A DNA stretch of 64,000 bases, taken from the NCBI GenBank assembly GCA_963665325.3, contig CAXXWS020000003.1, forward strand, positions 256,001-320,000, read 5' to 3'. Within the stretch, counting starts at the first letter, position 1. Each line of letters begins with the position of its first letter. Of the stretch, positions 1 to 64,000 are shown in pieces. Source of the stretch: Alphaproteobacteria bacterium (GTDB lineage: Bacteria; Pseudomonadota; Alphaproteobacteria; Bin95). The notes under the pieces are model-generated. The model saw only the letters and a list, made by a program, of their open reading frames with translations. It did no database searches and had not been told where the DNA came from. Made by a program: the position numbers and the translations under genes.

Positions 1-57
1 AGAAGGGTTCGGTCAACTCATCCGCGATCGGGCGCGGCATCCCTTCCGGCAGGTAGC

Positions 58-1239
58 TCACAACGCCGCCGCCGCTCCGAACACCGAACTGCTCACCGGC
101 GTCACCATCGGCCCGGACCCGACGACGGAAATCTCGGCGCCCTCGACCTGGTTCGGCGAGAGACCGCGGACCTGGCGCACCGCCTCGATATTCAGCTCCA
201 GCCCGTGCATGTAGCACTCCGCCAGATTGCCGCCGCTGGTGTTGAGCGGCAGACGGCCGCCATCCGCGCGGAGATTGTCGAGGGTGAGGAAGTCGTTGGC
301 CTCGTCCGGCGCGAAGAAGCCGTGCTCGACCAGGCTCATCAGCACCCCGCCGGTGAAGTTCTCATATGACTGCGCCACATCGACATCCGCCGACGAAATC
401 CCCGCCATGGCGAAGGCGCGCGGGGCGACGGTGGTGAAGCTGGACGTGCCGTAGAGCGGCGCATTGTGGACCGGCGCGCCGTTGCGGTATTCGGAGCCGG
501 CGGCCGCGCCCAGCAGGTAGCAGGGCCTGTGCGGCAGGTCGCGCGCACGCTCTGCGGACACCAGCAGGATGGCCGCTGCGCCGTCATTCTCCTGGCAACA
601 GTCGAACAGGCGGAACGGCTCGGCGATCCAGCGCGAGGCGTCATAGTCTTCCTCGGAAAGCGGCCGGCCGTACATCACGGCGCGCGGGTTCTGCTGGGCA
701 TGGTGGTAGGACGCCATGGAGATCGCCCGGAGCGCGGACCTCTCGATGCCGTGCTCATGGGCGAAGCGCTGGTAGCGCATGGCGTATTTCTGCGCCGGCG
801 ACATGACGCCGTAGGGCACCGTGAAAGCGTCGTGGCCCGCCGCCGCGCCGCCCGCCGCCGCCTGGCCGAACCTCTGGAATTGCCCCTGGGCGAGCGCGCG
901 GAAGACGACGACGCAGCGCGCATAACCGCAGGCGATGGCCGCGGCCGCATTGGCGATGGCCGCCGACCCGCCGCCCCCGCCCCCGCCCCACTGCATGTTG
1001 GAGAAGGCGAGGTCCCGGCAGCCGAGCGCGGCGGCGATGCGCGAGGGGTCGTTGCGGTCGTTCGAATAGGAGGCGAAGCCGTCGATCTCCGTCGGGTCGA
1101 TACCCGCGTCCTCGGCTGCCGCCAGAATCGCCATCAATGCAAGCTTGAACTCGGCGTGAGGACTCTGACTGTGTTTCCAGTAGGTCGTCTCGCCGACGCC
1201 GGCGACCGCCACCTTGCCCCTGATCGTGAATTCGCCCAC
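58..1239 (-). CDS. Thiolase-like protein (SCP-x/lipid-transfer protein type)
   Basis: 393-aa ORF with VAVAGVGET start, FRLFDCCQENDGAAA, DVAQSYENFT and LNTSGGNLAECYMHG motifs of SCP2-thiolase-like proteins. Confidence 0.85.
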   Translation of the reverse strand: MGEFTIRGKVAVAGVGETTYWKHSQSPHAEFKLALMAILAAAEDAGIDPTEIDGFASYSNDRNDPSRIAAALGCRDLAFSNMQWGGGGGGGSAAIANAAAAIACGYARCVVVFRALAQGQFQRFGQAAAGGAAAGHDAFTVPYGVMSPAQKYAMRYQRFAHEHGIERSALRAISMASYHHAQQNPRAVMYGRPLSEEDYDASRWIAEPFRLFDCCQENDGAAAILLVSAERARDLPHRPCYLLGAAAGSEYRNGAPVHNAPLYGTSSFTTVAPRAFAMAGISSADVDVAQSYENFTGGVLMSLVEHGFFAPDEANDFLTLDNLRADGGRLPLNTSGGNLAECYMHGLELNIEAVRQVRGLSPNQVEGAEISVVGSGPMVTPVSSSVFGAAAAL

Positions 1240-1389
1240 GGCACCCCGCCCCTCTCAGACGTCGCGGAGCCTATAGCGTTTCAGCGCCCGGTGGAATCAT
1301 GCGCCCACCTCGCAATCCGCCGCATTTGCAGCCCGGGCGAAGGCGGTTAGGGTCGCGCGCGAAATTCGGAGAAGGGGACCCGAGAGGCC

Positions 1390-3081
1390 ATGCCGGAGAA
1401 CAGAACCGTCGCCCGCCTGCTGGTGGAGAGCCTGGAGGCGCACGATGTGGACCGCGTCTATTGCGTGCCCGGCGAGAGCTATATCGGCCTGACCAGCACC
1501 ATGGTCGAGCGCAACTCGATCCAGGTCGCGGTCTGCCGGCACGAGGCGGGCGCAGGCTTCATGGCCGCCGCCGACGGGCGGATGCGCGACCGCGCGGGCG
1601 TGGCCATGGTCTCCCGCGGTCCCGGCCTCGCCAACGGGCTGGTCGCCATGCACTCCGCCTGGCACGACGCGACGCCGCTGGTGATGCTTATCGGGCAGGT
1701 CGAGCGGCGCGACATGGGCCGCCTCGCCCTCCAGGAGCAGAACTATTCCCGCCTGCTCTCCGACATCTCCAAGGACGTGATCGAGGTCAACGAGCCGGAA
1801 CAGGCCTCGGAGGCGATGGCGCGCGCCTTCCATCTCGCCGAGTCCGGAACGCCGGGGCCGGTGGCGGTCATCCTTCCGGAGGACATTTTCGACGAGGAGA
1901 CGGACACGGCGCTTGCCCCGCCGCGGCCGCGGCCGATACCCGCCGCCCGGCCCGAGGATATCGACCGGCTGATTGCCATGATCGAAGCGGCCGAGCGCCC
2001 GCTGCTGCTGGCCGGCGGCGGCGCGATGGCGGACGCGGTGCGCGACCCGGCACTGTTCAGCGACCTTGTCCGCCTCGCCGAGACCTGGGTGCTGCCGGTC
2101 GTGCCGACTCACCGCCGGCCGCAGCTCTTCGACTACGACCACCCGAACCATGGCGGCTATATGGGCATCCGGGTGCCGAAGGAGCTGCTCGACGAGATGA
2201 AGCGCTCGGACCTGATGATCGCACTCGGCGAGCGGCTGACCGACAGCGTGAGCCAGTCCTACACCTTCCCGACGGCGCCGGAGCCGCAATTGCCGCTGGT
2301 CCACATCTGGCCGGATCCCAACGAGATCGGCCGCGTCTGGCGCCCGACGCTCGGCATCGCCGCGAGCCCGCATGAGGTGGTGAAGGCGCTGCTCGCGCGT
2401 CCCGCGCCTTCCGACGGCGAGCGCCGGCGCGGCTGGGTCGAAGGGCTGCACAGCACCCACCGCCGCCTGCTGGAAAAGCCCTGGGAGCCGCGCGAGGACG
2501 GGGTGAACTTCTCGGCCGTCGTCGCGGAGATCGGCAAGCATCTCGCCCCGGACGCCACGGTCACCTCCGACGCCGGCAATTTCGCGACCTTCCTGCACCG
2601 CCATATCGGCTTCCGGCAGGGGCAGGTGTTCCTGGCCTCGGTGGTGGGTGCGATGGGCTCGGGCATGCCGATGGCGGTGGCCGCCGCCATCCGCCGCCCG
2701 GGCACGCAGGTGGTGGCCTTCATGGGCGACGGCGGCGCGCTGATGATGGGCAACGAGCTCGCCACGGCCTGCCAGTACGGCGCCTGCCCGATCGTGGTGA
2801 TCGCCGACAACGGCATGTACGGCACCATCGGCATGCACAGCCATCTGCGCTATCCGGGCCGCCCGTTCATGGCCGGCACGCGCCTCACCAACCCCGATTT
2901 CGCCGCCTGGGCGCGATCCTTCGGCGCGGAGGGCATTACCGTCGAGGCGGAATCGCAGGTAGCGGATGCGGTCGCGCAGGCCTTCGCCGTGCGCTCGCGC
3001 CCGGTCGTGCTGCATGTGCGCACCTCGCCGCTCCAGATCAGCGCCTGGCAACGCTACGAAGACGGCGACCGGCTGCCGTAA
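1390..3081 (+). CDS. Thiamine pyrophosphate-dependent enzyme (acetolactate synthase large subunit-like)
   Basis: VPGESY, CRHEAGAGFMA and TPP-binding GDGG...N motif (MGDGGALMMGNEL...ADNGMYGTI). Confidence 0.9.
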   Translation: MPENRTVARLLVESLEAHDVDRVYCVPGESYIGLTSTMVERNSIQVAVCRHEAGAGFMAAADGRMRDRAGVAMVSRGPGLANGLVAMHSAWHDATPLVMLIGQVERRDMGRLALQEQNYSRLLSDISKDVIEVNEPEQASEAMARAFHLAESGTPGPVAVILPEDIFDEETDTALAPPRPRPIPAARPEDIDRLIAMIEAAERPLLLAGGGAMADAVRDPALFSDLVRLAETWVLPVVPTHRRPQLFDYDHPNHGGYMGIRVPKELLDEMKRSDLMIALGERLTDSVSQSYTFPTAPEPQLPLVHIWPDPNEIGRVWRPTLGIAASPHEVVKALLARPAPSDGERRRGWVEGLHSTHRRLLEKPWEPREDGVNFSAVVAEIGKHLAPDATVTSDAGNFATFLHRHIGFRQGQVFLASVVGAMGSGMPMAVAAAIRRPGTQVVAFMGDGGALMMGNELATACQYGACPIVVIADNGMYGTIGMHSHLRYPGRPFMAGTRLTNPDFAAWARSFGAEGITVEAESQVADAVAQAFAVRSRPVVLHVRTSPLQISAWQRYEDGDRLP

Positions 3082-3103
3082 GGGGACGAACGAACCCGCG
3101 GTT

Positions 3104-3811
3104 TCAGTTCCGCGGATGCCTCTGGCGCTTCCGACGTTCCAGGTGCTTGAACGCCTCCCGCCGGCTCAGGTCGGAGAGGCCGGCATGGGTCCTGACGAAT
3201 TCCGTCACCCAGACCGGGTCGGTCTTGGAATATTCGCGCAGCGCCCAGCCGATAGCCTTGCGCAGAAAGAACTCCGACTCCCCGATGGACGGTCGGATCG
3301 CGTCGGCCAGCAGCACAGTGTCCGTCGTGCTCTTTGCCCGGAGCTGGGCGAGGATCGCCGTCCGCCGCTTCCAGATGTTGCCGGCCTCCGCCCATTCGCG
3401 CAGCACGGCCTTCGTCGGGCCGGGGTGGGCGGCAAGCATGGCCCCGACGCCCCTGCTGGCAATCGCATCGACATGGTCCCACCAGGCGCCGGTGGTCACC
3501 AGTTCCTCGATCAGGGGGAGTCTCGCGGGCTCCAGCCATCCGGAATAACGCCGGAAGAGCAACAGTTCCACCGCCGCATAGCGTTCCTCGCGGTGGGCGG
3601 CCAAACGCCAGAGCTCGAGAATCGCCGCCTCCCATGCGCCGGCGTCCGGCAGCGGGTGCGCCCTGAACACGGAACCGGCGATGCGCCGGCATTGCGGTAC
3701 GCCTACGCCCAGATAGGGCATGGCCGACTTCATGTATGCCTGTTGCTGCGGCGCCCTGACTGGGTCGGCGGCTTCGCTGAGCGCGGCAATAACAGAATCT
3801 CGAATGCTCAT
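3104..3811 (-). CDS. DNA alkylation repair protein (AlkD-like HEAT-repeat glycosylase family)
   Basis: Start reassigned to ATG at 3811 (MSIRDSVIAAL). QQAYMKSAMPYLGV, WWDHVD and EFFLRKAIGWALREYSK motifs. Confidence 0.85.
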   Translation of the reverse strand: MSIRDSVIAALSEAADPVRAPQQQAYMKSAMPYLGVGVPQCRRIAGSVFRAHPLPDAGAWEAAILELWRLAAHREERYAAVELLLFRRYSGWLEPARLPLIEELVTTGAWWDHVDAIASRGVGAMLAAHPGPTKAVLREWAEAGNIWKRRTAILAQLRAKSTTDTVLLADAIRPSIGESEFFLRKAIGWALREYSKTDPVWVTEFVRTHAGLSDLSRREAFKHLERRKRQRHPRN

Positions 3812-4045
3812 CGCAAGGCCGGGCTGAACCGGGGGCGCGACCGACTCCGTCGCGCGGTCCTTCCTACATGGCTCGTTGCCGGAAGCAAAGCCAACACTCG
3901 AACCGCAGAACCCGGAAACCGGACGGCGTTCTAGCAGCCTTGGCCCGCATCTCCCGCGAAGGTCATGGTCTGCGCGGCGCTGTTGGACCGACGGGATTGC
4001 AGCGGCGCACTGGCAGCGGCCGACGGGGGCAGGGTATAAGGGGCC

Positions 4046-5386
4046 ATGGCTGCCTTCGCGGACACTCCGGTCCAGGTTATCGGCGGCGGGCTTGCCGGCG
4101 CGGAGGCGTGCTGGCAGCTCGCACAGCGCGGGGTGCGCTCGGTCCTTTACGAAATGCGGTCCGAGACAGCCACGGCAGCGCACAAGACGGACAAGCTGGC
4201 TGAGCTGGTCTGCTCCAACTCCTTCCGCTCCGACGATGCCGAGCACAACGCCGTCGGCCTGCTGCATGAGGAGATGCGCCGGGCGGGCTCGCTCGTCATG
4301 GCGTGCGCCGACCGGACGCGGCTGCCCGCGGGCGGCGCGCTCGCCGTGGACCGGGAAGGCTTCGCCGACGCGATTACCGCCGCGTTGGAAGCCGAGCCGC
4401 TCGTCGAGTTGGAGCGCCGGCGCATCGACCGGCTGCCGGAGTCCGGTTCTGTCATCGTCGCCACCGGGCCGCTGACCGACGGCGCGCTGGCCGAGGCCAT
4501 ACAGGCGCTGACCGGGCGCGAGGCGCTCGCCTTTTTCGACGCCATCGCGCTCATCGTCTATTTCGACTCCATCGATCTCGACACGGCCTGGTTCCAGTCC
4601 CGCTACGACAAGCCGGGGCCGGCGGGCAGCGGGGCCGACTACATCAACTGCCCTCTCGACGAAGACGGCTATGAGGCGTTCATTCAGGCGCTGCTCGACG
4701 CCGACCGGATCGAGTTCAAGGAATGGGAGGCCCTCACGCCCTGGTTCGAGGGCTGCCTACCGGTGGAAGTGATGGCGGCGCGTGGGCCCGAGACGCTGCG
4801 CTTCGGCCCGATGAAACCGGTGGGCCTGACCGATCCCCGCACCGGCAGCCGGCCCCACGCCGTCGTGCAGCTTCGCCGGGACAATGCGCTCGGCACGCTC
4901 TACAACATTGTCGGTTTCCAGACGAAAATGCGCCACGGCGAACAGGCGCGCGTCCTCCGCACGATTCCCGGCCTCGAAAACGCGAGGTTCGCGAGGCTCG
5001 GCGGCATCCACCGCAACAGCTTCATCGACGCGCCGGCGCTGCTGGACGGGCAGTTACGCCTGAAGGCGGCCCCGCATTTGCGGTTCGCGGGCCAGATCAC
5101 CGGGGTCGAGGGCTATGTCGAGAGCGCGGCCATCGGCCTGCTGGCGGGGCGCTTCGCCGCGGGCGAGGCGGACGTGCCGCCTGCGACGACCGCGCTCGGC
5201 GCAGTGCTGGCCCATGTGACCGGCCCGAGGCCCGCCTCTGCCGGGGCCTACCAGCCGATGAATGTCAATTTCGGCCTCTTCCCGCCGCTCGACGGGCGGT
5301 TCCGGGGCCGCGAACGCAAGCGCGCGCATGCGGCCCGCGCGCTCGCCGATCTCGACCGCTGGCTCGGCCGCCGCGAGGCAGCCTGA
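4046..5386 (+). CDS. trmFO: tRNA (uracil-5-)-methyltransferase TrmFO (Gid)
   Basis: [13 protein letters not shown] motif, [48 protein letters not shown]. Confidence 0.95.
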
Positions 5387-5387
5387 C

Positions 5388-6407
5388 ATGGACGGAAACG
5401 GCATGGCCAATCGCCGGATCGACCTGCGCAGCGATACCGTAACCCTGCCGACGCCGGCGATGCGCCGGATCATGGCGGAGGCCGAGGTCGGCGACGATGT
5501 GCATGGCGAGGACCCGACCGTCGCCCGGCTGGAGGCGCGCGTCGCCGACATGCTGGGGCTTGAGGCGGGGCTGTTCCTGCCCTCCGGCACGCAATCCAAC
5601 CTGACGGCGCTGATGAGCCATTGCGGGCGCGGCGAGGCATACCTCACCGGCGAGACCTACCACACGGTCGCTTCCGAAGCGGGTGGGGCCGCCGTGGTGG
5701 GCTCCATCGTGCCGATCGTGCTTCCGGTGGAGGAAGACGGCACCGTGGCGCCGGACCGGCTCCGCGCCGCGATCCGCCCCGAGGACTTCCACCGCCCGGT
5801 GCTGCGGCTGATCGCGGTGGAGAACACCACGCTCGGCCGCGTGCTGCCGGAAGGCTACATGGAGGAGGTGGGCGAACTTGCGGGCGAGCACGGGCTCAAG
5901 GTGCATCTCGACGGCGCGCGCCTGCTGAACGCAGCCATTGCCACCGGAAAGACGCCGGCTTCCGTCGCTGCGGGCGCCGATTCCGTCTCGCTCTGCCTTT
6001 CCAAGGGATTGGGCGCGCCGGCCGGCACGGTGCTTGCCGGCGACGGGGAGTTCATCGGACGCGCGCGCCGGGCAAGGAAGATGCTGGGCGGCGGCATGCG
6101 CCAGTCCGGCGTGCTCGCCGCCGCCGGCCTGCATGCTCTCGATGCCCATGTCGAGCGGCTGGCCGACGACCACGAGCTTGCCGCGGCGCTCGGAGAACGC
6201 CTCGAGCCGGTGGTCGAGGTGCAGCGGGTCTCCACCAACATGGTCTATGCCGGCCTGCCGGGCGGCGCCGCGCTCAAGCGGCATCTGGAGGCGCGCAATA
6301 TCGTCATTACGGCGCCCGGCCCAGTAACGCGGCTGGTGGTGCACAGGGATATCGAGCCGGGCGATGTCGAGCGCGTCGGCGCCGCGTTCGAGGCGTTCTA
6401 CAACTGA
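5388..6407 (+). CDS. ltaE: Low-specificity L-threonine aldolase
   Basis: IDLRSDTVT, GDDVHGEDPTV, HLDGARL, PLP lysine in CLSKGLGAP. Start is 5388 or 5403, right after the trmFO stop. Confidence 0.9.
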   Translation: MDGNGMANRRIDLRSDTVTLPTPAMRRIMAEAEVGDDVHGEDPTVARLEARVADMLGLEAGLFLPSGTQSNLTALMSHCGRGEAYLTGETYHTVASEAGGAAVVGSIVPIVLPVEEDGTVAPDRLRAAIRPEDFHRPVLRLIAVENTTLGRVLPEGYMEEVGELAGEHGLKVHLDGARLLNAAIATGKTPASVAAGADSVSLCLSKGLGAPAGTVLAGDGEFIGRARRARKMLGGGMRQSGVLAAAGLHALDAHVERLADDHELAAALGERLEPVVEVQRVSTNMVYAGLPGGAALKRHLEARNIVITAPGPVTRLVVHRDIEPGDVERVGAAFEAFYN

Positions 6408-6417
6408 GGGAAGCCCC

Positions 6418-8118
6418 ATGCACGATCTGGTTATTCGCGGCGGCACGATAATCGACGGGAGCGGGGGCGAGCCCTTCGCCGGAGACGTTGCGGTCGAGAG
6501 CGGGCGCATCGCGCAAGCCGGCGGCAAGGCCGGGCCCGGCCGGCGCGAGATCGACGCAGCAGGCGCGCTGGTGACGCCGGGATTCGTCGATGTCCACACC
6601 CACTATGACGGCCAGGCGACCTGGGACAGCGAGCTCGCGCCGTCGAGCTGGCACGGCGTCACCACGGTGGTGATGGGCAATTGCGGCGTCGGCTTCGCGC
6701 CCGCCCGTCCGGACGCGCACCATGCGCTGATCCGCATGATGGAGGGCGTGGAGGACATTCCGGGCGCGGCACTCGCCGAGGGCCTTACCTGGGACTGGGA
6801 GACCTTCCCCGAATATCTCGACGCGCTGGAGGTGCGTCTGCGCGCAATCGACGTCGCCGCGCAGGTGCCGCATTGCGCCGTGAGGGCCTATGCGATGGGC
6901 GAGCGCGGCATCGCCAACGAGCCGGCGGACGAGGACGATGTCCGCACGATGGCGGCGGTCGTCAGGGAAGCGCTGGAGGCGGGCGCACGCGGCTTCACGA
7001 CCACACGCACCATTGCGCATCTCACCGCCGATGGCGACCGCGTGCCGGGCGCCTTTGCCGAGGAGCGCGAATTGCTCGGGCTGGCCGATGCGGTGGGCTC
7101 CGTCGGCGGGCGGACCATCGGCTGGATTTCGGACCTCGACGAGGAGGCATATGAGCTGGGTCTCCTGCGCCGCATGGCGGAACGGGCGCGCGGGCGCACC
7201 TGGCTCACCGTGGTGCAGCGTGACGAACGCCCGGACCAGTGGGCGAGCGTACTCGGCTATCTGGAGGAGGCCGCCGCCGACGGCGTGGCGCTGCACGCGC
7301 AGGTGGCGGCGCGGCCGGTCGGCCTGATGCTAGGCCTCTCCGCCTCGCTGCACCCCTTCTCGACCATGCCCGCCTACCGGGAGATCGCGCATCTGCCGCT
7401 GGCGGAGCGGGTGGCCATCCTCCGCAAACCGGACTTCCGCGCCCGCCTGCTCGGCGAGCGCCGCAACCATCGCAGCCGGCTGATGCAGGACGTGACCGGC
7501 GGCTTCCACAAGATGTTCACCCTGGGCGATCCGCCCGACTACGAGCCCGCGCCCGAGACATCGGTGCTCGCCGAGGCGGAGCGGAGGGGCCTCGACCCGC
7601 GCGAACTGGTGCTGGACCGGATGTTGGAGCGCGAGGGGCGGGAGCTCATCTTCTTCCCCTTCGTGAACTACAGCCGCCTCGACCACCGGGACATCCGCCG
7701 GATGATGGACCATCCGCGCACCGTGCTCGGCCTCGGCGATGGCGGAGCGCATTGCGGGCTGATCTCCGACGCCAGCATTCCGACCTATGTGCTGACCCAT
7801 TGGGGCCGCGACCGCAGCAGGGGGCCAGGCTTCCCGCTGCCCCGGTTGGTCAGGGCGCTGACGGCAGAGACGGCCGCCCTCTACGGCTTCTCCGACCGGG
7901 GCCGGCTCGAAGCGGGGCTGCGCGCGGACATCAACATCGTCGATTTCGACCGCCTGCGCCTTCGTCCGCCGGTCATGGCGCACGACCTGCCTGCCGGCGG
8001 CCGCCGGCTGGTGCAGCGGGCGGAAGGATATCGGGCGACGGTCTGCGCGGGCGAGGTCACCTTCGAGGAGGGCGAGGCCACCGGCGCGCTGCCCGGCCGG
8101 CTGGCCCGCGCGGCGTAA
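6418..8118 (+). CDS. Amidohydrolase (N-acyl-D-amino-acid deacylase family)
   Basis: [48 protein letters not shown]. Confidence 0.9.
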
Positions 8119-9017
8119 TGGCCTCGCCCGGCGCATCGCCGAAGCTCGAAATCCACCTGGGCGACAATCTGGAGGTGCTCTCCGGCTTCGAGGACGGCGC
8201 CTTCGACCTCATCTATATCGACCCGCCCTTCAACACAGGCAAAGCACAGGCCCGCACGCGCCTCAGGACAATCCGCGACGACAAGGGCGACCGGACCGGC
8301 TTCCAGGGCCGGCGCTACCGGACGGTTCGTCTCGGAACCTCCTCATGGAACGACACCTTCGACGACTTCATGGCCTTCATCGAGCCCCGGCTTCGCGAAG
8401 CGCACCGGCTGCTGGCGCCCCAAGGCTCGTTCTTCCTCCATATCGACTACCGGGAATCGCACTACTGCAAGGTGCTGCTGGACGAAATCTTCGGGCGCGA
8501 GTGCTTCATCAACGAGATCGTCTGGGCCTACGACTACGGCGCGCGGTCGAAACGGCGCTGGTCCGCCAAGCACGACAACATCCTCTGGTATGCGCGCGAC
8601 CCGGAAAACTACACCTACCGCCATGACGACATAGATCGCATTCCCTATATGGCGCCGGGCCTTGTCGGACCCGTGAAGGCGGCGCGCGGCAAGACGCCGA
8701 CGGATGTCTGGTGGCAGACGATCGTGAGCCCGAACGGCAGGGAGAAGACCGGCTACCCGACGCAGAAGCCGATAGCGATCCTCAACCGCATTGTGGCCGT
8801 GCATTCCAATCCGGGCGACCGGGTGCTCGACTTCTTCGCCGGCAGCGGCACCACCGGCGAAGCGGCGGTCCGCAACGGCCGGTGCGCCGTGCTGGTGGAC
8901 AGCAACCCGGAGGCGGTCCGCGTCATGGCCCGTCGCCTCGCCTTTGCCGATCCGACCTTCCACGAAGCGGGCCGCCCGGTTCCCGCCCCCGGAGATTCTT
9001 CGCCCCGCGCCGCTTGA
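8118..9017 (+). CDS. Site-specific DNA methyltransferase (N6A/N4C, beta class), orphan
   Basis: ATG overlaps the upstream TAA. Motif IV YIDPPF precedes motif I LDFFAGSGTT; YPTQKP also present. Confidence 0.9.
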   Translation: MASPGASPKLEIHLGDNLEVLSGFEDGAFDLIYIDPPFNTGKAQARTRLRTIRDDKGDRTGFQGRRYRTVRLGTSSWNDTFDDFMAFIEPRLREAHRLLAPQGSFFLHIDYRESHYCKVLLDEIFGRECFINEIVWAYDYGARSKRRWSAKHDNILWYARDPENYTYRHDDIDRIPYMAPGLVGPVKAARGKTPTDVWWQTIVSPNGREKTGYPTQKPIAILNRIVAVHSNPGDRVLDFFAGSGTTGEAAVRNGRCAVLVDSNPEAVRVMARRLAFADPTFHEAGRPVPAPGDSSPRAA

Positions 9018-9104
9018 CGGACGCCGTCATTCCGTTATCTCGGTAACATCGGAACGAATCCCGCGCTCGCGGGCCAGGGCTCCCCGGCCCTGAAGGAGGC
9101 TGCC

Positions 9105-9557
9105 ATGCGCCTGCAACTCGCCCTCAATGTGGACGATCTCGAACAGGCCATCGACTTCTATTCCAAGATGTTCGATGCGCCCGTCCACAAGCGCAAGCCG
9201 GGCTACGCCAATTTCGCTATCGACAACCCGCCGCTCAAGCTCGTGCTGTTCGAGCGCCCCGGCGCGGGCGAGCGCATCAACCATCTGGGCGTGGAGGTCT
9301 TCCGCGAGGAGGATGTCGATGCCGCGACGGAGCGCCTCGAAGCCGCCGGCATCGAACACCTGATCGAGGAAGAGACGCGCTGCTGCCACGCGACCCAGAA
9401 CAAGGTCTGGGCGACGGAGCCGCAGGGCCTGCGCTGGGAGTGGTACCGGATCACCGACGACACCGACGCGCTGTTCAACGCGCTCGGGCCGCGCAAGGAC
9501 GACCGGCGCCAGACAGAGTGCTGCCCGACCGGGAAGCCTCTCAGTCCCGCAGCCTGA
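9105..9557 (+). CDS. ArsI/CadI family VOC metalloenzyme
   Basis: RLQLALNVDDL, KRKPGYANFAIDNPPLKLVL, NHLGVEV, vicinal CC in TRCCHATQNKVW; AGGAGG RBS. Confidence 0.85.
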   Translation: MRLQLALNVDDLEQAIDFYSKMFDAPVHKRKPGYANFAIDNPPLKLVLFERPGAGERINHLGVEVFREEDVDAATERLEAAGIEHLIEEETRCCHATQNKVWATEPQGLRWEWYRITDDTDALFNALGPRKDDRRQTECCPTGKPLSPAA

Positions 9558-9571
9558 ACGGGCGCTGCCCG

Positions 9572-10771
9572 TTAGCTCCCGGCCTCGACCAGGAATTGGC
9601 GAAAACTCGGAATCGGGCAGGCGAGGCGCCCGGTCCCGTCGTCCTGAAGCGCGCCCCGATGGACTAGATGGTCCAGATAGCCCTCCGGCCGCATGCCTGC
9701 CGGCAGTCGCCAGCCGCTTGCGGCTCCGGCGCTGTCCTCGATGACGCGAAGCATCTCGATGTAGCCGAGGCCTTCTTCGGGAACCGCGTTCATCACCGCG
9801 GCCAGCAGCAGGCCGGAGCTGAGCATCTCGGGGCTGCGCCGTGCGCGATAGGAGTCCAGTCTCCGTTCCTCCGCCCCGGCCAGAACCACGTTTTCGTCAA
9901 CGGAAGCCAGCGCGCCTGCCGACGCGAGCAGTCCTTCCGCCAGAGCGCGCATGCCGTTGCGGAGATGCTGCGGCCAGCGGTCCGACCGGTCTTCCAGCAG
10001 AGCCGCCCAGCGTGCCGCCTCCGCCTCGGCCGCCTCGACCCGGAAGCCTTTCAGCATTGCTCTCACGGACTCCGCCGGCTGGCCCGGCTCCAGCCGCCCC
10101 AGCATGTGGACGGCTCCGTCCGACAGACGCGAAATGCCGTGTTTCGCCAGCACATCGCGCGCATTGGCCAGCCCCGCCAGCACCGGCGCGACGGGCAGGC
10201 CGTCCACCGCCTCGTGCAGGCGCTGGAGAACCTCCGCTTGGGCGGATTCCAGATTTTGCACTTCGTCCACCAGCAGGCAGAGAGGGTGCTCCCAGCGCTC
10301 TGGCGGAAACATCTCGCGCAGTGCGCCGAATCCGACCGGCGGCGCGGTTTCGGCGGCCCACGCGCCACCGACGCCGCTAATGCCTATGCTGCCGCTGCGG
10401 GTCTCCGTGCGCCGGAACCGCTCCGCCCGGCGCGGATCGAGACGCGCCGCAATGGCCTGCGCGATGCGGTCGGGGTCTGCGAGCTCCCCCAGGTAGACGA
10501 GGAGGACATGTGGCGCCCGCGGGCCGGCCTGCGTCCATTTCTCCTCCAGATGGGCGAGCAGGGCGGACTTGCCGGCTCCCGGCGCGCCCTGGATCAGGCG
10601 GGTGGCGCCTGCAGACCGCTGCCCCGCCTGCGCATGGCGCAATGCCCGCGCCAAGGCGCGCTCGATGTCCTCGATTTCACCGGCGCGGCCGACGAAGAAG
10701 GGCGCACTTTCGCGGTCCGACGGTTCGCTGAAGAAGCGCAGCCCTTCGAGGTCCGGTCCGCCGCTCGTCAT
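9572..10771 (-). CDS. P-loop AAA/STAND-like ATP-binding protein
   Basis: FFVGR pre-motif, Walker A GAPGAGKS, Walker B LLVDEVQN, possible C-terminal winged helix. Confidence 0.8.
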   Translation of the reverse strand: MTSGGPDLEGLRFFSEPSDRESAPFFVGRAGEIEDIERALARALRHAQAGQRSAGATRLIQGAPGAGKSALLAHLEEKWTQAGPRAPHVLLVYLGELADPDRIAQAIAARLDPRRAERFRRTETRSGSIGISGVGGAWAAETAPPVGFGALREMFPPERWEHPLCLLVDEVQNLESAQAEVLQRLHEAVDGLPVAPVLAGLANARDVLAKHGISRLSDGAVHMLGRLEPGQPAESVRAMLKGFRVEAAEAEAARWAALLEDRSDRWPQHLRNGMRALAEGLLASAGALASVDENVVLAGAEERRLDSYRARRSPEMLSSGLLLAAVMNAVPEEGLGYIEMLRVIEDSAGAASGWRLPAGMRPEGYLDHLVHRGALQDDGTGRLACPIPSFRQFLVEAGS

Positions 10772-10803
10772 AGCCGCCTACTGTTCCGATCCCCGGGCCG
10801 CCC

Positions 10804-11565
10804 TCAGAGGCGGATGCGGAAGTCGTTGCGGCCTGAGCGGTCCTCGCCGCGCATGAGGAAGAGCGTGCGCTCGGCATGGTCCACCAGGCCCTTCTCGCGG
10901 GCGAGGCGCGACGCGATCTCGCGGTCGAACACGGACGTGGTCGGCATGTAGCGCAAGGTCATGCCGCGGCGCGGCCTGGGGGAGTTGTTGGCCTCCGAGC
11001 CGTGCACCAGATAGACATCGTGCAGCGAGACCTGCCCGGCCTCCAGCTCGATGGGGGCGGCGAGGTCCTCGTCGAACTCGTCCTCGCGCAGCTCCTGGTT
11101 CAGCGTGTAGCTCGGGTCGTCGTTGGTGTTGTGCGCCCGGAGCCGTTTGTCCCGGTGCGAGCCGCGCAGCACGTTCAGGCAGCCGTTTTCCTGCGTCGAG
11201 GCGTCCACCGCGATCCACACCGTGCAGGTCGCGAGCGGGCGCAGGGGCCAGTATTCGCCGTCCTGGTGCCAGGGCGTCTTGCGCCCGTTCAGCGCCGGCT
11301 TGGCGAAGAAGCTGGAGTTCCAGAGCGCGATATCCGGGCCGATCGCCTGCTCCACCATGTCCAGGATTTCGGGCACCCGCGCCCAATTCAGGAAGGCGAG
11401 ATCGTGGGCCAAGAGATTGGGGCAGTAATCGCGATATTCCGGGTGGCGCGAGACCAGCCGCCCGTGATGCGCCCGGATGTCCTCCAGGTCCCGTTCCGGC
11501 AGCCGGAAATCGGGCGTTACGTAGCCGTCCGCGCGGTATTTTTCCAGCTCTTCGGCACTCAACAT
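10804..11565 (-). CDS. Phytanoyl-CoA dioxygenase family (PhyH) Fe(II)/2OG oxygenase
   Basis: FFAKP, WHQD, TVWIAVD, ENGCL, HGSEAN...RR motifs. Confidence 0.9.
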   Translation of the reverse strand: MLSAEELEKYRADGYVTPDFRLPERDLEDIRAHHGRLVSRHPEYRDYCPNLLAHDLAFLNWARVPEILDMVEQAIGPDIALWNSSFFAKPALNGRKTPWHQDGEYWPLRPLATCTVWIAVDASTQENGCLNVLRGSHRDKRLRAHNTNDDPSYTLNQELREDEFDEDLAAPIELEAGQVSLHDVYLVHGSEANNSPRPRRGMTLRYMPTTSVFDREIASRLAREKGLVDHAERTLFLMRGEDRSGRNDFRIRL

Positions 11566-11651
11566 GGTTTCCCCTCGCGAATCCGGACTGCTATACTGTG
11601 CGGCTACCGTAAAGACAGCCGCGCGACACCATAGCCGCTCCGGGAGCGACG

Positions 11652-12785
11652 ATGAAGCTCACCATCGAACGCAGCCAGTTCCTGAAATCGCTCAGCCATG
11701 CGCAGAGCGTGGTCGAACGGGCCAACACCATCCCGATCCTGGGCAATGTCATGCTGGAGGCGGCGGACGGGCGGCTGCGCCTTTCGGCGACCGACCTGGA
11801 GCTGGGCGCCGTCGAGACGGTGGATGCCGATGCGGTCTCGGGCGGCGGCACGACATTGCCGGCGCAGGTGCTCTACGACATCGCCCGCAAGCTGCCCGAC
11901 GGCGCGCAGGTGGAACTGGAGACCGAAGACGGCTCGGACCGTATCCGACTGCGCTGCGGGCGGTCCACCTTCACCTTGTCCGCCCTGCCGCCGGAAGAGT
12001 TCCCGGCGCTCTCCAAGACCGAATTCGCCTGCCGCTTCCAGCTCACCGATAAGGAACTACGCGGCCTGATCGACCGGACCGGCTTCGCTGCCTCGACCGA
12101 GGAGACGCGCTACTACCTGAACGGCATCTACCTCCACACCACCGAGCATGAGGGCGTGCCGGTGCTGCGCGCGGTCGCGACCGACGGCCACCGGCTGGCG
12201 CGCGTCGAGGTGCCGAGGCCGGCCGGCGCGGAGGACATGCCGGGCGGCGTGATCGTGCCGCGCAAGGCGGTCCAGGAGCTCCGCAAGCTGCTAGGAGACG
12301 GGGAAACTGGGAAGGATCTTTCTGTTAATATCTCAGTCTCGGAAACTGGGATTAAGTTTGTTATCGAAAGCGTTGAGCTTACCTCCAAGCTGATTGACGG
12401 CACCTATCCCGACTATGAGCGGGTGATCCCGGTCGGCAACGACAAGCGGCTCGAAGTCGAAAGCGGCATGCTGGCCGAGGCGGTGGACCGGGTCGCGGCG
12501 ATCTCCTCCGAACGCACCCGTGCGATCAAGCTCGCCATCGACGGCGACAGTGTGCAGCTCTCCGCCGCCGACCCGACCTACGGCATGGCGACCGAGGAAA
12601 TCGACGTACGGTTCGACGGGCCGCCGATGGAGATCGGCTTCAACGCGCGCTACCTGCTTGAAATCCTGCGCCGCATCGACGGCGGCACGGCGGCGCTCGA
12701 GCTCGCCGACCCGGCTGCGCCCACGCTGGTGCGCGACATGGCGGACCCGAGCGCGCTCTATGTGCTGATGCCGATGCGCGTCTGA
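11652..12785 (+). CDS. dnaN: DNA polymerase III subunit beta (sliding clamp)
   Basis: TIPILGNV, ATDLE, EETRYYLNG, ATDGHRLA, IGFNARYL, C-terminal VLMPMRV. Confidence 0.97.
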   Translation: MKLTIERSQFLKSLSHAQSVVERANTIPILGNVMLEAADGRLRLSATDLELGAVETVDADAVSGGGTTLPAQVLYDIARKLPDGAQVELETEDGSDRIRLRCGRSTFTLSALPPEEFPALSKTEFACRFQLTDKELRGLIDRTGFAASTEETRYYLNGIYLHTTEHEGVPVLRAVATDGHRLARVEVPRPAGAEDMPGGVIVPRKAVQELRKLLGDGETGKDLSVNISVSETGIKFVIESVELTSKLIDGTYPDYERVIPVGNDKRLEVESGMLAEAVDRVAAISSERTRAIKLAIDGDSVQLSAADPTYGMATEEIDVRFDGPPMEIGFNARYLLEILRRIDGGTAALELADPAAPTLVRDMADPSALYVLMPMRV

Positions 12786-12788
12786 TCC

Positions 12789-16363
<3,575 letters not shown>

Positions 16364-16496
16364 GGAGACAGCCATTCATATCTCGACTCAATGAGTCTAT
16401 TCGACCTACAGCGCGTGAGGATTGACGAAGGATATCAGCCAGGTTAGCTATGAGCGTTTTGCACAATGCTGCAAACTTGGCAGGGGGAGAGTTGTC

Positions 16497-16847
16497 GTGG
16501 CGACCAAGATCATGCTTAAGCACGAAGCAAGTGGGCTAGTAAAGCCAGGATATTATGGCTTTAGCTGGACGTATCTGCTATTTGGATTTTTCGTTCCTGC
16601 TTTCCGGGGAGAAATAATCATCGCAATTCTTCACCTATTTTTGAATCTTATTACGTTTGGGATTTGGTGGATAGCCATGTGGTTCTTGTACAATAAGCAG
16701 TTTATGAGGCGTATGTTGGAAAGTGGTTGGACTCTTGCGGGTAGCGATGCAGAGAATCGAATTGCTGCTGCATCGATTGGTGTAATTTTGCCAAATCCAA
16801 CGGACCCGGCATTGGCAACACCGGTTAAACAAAAATCCGATGAGTAA
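16497..16847 (+). CDS. Small membrane protein (DUF2628/HrgC-like) on a low-GC islet
   Basis: GTG start after GGGGGAG. GFSWTYLLFGFFVPAFRGE plus a hydrophobic hairpin and YNK...GW motif; AT-rich codons. Confidence 0.65.
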   Translation: MATKIMLKHEASGLVKPGYYGFSWTYLLFGFFVPAFRGEIIIAILHLFLNLITFGIWWIAMWFLYNKQFMRRMLESGWTLAGSDAENRIAAASIGVILPNPTDPALATPVKQKSDE

Positions 16848-17071
16848 ACTAAGTGGCGTTCCAGAAAGCATTTTCTAATTTCTGCTTTCCGCAAGTTTAA
16901 CTCTGAAGCCTGACGCCTGAATGGCACTTGTACCATTCATCAAGGCTTATTCTAGTTCCGCGGACGACTATCCTTCATTTTCCGAACGCCCTTGACGCGC
17001 AGGCGCCTGCCGGGGCAGTTTCGACACCCTGCGAACACCGCCCATAGCGCCCCGGGGAGGGCACCCGTCCC

Positions 17072-18187
17072 ATGCATGTCGGCCTGAGCTGCTTTTTCCA
17101 GAATCCGGACAAGAAACTGACCGACCGGGAGGTCTGGCAGCAGGAGGTGGCGCTTGCGGACGCGGCGGAGCCGATGGGCTTCGACAGCATCTGGTCGGCC
17201 GAGCACCATTTCACCGACTACACCATGTGCCCGAGCGTGACCCAGTTCCTGACCTACATGGCCGGGCGGACGACGCGCGCCGGCCTCGGCACCATGGTTG
17301 TCGTGCTGCCCTGGCACGAGCCGGTCCGGGTCGCCGAAGAGCTTGCGCTGCTCGACCACCTGTCGAACGGGCGGGTGATCTTCGGCATGGGGCGCGGCCT
17401 CGGACGGGTCGAGTTCAACGGCTTCCGCCTCGAAATGGGCGAGAGCCGCGAGCGCTTCGTCGAATATGCCGAGGCCGTGATGGGCGCGCTGGAGACCGGC
17501 ACCATCGAGAGCGACGGCAAGCATCTCCGCCAGCCGCCGACGGACATCCGCCCGCAGCCCTTCAAGTCCTTCCGCGGGCGCACCTACGCCGCCTCCGTCT
17601 CGCCGCAGTCGGCGGAGATCATGGCGCGCCTCGGCATCGGCATCCTCATCATCGCCCAGAAGCCCTGGGAGAAGACGCTGGAGGAGCTGGAGAACTATCG
17701 CGAGCTCTACCGCCGGCACAATGGCGGCGAGGAAGCGCCGAAGCCCATCATCGCCAGCTTCGTCGCGGTGCATGAGGACCGCGAGAAGGCGCGCGAGATG
17801 TACGAGAACTACATCGTCGGCTACTGCCGCTCGGCGCTCAAGCACTACGAGTTCCACAATGAGGGCCTGGCCGACATTCCGGGCTACGAATATTACGGCG
17901 CGCTCGCCCGCAACATCCACAAGCACGGCATCGACACCTTCGTGCGCTTCCTCGCCGACCTCCAGGTCTGGGGCACGCCGGACGAGGTGGTCGAAGGCGT
18001 GCTCGCCAATGTCGAGCGGGCCGGCTGCGGCGGCTTCCTCGCGGCGCTCTCCTATGGCGGCATGCCCTACGACATCGCGCGCGAGAACCAGCGCCTCTTC
18101 GCCGAGAAGGTGCTCCCCCGCCTCAAGGCGCACGACACCGGCGTCGAGATCGGCGCCGCCCCGCCGCTGGCAGCGGCTGCCGAATAG
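17072..18187 (+). CDS. LLM-class flavin-dependent oxidoreductase
   Basis: [43 protein letters not shown]. Confidence 0.9.
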
Positions 18188-18199
18188 GCCGGGCTCGAC

Positions 18200-18508
18200 G
18201 TGGGCACCTGCGAAGCCCTGCCGAATGCCGATTGTCCGGGCGCGAACCTTGAGGATGCGAACCTCGAGGACGCCAATCTGGAAGATGCGAATCTGAGGGG
18301 CGCCAACCTGAAACGGGCGAACCTGAAGGCGGCGAATTTAGCGGGAGCGAACCTTGAGAAAGCCGACCTGGCGGACGCGAACCTGGAGGACGCGAACCTG
18401 CAGGGCGCGAACCTGAAGGACGCCAATCTCTCGGGAGCCTCGCTTGTCGACGCCAATCTTGCCGGTGCCAACCTGTCGGGTGCGAGGCTTTCGGGCCGAA
18501 CCGGCTGA
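18200..18508 (+). CDS. Pentapeptide repeat protein, possibly N-terminally truncated
   Basis: Continuous A(N/D)Lxx repeats encoded by 15-nt tandem units; no clear RBS or signal peptide. Confidence 0.65.
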
Positions 18509-18521
18509 GGGCGGCGCGACT

Positions 18522-19694
18522 ATGCTTGCGGAGGATTTCGGGCTCGGCGAGGAACAGCGGCTGCTTCGTGACATGGTGCGCGCGTTTGCCCGCGGGAGGG
18601 TGGCGCCGCGCGCGGCGGAGATCGACCGGGAGGCCGCCTATCCGCACGACATGTTCGCGGCGCTGCGCGACCTCGGCCTCTTCGCGCTGCCCTTCCCGGA
18701 GCGCTACGGAGGCACGGACAGCGTGCTCTCCGGCTGCCTCGCCATCGAGGAGCTGGGCCGTGTCTGCTACAACACCGCCTACCTGCTGCTGGTGCAGTGG
18801 ACGCCCTTCGCGGCCGTGCTGGCGGGCGGCTCGCCGGAGCAGCATGAGCGCTGGCTGCCGGGCCTCGCCAGCGGCGAGTTGAAGGCCGCCATTTCCGTCA
18901 CCGAGCCGCAATCCGGCTCCGACGCCGCCGGCATTACGACGCGCGCGACCCGAACGGAGGGCGGCTACCGGATCGACGGGGCCAAGGTCTGGTGCACCAA
19001 CAGCCCGGAAGCCGATTTCATCGTCGTGGCCGCCAAGACGGATCCCTCGGCAAGGCATCGCGGCATTTCCATGTTCGCGGTGGAGAAGGGAACGCCCGGC
19101 CTCACCGTCGGCGCGCCGGAGCGCAAGCTCGGCTCGCGCGGCATCCCCTCCTGCCCGCTCTTCTTCGACGGCGCCTTCGTGCCGGAGGAGAACCGGATCG
19201 GGCCGGAGGGCGAGGGGTGGCTCACGGTGATGGAGGCCTTCAACCGCTCGCGCCCGATGATCGGCGCACGCGGCGTCGGCCTGGCTCAGGGCGCGCTCGA
19301 CCTCGCGGCGGATTTCGTGCGCGGCCGCCGGGCCTTCGGTGAGCGGGTCGCCGACTTCCAGGGCGTGCGCTGGATGCTGGCGGACATGACCATGCGCACC
19401 GAGGCCGCCCGCCAGATGGTCTACAAGGCGGCCGCGCTCGCGGACGCGGGCGTTTCGGGCCGCGCGCTCGCGCCCTGGGCGGCGATGGCGAAATGCATGG
19501 CCACCGACGCTGCCATGTCGGTCGCGACCGATGCGGTGCAGCTCTGGGGCTCCGCCGGCATTTCGGCCGACAATCCCGTCGAGCGCTTCTTCCGCGACGC
19601 CAAGGTGCTCCAGATCGTCGAGGGCACCAACCAGATCCAGCGCAACATAATCGGCCGCCACGCCGTCGAGACGCTGGGCGCGGGGTCCGCCTGA
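18522..19694 (+). CDS. Acyl-CoA dehydrogenase family protein
   Basis: TEPQSGSDA, GAKVWCTN, ERKLGSRG, FQGVRWMLADM, RDAKVLQIVEGTNQIQR. Confidence 0.92.
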   Translation: MLAEDFGLGEEQRLLRDMVRAFARGRVAPRAAEIDREAAYPHDMFAALRDLGLFALPFPERYGGTDSVLSGCLAIEELGRVCYNTAYLLLVQWTPFAAVLAGGSPEQHERWLPGLASGELKAAISVTEPQSGSDAAGITTRATRTEGGYRIDGAKVWCTNSPEADFIVVAAKTDPSARHRGISMFAVEKGTPGLTVGAPERKLGSRGIPSCPLFFDGAFVPEENRIGPEGEGWLTVMEAFNRSRPMIGARGVGLAQGALDLAADFVRGRRAFGERVADFQGVRWMLADMTMRTEAARQMVYKAAALADAGVSGRALAPWAAMAKCMATDAAMSVATDAVQLWGSAGISADNPVERFFRDAKVLQIVEGTNQIQRNIIGRHAVETLGAGSA

Positions 19695-19746
19695 TACCAG
19701 CGGTCTCGGTGCAAGACTCTTGGCGGCTATCCGGAGGCCCCACATT

Positions 19747-19847
19747 GTCGCCCCGGCCTTGAGCCGGGGCCCAGCCTTGCCGGCTCAGCCCTCAGACGCC
19801 TCGACAGGCTGGGCCCCGGATCGCCGCTCCGCGCCGTCCAGGGTGAC
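19747..19847. repeat. Alphaproteobacterial palindromic element (RPE/REP-like)
   Basis: GTCGCCCCGG-CCTTGAG-CCGGGGCCCAGCCT ... AGGCTGGGCCCCGG ... CCAGGGTGAC nested inverted repeats in an intergenic gap. Confidence 0.65.
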
Positions 19848-20033
19848 GAGAGGGGACCGGTCCTGCCGGCCGGCAACGCATGCCCCGGCTCCGCCTGACT
19901 GCCGTGGAACCCGGTCTCCGTCATCGGTTCCCGCCAATGACCGCCGGTATGACGCACGGTTCCTGTTGACAGCGCAGCAGGCGGCGGGCTGGAGTCCCGG
20001 CTGTGCGCAAAGGCGGCGCCGGTGGAGAGTGCC

Positions 20034-22256
20034 ATGCTGTTTCACCACGCATCGAAGAACCGGCCGTTCCATCTCGGCACCTATCCGATGGAGGTGCTGC
20101 CGCGCGACGGGGCGGTGATTGCAGCAGAAGCGGCCCGCCCCCGGGCCGGGCCAACGGACGCCGCTGTGGCAGGCGGGGCGCTCGGGCCTGCCGTGCTCCA
20201 CTACCGGGACCTGTTCGCACGGTTCGCGGAAGGCGGGCCGGCGGAGGAAACGGCCCCCGTCCCCGCAAGGCTCGACAGGCGCGCACAGGACATCAAGGGC
20301 TGCTCCTACTTCATGGATGCTGACCAGGTCGGCATCTGCCGGATTCCGGAAAGCGCATGGCTCGAGGGCCTGCCCGCAATCGACGGGCACAGCCACGCGG
20401 TCGTCATACTGGTCGCGCTGCCCGCCGTGCCAGACCGGGACAATCCCGCCCGCGCCTGGGTCGAGGACGCCGTCGCCGCGACGGCGGAGATGCGCGTGCT
20501 GGAGATTGCCGCCTGCACCGCCGGCCATATCCGCCAGATGGGCTTCGAGGCCCGTATCCACCATCCCGGCAACGAAAGCCTCGACCGCGAGCGGCTCGCC
20601 GTTCTGTCCGGACTCTGCCTGCGCGCGGAGGGCGGCGGGCTGCTCAACCCCTATATCGAGGGCGGTTTCGCGCTCGCTGCGATCTCGACCAACTACGAAC
20701 TGGAATGCGACAGCCCGCTCGGCTCCGGCGCCGCCCATGCGCGCAACCGGGCCTGGCGCAAGGGCATCGCCGGCGCCGTCTCCGGCCGCGAACGCGCGCG
20801 CCGCGCCCGGCGGAAGTCGCACCAAAGCCGCTACCCGATGGAGCAGGTCCGGCGCGTGGACCGGCCCACCACCCTCATCATCGACGAAGAGGTGCCGCGC
20901 GTGCCGCAGCGCGCCGCCTTCTTCACGCGGGCAGCCAAGGGCGATCTCGGCGAGAAGTCGCGGCGCGAGCGCGCCCGCTTCGCCTTCAAGCACCCGCTCT
21001 CCTTCAGCCAGCTCCAGCTCATCCGCGCCATGGTGCCCCACCAGGACGGCGAGACCGCCGGCCCGCCGGACGGGGACCGCTATGGCGACCCGGCGGCGAA
21101 TGCGCGCGCGGTCAAGGCGCTCTCCTATTTCCTGGGCTCGGACCTGACGGGCATTTGCGAGATCCCGCGCTATGCCTGGTTCTCGCACCGGGAGGACGGC
21201 AGCCCCATCGAGATGAACCACCGCTATGCCGTCGTCATGCTGATCGACCAGGGCTACGACACCATGGAAGGGGCGAGCGGCGACGACTGGATTTCCGGCG
21301 CCCAGTCCATGCGCGGCTATCTGCGCGGCGCGGAGATCGCCGGCATCATGGGCGAGACGCTCCGGGGCCTGGGCTTCCCCTCCCGCGCCCAGACCAATGC
21401 GGACAGCGACGTGCTCCACATTCCGCTGCTGCTATGGGCGGGGCTCGGCGAGCTCAGCCGCATCGGCGAACTGGTGCTCAACCCCTTTGTCGGCCCGCGT
21501 TTCAAGTCCGTGGTGCTCACCACCGACATGCCGATGGAGGTGGACCGGCCCATAGACTTCGGCCTCCAGTATTTCTGCGACCATTGCCACAAATGCGACC
21601 GCGAATGCCCCTGCGACGCCATTCCGCACGGGCCCAAGGTGATGTTCAACGGCTACGAGATATGGAAGCCCGATGTCGAGCGCTGCACCCGCTACCGGCT
21701 CACCAACATGCGCGGCTCGGCCTGCGGGCGCTGCATGAAGACCTGCCCGCTCAACAAGGTGGTGGACATGGACGGCGGCCTGCTGCCGCGCGCGGCAAGC
21801 TGGCTCGGCGTCAATGCGATGTTCCTGAAGCCGGCGCTGGTGCCGGTCGCGACATGGCTCGACGACAGGCTCGGCAACGGCCGGCGCAACCCCGTGAAGA
21901 AATGGTGGTTCGACCACGAGATCGTGGACGGCGTGACGGTCGCCGCGAAAGGCGCCAACGAGCGCGAGATCGACCCGGGCAAGACGGTCGATGCGGCGCG
22001 CCAGAAGATCGCCTACTACCACGCCGACGCGATGCCCCCGCCCGACCGGCAGACGCCCCTGCCCGTGGACCGCAAGGCGGCGCTGGCCGCGGCGGCACTG
22101 GTCGAAACGCCGGCGGAGGCGCGCAAGCGCCTCGCGGCAGGCGGCGCCGCGCCGGCGCACTATGTTCCGACGCCTCCTGCGGACGGCGAAGGTGAGGACG
22201 CTGATGGCGGCGAGGGCGGACGGCCTGCCGCCAGCCCCTACGGGAAGGGCGGGTAA
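20034..22256 (+). CDS. rdhA: Catabolic (non-respiratory) cobalamin-dependent reductive dehalogenase, NpRdhA-like
   Basis: AGLGELSRIG, GPRFKSVVLTTD, Fe-S motifs CDHCHKCDRECP and C..CGRCMKTCP, duplicated N-terminal domain, no Tat signal, no adjacent rdhB. Confidence 0.9.
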   Translation: MLFHHASKNRPFHLGTYPMEVLPRDGAVIAAEAARPRAGPTDAAVAGGALGPAVLHYRDLFARFAEGGPAEETAPVPARLDRRAQDIKGCSYFMDADQVGICRIPESAWLEGLPAIDGHSHAVVILVALPAVPDRDNPARAWVEDAVAATAEMRVLEIAACTAGHIRQMGFEARIHHPGNESLDRERLAVLSGLCLRAEGGGLLNPYIEGGFALAAISTNYELECDSPLGSGAAHARNRAWRKGIAGAVSGRERARRARRKSHQSRYPMEQVRRVDRPTTLIIDEEVPRVPQRAAFFTRAAKGDLGEKSRRERARFAFKHPLSFSQLQLIRAMVPHQDGETAGPPDGDRYGDPAANARAVKALSYFLGSDLTGICEIPRYAWFSHREDGSPIEMNHRYAVVMLIDQGYDTMEGASGDDWISGAQSMRGYLRGAEIAGIMGETLRGLGFPSRAQTNADSDVLHIPLLLWAGLGELSRIGELVLNPFVGPRFKSVVLTTDMPMEVDRPIDFGLQYFCDHCHKCDRECPCDAIPHGPKVMFNGYEIWKPDVERCTRYRLTNMRGSACGRCMKTCPLNKVVDMDGGLLPRAASWLGVNAMFLKPALVPVATWLDDRLGNGRRNPVKKWWFDHEIVDGVTVAAKGANEREIDPGKTVDAARQKIAYYHADAMPPPDRQTPLPVDRKAALAAAALVETPAEARKRLAAGGAAPAHYVPTPPADGEGEDADGGEGGRPAASPYGKGG

Positions 22257-22332
22257 CGCCGGTTTCGGCGGGCGCCGGGGTCCGCGCCGCTGACCCCGGC
22301 TGTCGGAACGCACAAGCAGGAGAGCAAGCCCA

Positions 22333-22692
22333 ATGATTGCCGTCATATTCGAAGTGGAGCCCGCCGAGGGCCAGCGGGACACCTATCTCGATATCGCTGC
22401 GGGGCTGCGTGACGAGCTGATGGAGATGGACGGCTTCATCTCCATTGAGCGGTTCGAGAGCCTGAACCGACCGGGCAAGCTGTTGTCGCTGTCGTTCTGG
22501 CGCGACGAGCAGGCGGTGCGCGCATGGCGCAGCAGGCCGCGCCACCGCGCCGCGCAGACACGCGGCCGCGGCGGGGTCTTTTCCGGCTATCGCCTGCGGG
22601 TGGCGTCGGTAGTCCGTGACTACGGGTTGGAGGAACGGGCCGAGGCTCCTTCGGATTCCCGCGACCTGCACGACCCGGCACCCATTGCCTGA
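22333..22692 (+). CDS. Antibiotic biosynthesis monooxygenase (ABM) family protein
   Basis: MIAVIFEV, GFISIERFESL, LSLSFWRDE, HRAAQ, YRLRVASVVRDYG. Confidence 0.9.
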   Translation: MIAVIFEVEPAEGQRDTYLDIAAGLRDELMEMDGFISIERFESLNRPGKLLSLSFWRDEQAVRAWRSRPRHRAAQTRGRGGVFSGYRLRVASVVRDYGLEERAEAPSDSRDLHDPAPIA

Positions 22693-22728
22693 GAATGTTT
22701 GCCGGGGTTTCGTGAAAAATTGCTGCAT

Positions 22729-22783
22729 ATTCACATTTTGTTTAATTTCGAGCTTGACATAAGGGAAAATAAACCGATATAAG
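22729..22783 (+). promoter_or_regulatory. Sigma70-like promoter with upstream LexA-box-like motif (copy A)
   Basis: ATTC-N7-GTTT (22729-22743), 10 nt, TTGACA (22754-22759), TATAAG (22778-22783). Confidence 0.5.
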
Positions 22784-23000
22784 ACCTGCAGAAGGGGCAT
22801 CCGGAGCCGCTTCTCCGGCGCCGCGCGGCCGGCGGCGCCATTTTCGAAAACCCCTGAGAAACTGACGGGAGACGTGCGCCCTCTGCCTCGCGCGCGCAAT
22901 CAGGTGCGCGAACCGCGCCGGCGCCAACGCGCGCCCGCGCCCGTGTGCGAAACGCGCGCGGCAAAGGGTCCGCCGCTCCCGGACCGGCAAGGAGACAGGA

Positions 23001-23222
23001 ATGACCGCAACCGACCCCCGCCCCGCACTCGCGGCGATGCCAGCCCGGAGCCGCCGCCCCCGGACGAGGCGTCGTGACACCCCCGGTGAGCCGGAGGCGG
23101 TGTCCGGCTACGACGGCAGCCGGGACACGCCCGAAATCAGGGCGTGGGACGAACGGCAGAAGCGCCGCAAGGAGGCCTCCAGCGCCCGCTACCTCGAGGC
23201 CGCCGGCCGGCGCGGAACATGA
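23001..23222 (+). pseudogene. Internally deleted homolog of the 33622-34185 ORF
   Basis: AGGAG RBS. Shares MTATDPRP, AVSxYDG, DGSRD and TPExRAWxERQxRR with the 187-aa copy; the EPPPPD segment survives out of frame. Confidence 0.6.
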
Positions 23223-23368
23223 CAAAACATGACATTCCGCAGCCGGAACATGACAAAACATTACATTCCATGACGTGTCGCGACGGGTCCGGCCGGCCCT
23301 CCGGTTCCGGTCCGCGAGCGGTGGTATAACGCCCGGCATGCGATACCGGCCGGGAAAGGAGTAGGCGC

Positions 23369-24157
23369 ATGCGCCCGACAGAACGCGAACAGGCGGATTT
23401 CGACCGCGACGGCGCAGTGCTGATGAAGGGGGTCGTGCCGGCCGAATGGCTGGGCGTGCTGGCGGAGGCTGTCGAGCGCGACATCGCGGAGCCGGGGCCC
23501 TATTTCAACGGATACCGGCCGGAAGCCGGGCGCTTCCACGGCAATCTGCGCATCTGGGAAACGCATGAGGGCTTCCGCGCCTTCTGCTGCGAGGGCCCGC
23601 TCCGCGAAGTGGCGGCGCGGTTCCTGGGAGCAAACCGTCTCAACCTCTTCTACGACCAGCTGTTCGTGAAGGAGCCGGGCACGCCGCAGCCGACGCGCTG
23701 GCACAACGACCAGCCCTACTGGCCCGTACGCGGCTGGCCGGTCATGTCGTTCTGGCTGCCGCTCGATCCCGTCACGCGCGAGAGCGGCGCGCTTTCCTTC
23801 GTCGCCGGCTCGCACCGCTGGGAGCGCTGGTTCCAGCCGGAGCCGTTCGCGAAGGGCGGCGCGGACTATGAGCGCGGCGAGAACTACGAGCCGATGCCGG
23901 ATATCGACGCCGGCGGCTACGACATCCTCTCCTGGGACATGGAGACCGGCGACGCGCTCGCCTTCCATGCCATGACGGTTCACGGCGCGGGCGGCAACCT
24001 GACTTCCGATACCCGCCGGCGCGGCTATGCGGTGCGCTATTGCGGCGAGGGCTGCACCTATTTCGCCGGCCCCGGTCCGAACAACGACCTGCGCAACCCG
24101 GCGCTCGCCGATGGCGCCCCGCTCGACAGCGCGCAGTTCCCCGCGGTCTGGCCGTGA
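23369..24157 (+). CDS. Phytanoyl-CoA dioxygenase family (PhyH)
   Basis: DQLFVKEPG, WHNDQPYW, FWLPLD, GSHRW, HGAGGN...RRR. Confidence 0.9.
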   Translation: MRPTEREQADFDRDGAVLMKGVVPAEWLGVLAEAVERDIAEPGPYFNGYRPEAGRFHGNLRIWETHEGFRAFCCEGPLREVAARFLGANRLNLFYDQLFVKEPGTPQPTRWHNDQPYWPVRGWPVMSFWLPLDPVTRESGALSFVAGSHRWERWFQPEPFAKGGADYERGENYEPMPDIDAGGYDILSWDMETGDALAFHAMTVHGAGGNLTSDTRRRGYAVRYCGEGCTYFAGPGPNNDLRNPALADGAPLDSAQFPAVWP

Positions 24158-24267
24158 AGCCGGCCTCGTTCGCGCACCCGATTAGCAGTTGACCCTGCTG
24201 CGTTTTCTTGGCTAGCCTTACGGCAGGGCACGGATTAGCCGCGGCCCGGTCGGAGGAGGAGTATGCA

Positions 24268-26652
24268 ATGCCCGACGGTATGTCTGGACAGGAGAGGTTT
24301 GAGAACGGGAGCAGCGTGCTCAAGAATGTCGTCTGCACAAGCTGCGACGGGTTCTGCCCGGTCGCGGCCAAGGTAGAGGACGGGCGCGTGGTCAAGGTCA
24401 CGACGCGCGATCACCCGATCCTGAAGGACGTGCTCTGCATGAAGGGCGCCTATGCGCCGAAGCATTTTGCGCATCCCGACCGCATCCTCTATCCGCTGAA
24501 ACGCGTGGGCGCGCGCGGCGACGGCCAGTGGCAGCAGGTGACCTGGGACGAGGCGATGGACGACATCGCCGAGCGCCTCCAGGCGGTGATCGACCGCTAC
24601 GGGCCGGAAGCCTTCGCGGTCGGCCAGAGCGGCGCGACCGGCCTTTCCGACCACGGCCTCAGCCGGCGTTTCATGAATCATCTCGGCTCGCCCAACTGGA
24701 TCAGCGGCGTGGCCTATTGCGCCGGCAACACGGCGGCGGTGAACCGCTATGTCTATGGCTGGTTCCCGCGCGGCGACATCCTGAATTCCAAGTGCATCGT
24801 GCTGCTCGGCCACGACCCGCGCCGGCACAGCTGGACGATGGAATACAAGGCAATCCGCATGGCGCAGGCCGCGGGCGCCAAGCTCATCGTGGCCGATCCG
24901 CGCCGCAGCGGGAACGCCGAGCGCGCCGACATCTGGCTGCCGCTCCGCGCCGGCACCGACGCGGCCCTGCTGCTTGGCTGGCTCCGGGTCATCGTCGATG
25001 AGGAGCTCTACGACAAGGAGTTCGTACGCGACTGGACGGTCGGCTTCGACAAGCTGGTCGAGCGCCTCCGGGAATACCCCGTCGAGCGCGTCGCGGAGAT
25101 CACCGGCCTCACAGAAGAGCAGATCCGCGACTCGGCCCGGATGTATGCGACGACGAGTCCCGCCTGCATCCCCTGGTCGCCGATCACCGACCAGCAGGTG
25201 TCCAGCACCTCGGCGATCCGGCTGCAGGCCATGCTGCGGGCGCTCACCGGCAATGTCGATGTCAAGGGCGGCGATGTGTTCATCGGCCCGAGCCCGGTCA
25301 TGCGCTCCGACTCCGAGATCGAGATGGTGCACCTGCTGTCCGAGGAGCAGAAGGCCAAGCAGCTCGGCGCGGACCGGCACCCGGTCTTCACCTTCCGCGG
25401 CATGAAGGCCTTCGAGGACGCCACCGAGCGCGTCTGGGGCCAGCGCTACGTCAATCTCGTCAACGGCTGCTACATGGCCAACCCCATGGCGGTGTTCAAG
25501 GCCATGGAGGACAGCGACCCCTACCCGGTCAGGGCCTTCTTCATGATGGCCAACAACGCGCTGATGGCCTACGCCAACGCCGACCGGGTGTACCGGGCGA
25601 TGATGAAGCAGGACCTGCTCGTCTCCTTCGAGCACAACATGACGCCGAGCGCGCAGATCTCGGACTACATACTGCCGGGCGATTCCTGGCTGGAGCGGCC
25701 CTCCATGCAGGCCGGCATCAGCGAACAGTCGATGGAGCCGCCGGGCGAGTGCCGCAATGTCACCTATTTCTGGCACATGCTCGCCAAGCGCATGGGGCTC
25801 GGCGACGCCTTCCCCTGGACGAACCAGGAGGACTTCATCAACTACCGGCTGGAGCCAGGCGGGGCGACCTGGAACGACGTCGTCGCGAGCGGGCGGCCGC
25901 CCAACCTGCATAAAGGCCAGGCGCCCGATCCCGAGGAGAAGCAGTATCTCAGGAACGGCTTCGCCACGCCGTCCGGCAAGGTGGAGTTCTATTCCGAGGT
26001 GCTCGAAAATCTCGGCTTCGATCCGCTGCCCTATTACCGCGAGGCGGCGGAACCCTCAGAGCGCTTCCCGATGGCGTTGTTCATAGGCTGGCCCGAGGAC
26101 GAGTATTTCCGCTCCGGCCACCGCCATATCCCGGAGCTTCGCCGGCGCGCGGCGGATCCGATGTTCATGATCGCACCTGCGGACATGGAGCGGCTCGGCT
26201 TCGAGGAAGGCGCCTGGGCCCGGCTCGAGACCTCGACCGGGGCCATGGTGGCCCGCGTCTATGGGCGCTCCTCCATGCCGAAGGGCCTGGTGCGGGTGCC
26301 GCATGGCTGGTGGAAGCCGGAATCGCGGCCGGGGCTGGAGAACATGTCCGGCATGTGGGCCTTCAATGACGGGCAGGTGACGCCCGACGACGAGGAGGCG
26401 CTGATCGACCGCGAACAGGGCATCCCGCACATGAAGGGCATGCCGTGCTCGCTGGTCGCGCTGACGGCGGACGAGGTGGCGGCGCTCGAGGCCGAATTCG
26501 GCCCGACCAACGAACTGCCGCGCGGCCCGGAAGGCAAGGTGCTGCAGTCCACCTCCAAGCCCGACGATTTCATGTTCGACGACATCACCGGCGACGGCGT
26601 GGAGTTCGAGGCGATATCCCTCTCCATCTACGGCCGCACCTCGGCGATGTAA
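24268..26652 (+). CDS. Mo/W-bisPGD oxidoreductase, acetylene hydratase-like
   Basis: GGAGGAGG RBS; CTSCDGFC...CMK [4Fe-4S] motif, RRFMNHLGSPNWISGVAYCAGNTA, TPSGKVEF; no Tat signal. Confidence 0.85.
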   Translation: MPDGMSGQERFENGSSVLKNVVCTSCDGFCPVAAKVEDGRVVKVTTRDHPILKDVLCMKGAYAPKHFAHPDRILYPLKRVGARGDGQWQQVTWDEAMDDIAERLQAVIDRYGPEAFAVGQSGATGLSDHGLSRRFMNHLGSPNWISGVAYCAGNTAAVNRYVYGWFPRGDILNSKCIVLLGHDPRRHSWTMEYKAIRMAQAAGAKLIVADPRRSGNAERADIWLPLRAGTDAALLLGWLRVIVDEELYDKEFVRDWTVGFDKLVERLREYPVERVAEITGLTEEQIRDSARMYATTSPACIPWSPITDQQVSSTSAIRLQAMLRALTGNVDVKGGDVFIGPSPVMRSDSEIEMVHLLSEEQKAKQLGADRHPVFTFRGMKAFEDATERVWGQRYVNLVNGCYMANPMAVFKAMEDSDPYPVRAFFMMANNALMAYANADRVYRAMMKQDLLVSFEHNMTPSAQISDYILPGDSWLERPSMQAGISEQSMEPPGECRNVTYFWHMLAKRMGLGDAFPWTNQEDFINYRLEPGGATWNDVVASGRPPNLHKGQAPDPEEKQYLRNGFATPSGKVEFYSEVLENLGFDPLPYYREAAEPSERFPMALFIGWPEDEYFRSGHRHIPELRRRAADPMFMIAPADMERLGFEEGAWARLETSTGAMVARVYGRSSMPKGLVRVPHGWWKPESRPGLENMSGMWAFNDGQVTPDDEEALIDREQGIPHMKGMPCSLVALTADEVAALEAEFGPTNELPRGPEGKVLQSTSKPDDFMFDDITGDGVEFEAISLSIYGRTSAM

Positions 26653-26660
26653 CGCAAGGC

Positions 26661-26704
26661 ACCGCCCCCTTCCCCGGCTCCGGCCGGCGGGAAGGGGCGG
26701 CGGT
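26661..26704 (+). terminator. GC-rich stem-loop after the molybdoenzyme gene
   Basis: CCGCCCCCTTCCCCGGC-TCCG-GCCGGCGGGAAGGGGCGG imperfect inverted repeat; no clear U-tract. Confidence 0.4.
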
Positions 26705-26739
26705 TCCACCTGCAGCGGAAATGCTGTAGGGGACGGCGC

Positions 26740-27615
26740 ATGTCTCTTCGGGGGGATGCGCCGTTGTCTTATGAGACGCTGACAGCCGGGGTCGAGGACG
26801 GCCTGCTGACGCTGACGCTCAACCGGCCGGACCGGCTGAACGCCGTCAATGCGGCCATGATCGGCGAATATATTGACGCGCTGGACGCGGCCGACCGCGA
26901 CGACGGCGTGCGCGCAGTCATCGTCACCGGCGCAGGCCGCGCCTTCTGCGCCGGCGCGGACCTCTCGGGCGGGCCGGGCACCTTCGACCGCACCGCGCCG
27001 GAGCCGGGCGCGCGCCACCGCGACGGCGGCGGCCTGGTGGCGCTCCGGCTGTTCGACATGAAGAAGCCGGTGATCGCGGCAGTGAACGGCCCGGCAGTCG
27101 GCTTCGGCGCGACCCAGATCCTGCCGATGGACATGCGCCTCGCCTCCACGGAAGCCCGTTTCGGCTTCGTCTTCTCCCGGCGCGGGGTGGTGATGGAAGC
27201 AGCGTCCTCCTGGTTCCTGCCACGCCTGGTGGGCATGCAGCGGGCGATGGAGTGGGTGGCGACGGGCCGCATCTTCTCCGCCGAGGAAGCGCTCGAAGGC
27301 GGGCTGGTGCGCTCGCTGCACGCGCCGGAGGAGCTGTTGCCGGCGGCGCGCGCGCTCGGCCGCGAGATCGCGGACAACGCCTCGCCGATGTCGGTCGCAC
27401 TCTGCCGGCAGATGATGTGGAAGATGCTGGGCGAGGACCACCCGATGGCCGCGCACCGGATCGACTCCCTCGGCATGGCCTACACCGGCGCCTCGGCGGA
27501 TGCGCGCGAGGGCGTCGCCTCCTTCCTGGAGAAGCGCCCGCCCGCCTTCGGCTCCACGCCCGGCAAGGCGATGCCGGCCTTCTACCCCTGGTGGGACGAG
27601 CCCCGCCACGGCTGA
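26740..27615 (+). CDS. Enoyl-CoA hydratase/isomerase (crotonase) family
   Basis: TLNRPDRLNA, GAGRAFCAGADL, KPVIAAVNGPAVG, DAREGVASFLEKRPP. Confidence 0.92.
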   Translation: MSLRGDAPLSYETLTAGVEDGLLTLTLNRPDRLNAVNAAMIGEYIDALDAADRDDGVRAVIVTGAGRAFCAGADLSGGPGTFDRTAPEPGARHRDGGGLVALRLFDMKKPVIAAVNGPAVGFGATQILPMDMRLASTEARFGFVFSRRGVVMEAASSWFLPRLVGMQRAMEWVATGRIFSAEEALEGGLVRSLHAPEELLPAARALGREIADNASPMSVALCRQMMWKMLGEDHPMAAHRIDSLGMAYTGASADAREGVASFLEKRPPAFGSTPGKAMPAFYPWWDEPRHG

Positions 27616-27655
27616 GGTACGGGGCCCGCCCCGAATCCCGCGCCCGGAGAGCATC

Positions 27656-29167
27656 ATGGCCCGCGACCTGCCGAACATCCTGCTGATCCAGGCCGACCAG
27701 CTCAAACCGCAGGTGCTGCCCGGCTATGGCGGCCCGGCGGCGACGCCGCATATCGAGCGGCTGTGCGGGGAAGGCGTGGTGTTCGAGAACGCCTATTGCA
27801 ACTTCCCGCTCTGCGCGCCGTCGCGATTCTCGATGCTGGCCGGAATGCTGCCGTCGCGAGTGCGGGCCTTCGACAACGCCGCGGAATTCGCTGCCGCCAC
27901 GCCCACCATGGCGCACTATCTGCGGCTCGCCGGTTACCGCACGGCGCTCGCCGGCAAGCAGCATTTCGTCGGGCCGGACATGCTGCACGGCTTCCACGAA
28001 CGCCTCCTGCCGGAGCTCTATCCGACCGACTTCCACTGGACGCCGGACTGGGACGAGACCCGCATGGAGTCGAACAACGATTCGAGCGGCGTCATCAAGT
28101 CCGGCATTTGCACGCACAGCATGCAGATGGACCATGACGAGGCGGTGCTCTCCCGGGCGGCGGCGTGGCTGCTGGACGTTTCGGACCGGCAGCCCTTCTT
28201 CCTGGCGGTCTCCTTCACCCATCCCCACGAGCCCTATTTCGCGCGCCGCGAACACTGGGAGCGTTACCGCCACGAGGACATCCCGATGCCGGCGACGTCG
28301 CTGCTGCCCGAGTCCGAGCGCGACCTCCACAGCCGGCGCATGCTCGCCCATCACGGCCTGCTCGAAGGGGACATTACGGACGCGCACGTGCGGACTGCCC
28401 GCCATGCTTACCTCGCCAATTGCTCCTGGCTAGACGACATGGTCGGGACGCTGCTGAAGTCCTTGGAGGCGACCGGCGCCTCGGACAACACGGTCGTCCT
28501 CTTCACCTCGGACCATGGCGACATGCTCGGAGAGCGGGGCCTCTGGTTCAAGAAGCACTTCTTCGACCACGCGGCGCGGGTGCCGCTCATCCTCCACGCG
28601 CCCCGGCGGTTCCCCGCCGCGCGCCGGCCGGAACCCGTCTCGCTGGTGGACCTGCTGCCGACGCTTTGCGGCCTGGCGGAGATCGACCTCGCGGAACGCG
28701 CCCCCCGCCCGCCCGACGGCGCCAGCCTGTTGCCGCTCTGCGAGGGTGCGGCCGAGAGCGGGGAGAGGCCGGTATTCGCGGAGATGACTTCCGAGGGAGT
28801 GCCCTCGCCGATGTTCATGGTCCGCCACGGCCGCTTCAAGCTCATGACCGGGGGCGGCGCGCCCGACCTCCTCTTCGACCTTGAGGCCGACCCCGAAGAA
28901 CGGAACGATCTCGCCGCCGATCCGGACAGCGCGGAGTTGCTCGCCGCGCTTCGCCGCCTCACGGAAGAGACCTGGGACGCGGCGGCGCTGGAGGCGGAGG
29001 TCTGCGCCAGCCAGCGCGAGCGCCGACTGGTCCAGGCCGCGCACGGAAACGGCCCCGCGCCGGTGTGGGATGCGCTCGAAACCGATCCCGTGCGCGCGTC
29101 CTGCCTGCGCGCGCCCGACGACTACAATGACTGGGCGTGGCGCGGAATCGAGCCCTCGGCTCCCTGA
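27656..29167 (+). CDS. betC: Choline-sulfatase-like sulfatase
   Basis: PNILLIQADQL, CAPSR signature, GKQHFVGPD, YPTDFHWTPDW, SDHGDMLGERGLWFK. Confidence 0.8.
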   Translation: MARDLPNILLIQADQLKPQVLPGYGGPAATPHIERLCGEGVVFENAYCNFPLCAPSRFSMLAGMLPSRVRAFDNAAEFAAATPTMAHYLRLAGYRTALAGKQHFVGPDMLHGFHERLLPELYPTDFHWTPDWDETRMESNNDSSGVIKSGICTHSMQMDHDEAVLSRAAAWLLDVSDRQPFFLAVSFTHPHEPYFARREHWERYRHEDIPMPATSLLPESERDLHSRRMLAHHGLLEGDITDAHVRTARHAYLANCSWLDDMVGTLLKSLEATGASDNTVVLFTSDHGDMLGERGLWFKKHFFDHAARVPLILHAPRRFPAARRPEPVSLVDLLPTLCGLAEIDLAERAPRPPDGASLLPLCEGAAESGERPVFAEMTSEGVPSPMFMVRHGRFKLMTGGGAPDLLFDLEADPEERNDLAADPDSAELLAALRRLTEETWDAAALEAEVCASQRERRLVQAAHGNGPAPVWDALETDPVRASCLRAPDDYNDWAWRGIEPSAP

Positions 29168-29179
29168 GCGTTTCGACCC

Positions 29180-30025
29180 TTACGCCTCCGCGAATTCGAG
29201 CGGTATGCCGCAGGCGTCGGCAGGAGCGATGCGAATGCAGCCGGGCGCCTCGGAGGCGGGTGCAATGCCCCCCCGGCGGAGCGCCTCTTTCGCAGCCTCG
29301 ACGGAGGCGACCTCGATCCTGAGCCCCAGATAGAAGGGCCGCGCGGGCAGCGGGTCGGGCAGCGGCCCGTAGGGGCCGGCGCTGTCTGCCGCATCTGCCG
29401 GTGTCGCCAGATAGACATGGCCCCGCCCGATATCGAGCGCGCCGCCTGCCGCCGGGCGGCCGAGCAGCCGCGCCCAAGGCCCGGCTACTGCCTCAACATC
29501 GTCCACGACGGCGGCGGCGGCGGCGAGATTGCGCGCGCCGTTCCCGTGGTTCATCGAGCCTGCCGGGCGCATCAGCTCGGGCGTCTTGTGGCCGCAGAGG
29601 AAAGTGCCGAGGTTCCCCGTCTCCGCCTCCGGGATCTGGAGGTTGCGGAACCGCACGATGGCGTCGGGCCGGTCGGTCAGCGGCCGGGCGAGGTCGTCCG
29701 GCCCGGTCGGTGAGAAGCCCTCAGCCTCGATGTCGGCGCGGGCGGCGTCGGCGTCCGGCGTGCCGAGCGCGATCTTCACCAGCCCCTCGCCGCGCGCCTC
29801 CAGGAATTCGCCGAGCCCGAGCGTGTCGCGGTGTTCGGGCTCGTTGATGCCGAGCAGCTCCAGATAGCTGTCGGCGAACATGATGCAGTGGTTCGCCGTC
29901 GCCTTGCCGACATGGTTGCCGAGCGGGGCTGCGGTGAAGCCGAGGCGCTCGAACTGCGCACGCGCGGCGTCGAGGTCGCGGACGCCGATAATTGCATGGT
30001 CGATCCCCCGGATCGCATCGGTCAT
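29180..30025 (-). CDS. VOC/glyoxalase-like protein
   Basis: Start reassigned to 30025 (AGGAG RBS). GIDHAIIGVRDLDAA, TANHCIMF, YLELLG. Confidence 0.8.
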   Translation of the reverse strand: MTDAIRGIDHAIIGVRDLDAARAQFERLGFTAAPLGNHVGKATANHCIMFADSYLELLGINEPEHRDTLGLGEFLEARGEGLVKIALGTPDADAARADIEAEGFSPTGPDDLARPLTDRPDAIVRFRNLQIPEAETGNLGTFLCGHKTPELMRPAGSMNHGNGARNLAAAAAVVDDVEAVAGPWARLLGRPAAGGALDIGRGHVYLATPADAADSAGPYGPLPDPLPARPFYLGLRIEVASVEAAKEALRRGGIAPASEAPGCIRIAPADACGIPLEFAEA

Positions 30026-30048
30026 TGGGCTGGTCTCCTTGGTTCGGA

Positions 30049-32073
30049 TTAGCGCATGGCGGCGGCGATATTGCCGCCGTCCACGGTGAGCACGGCGCCC
30101 GTGGTCTTGCGCGCACGGGCGAGATCGACGAAGGCGCGGGCGACATCCTCCGCCAGCACCTCGCGGCCGAGCAGGTTGCCGCGCATATAGTCCGCCTCGC
30201 TGACGCCGCGCGCCCAGGCCCTGGACGCTACCATCGCATCGTCCAGCAGGCCGCTGCGGATGCGGTCGGCATTGACGGCGTTGGCGGCGATACCGTCGCG
30301 CCCGTAGTCGATGGCGTATTGGCGCATGAGGGCAAGCGTCGCGGCCTTGGGCAGGCCGTAGGGGCCGAAATCGGGGCCGGGATTCACCGCCTGCTTCGAG
30401 ACATTGAACAGCAGGCTGCCGCCCGTGCCCTGCGCCTGCATGATCCGCACTGCTGCCTGGGCGGCGGTCTGGTGGGCGAAGAAGTTGAGCTCGAAGCTCC
30501 GGCGCAGCACGGCGTCCTCGACCTCGCCGATGCGCCCCTGCCAGGCGGCGCCCGCATTCGAAACGAGGATATCGACGCCGCCGTGGCGTCGGCAGACATC
30601 GGCGAAAGCCGCCTCGACCGCTTCCGGTCGCGTCACGTCGCATTCGAGGACGCCCGGCCCGGCCTCCAGGTCGAGGCCGACCGGCTCGGCGCCCTCGGCG
30701 CGGAAGGCCGCCATGATGGCCTGCCCGATGGCACCGGCCGCGCCGGTGACGACCGCGACCTGGCCCGCGAGCGGCGGGGGCGTAGCCCTGCCGAGCTTCG
30801 CCTGTTCGAGCGGCCAGTATTCGATGTCGAACAGGTCGTCCTCGCCGATGCTCGTAAACCGCCCGATGCGCTCGGCGTTGGCAATGACCTCAATGGCAGC
30901 CTCGGCGATATCGGCGGCGATGGCCGCCGCCTTCGCGTCCCCGCCCGCCGCGAAGAGGCCGACGCCCGGCGCGAGCAGCACGCGCGGGGCGGGGTCCAGC
31001 GCAGTGCGGCTGTAGTCTGCCCGCGCATTGCCGCGCTCGAAATAGGCCCGGTAGTCGGCCTCGAACCGCCCGATCGCCGCTTCGGCCCCGCGCGCGAACT
31101 CGTCTGGCGCGTCCGCCTGCGCCGGCGGCAGCAACACGGGCCAGGACTTCACCCGGAGCGAATGGTCGGGCGTGACGGTGCCGGCGAGCCCGTAACGGGA
31201 GACCTCCACACCGTCCACGAAACGGCGAATATGCGCCCCGCCCCGGAAAGTGAGTACGAAGCGCTTCGTGTCGCCGCCGGGCTTCCCGGCCGAACGCGAG
31301 AGCAGGCCGCGCAGCAGCGGCGCGATCTCCTCCGGTTCGGCGGACCGGGCCGGCAGCGCGGTGCTCGCGAAGACCTTGCCCGGGGCCTTCGCCAGGTGCG
31401 CTTCGGCGCGGTCGGCGAGCCGGATCATGCGCTCATAGGCCTCGCGCGCCGTCTCACCGAAGGTAAAGGCACCGTGGTTCAGCAGGATCATCGCCTCGCA
31501 GTCGGGGGTCTCCTCGAACAGTTCCGCCGCTCTCCGGGCGAGCGCAAAGCCCGGCATGATGTAAGGCACCAGCACGACCTTCTCGCCGAAGACCTCCCGG
31601 CAGAGCGCCGCCCCGTCCGGCTGGTCGGTCAGCGCCAGCACGGCGTTGGCATGGGTGTGGTCGATATAGCGGTGCGGCAGGAAGGCGTGCAGCAGGGTCT
31701 CGACCGAGGGCGTCGGCGCCGAGGGGTCGAGCAGGTTTGCACGGTGCGCGGCCACCATGTCCTCGTCGGAGAGCACGTCCCGCTGCCGGAGCCGCCTCAG
31801 CGGCTCCAGCCGGACCGCCGGCAGGCCCGCCGGCTCGATCCGGCCCATGTCCCAGCCCGAACCCTTGACGCAAAGCACCTCCACCTCGTCGCCGGCGAGG
31901 TCGGTCATGCGCGTCTTCAGCGACGTGTTGCCGCCGCCGTGCAGCACCAGGCGCGGCTCGCCGCCGAGCAGCCGCGTCGTATAGACCCGGACCGCCAGGT
32001 CCGGGCCGATTCCTTCCGCGCCGTATCGGGCGACCGCTGCCTCGGCTTCCCGGTCGGACCAGAGAGTCTTCAT
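30049..32073 (-). CDS. Bifunctional class II aldolase / short-chain dehydrogenase
   Basis: LHGGGNTSLK, KGSGWDM, PSVETLLH, DHTH, TPDH, then VVTGAAGAIG and YGLPK SDR motifs. Confidence 0.9.
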   Translation of the reverse strand: MKTLWSDREAEAAVARYGAEGIGPDLAVRVYTTRLLGGEPRLVLHGGGNTSLKTRMTDLAGDEVEVLCVKGSGWDMGRIEPAGLPAVRLEPLRRLRQRDVLSDEDMVAAHRANLLDPSAPTPSVETLLHAFLPHRYIDHTHANAVLALTDQPDGAALCREVFGEKVVLVPYIMPGFALARRAAELFEETPDCEAMILLNHGAFTFGETAREAYERMIRLADRAEAHLAKAPGKVFASTALPARSAEPEEIAPLLRGLLSRSAGKPGGDTKRFVLTFRGGAHIRRFVDGVEVSRYGLAGTVTPDHSLRVKSWPVLLPPAQADAPDEFARGAEAAIGRFEADYRAYFERGNARADYSRTALDPAPRVLLAPGVGLFAAGGDAKAAAIAADIAEAAIEVIANAERIGRFTSIGEDDLFDIEYWPLEQAKLGRATPPPLAGQVAVVTGAAGAIGQAIMAAFRAEGAEPVGLDLEAGPGVLECDVTRPEAVEAAFADVCRRHGGVDILVSNAGAAWQGRIGEVEDAVLRRSFELNFFAHQTAAQAAVRIMQAQGTGGSLLFNVSKQAVNPGPDFGPYGLPKAATLALMRQYAIDYGRDGIAANAVNADRIRSGLLDDAMVASRAWARGVSEADYMRGNLLGREVLAEDVARAFVDLARARKTTGAVLTVDGGNIAAAMR

Positions 32074-32242
32074 GCGGTCCCGCACCCTTCCGCTTGCCGC
32101 CTGCAGGGGCTTATAGCCGCGAATGCCGTTCCTGGGCGAGCGCAACGCACGGGAAGAGGCGTGCGGGGGTCGTTCGGAGAGGCGGCACTTACCTCACGGC
32201 ATGTATGCGCCTCGGAATTCGAAAACCGTTCCTCCCTCACCT

Positions 32243-33382
32243 TCAGTGTCGGATGAGCTTCCCGATGATCGCATCGAGCATGCGGTGCGTTCCTTTCTCG
32301 TCGGAGTTCGCGCCGGCTAGGTATGCCCGGTCCAGATTCGGGGCGACCCAGATCGTTATGCGCCAGTAAGTGTTGCTGCCGTTATGGGTAAGCACGGTGC
32401 CTCTGCCCCAGCTTCTCTCACGGACGCCCCAGCCGGCCGCATATCTGCCCGAATGGGGCGTTGCGAGGTAGTCCAGCCGGTTCCGATCCAGAATTGCCGG
32501 CGCAGTTCCCCGGAACCAGAGCCTCACGAACTTGGCATAGTCCGCAAGCGACAGGTGCACCGTTCCCGCAGGGCCGAGCGCGGCCGCGTTGTCAATTTGC
32601 TGTGCCTTCCATGCGCCATTGTCCCCGCGGCGGTGCCCCCAGGGTTGATCGGTCCTCATCCATCTGCCGGGCGCCCCGAATCCTGCTGTCGTCATTCCGA
32701 GAGGCGCGAAGACGCGCTGCTTCATCAAGTCTTCCCATGCCTTCCCGGTCAGCCGCTCCGCCATCGCGCCCGCCACCATGTAGGACAGGTTCGAGTACAG
32801 GAAGTCCCCGGAGGCACCCTTCGGAGGCCTCTTCAGGTTCTTCCTCAGGATCCTGTAACGCCTGTCCTTGATCTCCTTGTCCCGGGATGCCCACCAATCT
32901 GCCGCATTGGGGGCAATACCCCCTCGCATCCTGAGCAAGCTGTCCAAACGAACCGACTCGTAGCCGGGATGGATTTTGCCAACCAATTCCGGGAAGACAT
33001 CACCGACGGACGTCTTCCATCCGTTTGGGAAGACGCCCTCGGCCACCAATTGCGCCAGCATGACGGATGTCATGACCTTGGTGTTCGACCCGATGTGTAC
33101 GAGATCGTCCACCGTCATTTCCTCGCTTGATCCCTGCTTGCGCACACCCGCAACGGCAATAGACCGTATCCCGTCCCCGTCAATGATCGCTGCGAACAGT
33201 CCCGGCGATCTGCCCTCGCTCACGGGACCCATCAGATACCCGGCGATCGATTGGTCAGCGCCGGCCGTTGCGGCTGGACTTTCCTGGGTGCTCTGAGCGA
33301 TTGCCGGAGGCATGCCGCCGAGTATTACCAGAATGACCGCTAGCCCCACTGCTATCGAGGGTCTCACTTCCTGTCTCCCCAT
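32243..33382 (-). CDS. Serine hydrolase (beta-lactamase class C-like), probably exported
   Basis: SNTK (SxxK), YSN, GPAG, HNGSN; hydrophobic N-terminal signal. Start uncertain (33382-33421). Confidence 0.85.
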   Translation of the reverse strand: MGRQEVRPSIAVGLAVILVILGGMPPAIAQSTQESPAATAGADQSIAGYLMGPVSEGRSPGLFAAIIDGDGIRSIAVAGVRKQGSSEEMTVDDLVHIGSNTKVMTSVMLAQLVAEGVFPNGWKTSVGDVFPELVGKIHPGYESVRLDSLLRMRGGIAPNAADWWASRDKEIKDRRYRILRKNLKRPPKGASGDFLYSNLSYMVAGAMAERLTGKAWEDLMKQRVFAPLGMTTAGFGAPGRWMRTDQPWGHRRGDNGAWKAQQIDNAAALGPAGTVHLSLADYAKFVRLWFRGTAPAILDRNRLDYLATPHSGRYAAGWGVRERSWGRGTVLTHNGSNTYWRITIWVAPNLDRAYLAGANSDEKGTHRMLDAIIGKLIRH

Positions 33383-33621
33383 CTCGGCGGAATGTAGGCT
33401 TGGCATTGTTTCAGAGGCCAAGGTTTCTTGCGCCTCCCATATGGGAGGAATAAACAGGAAAAGTGGCCATCGCCCGGCTCGTTCCGGCCAATTGTCATGA
33501 GGATCCGGTCGGGCGGAGACGCGAGACCCATGGCTCGGGCGGTCCGGCGGCGGACCGGAGATGCCGCGCGCCCCGGAACCCCCGGCGAAATGTCATGTTT
33601 TGTCATGGGGCGGGGTTGCGG

Positions 33622-34185
33622 TCATGGCTTGTTGCCCGCCGGGGCCCCGCTTCTTGCGCGGTCGAGACAACGGGCGATGGAGTCCTCCGTGCGTCGCCGC
33701 TGCCGCTCGCGCCATGCCCTGTATTCGGGCGTCTTCAGGTCGCCGACGAATCTCCGTCCGCTGACATTGCATTCGAGCAGCCTGTCGTCGCGGCTCCCGT
33801 CCAGCGGGACCGGCCCGACCCGGCGCTCCGGGTCTTCCAGCCATGCCTCGAACCCGGGCGTCTCCTGGCTGCCGACCCAAGCCTCGCCGCAATAGTGGAA
33901 CTCGTATTCGCCGCCGTCATAGTCGGACACCGCCAGGGGCGGCGGCTCCCACGGCTCCTCTTCGGGTTCCGGGGCCGGCTCCGGCTCGGGCATATGCGCG
34001 GCGCTCCAGTCGAGCACGGCGAGGAGTTCGCGCAGATGAGCGAGCCGTGCGCGCCCGGTGCAGTGGCATTCGGCGCGGGCGCGGTCGTCGGGCGGCGGCG
34101 GTTCGGCACCCATGTCCTGGGCATAGGTTGCTGCGAGGGCTTCGGCGGCCGGCACCAGCCTGGGGCGGGGATCGGTTGCGGTCAT
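33622..34185 (-). CDS. Hypothetical protein carried by element copy B
   Basis: 187-aa ORF with AGGAG RBS, Pro/Glu linker and two internal VGxxxTPxxxAW repeats; homologous remnant at 23001-23222. Confidence 0.6.
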   Translation of the reverse strand: MTATDPRPRLVPAAEALAATYAQDMGAEPPPPDDRARAECHCTGRARLAHLRELLAVLDWSAAHMPEPEPAPEPEEEPWEPPPLAVSDYDGGEYEFHYCGEAWVGSQETPGFEAWLEDPERRVGPVPLDGSRDDRLLECNVSGRRFVGDLKTPEYRAWRERQRRRTEDSIARCLDRARSGAPAGNKP

Positions 34186-34385
34186 CTCGTCTCCTAGCCG
34201 GTCCGGGAGCGGCGGGTCCCTTTACCGCGCGCGGTTTGCGCGCGGGTGCGGGCGCCTGTCGGCGCCGGCGCGGTTCGTGCGCCTGATTGCGCGCGCGAGC
34301 CGCAGGGCGCACCTCTCCCGTCTGTATTGCGGGTATTTTTTCGGATCGGAGGGAAGTGGCCCCGGACGCCTCTTCCCTCAAGGAC

Positions 34386-34437
34386 AGTCTAGCACAGTTT
34401 CTCTCAGGTCAAGCCCTATTAGGAACAAAAAGCGAAT
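34386..34437 (-). promoter_or_regulatory. Sigma70-like promoter with LexA-box-like motif (copy B)
   Basis: GAAC-AAAAAGC-GAAT at 34423-34437 (alphaproteobacterial box GTTC-N7-GTTC, one mismatch), 10 nt before TTGACC; candidate -10 TAGACT is only 15 nt from the -35. Confidence 0.55.
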
Positions 34438-34492
34438 AATTTCGAATTTTCCGGGATTCGGCCGGACCGCAAATTGCTCTACTCTGGCGCCC

Positions 34493-35182
34493 ATGCCCTT
34501 CATGCCGATCCACGACGACAATGAGCGCACGCGCATCGAGACGCCGTTCGTCACCTGGGGGGCTATCCTGCTTTGCGTGGTCGCCTTCATCTGGCAGGCG
34601 GGGCTGCCGGAAGCGGTGGAATACCGCAGGCTGCTGGCGCTCGGCTTCGTGCCGGGGCGGCTGCTGGGCGATCTGCACTTGCGCCCGGACCTCGCCATCC
34701 TGCCGGCATCCTTCTCCCTGGTGACGACGCAGTTCCTGCACGGCGATTTCGCGCATCTGCTCGGCAACATGGCCTTCCTCTACATCTTCGGCGACAATGT
34801 CGAGGACGCGATGGGCCATCTGCGCTTCGCGGCTTTCTTCCTGCTTTGCGGCGTGCTCGCCGCGCTGGCGCACGGGCTGACGGACCCTTCCTCGGCAGTG
34901 CCGCTGATCGGGGCGAGCGGCGCCATTTCGGGCATATTGGGGGCCTATCTGGTGCTGAGCCCGCGCGCGCGCATCCTGGTGCTGTTCTTCGTCGTGCCGC
35001 TGCGCCTGCCGGCCTGGCTGCTGGTCGCGGGCTGGTTCGCCGTGCAGTTCTTCTTCGGGCTCTCGACCTTCGGGGAGGATGCGAAGGTCGCCTACTGGGC
35101 GCATATCGGCGGCTTCGCGGCCGGCATCGCGCTGCTGCCGTTCTTCAGGGTCGCTGCGCCACGCCCGGACGGAGCCGGGTAA
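34493..35182 (+). CDS. Rhomboid family intramembrane serine protease
   Basis: FLHGDFAHLLGNM, FGDNVED, GASGA, AHIGGF. Confidence 0.93.
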   Translation: MPFMPIHDDNERTRIETPFVTWGAILLCVVAFIWQAGLPEAVEYRRLLALGFVPGRLLGDLHLRPDLAILPASFSLVTTQFLHGDFAHLLGNMAFLYIFGDNVEDAMGHLRFAAFFLLCGVLAALAHGLTDPSSAVPLIGASGAISGILGAYLVLSPRARILVLFFVVPLRLPAWLLVAGWFAVQFFFGLSTFGEDAKVAYWAHIGGFAAGIALLPFFRVAAPRPDGAG

Positions 35183-36632
35183 AAGCGAGCGCGCCGGGGT
35201 CGGCTGCCACGGGGCCCGGCGCGGCGGCGACCAGCACCTCGCCCGCGATCGGCCCGAAATCGGCGCGAAAATGCACCGAGCTCTTGAGCGCGAGGATGCG
35301 GCAGTCCGCCGGCTCCACGCCCAGATGGCGGAACATCTCCCGGTCCGCCGCCTGCACCTTGCGGCTCGCCACCGCCACCTGCACGCCGCCCGGAAGCTCC
35401 AGCAGCGCCATAGGCCCTAGCTGCATCCGGTTGCCGCCATAGAAAGGGCCGGTACAGGTGAACGTCCCGTCTCCGAGACGGCGCACCTTGGCATCGGTCT
35501 CGAACGGAGCGTCGCCCGGAATGCCGGAGCGTCCGCCGAGCGCGAGCGCGACCCGGCCGCCCGCACCGGCTTCATGCGCCGCTTCGGCCGCCTCGGCGTC
35601 GATCAGCAGGCCCAACACCGCGCCCTCCGGGCTTCGGGCCGCGAGTGCGCGCAAGAGGCCCGTCGTATCTCCGTTGCCGCCGCCGCCCGGATTGTCGCAA
35701 CTGTCCGCGATGACCGCCGGCCGGCCGGCCCGGCCCGCCCGGTTCGCACGCGCCACCGCTTCTTCGGGGGAGAGGAAATCGGCGGCAAAGCGCCCTCGCG
35801 CCGCAAGCACCTCGTCCGCCAGCGCATCCGCGGCCTCTGCGGCGCCGCGTTCGTCGCCCGCATAGGCAAGCGCCGCCGGCCCGCAATCCGGCGTGTCGGC
35901 AAGCGGGAAGCCTCCCGCAAGAGACACCGAAGCGACCGCGCCCCGTTCCCGCTCGTCGAGGCCCGCATAGAGGCCCTGCGCCGGCTCGATCAGCGTGCAT
36001 TGCGCTGTGAGCGGGATGAGGAAGGAGATCTGCCGGAACGCCTTGGCCGGTCGTCCCTCGGCGAAGATGCGTTCGAGGAGGCGGGCGGTGCGCGCCCCCG
36101 TCTCCGCCATGTCGACATGCGGATAGGTGCGGAACACGACCAGCGCATCCGCCCGGTCCGCCATCAGCGGCGAGACATTGGCGTGGAGATCAAGGCTCGC
36201 GATCAGCGGGATATCCGGTCCGATGACGGCGCGCACGCGGCGCAGCAACTCGCCCTCGCCGTCCTCCAGATGCTCCGCGACCATCGCGCCGTGCAGGTCC
36301 AGATAGACCGCGTCCACCGGCCCGGCGTCCCGCAGCTCGTCCACCATCATGCCGGCGATGCGCTCATAGGCCTCCTCCTCGACCTCCGCCGAGGGGCTGG
36401 CATTGGCCCAGACCAGCGGCGCGAAGCTGCGCCCCGAAGCGCGCGCCGCCTCCAGGAAGCCCGCCATCGGCAGGTTTATGCCGGCCGTGTCGGCGAGAAC
36501 CGCCTCGCCCCGGCAGAGGCCGGGCCAGCCGTCGGCGCGCCGGAACATCTCGAAGCTTGCCTTTGTCGGCGCAAAGGTATTCGTCTCATGGTGAAAACCG
36601 CCGACCGCAATCCGCATGGGCCCCGACTCCAT
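35145..36632 (-). CDS. M81 family metallopeptidase (MlrC-like)
   Basis: HETNTF, LHGAM, DLHAN, YPHVD, DNPGGG, LKSSVHFRADF. Confidence 0.92.
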   Translation of the reverse strand: MESGPMRIAVGGFHHETNTFAPTKASFEMFRRADGWPGLCRGEAVLADTAGINLPMAGFLEAARASGRSFAPLVWANASPSAEVEEEAYERIAGMMVDELRDAGPVDAVYLDLHGAMVAEHLEDGEGELLRRVRAVIGPDIPLIASLDLHANVSPLMADRADALVVFRTYPHVDMAETGARTARLLERIFAEGRPAKAFRQISFLIPLTAQCTLIEPAQGLYAGLDERERGAVASVSLAGGFPLADTPDCGPAALAYAGDERGAAEAADALADEVLAARGRFAADFLSPEEAVARANRAGRAGRPAVIADSCDNPGGGGNGDTTGLLRALAARSPEGAVLGLLIDAEAAEAAHEAGAGGRVALALGGRSGIPGDAPFETDAKVRRLGDGTFTCTGPFYGGNRMQLGPMALLELPGGVQVAVASRKVQAADREMFRHLGVEPADCRILALKSSVHFRADFGPIAGEVLVAAAPGPVAADPGALAFTRLRPGVAQRP

Positions 36633-36672
36633 CCGCCGCCCGCGACGCTAACAGAAAGGCCGATTGCCGCCC

Positions 36673-38010
36673 ATGCGCCTGCGCCGCCGCCTCGTCCTCG
36701 GCCATCTGGCCGATCTGTACCGTCTCGCCCTGCCGGTCGTGGTCAGCCGCGCCGGCGTGCTGGCCATGACGGTCGCCGACACGGTGATCGTCGGCCGCTA
36801 TGCCTCGGTGGAACTGGGTTATCTCTCGCTCGGCGTCGCGGTCTATCTGCCGCTGCTGCTGACGGTGATGGGGCTGCTGACGGGCACCACGGTGGCGGCC
36901 GCACAGGCCATGGGGCGCGGCCAGCCGGCGGAGTGCGGAGCCGCGTGGCGGCGCGCGGTGCCGGTTGCGCTCGGCTTCGGCGCCGTCGGCGTGGCTCTCG
37001 GGCTGTTCGGGCGCGAGGTGCTCCTGCTCACCGGGCAGAGCGAAGACGTGGCGGCGGGCGCAGGCCGTGTGTTCTTCATCCTGGCACTCGGCTATCCGGC
37101 CGGCTTCCTCTATTTCGCCTCGGCCTTCTTCCTGGAGGGCATCCGGCGGCCGCGGCCGGTCGCCTGGGCCATCGTCGCCGCCAACCTGGTCAACATTCCG
37201 GCCGACCTCCTGCTCGTGCATGGCATGTTCGGCCTTCCCGAACTGGGAGCGGAAGGATCGGCCTGGGCCACCACGGTAATCCGCTGGGGCTTGGCGGCCT
37301 TTCTCTTCGCCTATGTGTTCTGGATGACCGGCCGAACGCGGCTCGGCGTCCGGACCCGCGCTGCATGGGCATGGCGGCGCTGGCGGGTGCAGCGCACGGT
37401 CGGCTATGCGGCGGCTGTGGCCATCTTTGTCGAGATGGGGGCCTTTACCGCCATTCACCTGTTCTCCGGCTGGCTCGGCACGGTTCCCCTCGCAGTATTC
37501 ACCGTCGTGCTGAATGTCCTTTCGGTGGTGTTCATGGTCGCGAACGGGGTCGGCATCGCCACCAGCGTGCGCATCGGCAACGCCTTCGGACGCGGCGACC
37601 GCAAGCGCTGGATCGCCGCCGGCTGGCTCGGCCTCGCCGTCACCCTTTGCCTCATGGGTCTTGCCGGGGCCGCCATGGCGGTCTTCGCCCGTCCTCTTGC
37701 CGGAATCTACACGTCCGAGGCGGCCGTCCTGGCGGCGACGGTGCCGGTAATGGTGCTCGCCGGGCTGATGCCGCTCTGCGACGGCGGCCAGACGCTGATG
37801 CTGAACGCGCTGCGCGGCTGCGCCGACGCGTGGATCCCGACGGCGCTGCAGGCCTTTGCCTTTATCGGCTGCATGGTGCCGCTCTCCCTCCTGCTCGCTT
37901 TCGAGTTGGAACGCGGCGTCGCGGGGCTGATCGAGGCGGTGATCGTCTCGACGGCGATATCGCTCGGGCTTCTGTGCGCGCGCTTCGTCATGCTATCGCG
38001 GCGGCCGTGA
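36673..38010 (+). CDS. MATE family efflux transporter
   Basis: LALPVV, DTVIVGR, ANLVNIPAD, GMFGLPELGAEG, RIGNAFG, DGGQ; many TM segments. Confidence 0.9.
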   Translation: MRLRRRLVLGHLADLYRLALPVVVSRAGVLAMTVADTVIVGRYASVELGYLSLGVAVYLPLLLTVMGLLTGTTVAAAQAMGRGQPAECGAAWRRAVPVALGFGAVGVALGLFGREVLLLTGQSEDVAAGAGRVFFILALGYPAGFLYFASAFFLEGIRRPRPVAWAIVAANLVNIPADLLLVHGMFGLPELGAEGSAWATTVIRWGLAAFLFAYVFWMTGRTRLGVRTRAAWAWRRWRVQRTVGYAAAVAIFVEMGAFTAIHLFSGWLGTVPLAVFTVVLNVLSVVFMVANGVGIATSVRIGNAFGRGDRKRWIAAGWLGLAVTLCLMGLAGAAMAVFARPLAGIYTSEAAVLAATVPVMVLAGLMPLCDGGQTLMLNALRGCADAWIPTALQAFAFIGCMVPLSLLLAFELERGVAGLIEAVIVSTAISLGLLCARFVMLSRRP

Positions 38011-38468
38011 AACATCCGGTTGAGAAGATCGTTTCGGGCGGGCAGACGGGCGTGGACCGCGCCGGGCTCGACGCCGGGCTGGCGCTGGGCCTTGCGGTTG
38101 GCGGCCGGTGCCCGCGCGGACGTCGTGCCGAGGACGGTCCGATACCCGTGCATTATCCGTTGCAGGAGACGGCAAGCGCCTCTTACCGGGTGCGGACGCG
38201 GTTGAATGTCCGCGACAGCGACGCCACGCTGATCCTGTGCCGGGGCGCGCTCAGGGGCGGCACACGCCTCACCGCCGCCATTGCCCGCCGAATGGGGCGG
38301 CCGCTGCGCATTGCCGACCTCTCTCGCCGCGTGCAGGCGCCCGCCGCTGCGGCCTGGCTCAGGCGCCACGGCGTCATCCGGCTCAATATCGCCGGCCCGC
38401 GCGAAAGCCAGGCGCCCGGCATCGGCGCCGAGGCCCGGCGCTTCCTCATGCGCGTTCTGGCTCCGTGA
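38007..38468 (+). CDS. Putative molybdenum carrier / YpsA-like SLOG protein
   Basis: GTGA overlap with the MATE stop. KIVSGGQTGVDRAGLD, RTRLNVRDSDATL, LNIAGPRES. Confidence 0.85.
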   Translation: MKHPVEKIVSGGQTGVDRAGLDAGLALGLAVGGRCPRGRRAEDGPIPVHYPLQETASASYRVRTRLNVRDSDATLILCRGALRGGTRLTAAIARRMGRPLRIADLSRRVQAPAAAAWLRRHGVIRLNIAGPRESQAPGIGAEARRFLMRVLAP

Positions 38469-39958
38469 ACGGGGAGGAGGCGTTCGGCGGCAAGGACCTC
38501 TCGGCGCTCCGGCGGGCGTCGATCCTCGCCGCTGTGACACTCTCAACAACGCTTTACGGCACCACCGTGCTCGTCGTCTCGACCGTGCTGCCGCAAATGC
38601 AGGGCTCGCTGTCGGCGACGCAGGACCAGATCTCCTGGGCGATGACCTTCAACATCGTCGCGACCGCCATCGTGACGCCGATGACAGGCTGGCTGACGGG
38701 GCGGTTCGGGCGCCGCGCGGTGATGCTCTGGGGCATGGCGATCTTCGGTGCGGCGACGCTCGGCTGCGGTTTCGCGACATCGCTGGAGATGCTGGTGCTC
38801 TTCCGCGTCATCCAGGGCGCGGCCGGGGCGCCGATCATCCCGCTCGCCCAGGCCATCACCCAGGACACCTATCCGCGCGCCCTGCACGGCACGGCCATGG
38901 CGGCTTTCGGCATGGGCGTCGTCGTCGGCCCCGTGATCGGGCCGGTGGTGGGCGGCTATCTGACCGAAGCCTATAATTGGCGCTGGGCCTTCTTCATGGT
39001 GGTGCCGGTGGCGGGCCTGAGCTGGCTTGCGATGTGGCTGGTGCTGACCGACGGCGGCAAGCTGCGGGCGGCGCGCCTCGACTGGACCGGCTTCCTCGCG
39101 CTCTCCGTCGCCGTCGTCTGCTTCCAGCTGATGATGGACCGGGGCGAGCGCCGCGACTGGTTCGACTCCACAGAGATCGTGCTCGAAGCCTGTTTGGCCG
39201 GCATCGGCCTCTACATCTTCCTGGCGCACAGCCTGACCACCCGGCGCCCCTTCCTGAATCTCAAGCTGCTGCTCGACCGGAACTATGCGCTCGGGCTCTG
39301 CATCGTCGGCATATACGGCATGCTGAACTTCACCCCGATGGTGATGCTGCCGCCGATGCTGCAGGACCTTGCGGGCTTCCCGAACGCCGTGGTCGGCCAG
39401 CTGGTGGCGGCGCGGGGCGTGGGCGCAATTCTCGGCTTCTTCCTCGCCATGTATGTCGGCAAGCTCGACCCGCGCATCGGCATGAGCACAGGCTTCGCCA
39501 TCATGGCGGCATCCGGCTGGATCATGATGCAGTTCGACGCCAACGCCACCTGGTGGGACGTGGCGCTGGTCTCCTGGATGCAGGGTGTCGCCGTCGGCAT
39601 CACCTGGGTGCCGCTCACGGTCGCGACCTTCTCGACCCTGCCCCCGCGCTATCTGGCGGAGACCTCCTCGGTCTATCACCTGATGCGCAATCTGGGCTCC
39701 AGCTTCTTCATCTCGGTGAGCGTGACCGTGCTGGTGCGCACGGGCGGCGAGAATTACGGGCGGCTCACGGAATTCGTCTCGCCCTATAACGAGGCGCTGG
39801 CGGTGATCGACACGGGCACGGCGTCGGGTCTCGCTGCGCTCAGCAGCGAGATCGGCCAGCAGGCCACGATGATCGGCTATCTCAACGCCTTCACCGCCTA
39901 CACCGCCGTCGCGCTCGCCGCGCTCCCGCTGTTGCTCCTGATGCGCATAAGGCGCTGA
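38465..39958 (+). CDS. DHA2 family MFS efflux transporter (EmrB/QacA)
   Basis: LPQMQGSLSATQDQISW, GRFGRR, GPVIGPVVGG, WRWAF, LMRNLGSS. Confidence 0.92.
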   Translation: MNGEEAFGGKDLSALRRASILAAVTLSTTLYGTTVLVVSTVLPQMQGSLSATQDQISWAMTFNIVATAIVTPMTGWLTGRFGRRAVMLWGMAIFGAATLGCGFATSLEMLVLFRVIQGAAGAPIIPLAQAITQDTYPRALHGTAMAAFGMGVVVGPVIGPVVGGYLTEAYNWRWAFFMVVPVAGLSWLAMWLVLTDGGKLRAARLDWTGFLALSVAVVCFQLMMDRGERRDWFDSTEIVLEACLAGIGLYIFLAHSLTTRRPFLNLKLLLDRNYALGLCIVGIYGMLNFTPMVMLPPMLQDLAGFPNAVVGQLVAARGVGAILGFFLAMYVGKLDPRIGMSTGFAIMAASGWIMMQFDANATWWDVALVSWMQGVAVGITWVPLTVATFSTLPPRYLAETSSVYHLMRNLGSSFFISVSVTVLVRTGGENYGRLTEFVSPYNEALAVIDTGTASGLAALSSEIGQQATMIGYLNAFTAYTAVALAALPLLLLMRIRR

Positions 39959-40036
39959 CGGGCGGCGGCGAACAGCCCCCTTCCGCCCAGGCAACCGGCA
40001 TGTCAGGATTCCCGCATGCGGAAAGGAGACAGGGCG

Positions 40037-41620
40037 ATGACGCGGCGGAAGTTCTGGGGCTGGGGGAAGGTCGGCGAGGGTTTCACCGACGAGGAAATGA
40101 AGCCGTTCGAGGCGGACTATGCGGCGGTCTTCGGCGTGGACGGCTTCGAGGCCAGGCCCTTCCCGACCATCGACGAGATCGAGATCGCCCCGCCGCGCCT
40201 GGAGCCCCCGGCGTCGCTTGCGCCCGTCTGCACGGACGACAAGTGGGACCGCCTGGTCCACACCTTCGGGCGGTCCTTCCACGAGCAGGTCCGCGTCATG
40301 AACCGCGACTTCGCCGGCGCGCCCGACCTTGTCGCCCGGCCGCGCGACGAGGGCGAGGTCGCCGCGCTGCTCGACTGGTGCGGCGAAGCGGGTGCGGCCG
40401 CCATTCCCTTCGGCGGCGGCTCCTCGGTGGTAGGCGGCGTGCATCCGGATGTCGGCGGCGCGTTCAAGGCCGCGGTCTCCATCGACATGGGGGCCATGGA
40501 CCAAGTGCTGGAAATCGACCGGACATCGAGAGCGGCACGCATACAGGCCGGCGTCTACGGCCCGCACCTGGAGGACCAGCTCCGCCCGCACGACCTGACC
40601 TTGCGCTACTACCCGCAGAGCTTCGAATACTCGACCCTGGGCGGCTGGATCGCGACGCGCGGCGGCGGCCACTACGCCACCATGCTCACCCACATCGACG
40701 ACGTGACCGAGAGCGTGCGCGCGGTGACGCCGGCGGGCGTGCATGACAGCTTCCGCCTGCCGGGCTCCGGCGCCGGCCCAAGCCCCGACCGGCTGTTCCT
40801 CGGCTCGGAGGGCGCGCTCGGCATCGTCACCGAAGCCTGGATGCGCATTCAGGACCGTCCCACTTTCCGCGACGGCCGGTCGATCGAGTTCACCAGCTTC
40901 ATGGACGGCGTGGAAGCCGTCCGCGCCATTTCCCAGGCAGGCCTCTATCCCGCCAATCTGCGCCTGCTCGACCATGGCGAGGTGCGCTGGTCGGGGGCCG
41001 GGGACGGCTCGGCCGCGGTGCTGGTGCTGGGCTTCGAGGGCGCCGACCACCCGCTCGACGCCTGGATGGCGCGCGCGCTCGAATGCTGCCGGGACCATGG
41101 CGGGCGGCTTCCGGAAGAGGCCGGCGGCGGCGGGAATGCGGCCGCGCGCTGGCGCGACGCCTTCATCAAGGGCGGGCACATGCGCGAGATGCTGACCGCC
41201 CGCGCCATCATCCGCGAGACCTTCGAGACGGCGATCACCTGGGACCGGTTCGAGGCGTTCCATCGGGAGGTGGCGGGCGCGGCGGAGCGGGCGCTGCAGG
41301 AAGCAACGGGGCGGCCGGGAATCGTCGCCTGCCGCTTCACGCACGTCTATCCCGACGGGCCGGCGCCCTATTTCACCTTCATCGGTCTGGGCGAGCAGGG
41401 CCGGCTTTCGGCGCAGTACGACACGGTCAAGAACGCGGTCTCCGACGCGATCATCGAGGCCGGCGGTACCATTACCCACCACCATGCCGTCGGGCGCGAC
41501 CACATGCCCTGGTACAACCGCCAGCGCTCCGATGTCTTCGCGGCCGCATTGAAGGGCGCCAAGGCCGCACTCGACCCGGCCGGCATCATGAATCCGGGCG
41601 TCCTGCTCCCGGCGCCTTAG
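40037..41620 (+). CDS. FAD-binding oxidoreductase (alkyl-DHAP synthase-like)
   Basis: PFGGGSSVVGG, PQSFEYSTLGGW, GSEGALG, THHHAVG, DPAGIMNPG. Confidence 0.9.
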   Translation: MTRRKFWGWGKVGEGFTDEEMKPFEADYAAVFGVDGFEARPFPTIDEIEIAPPRLEPPASLAPVCTDDKWDRLVHTFGRSFHEQVRVMNRDFAGAPDLVARPRDEGEVAALLDWCGEAGAAAIPFGGGSSVVGGVHPDVGGAFKAAVSIDMGAMDQVLEIDRTSRAARIQAGVYGPHLEDQLRPHDLTLRYYPQSFEYSTLGGWIATRGGGHYATMLTHIDDVTESVRAVTPAGVHDSFRLPGSGAGPSPDRLFLGSEGALGIVTEAWMRIQDRPTFRDGRSIEFTSFMDGVEAVRAISQAGLYPANLRLLDHGEVRWSGAGDGSAAVLVLGFEGADHPLDAWMARALECCRDHGGRLPEEAGGGGNAAARWRDAFIKGGHMREMLTARAIIRETFETAITWDRFEAFHREVAGAAERALQEATGRPGIVACRFTHVYPDGPAPYFTFIGLGEQGRLSAQYDTVKNAVSDAIIEAGGTITHHHAVGRDHMPWYNRQRSDVFAAALKGAKAALDPAGIMNPGVLLPAP

Positions 41621-41689
41621 CCGACCCTGGCAACCGCCTCACTATCTTCATCCTGTCGCCATGTTCCCGTGTCGAGCCCGCGCCCACCG

Positions 41690-42421
41690 CTACCCCGGAA
41701 AGTCGCAGCGGAGCGCGGTGACCTGGACGAAGGACCGGGAACCGGCGCGGGCGGCGAAGCGGTATTCGTTGCCGGCGAAGCGCACGGAATGGTCGAGCGG
41801 CAGCTTGCCCTGCGCCTCCGTGGCGTCGCCGCCAATGGCCGTGAACCGGAGCGAGACGGGAGCCGCCGGGTCGAACCAGGCCTCGGGCAGGCCCGCCTCC
41901 GTCAGTTCCGCCGCGCCCTCGCCGGTGACCGTGATCGCGCCTTCGGCGAATTGCGCCGAGGCATTGGCGCCGTCGTGGAGAGGCGTCGCAAGCACGAACC
42001 GTTTGGTGACCGGCTCCGGGTCGCATTCCGGCTCGGGCCCGGCTTCGTTGAGGAGAAAGGCGATCCGGGCCTCGTCGAGGCCGGCGTTTATCCGCTCCAC
42101 AAGCATTTCGAAGAGTGCCTTGCGTTCGCCCGTCGGCACCTCGCGGTCGTAGCGGGCCTGAAGCGCACTCTCACCCTGGACCGCCGCAAGCCGCCGCCTG
42201 TCGAGTTCGGCCTTTTCGGCCTCCAGCCGCGCAATGTCGGCATCCTGGGCCGCCAGCCTCTCCTCCATGCGATCGATGCGGTATTGCGTGCGGGTGGCGC
42301 CCGTCTCGTAGGCGAACACGCCGACCGCAATGACCGCAGCCAGCAGCAGGATCCGCTTGACCAGAGTCCAGCGTCGGGCCTGGGCGGCCATCCTGCGGCC
42401 TTCCTTCAATCCGATCGCCAT
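41690..42421 (-). CDS. Hypothetical membrane-anchored coiled-coil protein
   Basis: N-terminal TM ([15 protein letters not shown]), coiled coil, host-like codon usage. Confidence 0.65.
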
Positions 42422-42539
42422 GCGTTCGCTCCTGCGCCGGCTAAACCGCCGCGAGGGATGTTTATCTCAAATCCCGGCCCGTTTTGACAGGCTCCGCACG
42501 GCCTGCAATGGTCTCCAACACTGGCGGAGCCGGGCGGCC

Positions 42540-43571
42540 GTGACCCTGAGCACCAGCGATTTCGATTTCGACCTGCCTTCCGAGCTGATCGCGCAGCAGC
42601 CCGCGGAGCCGCGCGACGCGGCGCGGCTGCTGCATGTGGGCGACCGCTTGGCAGACCGCAACATCGCCGACCTGCCGGCACTGCTCCGGCCCGGCGACCT
42701 GATGGTCGTCAACGACACGCGGGTGATCCCCGCCCGGCTTTACGGACAACGCCGGGAGGCCAGGGTCGAGGCCCTGCTGCACAAGCGTCTGGACGACAAG
42801 CGCTGGCTGGCCTTCGCGCGGCCCGGCAGGCGCCTAAGGGAGGGCGACCGGATTACCTTTCCCGGCGGGCTCGAAGCGGTGCTGGAGGAGCGGCGGGCGG
42901 GCGGAGAAGTCGCACTGGCCTTCTCGGCGGAGGGGGCCGCGCTGGACGCGGCGCTGGAGGCGCACGGCTCGATGCCGCTGCCGCCCTATATCAAGCGATC
43001 GAGGGGCGGCGACCCGGACGACCGGGATGCCTACCAGACCGTGTTCGCCCGCGAGCCGGGATCGGTCGCCGCGCCTACAGCCGGGTTGCATTTCAGCTCC
43101 CGGCTGCTGGCGGCACTGGAGGCGCGCGGCATCGAGCGCGCGGCCGTCACTCTGCATGTCGGCGCCGGCACCTTCCTGCCGGTTCGCACGGAGGACCCGG
43201 CTCGGCACCGGATGCACAGCGAATGGGGACGCATCACGGAGGAGACGGCGGCGCACATCCGGGAGCGCAAGGGCCGGCTGGTGGCGGCGGGCACCACTGC
43301 GCTTCGCCTGCTGGAGACGGCGGCCGATCCTTCGGGCGAGGTGGCGCCCTGGGAGGGGGAGACCGACATATTCCTGCGGCCCGGCGGCAGGCAGGTTCGG
43401 ACGGCCGACCTGCTGCTTACCAATTTCCACCTGCCGCGCTCGACGCTGTTCATGCTCGTCGCCGCCTTCGCCGGGCTTGAGCGGATGCGCGCCGCCTACG
43501 CCCATGCCGTCAGGCAGCGCTACCGCTTCTTCTCCTACGGCGACGCCTGCCTGCTGGAGCGTCGGGACTGA
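42540..43571 (+). CDS. queA: S-adenosylmethionine:tRNA ribosyltransferase-isomerase
   Basis: [58 protein letters not shown]. Confidence 0.97.
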
Positions 43572-43577
43572 TCCCGC

Positions 43578-44480
43578 TCAGCGGACCTTGGGCAGGGTGT
43601 GGCCCGCGAAGCCCTCGACCATCTGCACGATGGAGGTGATGTCCTCGCGGCCCTTGCCCTGCATGTGCCAGTGGCGGAAGAACTGGCGCACAGCCGACGA
43701 GACCCAGGACGGCACCTGGAGACGCTCAGCCTCGGCGAGCGCAAGCTCGATATCCTTCATGAGAATGTCCAGCGCCGCCCCGTAGGCGAAGGACCGGTCG
43801 AGCACCGAGGCCGGGACCTTGCCCACCGTTGCGCTGTTGCGCCCGGAGCCCGCATTGACCGCCTCAAGCATCGCCTCGAGATCGACCCCGGCCTTGGAGC
43901 CCATAACCAGCGCCTCGGAGGTAACGGCGAGCGCGGCGGCCGAGAGGATATTGTTGACGAGCTTGACCGTCTGCGCTGCGCCCGGCTCCTCGCCCACATG
44001 GACCACCGTCTTGCCCCAGCAGGAGAGCGCCGGCTGCAATTCGTCGAAGAGCGCGCGGCTGCCCGACGCCATCACCGAGAGCGTGCCCGCCTCCGCACCG
44101 GGCGGGCCGCCGCTGATCGGGCAGTCGAGCATCTCGATACCGGACTCGCCCAGCGCTGCCGCCATCTCGCGGATGAAGCCGGACCCGACCGTGCAGGTGT
44201 TGACCACCTTCGCGATCCGCCCGCCCTTCGCGAGCCCCTCCGCGCCGAGCCCGACTTCCCGCCAGGCGCCGAGCGTCGGCAGCGAGACGATCACCGTCTC
44301 CGCCAGGTCCGCGACCGCCTTCGGGCTCTCCGCCTCGCGCGCCTGCCGGGCCGCAAGCGGCGCCACCGCCTCGGCGCGGACATCGTGCACGATCAGGCTG
44401 TGGCCCCCGTCCAGAAGCCGCCCGGCCATCGGTCCGCCCATGGCGCCCACGCCTACGAATCCCAATTCCATGACCTTCAT
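43578..44480 (-). CDS. NAD(P)-dependent oxidoreductase (3-hydroxyisobutyrate dehydrogenase family)
   Basis: GFVGVGAMGGPMA, DCPISGG, KLVNN, KDI. Confidence 0.9.
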   Translation of the reverse strand: MKVMELGFVGVGAMGGPMAGRLLDGGHSLIVHDVRAEAVAPLAARQAREAESPKAVADLAETVIVSLPTLGAWREVGLGAEGLAKGGRIAKVVNTCTVGSGFIREMAAALGESGIEMLDCPISGGPPGAEAGTLSVMASGSRALFDELQPALSCWGKTVVHVGEEPGAAQTVKLVNNILSAAALAVTSEALVMGSKAGVDLEAMLEAVNAGSGRNSATVGKVPASVLDRSFAYGAALDILMKDIELALAEAERLQVPSWVSSAVRQFFRHWHMQGKGREDITSIVQMVEGFAGHTLPKVR

Positions 44481-44525
44481 CCCCCTTGCCGCGAGTAGTC
44501 GTCGAGTATGCGCGCGGCGGCCCCC

Positions 44526-44768
44526 TCAGGCCAGAAGCCAGCCGAGCAGCGTGCGGTTGCCTTCCACAACCTCCGTCCAGAACTGCCACGGCCAGAGCCA
44601 GAGCCGCATGAAGGCCCACAAGGCCGCACCGCCCAGCGCGGGGCCGAATTCGCCCGGCCCGAGGCCGTGGACGACATGAACGAACATGCGCGAAAAGCCT
44701 GCGACCAGCCCCAGCAGGAAGCCGATGCCCAGATAAAGCGACAGAATGCGGCGCAACAGTCTCAGCAT
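44526..44768 (-). CDS. Small hypothetical membrane protein
   Basis: 80-aa hydrophobic ORF with two likely TM segments filling the intergenic gap. Confidence 0.55.
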   Translation of the reverse strand: MLRLLRRILSLYLGIGFLLGLVAGFSRMFVHVVHGLGPGEFGPALGGAALWAFMRLWLWPWQFWTEVVEGNRTLLGWLLA

Positions 44769-44796
44769 GGCAGGCGGCTTACTTTCAGCGCACCGC

Positions 44797-45354
44797 CTAT
44801 TCCTTCATACTTTTCGCTTGCTCCCGTAGTCTGTCGATCTCCTCTACCGCCCTTATGGCTTCCTGAACCGGGATATGTCTCTTGAGTTCAACCAATCTCC
44901 GCGCCGCGTTGTCGACAGACAGCTGCAGCCCCTCTTCCTTCTCCTTTATGCGTACGTAAAGCGCCGTGGCCAATTTTTCCAACTCCATTACTCCTTTTGC
45001 TCCAACAGCGTTGGCGGCAAATGCAAGCCTATTCTCATATCTCCCAAGAGTCTTAGGAAACAGCTTCTGAACATTTTCAGCTTGCTCAGTGTTTTCCATA
45101 CTAGGGCCATAAAACCCTCTTGGCTGCAGAGCAATTACCGCATCCGCGCGGAGAGCAGTCAATTCGTCCCTCAGATCAAAAGAAAACGGGCCATGTTTAT
45201 AAAGAATGAATTTATATCCCAATGGCACTTGCGCCAAGGCTTGCAAAATATAGACCGCCTTTTGCAAATGAGTCTCTCCGCGCCAACTTTCCTGCTGCTT
45301 CAACCGGTCTATGAGACGGGTGAGAAGCGCTCCTCTCCTAACTCTGTCCACCAT
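44797..45354 (-). CDS. YwgA/Panacea (SocA, DUF4065)-like winged-helix protein
   Basis: GETHLQKAVYILQ...YKFILYKHGPFSFDL and LEKLATALY motifs; overlaps the HD gene stop by 17 nt; AT-rich. Confidence 0.7.
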   Translation of the reverse strand: MVDRVRRGALLTRLIDRLKQQESWRGETHLQKAVYILQALAQVPLGYKFILYKHGPFSFDLRDELTALRADAVIALQPRGFYGPSMENTEQAENVQKLFPKTLGRYENRLAFAANAVGAKGVMELEKLATALYVRIKEKEEGLQLSVDNAARRLVELKRHIPVQEAIRAVEEIDRLREQAKSMKE

Positions 45355-46654
45355 TCTCCTCCTTCACTGGCTCGATGACTTTGCTGAGATTACCGTCTAA
45401 CCAACCCTTTGCTTCCAGAAAACAAGATCTATCGGCGAACACATAATCAACGGAAACTACCGGCACCTGATTGAGAGCAGTCGAAACAACCAGAGACGAA
45501 ACTACACGATCATCGCGCATCCGAACCGGGAAATCAGGACCTCCTCCCTTTTGATTGTATCTATCGTGGCGAAATTTGTGATCGCCAAATTCTTCCTTTA
45601 GTGCTCGATAAACTTGTTCACCCGCTTCCTGATTTATCGCTACATCTGCCGGATTTCTTTGATAAATCACCTTGAAATGCTTGCGTCGAACTAAGCGTTT
45701 CGCATGCAAATACCCTTTTGCGCATTTGTTGATTGATTGATTCCACAAAGCAGAAATTATTGTTTCATCCGTTAAAGCGATATGCTTGTCAAGATCAATT
45801 GAAAACACACCATTATCGAGCCACTGTTTTAGAAAATCCATTAGATGAATATCGTAAATCCTGCGTACGGGATGAAAATAAACTTGGGAATACATAAAGT
45901 ATCGAGCAAGCATAAGGGCCTCAGCTGACTGCAAACCACCTTCTTCCATACCAAGAGAAGGTTCACCTGTATCAGGTGATTGCAAAATACGCAACGTATC
46001 TATCAATCTATAATGGTCAAATTTTCCGTATGCAACTCCTGCATGATATGAATCTCTAAGCAGATAATCCATGCGGTCAACGCCAAAAGCATCTCCAACA
46101 ATAATTTCGGACAAAATTGATTCCCAGTCTGAAAATACCAGATCGTCTGCCTTTTGAGGCCCTATAGCGAGTTTCACTATATCTTCGCTGCGTAGCGGCG
46201 GTGTAACTGACTTCCAAATCTCTTCCATTTCGCGGCTGGAAATAAGCTCTCGTGTTAATCGTTCGTGATCCCAACCTTCGGGCAAGAGCTCTTTCTCGGC
46301 GGCATGAGAGAACGGCAAATGTCCTATATCGTGACAAAGGGCTGCCATTCGGATGATTCGTTTCCAATAAGCACATGCGTCTGGTCGTGAAATATGTTCC
46401 AGTCGACTCTTGATTGCTTCAGAGACGTTATCTGGGTTTGTGACGACATCGAACACCCGGCCGGCAAGGTCCATAACACCGAGGGAATGCTCAAACCGGC
46501 GATGTGTCGCGCCCGGATAAACCAGATAGGTCGTTGCAAGCTGGTGAACATGCCGCAGCCGTTGAAACGGGCGGGAGTCCAGCACCTTTCGTTCATCACC
46601 ATCCATGCGGATGAATATATGGATGGGGTCCCTGATTTCATGTATGTGCTGCAT
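45338..46654 (-). CDS. HD-domain dNTP triphosphohydrolase (SAMHD1/YwfO-like)
   Basis: IRDPIH, FQRLRHVHQL, YPGATHRRFEHSLG, HDIGHLPFSH, DRMDYLLRD, MYSQVYFH; AT-rich. Confidence 0.9.
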   Translation of the reverse strand: MQHIHEIRDPIHIFIRMDGDERKVLDSRPFQRLRHVHQLATTYLVYPGATHRRFEHSLGVMDLAGRVFDVVTNPDNVSEAIKSRLEHISRPDACAYWKRIIRMAALCHDIGHLPFSHAAEKELLPEGWDHERLTRELISSREMEEIWKSVTPPLRSEDIVKLAIGPQKADDLVFSDWESILSEIIVGDAFGVDRMDYLLRDSYHAGVAYGKFDHYRLIDTLRILQSPDTGEPSLGMEEGGLQSAEALMLARYFMYSQVYFHPVRRIYDIHLMDFLKQWLDNGVFSIDLDKHIALTDETIISALWNQSINKCAKGYLHAKRLVRRKHFKVIYQRNPADVAINQEAGEQVYRALKEEFGDHKFRHDRYNQKGGGPDFPVRMRDDRVVSSLVVSTALNQVPVVSVDYVFADRSCFLEAKGWLDGNLSKVIEPVKEENGGQS

Positions 46655-46798
46655 CGGCGGAGCATGGCCGGGGGCGGGCAGGGCATTGGATTGAGCCGGC
46701 ACACTCGATCCAAGAAGGATGTTGAAGGGTTTCGGACGCGACCGCAAGACGGGCACGTGCCTTGAACGGCATGCGAAACACCGTTACCAGACACCCCC

Positions 46799-47290
46799 AT
46801 GACCGCCATGACCCTGGTGCTCGGCGGCGCCGCCTCCGGCAAGAGCCGTTACGCCGAATCGCTGTTTGACGGACCCGCCGTCTATATCGCCACGGCCGAG
46901 GCCGGCGACGCCGAAATGGCGGACCGCATCGCCCGGCACCGTGCCCGGCGGGGCGCTTGCTGGACAACCGTCGAGGCGCCTTGCCGACTGCCGGAAGCGC
47001 TGGCGAACGCCCGCGACATACCGGCGCTGGCGGACTGCCTGACGCTCTGGCTTTCCAACGCGCTCGCCGCCGGCCGGGAGCCCGATACCGAAGCGCTGCT
47101 GGCCGCCGTCGTCGGCCGCAACCGCCAGACGGTGCTGGTCTCGAACGAGACCGGCATGGGCCTCGTGCCCTCAACGCCTCTCGGCCGCCGCTTTCGCGAT
47201 GCCCAGGGGCAGTTGAACGAAGAGGTCGCCCGCGTCGCGGACCGGGTCGTGTTCGTGGCGGCCGGCCTGCCGCTCGTGCTCAAGCCCTGA
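46799..47290 (+). CDS. cobU: Adenosylcobinamide kinase / cobinamide-phosphate guanylyltransferase (CobU/CobP)
   Basis: GGAASGKS, YIATA, DCLTLWL, VSNETGMG, FRD, AGLP. Confidence 0.93.
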   Translation: MTAMTLVLGGAASGKSRYAESLFDGPAVYIATAEAGDAEMADRIARHRARRGACWTTVEAPCRLPEALANARDIPALADCLTLWLSNALAAGREPDTEALLAAVVGRNRQTVLVSNETGMGLVPSTPLGRRFRDAQGQLNEEVARVADRVVFVAAGLPLVLKP

Positions 47291-47301
47291 AGGCGCCGAT
47301 C

Positions 47302-48345
47302 ATGCTCAAACCGAAAATCCCGGCAACCGTCGTCACCGGTTTCCTCGGCGCCGGCAAGACCAGCCTGGTCCGCCACCTGCTGGAGAATGCCGGCGGGCGG
47401 CGCCTGGCGATTGTCGTCAACGAATTCGGCGATCTGGGTATCGACGGCGACCTGCTGCGCGCCTGCGGAATCGAGGGCTGCGAAGATGAGGACATCGTCG
47501 AGCTCGCCAACGGCTGCATCTGCTGCACGGTCGCCGACGATTTCCTACCGACCATGCAGGCGCTTCTGGACCGGCCGGACCCGCCCGACCATATCGTGAT
47601 CGAAACCTCGGGCCTCGCGTTGCCGAAACCTCTGGTGCAGGCCTTTGCCTGGCCGGAGGTGCGCTCCCGCACGACGGTGGACGGCGTGATCGCGGTGGTG
47701 GATGCCGCGGCCGTCTCGGCCGGGCGCTTTGCGGCCGATCCCGATGAGGTCGAGGCTGCACGCCGGGCCGATCCCGCTCTCGACCACGATGCGCCGCTGG
47801 AAGAGCTGTTCGAGGACCAGCTCGCCGCCGCCGACCTCGTCGTCGTCAACAAGCGCGATCTTCTGGACACGCCGGAATGGGCGGGCGTGCTGGCCCAGGT
47901 GCAGGAGGGACTGCGCTCGCCTGCGGTCAAGACGGTCGGCGCAACCGGCGGGGCGGTCGATGCGCGCCTGCTGCTCGGCCTGAACGCGGCGGCGGAAGAC
48001 GACATCGACGCACGACCTTCGCACCATGACGGCGAGGACGACCACGACCATGACGATTTCGAGAGCTTCGCCGTTGAGGCGGGGCCGGTCGATCCGGCTG
48101 CTCTCGCGGAACGCATTTCGGCGGCAGCAGAGGGCCATGACGTGCTCCGCATCAAGGGCTTCGCCGCGGTGGAGGGCAAGGCGATGCGGCTCGCGGTCCA
48201 AGGCGTCGGCGCCCGCACCGAGACCTGGTACGACCGGCCCTGGCAGGCCGGCGAGAAGCCGGCGACCCGGCTGGTGATAATCGGCTTCGCCGGTCTCGAC
48301 CGCGAGGCCGTCGCCCGGACGCTCGGCGGGCGGTGCATCTCCTAG
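47302..48345 (+). CDS. cobW: Cobalamin biosynthesis GTPase CobW
   Basis: TGFLGAGKT, NEFG, GCICC, IETSGLALPKPLV, His/Asp-rich linker. Confidence 0.95.
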   Translation: MLKPKIPATVVTGFLGAGKTSLVRHLLENAGGRRLAIVVNEFGDLGIDGDLLRACGIEGCEDEDIVELANGCICCTVADDFLPTMQALLDRPDPPDHIVIETSGLALPKPLVQAFAWPEVRSRTTVDGVIAVVDAAAVSAGRFAADPDEVEAARRADPALDHDAPLEELFEDQLAAADLVVVNKRDLLDTPEWAGVLAQVQEGLRSPAVKTVGATGGAVDARLLLGLNAAAEDDIDARPSHHDGEDDHDHDDFESFAVEAGPVDPAALAERISAAAEGHDVLRIKGFAAVEGKAMRLAVQGVGARTETWYDRPWQAGEKPATRLVIIGFAGLDREAVARTLGGRCIS

Positions 48346-51300
48346 CGGCAACTCCCGGCGCGGTCGAGGACGGCGAGGCGGTCGACCTCGGCCAGACGCC
48401 GGGCGACATCGCGATCCTGAGCGCCGCCGACACGGAACTCGCCCTGCTCGCCGAGGCCCAGCGAAAACGCCTTGCCGAGGACAGCCGGGCGCCGTCGCTG
48501 CGTCTCGCCAACATCATGGCGCTCGGCCACAACCTGTCTGTCGATCTGCATGCCGAGCGCGTGCTCTCCCGCGCCCGATTGGTCGTGGTGCGGCTGCTCG
48601 GCGGGCGCGGCTACTGGCCCTACGGCGTCGAGCGGCTGAGCGCGCTGGAGGCGCCGGTCGCGCTGTTGCCGGGCGACGACCAGGCGGACCCGGAACTCGA
48701 CGCCTGGTCCAGCCTCGATGCAGGCGCCTGCCGCCGCCTTTGGCGCTACCTGGCGGAGGGCGGGCCCGACAATGCGCTCAACTGCCTGCGCTACGCAGCT
48801 CACCTCCTCGGGCGCCCCGCCGCCTGGCAGGAGCCCGCGCCGATCCCCCGCGCACAGTCCTACGAGGCGGCAACAGGCGCGGGCCCGGTCGCACCGTTGT
48901 TGTTCTACCGCGCGCATCTACAGGCCGGGAATGTCGCGGCGATCGACATGCTGGCCAAGGAGATGGCGGCGGCGGGCCTCGCGCCCCGCCCGGTCGCAAT
49001 CTCGAGCCTCAAGGACCCGGACTCGCTCGGCCTGCTTCACCGGCTGTTCGCCCGCGAGCCGCCGGCCGTGATCGTCAACACAACCGGGTTCGCCGCGCGC
49101 GGCGCGGACGGGCCGGGGCCGCTCGACCGTTACGACTGCCCGGTGGTCCAGGCGGTGCTGTCGGGCGGCGCGGAGGCCGTCTGGCGCGAAGGCACGCGCG
49201 GCCTCTCCCCGCGCGACATCGCCATGAACATCGCGCTCCCGGAGGTGGACGGGCGGCTTATCTCGCGCGCGGTCTCCTTCAAGGCGCCGAGCCGGCGCGA
49301 TGCGGCGACGGAGTGCGACATTACCCGCTACCGGCCGGTGCCGGACCGGGTGCGCTTCGTGGCGCAACTCGCCGCCAATTGGGCGCGGCTCCGCCGGCCG
49401 GGCCGCAAGCGCATCGCGCTGATCCTCGCAAACTACCCGACTCGCGACGGGCGCATCGGCAACGGCGTCGGCCTCGACACCCCGGCCTCGGCGCTCGCCG
49501 TGCTACGCGCGCTCGGGGCCGAGGGGCTGCCGGCGGATGGCGACGCGCTCATGCGCCTGCTACAGGGAGCGCGGATCGGCGGGCCCGTCTTTTCGAAAGG
49601 CGCGTTCGAGGCCTTCCTGGACGACCTGCCCGAAGCCGCCACGGAAACTGTGCGCGAACGCTGGGGCCTCGACTGCCGGGACACCGTAATACCCGCGCTC
49701 CTGTTCGGCGATATCGCCGTCGCGGTGCAGCCGTCGCGCGGCTACGACATCGACCCGGCTTCCAGCTACCACGATCCCGCCCTGCCGCCACCGCCCGCCT
49801 ATCTCGCCTTCTACGGCTGGCTGAGGCGGAGCTTTGCGGCCGACGCGGTCATCCATCTCGGCAAGCACGGCAATCTGGAATGGCTGCCGGGCAAGGCGCT
49901 GGCGCTCTCCGGGGACTGCTTCCCGGACGCCGTGCTCGGGCCCACGCCGAACCTCTACCCCTTCATCGTCAACGATCCAGGCGAGGGCGCGCAGGCGAAG
50001 CGCCGCACTCATGCCGCAATCGTGGACCATCTGACCCCGCCGCTCACGCGCGCCGAGAGCCACGGACCGATGGTGGAGCTGGAAAGACTGGTGGACGAAT
50101 ATTATCAGGCAGCGTCGCTCGATCCGCGCCGCCTGCCCGTGCTGGCTTCGGATATCCGGGATCTTGCCGAGCGAGAGGGACTGGCGGCCGATTGCGGCAT
50201 CCGGCCGGAGGACGGCGAAGCGGCGGCGCTCGGCAAGCTCGACGGCTATCTCTGCGAGTTGAAGGAACTCCAGATTCGCGACGGGCTGCATGTCTTCGGC
50301 GCCTCTCCGGACGACCGCCTGCGCCGCGACCTGCTGGTCGCCGCCATGCGCTCCCGGTTGCTGCCGGCGCTCATGGCGGACCTCGGCATCGAGATCGGCG
50401 AGGACCTGGCAACGCCCTGGACCGGATCCCGTCCGGCCTTTCTCTCAGGCGACGCCCTCTGGCGCACCGCAGGCGACACGCTGGAGCGGCTTGAGGCGTC
50501 CATGACACGGCTGGCGGAAGGCGCGGAGACGGCGCCCGGCCCCGAAAGCGCCGCTGCGCTCGGCTTCCTCAGCGAAACGCTGGCTCCTGCGCTGGATTGC
50601 TCGGGCGAGGCGGAAATCGCGGGCCTCAGGGCGGGCCTTGCCGGCCGGTTCGTCGAGCCCGGCCCCTCCGGCGCTCCGACGCGGGGCCGGCCGGACGTAT
50701 TGCCGACAGGGCGCAACTTCTATTCCGTCGATACCCGCGCCGTGCCGACGCCCGCCTCCGTGCAGCTCGGATGGCATTCGGCGACCCTGCTGGTCGAGCG
50801 TCATGTCCGCGACCACGGCGAGTGGCCGCGCGCGCTCGCGCTCAGCGCCTGGGGAACCAGCACCATGCGGACCGGCGGCGACGACATCGCCCAGGCGCTG
50901 GCGCTGATGGGCGTGCGTCCAACCTGGGATGCCGCCTCCGGGCGCGTGACCGGCTTCGAGATCGTGCCGCGCGATGTGCTCGACCGTCCGCGCATCGATG
51001 TCACGCTCCGCATTTCGGGGTTCTTCCGCGACGCCTTCCCGGGGCTGATCGACCTGTTCGACAGCGCCGTGCGCGCCGTCGCCCGGCTCGATGAAGACGA
51101 TAACCCGCTCTACACGCCGGAAGATGACAGCTTCCGCGAGGCGACCTGGCGCGTGTTCGGCTCGATGCCGGGGGCCTACGGGGCGGGCCTGCAAGCACTG
51201 ATCGACGAGGGCGGCTGGGAAGGCCCCGAGGACCTCGCGCGCGCCTATGTCGCCTGGGGCGGCTACGCCTATGGCGCCGGTGAGGAGGGAAAGCCGGCGC

Positions 51301-51851
51301 ACCGCGCGTTCGAGCGCCGCCTCGCGCGCGTCGAGGCCGTGGTCCACAACCAGGACAATCGCGAGCACGACCTGCTCGACAGCGACGACTACTACCAGTT
51401 CGAAGGCGGGCTGACGGCGGCGGCGGCAATGCTCTCCGGGCGCCGTCCTGCGGTCTATCACAACGACCACACGCGCCCGGAGCGCCCGCGCATCTTCAGC
51501 CTGGAGGAAGAGATCGCCCGCACGGTGCGCGCCCGGGCCGCCAACCCCAAGTGGATCCGGGGCGTCATGCGCCACGGATACAAGGGCGCCTTCGAGATCG
51601 CCGCCACCGTCGATTACCTGTTCGCCTTCGCCGCAACGACGGGCGCGGTGCGCGACCATCATTTCGAGATGCTGTTCGACGCCTATATCCGCGACGAGGC
51701 GGTGCGGGCGTTCATGGAGCGCAGCAATCCCGCCGCGCTCCGCGAAACGGCCACGCGATTCCTGGAGGCGCTGGACCGGGGTCTGTGGCGGCCGAGGGCC
51801 AATTTCGGCTATGATCTGCTCCGGTCGCTGGCCAGCGGAGAGCCCCCATGA
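48333..51851 (+). CDS. cobN: Cobaltochelatase subunit CobN
   Basis: MHLLAA, ALPEVDGR, HLGKHGNLEWLPGK, GEGAQAKRR, LPTGRNFYS, RISGFFRD, NPKWI. Confidence 0.96.
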   Translation: MHLLAATPGAVEDGEAVDLGQTPGDIAILSAADTELALLAEAQRKRLAEDSRAPSLRLANIMALGHNLSVDLHAERVLSRARLVVVRLLGGRGYWPYGVERLSALEAPVALLPGDDQADPELDAWSSLDAGACRRLWRYLAEGGPDNALNCLRYAAHLLGRPAAWQEPAPIPRAQSYEAATGAGPVAPLLFYRAHLQAGNVAAIDMLAKEMAAAGLAPRPVAISSLKDPDSLGLLHRLFAREPPAVIVNTTGFAARGADGPGPLDRYDCPVVQAVLSGGAEAVWREGTRGLSPRDIAMNIALPEVDGRLISRAVSFKAPSRRDAATECDITRYRPVPDRVRFVAQLAANWARLRRPGRKRIALILANYPTRDGRIGNGVGLDTPASALAVLRALGAEGLPADGDALMRLLQGARIGGPVFSKGAFEAFLDDLPEAATETVRERWGLDCRDTVIPALLFGDIAVAVQPSRGYDIDPASSYHDPALPPPPAYLAFYGWLRRSFAADAVIHLGKHGNLEWLPGKALALSGDCFPDAVLGPTPNLYPFIVNDPGEGAQAKRRTHAAIVDHLTPPLTRAESHGPMVELERLVDEYYQAASLDPRRLPVLASDIRDLAEREGLAADCGIRPEDGEAAALGKLDGYLCELKELQIRDGLHVFGASPDDRLRRDLLVAAMRSRLLPALMADLGIEIGEDLATPWTGSRPAFLSGDALWRTAGDTLERLEASMTRLAEGAETAPGPESAAALGFLSETLAPALDCSGEAEIAGLRAGLAGRFVEPGPSGAPTRGRPDVLPTGRNFYSVDTRAVPTPASVQLGWHSATLLVERHVRDHGEWPRALALSAWGTSTMRTGGDDIAQALALMGVRPTWDAASGRVTGFEIVPRDVLDRPRIDVTLRISGFFRDAFPGLIDLFDSAVRAVARLDEDDNPLYTPEDDSFREATWRVFGSMPGAYGAGLQALIDEGGWEGPEDLARAYVAWGGYAYGAGEEGKPAHRAFERRLARVEAVVHNQDNREHDLLDSDDYYQFEGGLTAAAAMLSGRRPAVYHNDHTRPERPRIFSLEEEIARTVRARAANPKWIRGVMRHGYKGAFEIAATVDYLFAFAATTGAVRDHHFEMLFDAYIRDEAVRAFMERSNPAALRETATRFLEALDRGLWRPRANFGYDLLRSLASGEPP

Positions 51852-52477
51852 GCCGAGAGTCCGGCGTCCCCGACGAGGCGGCCGTCAACGCCCGCGCCAA
51901 CGAGAAGGCCCGCAAGCGCAAGGCGGCGCGCGACCGGGTGCTGGCAACCAAGACGATCGAAAAGGGCCTGCTGATCGTCCATACCGGCAAGGGGAAGGGT
52001 AAATCGACGGCAGCCTTCGGGCTTGCCGCCCGCGCCGTCGGCAACGGCCTCAAGGTCGGCGTGGTCCAGTTCGTCAAGGGCGTGTGGCATACAGGGGAGC
52101 GGGAGGTGTTCGCCCGCTTTCCGGACCTGGTCGAGATTCGCGCCATGGGCGAAGGCTTCACCTGGGAGACGCAGGACCGGGCGCGCGACATCGCGGCGGC
52201 CGAAGCGGCCTGGGAGCTGTCGGAGGCCATGATGGCCGACCCGTCCAATGCCATGGTGATCCTCGACGAGCTGAACATCGTGCTGCGCTACGGCTATCTG
52301 GACCTCGACCGGGTGCTCTCGGCGCTGGCGAACCGCCGGGACGACCTGCATGTCGTCGTCACCGGGCGCAATGCCCGGCCGGAATTGATTGAAGTTGCCG
52401 ACCTCGTCACCGAAATGACTCTGGTGAAGCACCCCTTCCGCGCCGGCGTAAAGGCCCAGATCGGCATCGAATTCTAG
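51848..52477 (+). CDS. cobO: Cob(I)yrinic acid a,c-diamide adenosyltransferase
   Basis: HTGKGKGKSTAAFG, QFVKG, GEGFTW, LDELN, TGRNA, KHPF, GIEF. Confidence 0.96.
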   Translation: MSRESGVPDEAAVNARANEKARKRKAARDRVLATKTIEKGLLIVHTGKGKGKSTAAFGLAARAVGNGLKVGVVQFVKGVWHTGEREVFARFPDLVEIRAMGEGFTWETQDRARDIAAAEAAWELSEAMMADPSNAMVILDELNIVLRYGYLDLDRVLSALANRRDDLHVVVTGRNARPELIEVADLVTEMTLVKHPFRAGVKAQIGIEF

Positions 52478-52481
52478 GAGC

Positions 52482-53180
52482 ATGGCGCAGATGAGATACC
52501 TTCCCGCCCGACCGATCCTCCCGCTCCTCCTGGTTGCGGCCATGTGGTCGGCGCCCCTATCGGCATCGACAGACGAGACAGAAGCGAACGAGCTCGTCGA
52601 CAAGGCCCGCATTACAGTGCAGCGCCTCGGCCGAGATTCGGATGTGGGACCCAATCTCCGGCGCTTTCTCGCCCAGGCAAAGGCGGTGCTGATCTTCCCG
52701 ACCCTCATCAAGGGCGCATTCCTTCTGGGCGGCGAGGGCGGCAGCGGCTTGTTGATGGTGCGCGACGAGAAGGGATCGTGGAGCTACCCCGCGTTCTACA
52801 CCATGGCGTCGGTGAGCTTCGGCTTCCAGATCGGCGGCCAGACCGCCGAGGCGATGCTGCTGATGCGCACGGAAGGCGCCCTGAAGGCCGTGCTCGAAGA
52901 CCAGATGAAGCTCGGCGCTGATGCGTCCGTCGCCGCCGGCCCCATAGGCGCGGGCATAGAGGGCTCGACGACCAGTAATGTCGGGCCCGATATCCTCACC
53001 TTCTCGACAAGCCAGGGCTTCTTCGCTGGCGCGTCTCTCGAAGGCGCGGTGATTGCGCGCCGCCAGGACTGGAACCGGGCCTTCTACAAGGCGGGCGCAA
53101 CGCCACACGCCATCGTCATAGAGCGCACCCACGCCAACCCCGCAGCCGATGCGCTTCGCGAGACGTTGAGCCGGTTCTAG
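52482..53180 (+). CDS. Lipid-binding SYLF (Ysc84) domain protein, exported
   Basis: Signal peptide; [45 protein letters not shown]. Confidence 0.88.
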
Positions 53181-53224
53181 GCGGCCGAAACGCCGGGCGG
53201 GCCCAAACGCAAGGCGTCGTTCGA

Positions 53225-54655
53225 ATGACGGCCAGGGCTCTGATGGTGCAGGGGACCGGCTCGGATGCGGGCAAATCCCTCATCGTGGCGGGCCTTTGCC
53301 GGGCCTGGGCGCGGCGCGGCTTTCGGGTCAGGCCGTTCAAGGCGCAGAACATGTCGAACAATGCCGCGGTCACGCCGGAGGGCGGCGAGATCGGGCGTGC
53401 TCAGGCGCTACAGGCGCGGGCCGCCGGGGTCGCGCCCCATGTCGACATGAATCCGGTGCTGCTGAAGCCCGAATCGGAGCTCGGCGCGCAGGTCGTGCTG
53501 GCGGGCCGCGCCGTGGGCCGGGCGGACGCGAAGGACTATGCCTGCCTGAAGGGCAGCTTGCTGGAGGGTGCGCTCGACGCTTTCCACAGGCTTTCCGCCG
53601 ATGCCGACCTGGTGCTGGTCGAAGGGGCGGGAAGCGCCTCGGAGATCAACCTCCGCGAGGGCGACATCGCCAATATGGGCTTCGCCGAAGCGGCCGGGCT
53701 GCCGGTGGTGCTGATCGCCGATATCGACCGGGGCGGCGTCATCGCGGCGATTGCCGGCACGCGCCATGTGCTGGCGCCGGCCGATGCGGCCAGGCTCTGC
53801 GGCTATATCGTCAACAAGTTCCGCGGCGACCCCGCCCTGTTCGATCCGGCGGTCCCGGCGCTGGAGCGGCTGGCCGGGCTGCCCTGCCTCGGCGTACTGC
53901 CCTGGTTCGAGGACGCGCGGAAGCTGCCAGCGGAGGATTCCATGGCGCTGGAGGCGGACCGGCTCGAGACCGGCCATCCGCGTGCGGCGGCGTTCCGCTA
54001 TCCCCGCATCGCCAATTTCGACGACCTCGACCCGCTGGCCGGCGAGATCGGCGTCCGTTTCGTCGCGCCGGGCGAGGCGCTGCCGGGCGATATCGACCTC
54101 GCGGTGCTGCCGGGCAGCAAGAACACGCGGTCCGATCTCGCCTTCCTGTTCGAACAGGGCTGGGACATCGACATCCGCGCCCATCTGCGTCGCGGCGGTC
54201 GCGTGCTGGGGCTCTGCGGCGGCTTCCAGATGCTGGGCCGGCTCGTGTCGGACCCGGACGGCGTGGAAGGGCCGCCGGGATCGAGCGCAGGGCTCGGCCT
54301 GCTCGACATCGAGACGGTGCTGACTGGCGAAAAACGCACCGTGCCGGTCAGGACCGCCGACGGGCTCACCGGCTACGAAATCCATACGGGCCGCTCGTCC
54401 GGGCCCGGCCTGGCGCGTCCCTTCCTGCACCTTGACGGACGGCCGGAGGGCGCGGTTTCCGATGACGGCCTGGTGTTCGGCACCTATTGCCACGGCCTGT
54501 TCGCGAACGACGGGTTCCGCGAACGCTTCCTCGCGCGCATGGGCGCCGAACGGAAACGCGCTTACGAAGCGGAAATCGACGCCGTGCTGGACCGTCTCGC
54601 GGACCATCTGGAAGCGCATCTCGACCTGGACCGCCTGCTCGCGCTCGCCAGCTGA
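53225..54655 (+). CDS. cobQ: Cobyric acid synthase
   Basis: [49 protein letters not shown]. Confidence 0.96.
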
Positions 54656-54675
54656 GGCGAAGTGGAGCGCTGCAG

Positions 54676-55134
54676 CTACAACAACCCGAGTTCGCTGAGT
54701 TCCGCGGCGAGGCGCGGCGGGAGCGAGTCGCCCTCAGCGTCGTAGCCGGGCGGTAGATCCGGCGGCGCGTCCTCGCCGCGCAGGTAGCGCCAGCCCTGGA
54801 AGGGGCGGTGGGCGCGCGGCACGACGCGGACCAGCGCATCGTCCAGCAGGATCGCGCAACTCGGCCTGCCGCCTGCGCCCGGCGCCGGCTCGAGCGCCAG
54901 AATGCGCTGCCGCGCCTGCACGAAGCCCTTGACGACCCAGTAGATCGACCCGCCGCCATCGAGTATCTCGTCGCCGCGCCGGGGCGTCATTCGGGTGATA
55001 TGGCGTGCGATGGCACGGCCTTCCACGGTCTTCCAGTAGGCGCGGCGGCGCTCCTGCCAATCCGCCAGCCCTTCGACGCTCTCGGTGCCTACCGACAGCT
55101 TGATGAGGTGCAGCCCGCTCTTGTCCGCGTCCAT
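54676..55134 (-). CDS. DUF1489 family protein
   Basis: LHLIKLSVG, TRMTPRR, GGSIYWVVKG, RPFQGWRYL, ELSELGLL. Confidence 0.88.
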   Translation of the reverse strand: MDADKSGLHLIKLSVGTESVEGLADWQERRRAYWKTVEGRAIARHITRMTPRRGDEILDGGGSIYWVVKGFVQARQRILALEPAPGAGGRPSCAILLDDALVRVVPRAHRPFQGWRYLRGEDAPPDLPPGYDAEGDSLPPRLAAELSELGLL

Positions 55135-55183
55135 GGCCCCGCTATAGTCGCCCGGTCAGCACCGAAGCAAGGAGAGCCTGCCC

Positions 55184-55675
55184 GTGTCGGACCAGAAGAC
55201 CGTCACTTTCCCGGTCGAAGGCGCGCATGTGATGATGTTCGCCCGCTCGATCGGAGACTACAACCCCGCCTATCACGATCCGGGAAATGGCGAGGGCAAC
55301 CCGATGGGCGCGCAGGTGGCGCCGCCCACCTTCCCGCAGGCGGTGGCCCAGTTCGACCCCGAATACCCGCTGCGCATCAAGGACGGCGAGGCATGGTTCG
55401 GGTCCGGCGGCACGCCGTCCGGCGTCGAGGGCAAGCCTGCCACTTCGGGCGGGCTCCATGCCGAGCAGCATTTCGAATACACGCGCCCGATCCGGCCCGG
55501 CGACGTGCTGACCGTGCGCTACAGCGAGGGCGAGACCTGGGAGAAGGAGAGCCGGCGCGCCGGCAAGCTCACCTTCACGGAGCGCCTGGTGGATTACTAC
55601 GACCAGGACGGCAACCATGTGTGCCGCGCGCGCGGCGTCGGCGTGAAGACCGAACGGCCGGTCGATCAGGGATAA
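55184..55675 (+). CDS. MaoC-like hotdog dehydratase, N-terminal-type subunit
   Basis: FARSIGD, APPTF, LHAEQHFEYTRPIRPGD. Confidence 0.85.
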   Translation: MSDQKTVTFPVEGAHVMMFARSIGDYNPAYHDPGNGEGNPMGAQVAPPTFPQAVAQFDPEYPLRIKDGEAWFGSGGTPSGVEGKPATSGGLHAEQHFEYTRPIRPGDVLTVRYSEGETWEKESRRAGKLTFTERLVDYYDQDGNHVCRARGVGVKTERPVDQG

Positions 55676-55689
55676 GGGGGAAACAACCG

Positions 55690-56106
55690 ATGAAAGCCAG
55701 TGAAGTCTCGGTCGGCCAGACCTTCGAGAAGGTCGTCGTCGAGGACCTGAAACGCACCCAGCTTGTCATGTATTCGGGCACCAGCGGCGACTACAACCCG
55801 CTGCACACCGACGACCTCTACTGCAAGGAGGCCGCGGGCTATCCGGGCGTGTTCGCGCACGGCATGCTGACAATGGGCATGACCGGCACGCTCGTCACCG
55901 ACCTGTTCGGGGCGGAGAATGTGCGCAAATACGGCGTGCGCTTCACCAACCAGGTCTGGCCCGGCGACACGCTGACCGCCACCGCCACGGTGCAGGAAAT
56001 CCGCGACGAGGACGGTCAGGCGATGGCGGAGATCGGCATCGAGACCAAGAACCAAGACGGCAAGACCGTCGTTCTCGGCTCCGCCACGGGCCTTCTGGAA
56101 GGCTGA
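55690..56106 (+). CDS. MaoC family dehydratase, catalytic subunit
   Basis: YSGTSGDYNPLH, FAHGML, VRFTNQVWPGD. Confidence 0.88.
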   Translation: MKASEVSVGQTFEKVVVEDLKRTQLVMYSGTSGDYNPLHTDDLYCKEAAGYPGVFAHGMLTMGMTGTLVTDLFGAENVRKYGVRFTNQVWPGDTLTATATVQEIRDEDGQAMAEIGIETKNQDGKTVVLGSATGLLEG

Positions 56107-56136
56107 ACGAAGACCGAAGCCGGGGGACAGAACATC

Positions 56137-57621
56137 ATGACGGCATGGGATGTCGCGGTCGTCGGCTGCGGCAACGCAGCGCTTTGCGCGGCGATTTCGG
56201 CGCGCGAGCAGGGCGCCCGCGTGATCGTGCTCGAAAAGGCCACGGAGGAGGAGCGGGGTGGCAATTCCTTCTTCACCGCCGGCGGCTTCCGCTTCGTCCA
56301 TGACGGGCTGGAGGATGTCAGCACCGATGTGCTGACCGACCTCTCGGAAGCGGAGAAGGCGCGCATCGAGCTGCCCACCCATGACCGGCAGTTCTTCTAC
56401 GACACGATGATGAAGGTGACGCGCCACCAGGCCGAGGAGGACCTTGCCTGGACGCTGATCGACGATTCCCGCCCGGCCATGGCGTGGCTGCGCGGGAACG
56501 GCGTGCGCTTCGTGCCGATGTTCGGCCGCCAGTCCTACGAGGTGGACGGCAAGCAGGTCTTCTACGGCGGCGTGAATATCGAGGCCGTCGGCGGCGGGGC
56601 GGGGCTGGTGGACTTCCTGCTGCGCCGGGCCGAGGCGGTCGGCATCGAGATCCGCTACGAAACCGGCGCGACCGGCCTCGTCCAGGACGATACCGGGCGC
56701 ATCACCGGGCTCCGGCTGCGCACGCCGGAGGGCTACGAGGTGCTGGAGACCGGCTCGGTGGTGCTCGCCTGCGGGGGCTTCGAGGCCAATCCGGAGATGC
56801 GGGCGCGCTATCTCGGCCACGGCTGGGACCTCTGCCGCGTGCGCGGCACTCGCCACAATACCGGCGACGGCATCCGCATGGCGCTGGAGGCCGGCGCGCG
56901 GCCGCACGGCAACTGGTCCGGCTGCCATTCGGTCGGCTGGGACATCTCAGCCCCGCCTTACGGGGACCGCGCCGTCGGCGACAATTTCCAGAAGCACAGC
57001 TATCCGCTCGGCATCATGGTGAACCTCAGTGGCGAGCGCTTCGTCGATGAGGGCGAGGACTACCGCAACCTCACCTATGTGCGCTTCGGCCGCGCCATCA
57101 TGGGGCAGCCGCACCGCTGGTGCGCGCAGATCTTCGACGCGAAGACCGTCCACATGCTGCGCGACGAATACCGCATCCGCGAGGTCACCAAGGTGGAGGC
57201 GGACTCGATCGAGGAACTGGCGGCCGGGCTGGAGATCGACCCGGCGGCGCTTGGCCGCACGATCGGCGAATACAACGCCGCCTGCCGGTCCTCGAACGCC
57301 TACAATCCCGCCGTGCTGGACGGAGTCTCGACCGAGGGGCTGAGCCCGGACAAGACCAACTGGGCGCTGCCCCTCGACAGCCCGCCCTATGTCGCCTTCG
57401 TCACCACCACGGGCATCACCTTCACCTTCGGCGGCCTGCAGATCGACGACCGCAACCGCGTGCAGGACCTTTCCGGGCGCCCGATGGACGGGCTCTACGC
57501 CGCGGGCGAACTGGTGGGCGGCCTCTTCTTCGAGAACTATCCGGGCGGCTCGGGCCTCATGTCCGGCAGCGTGTTCGGCCGCCGCGCCGGCCGCTTCGCC
57601 GCGGAGTATGCCTGCGGGTAG
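56137..57621 (+). CDS. tcuA: TcuA-like FAD-dependent dehydrogenase
   Basis: VVGCGNAALCAA, RGGNS, GGFEAN, VRGT..NTGDG, GITFTFGGL, AAGELVGG, NYPGGSGL. Confidence 0.8.
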   Translation: MTAWDVAVVGCGNAALCAAISAREQGARVIVLEKATEEERGGNSFFTAGGFRFVHDGLEDVSTDVLTDLSEAEKARIELPTHDRQFFYDTMMKVTRHQAEEDLAWTLIDDSRPAMAWLRGNGVRFVPMFGRQSYEVDGKQVFYGGVNIEAVGGGAGLVDFLLRRAEAVGIEIRYETGATGLVQDDTGRITGLRLRTPEGYEVLETGSVVLACGGFEANPEMRARYLGHGWDLCRVRGTRHNTGDGIRMALEAGARPHGNWSGCHSVGWDISAPPYGDRAVGDNFQKHSYPLGIMVNLSGERFVDEGEDYRNLTYVRFGRAIMGQPHRWCAQIFDAKTVHMLRDEYRIREVTKVEADSIEELAAGLEIDPAALGRTIGEYNAACRSSNAYNPAVLDGVSTEGLSPDKTNWALPLDSPPYVAFVTTTGITFTFGGLQIDDRNRVQDLSGRPMDGLYAAGELVGGLFFENYPGGSGLMSGSVFGRRAGRFAAEYACG

Positions 57622-57625
57622 CGCC

Positions 57626-58888
57626 TTACGGCGTGGCGGCCACCGGCAGGGATTCGAGGCCGCGCAGCACGATGCTGGGGCGGAACTCCGCCGGCGGGCC
57701 CGCAAGGCGGATCGAGGAGAACCGCTCCAGCAGCACCTCGATGGCGATGCGCGCCTCCAGGCGGGCGAGCGGCGCGCCGATGCAGGCATGGATGCCGCGG
57801 CCGAACGAGATATGGCTGTTGCCCTCGCGCCCGACATCGAGTCCGTCCGGGTCCTCGAATTGCTCGGGGTCCCGGTTGGCGCCGCCGATTAGCACCACAA
57901 TGTCCTCGCCCCGCTTCACCGGGAAGCCGTTCACGTCGCAATCCTGCACGATGCGGCGCAGGTCCAGCTGCACGGGCGAATCGTAGCGGAGAAGCTCCTC
58001 CACCGCCGACGGGATGAGCGCGGGGTCGTCCCGGAGCCGCTGCAATTGCTCGGGATGGCGTAGCAGCGCGAGCATGCCGTTGCCGATCAGGTTGACGGTC
58101 GTCTCGTTGCCGGCGACCAGCAGCAGCCGCAGCAGGGCAATCATCTCGTCCTCGTCCAGCCGGTCGCCCTCTTCCTCGGCCTGGGCGAGCCCGCTCAGAA
58201 TGTCGTCCTTGGGGTCGGCGCGGCGTTCCCTGACGAGCGGCACGAAATAGGCGTTGAGATCCTCGCCGGCGAGAACGGCGTCCGCGCGTTCCTCGGCGCC
58301 GATCGTCGGCTCCAGGATGCGCGCCCGGCGGTCGGACCAGCTCCGGAACCGGGGCCGGTCTTCCACGGGCACACCGAGCATTTCCGCGATCACGATCACC
58401 GGCAGCGGCCTGGCAACGGCCTCCATGAGATCGAAGCCGGACAGGTCCTCGATCCCGTCCAGCAGCTCATGCATGAGGCTGCGGATATGGGGCTCCCGCG
58501 CATTCACCGCCCGCGGCGTGAACGCCTTGCTGACCAGTCCGCGCAGGCGGCGGTGGTCGGGCGGGTCCAGCGAAAGCAGGGACGGCGTGCCGGGGTCCGG
58601 AATAACCGTCCGCTTGCCCGGCCTCTTGGCCTTCCTGCCGTCGCTGGAGAAGCGCTGCCAGTCGCGAAGTATCTCGTCCACATCCGGGAAGCGGCTGAAT
58701 ATCCACGCATTCAGCAGCCGGCTACGGTGCGCCTGGCCCTTGTCGCGCAACGCCGCATAAGCGGGATAGGGGTTCTGCGTGTTCCGGCGCGCCACCGGGT
58801 TGTAGGCGCGGCCGCTCTCGAGGCGCTCGCGCATGAGCATCGCCTGCATCGCGGTCTTGCGGACCGCCTGCTTCAGGGATAGCGCCAT
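57626..58888 (-). CDS. Cytochrome P450
   Basis: DPPDHRRLR, AGNETT, EELLR (ExxR), heme motif FGRGIHACIG. Confidence 0.95.
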   Translation of the reverse strand: MALSLKQAVRKTAMQAMLMRERLESGRAYNPVARRNTQNPYPAYAALRDKGQAHRSRLLNAWIFSRFPDVDEILRDWQRFSSDGRKAKRPGKRTVIPDPGTPSLLSLDPPDHRRLRGLVSKAFTPRAVNAREPHIRSLMHELLDGIEDLSGFDLMEAVARPLPVIVIAEMLGVPVEDRPRFRSWSDRRARILEPTIGAEERADAVLAGEDLNAYFVPLVRERRADPKDDILSGLAQAEEEGDRLDEDEMIALLRLLLVAGNETTVNLIGNGMLALLRHPEQLQRLRDDPALIPSAVEELLRYDSPVQLDLRRIVQDCDVNGFPVKRGEDIVVLIGGANRDPEQFEDPDGLDVGREGNSHISFGRGIHACIGAPLARLEARIAIEVLLERFSSIRLAGPPAEFRPSIVLRGLESLPVAATP

Positions 58889-58954
58889 CACCGTCTCCCC
58901 TGCGTGGACGCAGTCCTTATTCCGCCCCGTTCTTACTCCCGGAGCGGCCCATTA

Positions 58955-59794
58955 TCAATGCGACATCAGCACGGGCACGGTCGTGTCGCGCAGCAGCGAT
59001 TCCGTCACGCCGCCGAAGGCCCATTCGCGCATTCTGGAATGCCCCCAGGCGCCGCTGACGATGAGGTCGATGCCGCGGTCGCCCACATGCGCCAGCACGA
59101 TGTCGGAGACCGATATTCCGTCGGCGACCGTGTTCGCGGCCTCGGCATTCACGCCATGGCGGGCAAGGTGCAATGCGATGTTGGCGCTCGGGATTTCGCC
59201 GTGGTCGCCGCCGGATCCCCGGTGCGGATTGACCGACAGCACGACCACCTTTTCCGCCCGGCGCAGCAGCGGCATGGCGTCGTTGACCGCCCTGGTCGCC
59301 TCGCGGCTCGCGTTCCAGCACACCAGCACATCCCGGCCCACCGGGTCGAAACGGCCGGAGTTCGGCACGACGAGGACGGGCCTGCCGCAGCTCATGGTCA
59401 GGTCTGCCGCCAGGTCCGGATAGGGGTAGAGGTCGGGCTCGGCCGCGCTGCCCTTGCCGACCACAACGAGGTCCGCATAGCGCGCATGCATCGCGGTAAC
59501 CCGGCCGACGGGCCCGGCCGCCATGCGCCATTCGGCATGCACTCCGGCCCTGTCCGCGATCTCCTGGAAGCGCTGGCGGGCGGCATCGCCCTCCCCGCGC
59601 ACTCTCTCTACCGCGGCTTCCAGCGCGCCGACCGGCATGCCTGCGGCCATCCAGGTCGGAATCGGCTGGTCGGGGGTAACGAAAACCCCGGTCAGATGGC
59701 CATCGTCCGGCCGGGCGAGTTCGGCGGCGATGCGGATGCGTTCGCCCGCGCGCTCGCTGCCATCCACATGCACGAGAATGTTCCTGAGTTCCAT
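58955..59794 (-). CDS. Universal stress protein (tandem Usp)
   Basis: ILVHVD, ARYADLVVVG, GRPVLVVP, WNASREA, GAWGHSR, VPVLMSH. Confidence 0.92.
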   Translation of the reverse strand: MELRNILVHVDGSERAGERIRIAAELARPDDGHLTGVFVTPDQPIPTWMAAGMPVGALEAAVERVRGEGDAARQRFQEIADRAGVHAEWRMAAGPVGRVTAMHARYADLVVVGKGSAAEPDLYPYPDLAADLTMSCGRPVLVVPNSGRFDPVGRDVLVCWNASREATRAVNDAMPLLRRAEKVVVLSVNPHRGSGGDHGEIPSANIALHLARHGVNAEAANTVADGISVSDIVLAHVGDRGIDLIVSGAWGHSRMREWAFGGVTESLLRDTTVPVLMSH

Positions 59795-59865
59795 CGCACC
59801 CCCTCCGGTTGCGAGCGGCAGCGACCGCTCCCTTCACCTCGATATGGTATGCCGGAGCGGCGTTT

Positions 59866-61002
59866 TTAAGCGCCGGGTATATCCCGCAGCATGGCGCGGG
59901 CGATCTGCTGCTGCTGGATCTGCGAGGTGCCTTCGAAGATGCGGAACAGCCGCGTGTCGCGGTAGAGGCGGGCGACGGCGTTCCCGGCCATATAGCCCTG
60001 CCCGCCGAGGATCTGGACCGCCTTGTCGGCGACCCGGCTCACCATTTCGGAGGCGAAATACTTGGCGCAGGCAATGTCCGCAAAGGGCAGCGGGCGCTGT
60101 TCGAACCGCCGGGCGCAGTCCAGCACCATCGCCTCGGCCGCATAGGTGTCGGCGCGCATGTCGGCGAGCATCGCCTGCACGAGCTGGTGCTCGCTGATGG
60201 CCTTGCCGAACTGGCGGCGCTCACGGGCATAGCGCACCGCCTCGACGACCAGCCGCTTCGCCTGCCCGACGCAGGTGGCGGCGACATGGGTGCGCGCATG
60301 GTTGATGCCGCGCAGCGCCGCCTTGAGCCCGAGCCCCTCCTGCCCCCCGACCAGCGCGTCCCCGGGCACCCGGCAGTCCTCCAGATAGACCTCCGAGACC
60401 CTGGACCCGCGGTGCCCCATCATCTCGACGGGCTCGCCCGCGCGAATGCCCGGCGTGCCGGCATCGACGGCGAAGGCCGAGACGCCGCCGGCGCCCGGCC
60501 CGCCCGTGCGCGCCATGACCAGGAACATGTCGGCGTCCGCCGCGTTGGTGATGTAGCGCTTGGTGCCGTTCAGCACATAGTCCGCGCCGTCGCGCACGGC
60601 CGTCGTCGCGAGGTTCGCCGCGTCGGAGCCGTAGTCGGGCTCGGTCAGCGAGAAGGCGCCGGTGCAGCGGCCTTCCGCCATGGCGGGCAGGTATTTCAGC
60701 TTCTGCGCCTCCGTGGCGAAGTCGAGGAGCGCCTGGCTGCAGAGCCCGATCGTGGTCGAGAAGCGCGCGCGGAACACGGCCGAGGCCCGGGTGAAGGCGA
60801 AGGTGAGCCGCACCTGCTGCTCCTGGCTGAGGCCGAGCCCTCCGTATTCCTCCGGGATCGAGATGGCGAAGAGGCGCATCTCGCAAATCCGCCGCACAAG
60901 GTCCTCGGGCACATGGCCCAGCTCTTCCACGCGTTCCTCGCTGGGAATCAGCTCCTCGCGCGTGAACGCCTCGACCTGGGCCAGATAAGCCTCGAAATCC
61001 AT
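59866..61002 (-). CDS. Acyl-CoA dehydrogenase family protein
   Basis: IPEEYGGLG, LTEPDYGSDA, NGTKRYITNA, RRQFGK, RIFEGTSQIQ. Confidence 0.92.
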   Translation of the reverse strand: MDFEAYLAQVEAFTREELIPSEERVEELGHVPEDLVRRICEMRLFAISIPEEYGGLGLSQEQQVRLTFAFTRASAVFRARFSTTIGLCSQALLDFATEAQKLKYLPAMAEGRCTGAFSLTEPDYGSDAANLATTAVRDGADYVLNGTKRYITNAADADMFLVMARTGGPGAGGVSAFAVDAGTPGIRAGEPVEMMGHRGSRVSEVYLEDCRVPGDALVGGQEGLGLKAALRGINHARTHVAATCVGQAKRLVVEAVRYARERRQFGKAISEHQLVQAMLADMRADTYAAEAMVLDCARRFEQRPLPFADIACAKYFASEMVSRVADKAVQILGGQGYMAGNAVARLYRDTRLFRIFEGTSQIQQQQIARAMLRDIPGA

Positions 61003-61167
61003 GCCGTTACCCAAAGTCGTCGCCCCCCGCACACCCCGGAAGGCGTCATGATATGTCATGTTTTGTCATGAGGCCCGCCGGAAATGTCATGTTTGGAGAT
61101 TACAAAGATGACTTGGCATTTTCTACCGGACTCCCTATATTCCAAGGTGTTGAAGGGGAGAGCAGTC

Positions 61168-62145
61168 ATGGCGAAGAGCGCACCCGGAAAGGCCCACCGC
61201 GAAGGACTCACCATCGTCGAGTTGATGGATATGTTCCCGACCGAGGAAGCCGCGTCGGACTGGTTCGAGTCGGTGATTTGGCCGGACGGTCGGCACTGTC
61301 CGAAATGCGGTTGTGCGGAGACGCGCGAGGTTCCGAACGCGAAACCGATGCCTTACTGGTGCAAGGACTGTCGATCTTACTTCTCGGTGAAGACCGGAAC
61401 CGCCATGCAGCGGTCGAAAATCCCGCTCCGCAAGTGGGCAATCGCCATCTATCTCTGCCTTACTTCGCTCAAGTCGGTTTCGTCGATGAAGCTGCAACGC
61501 GACATCGGAGTTTCGCAGCCGACCGCATGGTTCATGCTTCACCGCATCCGGCAGGCATGGGCGGTTGACGACGACGACCAGTTTGACGGCCCTGTAGAGG
61601 TCGATGAGAGTTACTTCGGCGGTCGCCAAGCGAACATGCCGAAGGCAAAGCGCAAGACGCTCGCGGGCGGTGGCACGGCCCATATGACGGCAGTTAGCGG
61701 CGCGAAGGATCGCGACAGCAACGAAGTCCGGGCGGAAGTCATAACCGATACGACCAAGCCGACCTTGCAGGGTATTGTGCGCGAGCATGTCGAGCCCGGC
61801 GCGGCCGTCTATACCGACGAGCACCGCAGCTATGTCGGACTCGATGCGGATTTTGACCATGGAACGGTCAATCATCGCGTTGGCGAGTATGTGGACGGCA
61901 TGATCCACACCAACGGCATGGTGAGCTTCTGGGCCATGCTCAAGCGGGCACACAAGGGCACCTTCCACAAGATCAGCCCGAAACATCTTGAGCGTTATGT
62001 CGATGACTTTGCGGGCAAGCATAATCACTGCGAATCAGGCACCCTTGCCCAAATGCGGGATACCGTCGCCCGGCTCGTCGGCCGCCGGCTTCTCTACCGC
62101 GACCTTATCGCGGACAACGGGCTTTCGTCGGGTTCCGGGGCGTAG
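61168..62145 (+). CDS. IS1595 family transposase
   Basis: Zn ribbon CPKCG...CKDC, HTH (TAWFMLHRIR), VEVDESYFGG, YTDEHRSY, HTNGMVSFW, HLERYVDDF. Confidence 0.95.
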   Translation: MAKSAPGKAHREGLTIVELMDMFPTEEAASDWFESVIWPDGRHCPKCGCAETREVPNAKPMPYWCKDCRSYFSVKTGTAMQRSKIPLRKWAIAIYLCLTSLKSVSSMKLQRDIGVSQPTAWFMLHRIRQAWAVDDDDQFDGPVEVDESYFGGRQANMPKAKRKTLAGGGTAHMTAVSGAKDRDSNEVRAEVITDTTKPTLQGIVREHVEPGAAVYTDEHRSYVGLDADFDHGTVNHRVGEYVDGMIHTNGMVSFWAMLKRAHKGTFHKISPKHLERYVDDFAGKHNHCESGTLAQMRDTVARLVGRRLLYRDLIADNGLSSGSGA

Positions 62146-62241
62146 CGGCTCCGTCCTACGAAATAGCGCCTTCGCCAGCGTCTCCGGCGTAGCGCCCACC
62201 AAGTCGCGGACCGGGTCCAGTATCGGAACACCTTTCGTCAT
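62035..62241 (-). CDS. Small hypothetical protein antisense-overlapping the transposase 3' end
   Basis: GGAGG RBS upstream of ATG 62241; MTKGVPILDPVRDLVGATPETLAKALFRR. Confidence 0.4.
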   Translation of the reverse strand: MTKGVPILDPVRDLVGATPETLAKALFRRTEPLRPGTRRKPVVRDKVAVEKPAADEPGDGIPHLGKGA

Positions 62242-62462
62242 TTTCAGCCTCCGTTGACTCTCTGCGTTGATTCGGACGACCATCCTTCTTTCACCAATTC
62301 AAGCGCCCCGCTCTGTCGGGTCGCCTGCTGAATACAACAGCCTGACCCGGCAAGGGGGTTGCTCCCCGCGCTTGGCGAATAGGCGGGACTCTCCATTCGC
62401 TTGGATTGGTGCAACGGCCCGACGCCAGCCGGCGGCCGGGAACGAGCGGAAGGGCGATCCCG

Positions 62463-62948
62463 ATGAAGAAGCTCGTTGCGGCCTGCGCCGCAGCCATCAC
62501 CATTTATTCGGCACAGGGCCAAGCCCAGACGATCTCCAAGGACGAATATCGGGACAAGGTCCTCGTCCTGTTCGAGGAGTTCCTGCAAATGAAGACGGAT
62601 GGCGTCTTCCTGGACCAAGCGACGATCAAGGCGCTCGGACGAAACTTCAAATTCCCGAACGCCATCCGAGGCAACAATCCCCCCGGCGGGTGGTTTGCCC
62701 GCCCACCTGGTAGCGATTGGGTCAAGCGCGTCGAGGCCCTCGATGACACCGGTCACAAGTTCGTTTGCTTCGACATTCCGGCGCTGCCCAGCGAGTCGGG
62801 GGTCTGCGGTTTCGACTTGGTGTCGCTCCACACCGGTATTCTCGATCAAGGAGCGGTCAGCTTTCTCGATGCGCTTGCAGCGAAGTTCTGGCTCGCCACC
62901 ATCTGCCACCGGACCCCGGCAGCGTGCGAGCGTTACATCGACGACTAA
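62463..62948 (+). CDS. Exported hypothetical protein (IS passenger)
   Basis: Sec signal MKKLVAACAAAITIYSAQGQA; four Cys in the mature part. Confidence 0.7.
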   Translation: MKKLVAACAAAITIYSAQGQAQTISKDEYRDKVLVLFEEFLQMKTDGVFLDQATIKALGRNFKFPNAIRGNNPPGGWFARPPGSDWVKRVEALDDTGHKFVCFDIPALPSESGVCGFDLVSLHTGILDQGAVSFLDALAAKFWLATICHRTPAACERYIDD

Positions 62949-63004
62949 CGCGCCGACATGTTCACCAAGCTCAATGCGGCCATCGACTGCGTGGACAAGC
63001 AGCA

Positions 63005-63487
63005 TTAGCTGCTACCCGAGCGGAGGAAGGGCGGGAGTTCTCGGCCCGCCGCCTTCGCGTATTGGACCAAGGCGGCCTTGGTGAATTGATCGTTCGCCGG
63101 GTCGGCGCCGAGCAAGAACAGCATTGCGTGGTAGGGATCACCGCTCCGGTGTTCCAGCTTCCGCTGCTTTACCGCCAGCCGTAGACGGGCCAACTCTTCC
63201 TGCACGACCGGCCGTTGCAACGAGGACTCGGTTGGCGGCAGGCCATGCCACATGCAGGCGGCGTATTTGAGCGGTAGAACATTGAATTCCTGCCAGTCCA
63301 TCGTGGCAGCCGACTGCCGTTTCCCTGAACGCAATTTGAGCCACGTCGCCCGTATTTCGTCTCGATAGACGTACGGCAGGGCTATGCCACTGATTACGGT
63401 GACGGCGACCCAAGCCCAGAGCGGAAACAGGGCAACACTCACGGATTCTGCTCCGAGAATGAAGACTGCTGGAAGCCACCGGCGCAT
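63005..63487 (-). CDS. Membrane-anchored hypothetical protein (IS passenger)
   Basis: 160-aa ORF, hydrophobic N-terminus (SVALFPLWAWVAVTVISGIALPYVY) followed by a soluble domain. Confidence 0.55.
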   Translation of the reverse strand: MRRWLPAVFILGAESVSVALFPLWAWVAVTVISGIALPYVYRDEIRATWLKLRSGKRQSAATMDWQEFNVLPLKYAACMWHGLPPTESSLQRPVVQEELARLRLAVKQRKLEHRSGDPYHAMLFLLGADPANDQFTKAALVQYAKAAGRELPPFLRSGSS

Positions 63488-64000
63488 CCCGTAACGCTGT
63501 CCGGATTCACGCCGTGCGTCAAGTCATCTTTGTAATCCCCTCATGTTTTGTCATGGTCCGCCGCGCCTCCCGTCCCGCCGCTGCCCGTCCGTATCCCGCA
63601 TGCCGTTCCTCCATCCTGTTTCGCTCCACTCCGTTCCCGCCGCCGCGCCGAACATTGCAGATGGCGGCGTTGACGCCGCCGCCGGCCCCTCCGTGCGGCG
63701 GACCCTGTTTCGCGCGTATCGCGCGCGGCCGGGCGCGCCCGTTAGCGCCGGCGCGGTTCGCGCGCCTGATTGCCCGCATGCGCCCGCACGCGCGAGACGG
63801 GCGCAGGGCGCACCCCTCCCCCTTGCTCCCTCGGGGCCTTTTCTCGCACCATCGCAACTCGAAGCGGCCTCCGGACAACCGCCTCCTCCCACTCCATCTA
63901 AGGCGCGGTGATGCAGATTTCAACTCTTTTCTAGGAATTAAGACAAATTAACACGAACAAACCATAATATCCAACCACGGCCGAGCGGCCGTTGAACCCG

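Follow-up and report, generated by a model that had tools for sequence, protein, structure and literature searches.

PICIs and staphylococcal plasmids carry a small-terminase homolog beside a presumed recognition site on a non-phage replicon, and IS110-family elements, which have neither terminal inverted repeats nor target-site duplications, hold a structured non-coding RNA region (the bridge RNA) with a promoter ahead of their ORF. In SPP1, the promoters, the gene start and the sets of direct repeats are described as lying together (PMC4737164). REP/REPIN sequences are characterized as high-copy, persistent intergenic repeats (PMC8049555), and putative mobile promoters as near-identical promoter regions ahead of unrelated genes in one genome (PMC3575422).

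Here we describe a family of cassettes, three copies of which (loci A, B and C) lie in the window, the 64,000-nucleotide stretch of alphaproteobacterial DNA that was analysed. The cassettes match none of the RNA or transposon families described so far. Like the SPP1/SF6 packaging (pac) module, the family brings promoters, a gene start and direct repeats together, and the DNA-binding domain of its cargo protein is 42% identical to that of SF6 G1P; it differs in being dispersed, with 5–12 gene-bearing and dozens of gene-less copies per chromosome, in having the repeats at the 3′ end of the gene, in the unrelated C-terminal 200 residues of the protein and in the lack of a matching large terminase. 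The combination of a small-terminase homolog and a presumed recognition site on a non-phage replicon recalls PICIs and staphylococcal plasmids, but those modules are single-copy and reside inside larger elements with integrases and replication genes, whereas the family stands alone and is highly repeated. As with an autonomous IS and its MITE-like derivatives, a few gene-bearing copies are accompanied by many short ones that have both ends, dispersal is intergenic, filled and empty sites differ by species and copies lie at rearrangement breakpoints; unlike them, the family has no terminal inverted repeats, target duplication or transposase, the promoter end fades gradually on its 5′ side, and the paralogs are old and under purifying selection. 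REP/REPIN and RAYT systems are likewise high-copy, GC-rich, palindromic and intergenic, but there is no Y1/RAYT gene in the genome, and the units described here are ten times longer and include promoters and genes. Compared with putative mobile promoters, the unit is much longer, has a defined 3′ end and includes cargo genes, and a third of its copies point away from any gene that they might drive. With IS110-family elements it shares the missing inverted repeats and target-site duplications and a promoter-led leader ahead of an ORF at one end, but the units encode no DEDD recombinase, and the eight IS110-type genes of the genome belong to separate elements, two of them inserted into family copies.

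Layout and range of the cassette family

The 29-nt core of the leader, allowing up to 3 mismatches, was matched 65 times in the 5.58-Mb genome (G000) and never by the reversed control, and ~9 partial leader segments were found besides; the double heptamer (up to 2 mismatches) gave 85 matches against none for the control. A dispersed multi-copy family, as proposed in the sequence-only reading, is thereby confirmed, but its supposed size of three copies was wrong. By pattern search, the core is present in 13 of 16 genus-mates, at 2–118 per genome, and in none of 24 genomes outside the genus, while a covariance model applied to three genera of the host's family was positive in 13/16, 0/10 and 0/10 genomes. 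The cassette family is restricted to one uncultured alphaproteobacterial genus, and 40–150 copies are kept in 13 species.

The units are self-contained and intergenic, measure roughly 0.45 to 1.5 kb and occupy the entire intergenic space. Nearly all follow one order, namely promoter-like motif, GC-rich leader, variable middle and 3′ heptamers, and most lack a gene, an intact one being confined to a minority. In the family alignment, the promoter-like motif (CTTGAC and TG-N-TA..AT), of housekeeping type, is conserved above the spacer. The leader, ~250 nt long, holds the invariant core, which includes a short hairpin, and both the core and GATACGCGCGAAACAGGG are nearly invariant among copies. 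The 3′ end is sharp and consists of 2–6 CATGACA heptamers; the phased repeats noticed earlier could be refined to a 10-bp period, with second clusters 31 bp away from the first. Among five terminase-type copies, identity is 0.86–1.0 over most of the unit, with a dip to 0.52–0.59 in one patch between leader and ORF, and it falls abruptly once the last heptamer is passed but fades only gradually ahead of the −35 motif.

The named motifs of all three loci were found where the sequence-only reading had placed them. In locus A (forward strand), an AT-rich stretch (22712–22789) with a promoter-like motif (TTGACA, 22754–22759; TATAAG, 22778–22783), which a strict sigma-70 scan did not call, precedes the GC-rich leader (22790–23000). 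Within the leader lie the 5′ hairpin (22790–22816), GGGAGACGTGCGCCCT (22867–22882), the core (22896–22924), a CGCGCG hairpin (22943–22961) and AGGGTCCGCCGC (22965–22976). The 73-aa ORF (23001–23222) is a deletion derivative of a ~190-aa cargo gene family; it had been taken for a deleted version of the locus B ORF, and it is indeed a derivative, though the two have in common no more than 11 residues at the start and ~37 at the end. The 3′ heptamer arrays (23218–23275) form two blocks, at 23218–23234 (CATGACA at 23218 and 23228) and 23249–23275 (23249, 23259 and 23269), and a PhyH gene lies downstream.

Locus B, on the reverse strand, begins with a promoter-like motif and 5′ hairpin (34351–34445; CTTGAC, 34413–34408; TG-C-TAGACT, 34391–34386), the motif again not called by the sigma-70 scan, followed by the leader (34186–34350, core at 34290–34262), a 187-aa cargo gene (33622–34185, starting at 34185 and ending at 33622) and the 3′ heptamers (33590–33626), with CATGACAAAACATGACAT at 33607–33590 and a lone CATGAC at the stop codon of the ORF. 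A gene for a beta-lactamase-fold hydrolase lies downstream. None of 126 homologs of the 187-aa protein carries a Pfam family, and its structure model (pLDDT 70) gave no fold match; this ~190-aa cargo type is unrelated to the terminase-type cargo described below.

Locus C, also on the reverse strand, had been read as one element spanning 61045–63975. It is that long only because a 2446-bp IS1595-family element (61095–63540), which is not a part of the family, sits in its heptamer array; the insertion has inverted ends GGGGATTACAAAGATGACTTG, an 8-bp duplication AAACATGA and a transposase gene (61084–62145, forward strand; DDE_Tnp_IS1595, E = 1e-38). The 5′ part (63541–63975) comprises a promoter-like region, the leader (core at 63773–63745), a short variable stretch and the first heptamers (63556–63541), cut at 63541, and the 3′ part (61044–61094) holds the rest of the array, with an acyl-CoA dehydrogenase gene downstream. 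This insertion was overlooked in the sequence-only reading, as were the restriction to one genus and the members that bear a small-terminase-like gene.

The small-terminase-like cargo gene

Each of five copies in the genome contains a 326-aa gene whose product has an N-terminal helix-turn-helix DNA-binding domain of the SF6/SPP1 G1P small-terminase type. The protein matches Terminase_2 of Pfam over residues 11–80 (E = 2.2e-12) and a PHROG small terminase (E = 4e-14), and its best structural matches in Foldseek are SF6/SPP1-like small terminases, with a TM score of 0.82, an rmsd of 0.8 Å and 42% identity to the DNA-binding domain 4zc3. The likeness to phage terminases is confined to residues ~7–122: none of the 57 phage hits covers 80% or more of the protein length, the 200 residues at the C-terminus show no relationship to these proteins, and the model, helical and disordered, revealed no catalytic or enzyme fold. 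The SF6 DNA-binding domain itself is reported to bind DNA with little specificity (PMC4737164). Across the family, the cargo comprises the Terminase_2-domain protein, the Pfam-less protein and one isochorismatase.

The five paralogs have dN/dS values of 0.16–0.31 and the genes are under purifying selection; their dS of 0.12–0.24 gives no sign of a recent burst. Of 17 genus genomes, 13 contain the gene in several copies. The genes adjoining the five copies differ, no partner large terminase lies beside them, and none that would match exists in the genome, from which Terminase_1 and Terminase_3 are absent; the sole large terminase belongs to a Mu-like prophage elsewhere and has its own small subunit. 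An RcGTA-like gene transfer agent was considered and rejected: PF05065 and PF03354, searched for the HK97-type capsid and large terminase of its structural cluster, had no match in the genome, with a positive Caulobacter control.

Two contrasting genomes suggest that the heptamer array is linked to the terminase-like protein: G009, with 45 cores, lacks a terminase-like gene and has just 7 triple heptamers, whereas G012 has nearly lost the strict cores (2 remain), has kept the gene and has 99 triple heptamers. Against this link, two fragmented assemblies (G010 and G015) contain many heptamers and only fragments of the gene.

Turnover and dispersal of the copies

At least some units without a gene derive from gene-bearing ones by internal deletion and retain both ends, as in miniature transposon derivatives. 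Occupancy differs between relatives, as a check for empty sites bore out: the locus A site is empty in G013 and G016, and six sites filled in other genomes are empty in G000. By our reading, the flanks of ~13 copies from other genomes correspond to separate parts of G000. Copies sit at synteny breakpoints, sequence variants are genome-specific, and one orthologous site holds different subfamilies in two genomes. Filled and empty sites lack clean borders because the intergenic DNA has diverged. In one orthologous pair (L147 and C4:979818), the element is nearly identical while the flanks are 89% identical. Recombination between copies clearly occurs, and gene conversion could mimic lineage-specific expansion. 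Copies have also taken in IS elements and an integrase-bearing island that uses a family leader as its attachment site, and their structure is mosaic.

The earlier statement that transposase, terminal inverted repeats and target-site duplications are missing proved correct. None of three elements tested has inverted repeats linking its ends, only internal GC palindromes; a single 12-nt direct repeat, at chance level, was found in the flanks of the G000 copies with a heptamer array; and no transposase is among the cargo genes. In another genome, one copy is associated with a ~145-bp diverged duplication of the end of the neighbouring gene. The Y1 (HUH) transposase PF01797 had no match in G000, with a control positive in 6 of 14 genomes, and neither had the Y2 transposase PF04986, for which the control also matched nowhere. 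The proposal of a non-autonomous mobile element is upheld by the gene-less and deleted derivatives and by the filled and empty sites, but not by any insertion signature or mobility enzyme.

Possible origin and role

Our tentative interpretation, which we hold possible rather than probable, is that of a phage-derived, duplicative cassette family with miniature derivatives, whose heptamer array would serve the terminase-like protein as its binding site. The family would have originated from a phage packaging-initiation module (promoter, leader, terS gene and direct repeats) and would increase in number within a genome by duplication. Produced by the few full-length copies, the terminase-like protein would act in trans, binding the phased heptamers, and perhaps also the palindromes of the leader, in every copy, and promoter activity may be kept because each copy or lineage must be transcribed. 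Several of the findings above argue against this interpretation: the missing insertion signature and mobility enzyme, the age of the paralogs, the confinement of the terminase likeness to residues ~7–122, the lack of a matching large terminase and the low specificity reported for the SF6 domain. A variant that we consider quite doubtful holds the copies to be packaging-initiation sites spread over the chromosome with their own recognition protein, serving either for defence, as a decoy that spoils phage packaging, or as a built-in whole-genome transduction system: the protein, made constitutively from 5–12 dispersed genes, would assemble on the CATGACA arrays of 60–150 sites, gene-less copies being pac-only sites, and on phage infection would recruit the phage large terminase to host DNA.

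Neighbouring genes tend to share the orientation of the unit, those downstream in 43 of 63 copies (p = 0.005) and those upstream in 45 of 61 (p = 0.0003), a bias that suggests promoter use, and co-oriented downstream genes usually start ~20–150 nt past the last heptamer. The units could accordingly be mobile promoter or insulator modules that equip the downstream gene with a strong promoter, a leader and translational stops in all three frames, and that the host retains because they drive neighbouring genes. The conserved promoter hexamers, the filling of the whole intergenic space and the 10-nt period, which sets TGA and ATG in every frame (ATGA being an overlapping start and stop), are in line with such modules, and groups of reused promoters have been described (PMC3575422). 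We nonetheless regard this as unlikely: some units carry genes of their own, the corresponding gene in sister species lacks the unit, and downstream genes are distributed evenly over the three frames set by the array (6, 7 and 8 cases). Moreover, a position upstream of a co-oriented host gene, noted earlier for all three copies and confirmed for the PhyH, hydrolase and acyl-CoA dehydrogenase genes, fails in 20 of 63 copies genome-wide, which face a convergent gene, and the genes downstream are functionally unrelated, a scan of 35 of their proteins having given 50 Pfam families that range from lysyl-tRNA synthetase to acyl-CoA dehydrogenases. Together with the absence of covariation, these two observations also led us to reject a riboswitch or one-regulon leader.

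An expressed non-coding RNA family, acting in trans or in cis, with the leader as scaffold, the purine-rich middle as variable part and the genes secondary, is likewise improbable. The near-invariance of the core and its companion motif would suit it, as would the stems of the 5′ hairpin region (6.4 bp against 4.6 bp in shuffles; stems of at least 7 bp occur in 42 of 118 copies and in 86 of 590 shuffles), the one-sided substitutions in candidate stems, mostly C-to-U opposite G, and a variant core whose hairpin persists with an altered loop. The depth of RNA-library contigs peaks over the leaders of loci A and B, although multi-copy cross-mapping and DNA carry-over may contribute to these peaks. 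Integrase islands often use RNA genes as attachment sites, and one attaches at a leader here. The locus B leader folds well (z = −3.65; 0 of 200 shuffles as stable), but that of locus A does not stand out (z = −1.23), the sequence that follows the leader is no more stably folded than its shuffles, and no base pair has a mean probability above 0.35 across 118 copies. The structured leader proposed earlier found no support from covariation in three tests, two of which gave no compensatory pairs and the third one cell, with 460 of 500 shuffles at least as good. The stress-inducible character suggested along with it is likewise unsupported. The G012 cassettes have lost the core, and we saw no sense-strand terminator past the heptamers. 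As anticipated, no named RNA family fits: Rfam gave no matches at gathering thresholds over the whole window, and for locus A, with E up to 10, only M23, outside the leader and at 15.1 bits against a gathering value of 41.2. Least probable of all, and very unlikely, is REP- or MITE-like repeat debris with no present role; high turnover, internal deletions, IS and island insertions and mosaicism would be expected of it, but the selection on the terminase-like genes, the near-identity of the L147 pair between diverged flanks, the −35 and −10 letters kept while the spacer varies and the maintenance of so many copies in 13 species argue against it.

If the reading as a phage-derived cassette family holds, a phage packaging module, and not a transposase gene, would be the raw material of a dispersed repeat that is maintained at 40–150 copies per genome throughout an uncultured genus with sponge-associated MAGs among its members. 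The family would account for dozens of non-prophage 'terminase small subunit' calls and hypothetical ORFs in the MAGs of the genus, and it offers a testable protein–DNA pair, a terminase-type helix-turn-helix ring and 10-bp-phased heptamers, along with dozens of natural promoter–leader variants. Because its copies lie at breaks of synteny and draw in IS elements as well as an integrase island, the family, if so understood, would represent a new route by which parts of phages settle in bacterial chromosomes and remodel them.

Copy number and anatomy of the units

Reading and alignment of loci A (window 22725-23275, + strand), B (33490-34445, - strand) and C (61045-63975, - strand) recovered all the motifs listed for them by the sequence-only reading, in unchanged order. 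The three copies it had counted are, however, too few: with up to three mismatches, the 29-nt core GCAATCAGGYGCRCGAACCGCGCCGGCGC yielded 65 matches in the genome of the window (G000; 5.58 Mb, five contigs, 67% GC) and none with a reversed-pattern control. These are distributed as 29 on contig C1, 17 on C3, 15 on C4 and 4 on C5, with none on C2 (196 kb). When as many as two mismatches were allowed, the double heptamer CATGACAAAACATGACAT matched 85 times and its control 0 times. BLAST with all leaders identified 74 leader-like segments in G000, so that about nine additional copies are partial; in two examples, the core is gone through an internal deletion. Locus C, which had been taken for one long copy, owes its length only to a 2446-bp IS1595-family insertion sequence (61095-63540) sitting in its heptamer array, which has inverted ends and made a duplication of 8 bp (AAACATGA). 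The ORFs of this element are a transposase (61084-62145, + strand; Pfam E = 1e-38) and two ORFs without a Pfam match (62406-62948, + strand; 63005-63487, - strand).

Alignment of the 65 copies, combined with direct reading, gave the anatomy of the unit. It begins with an AT-richer stretch in which the words TTTGTTC and GAAATAATTCC are loosely conserved, followed by CTTGAC, a spacer of ~15-16 nt and TG-N-TA..AT; the letters of this motif are kept in 70-90% of copies, with a variable spacer, and we take it to resemble the alphaproteobacterial housekeeping (Caulobacter-type) promoter consensus. A strict sigma-70 scan of A and B did not call the promoter-like motif. Where the RNA is predicted to begin, there is a GC hairpin; after it come the palindrome GCGCCGGCGC followed by an A-run and CCCC, GGGAGA-N-GTGCGCCCT followed by a variable-length hairpin, and the invariant core, within which lie GGCGCG-CGAAC-CGCGCC and another GCGCCGGCGC. 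From there, a variable GC stretch leads through GATACGCGCGAAACAGGGTCC into the variable middle (40 nt to >1 kb; 61% purine, 10% T), and the unit closes with two to six CATGACA heptamers, repeated every 10 bp and in many copies joined by another cluster at a distance of 31 bp; the spacing of Pho-box-like repeats offers a comparison for such phasing. Read from the opposite strand, the A-run and CCCC...GGGG segment looks like a terminator hairpin. The five long copies that resemble each other most are 0.86-1.0 identical between about the -35 motif and the last heptamer, except for a patch in the leader-ORF interval (0.52-0.59); identity is at background right after CATGACAYTTC and declines gradually upstream of the -35 motif.

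Some copies show further features at their edges. Some of the G000 copies (e.g., C1:96981, C1:860407, C3:439620 and C4:114102) share the word TGGAGTGGGCCCC after their last heptamer; others have a G-run and then TCCC there. A distinct repeat, short and palindromic (CCGTCATGCCCGGA...TCCGGGCATGACGG), adjoins copies C1:289112, C3:374378 and C4:509973 (upstream) and is present in locus L112. Three heptamer arrays spaced 266 bp in the genus-mate G012 (C1:1437608-1438165) suggest tandem triplication of a short unit. Replichore polarity was rejected, with 36 forward and 68 reverse arrays and no two-block pattern in G012, and, in G000, a match between the element strand and the sign of the local GC skew for 32 of the 65 copies.

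Cargo genes and range across genomes

Copies with a long ORF, which the sequence-only reading had proposed to seek, do exist: five copies in G000 carry a 326-aa ORF with a small-terminase-like domain and two more hold its remnants. Residues 11-80 of the protein match Terminase_2 (E = 2e-12) and PHROG small terminases (E = 4e-14). Its AlphaFold model (mean pLDDT 58.5) is confident only in the helix-turn-helix domain and some long helices; structurally, it comes closest to small terminases of the SF6/SPP1 kind, with 3zqq at E = 4e-3 and the DNA-binding domain 4zc3 at a TM of 0.82 and 42% identity. Phage genomes match over residues ~7-122 only, and the C-terminal 240 residues hit no family in the Protein Atlas (best scores 0.87). 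The five paralogs show dS of 0.12-0.24 and dN/dS of 0.16-0.31. A protein search retrieved 356 relatives; among the best 120, the two with a source name are both 'MAG: terminase small subunit [Alphaproteobacteria bacterium]'.

A second cargo type, represented in locus B by a 187-aa ORF, has 126 relatives. It belongs to no Pfam family and is predicted to fold into helices and two beta-hairpin-helix repeats, with no match at E <= 0.001 in a fold search; locus A and a number of further copies derive from this type by deletion. A tail shared by the two cargo proteins was considered and rejected, since their comparison showed no significant similarity and the types are unrelated. One copy contains an isochorismatase-family gene. 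The small ORFs of gene-less copies (MEERHAG... and MPKT...) differ in frame from copy to copy, so that conservation lies at the nucleic-acid level, and they are probably non-coding. All ORFs terminate within the heptamers, which put TGA and ATG in all three frames and thereby explain the invariant ...HD(K/R/I)(T/S) protein ends. No Y1 transposase was found in G000.

Among 16 genus-mates, 13 contain the strict core, with 2-118 copies each; 0 of 24 genomes from other genera and families do. A covariance model built from 117 leaders matched 13/16, 0/10 and 0/10 genomes in the three genera of the taxonomic family. In public contigs, all listed stretches with the core (80 of 102) are titled 'MAG: Alphaproteobacteria bacterium'; sequencing runs holding the region include sponge metagenomes, and there were no plasmid relatives of the DNA among 72,556 plasmid records. 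Of 17 genomes from the genus, 13 have the terminase-like gene in several copies. Two genomes contrast in their content: G009 has 45 cores (48 model matches), 7 triple heptamers and no terminase-like gene, whereas G012 has two strict cores, at least five full-length terminase-like genes and 99 triple heptamers, the scarcity of strict cores being due to a plain hairpin that replaces the core in its cassettes. The contrast between these two genomes suggests that the heptamers accompany the terminase-like protein, with the core as a separable module. The fragmented assemblies G010 and G015 contain many heptamers and the terminase-like gene as fragments only.

Turnover and association with mobile elements

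Empty sites, another check proposed from the sequence, are present in relatives, and empty and filled sites differ between genomes rather than copies occupying only fixed orthologous positions. At the site of locus A in G013 and G016, the upstream gene is joined straight to the PhyH gene, with both the element and the antibiotic biosynthesis monooxygenase (ABM)-domain ORF located upstream of it (window 22333-22692) gone. In other genomes, seven copies correspond to six sites with just a short intergenic spacer in G000, and ~13 further copies, by our reading, have left and right flanks mapping to different G000 regions or replicons, so that the units mark synteny breaks. Four copies occupy orthologous filled sites. 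The element of orthologous copy L147 is nearly identical and its flanks are 89% identical; orthologous site L165 holds a copy of a different subfamily. Private variants are common to many loci of one genome's copies, and whole units or their 3' parts are seen in tandem duplication. In the elements tested, there was indeed no terminal inverted repeat or target duplication; the insertion borders are fuzzy because interspecies intergenic DNA is too diverged for clean ones to be derived. The terminase-type copy in L127, a public MAG contig, is flanked by a ~145-bp diverged duplication of the neighbouring gene's end, 83-85% identical to the empty site in G000, whose own copies have nothing alike.

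Other elements lie within or beside the units. Two identical IS110-family (DEDD) elements in G000 (C1:1706889-1708356 and C1:1919235-1920702) are located within the 3' part of copies C1:1708614 and C1:1918817 or immediately behind it, suggesting that this element, from a family associated with bridge RNA, targets the family's sequence. A ~40-kb island (C1:777185-817140; L080, L227) with a tyrosine integrase and a GC content (63.8%) below that of the genome interrupts the leader of a single copy and has the repeat ACACGCGATAC on either side; another island end is at C3:1325264. Integrases often target RNA genes. The integrase recurs as an identical copy and as a partial one with 84% identity (C4:13055-14483 and C5:192404-193149), both likewise next to leader segments (3/3 versus a chance expectation of 0.65); beyond G000, a leader lies close to this integrase at 3 of 10 loci. 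G000 contains 41 tyrosine-recombinase-like matches of at least 200 aa, many in tandem pairs, trios or a quartet (e.g., C1:615395-619994 and C3:1061903-1065342), an arrangement like that of recombinase-in-trio elements.

Leader, neighbouring genes and origin of the family

The rule that a unit lies upstream of a co-oriented host gene did not generalize: 43 of 63 copies share the orientation of their downstream gene (p = 0.005) and 45 of 61 that of their upstream gene (p = 0.0003). Such a bias fits an active outward promoter selected against when firing into genes, but 20 copies are convergent with the downstream gene. A role of the units as 5' leaders for host genes is at most partial. The Pfam scan covered 35 of the 43 ORFs lying downstream in the same orientation, namely those that begin no more than 450 nt away and extend far enough within the loci retrieved; it assigned them to 50 families that share no theme. 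Frame coupling to the downstream gene was rejected (frame spread 6, 7 and 8 cases). We consider it unlikely that the family consists of mobile promoter modules.

For the structured leader proposed by the sequence-only reading, folding gave a z of -3.65 in B and -1.23 in A, and there was no covariation. RNAalifold recovered short invariant helices only and 0 compensatory pairs, averaged pair probabilities across 118 leaders never exceed 0.35, mutual information across them carries subfamily signal only, and 15 hand-chosen pairs form in 90.3% of cells versus 90.2% in shuffles. A long-range closing helix, GUGCGCCCU with AGGGUCC in the minimum-energy folds of A and B, found no support, with no compensation in 117 sequences and 10-31 breaking its pairs. 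In the 5' hairpin region, stems are longer than in shuffles, with A-U to G-C swaps seen by eye, and a variant core keeps its hairpin with another loop. A search of the window against Rfam gave no match, in agreement with the earlier failure to name a family. In Logan RNA-library contigs (run X19), depth bins over the A and B leaders reach 38-111 versus 0-39 in other bins and ~0.2-1.8 over the ORF of B; 18 records fit two places and paralog-derived loose ends are present. This peak may reflect multi-copy cross-mapping or DNA carry-over, and with ambiguous placement, loose ends and possible carry-over it counts as a hint only, while stretches lacking coverage are uninformative. The family as a structured RNA is unproven, and an sRNA family seems about as improbable as mobile promoters; that the units are inert debris is very doubtful.

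Our preferred, still tentative, explanation is a phage-derived duplicative cassette family. The way in which promoter, leader, small-terminase gene and direct repeats are arranged in it resembles the pac region of phage SPP1, which reportedly covers the promoters and the beginning of the terminase gene and contains three direct-repeat sets (PMC4737164). No large terminase matching the family was found in G000, and a link to gene transfer agents was rejected, neither a GTA-type capsid nor terminase being found there. A Mu-like prophage region (C1:468000-487500) holds the only large terminase detected in the genome (Terminase_6N, C1:484011-484640) and a portal-sized ORF; the ORF upstream is presumably a Mu-type small terminase. 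In a phage-derived cassette family, full-length members would make a terminase-type DNA-binding protein, the phased heptamers would be its putative binding array, and miniature copies would retain the cis ends. The units might even serve, though this is improbable, as chromosome-wide packaging sites that divert the terminase of an infecting phage, for defence or transduction.
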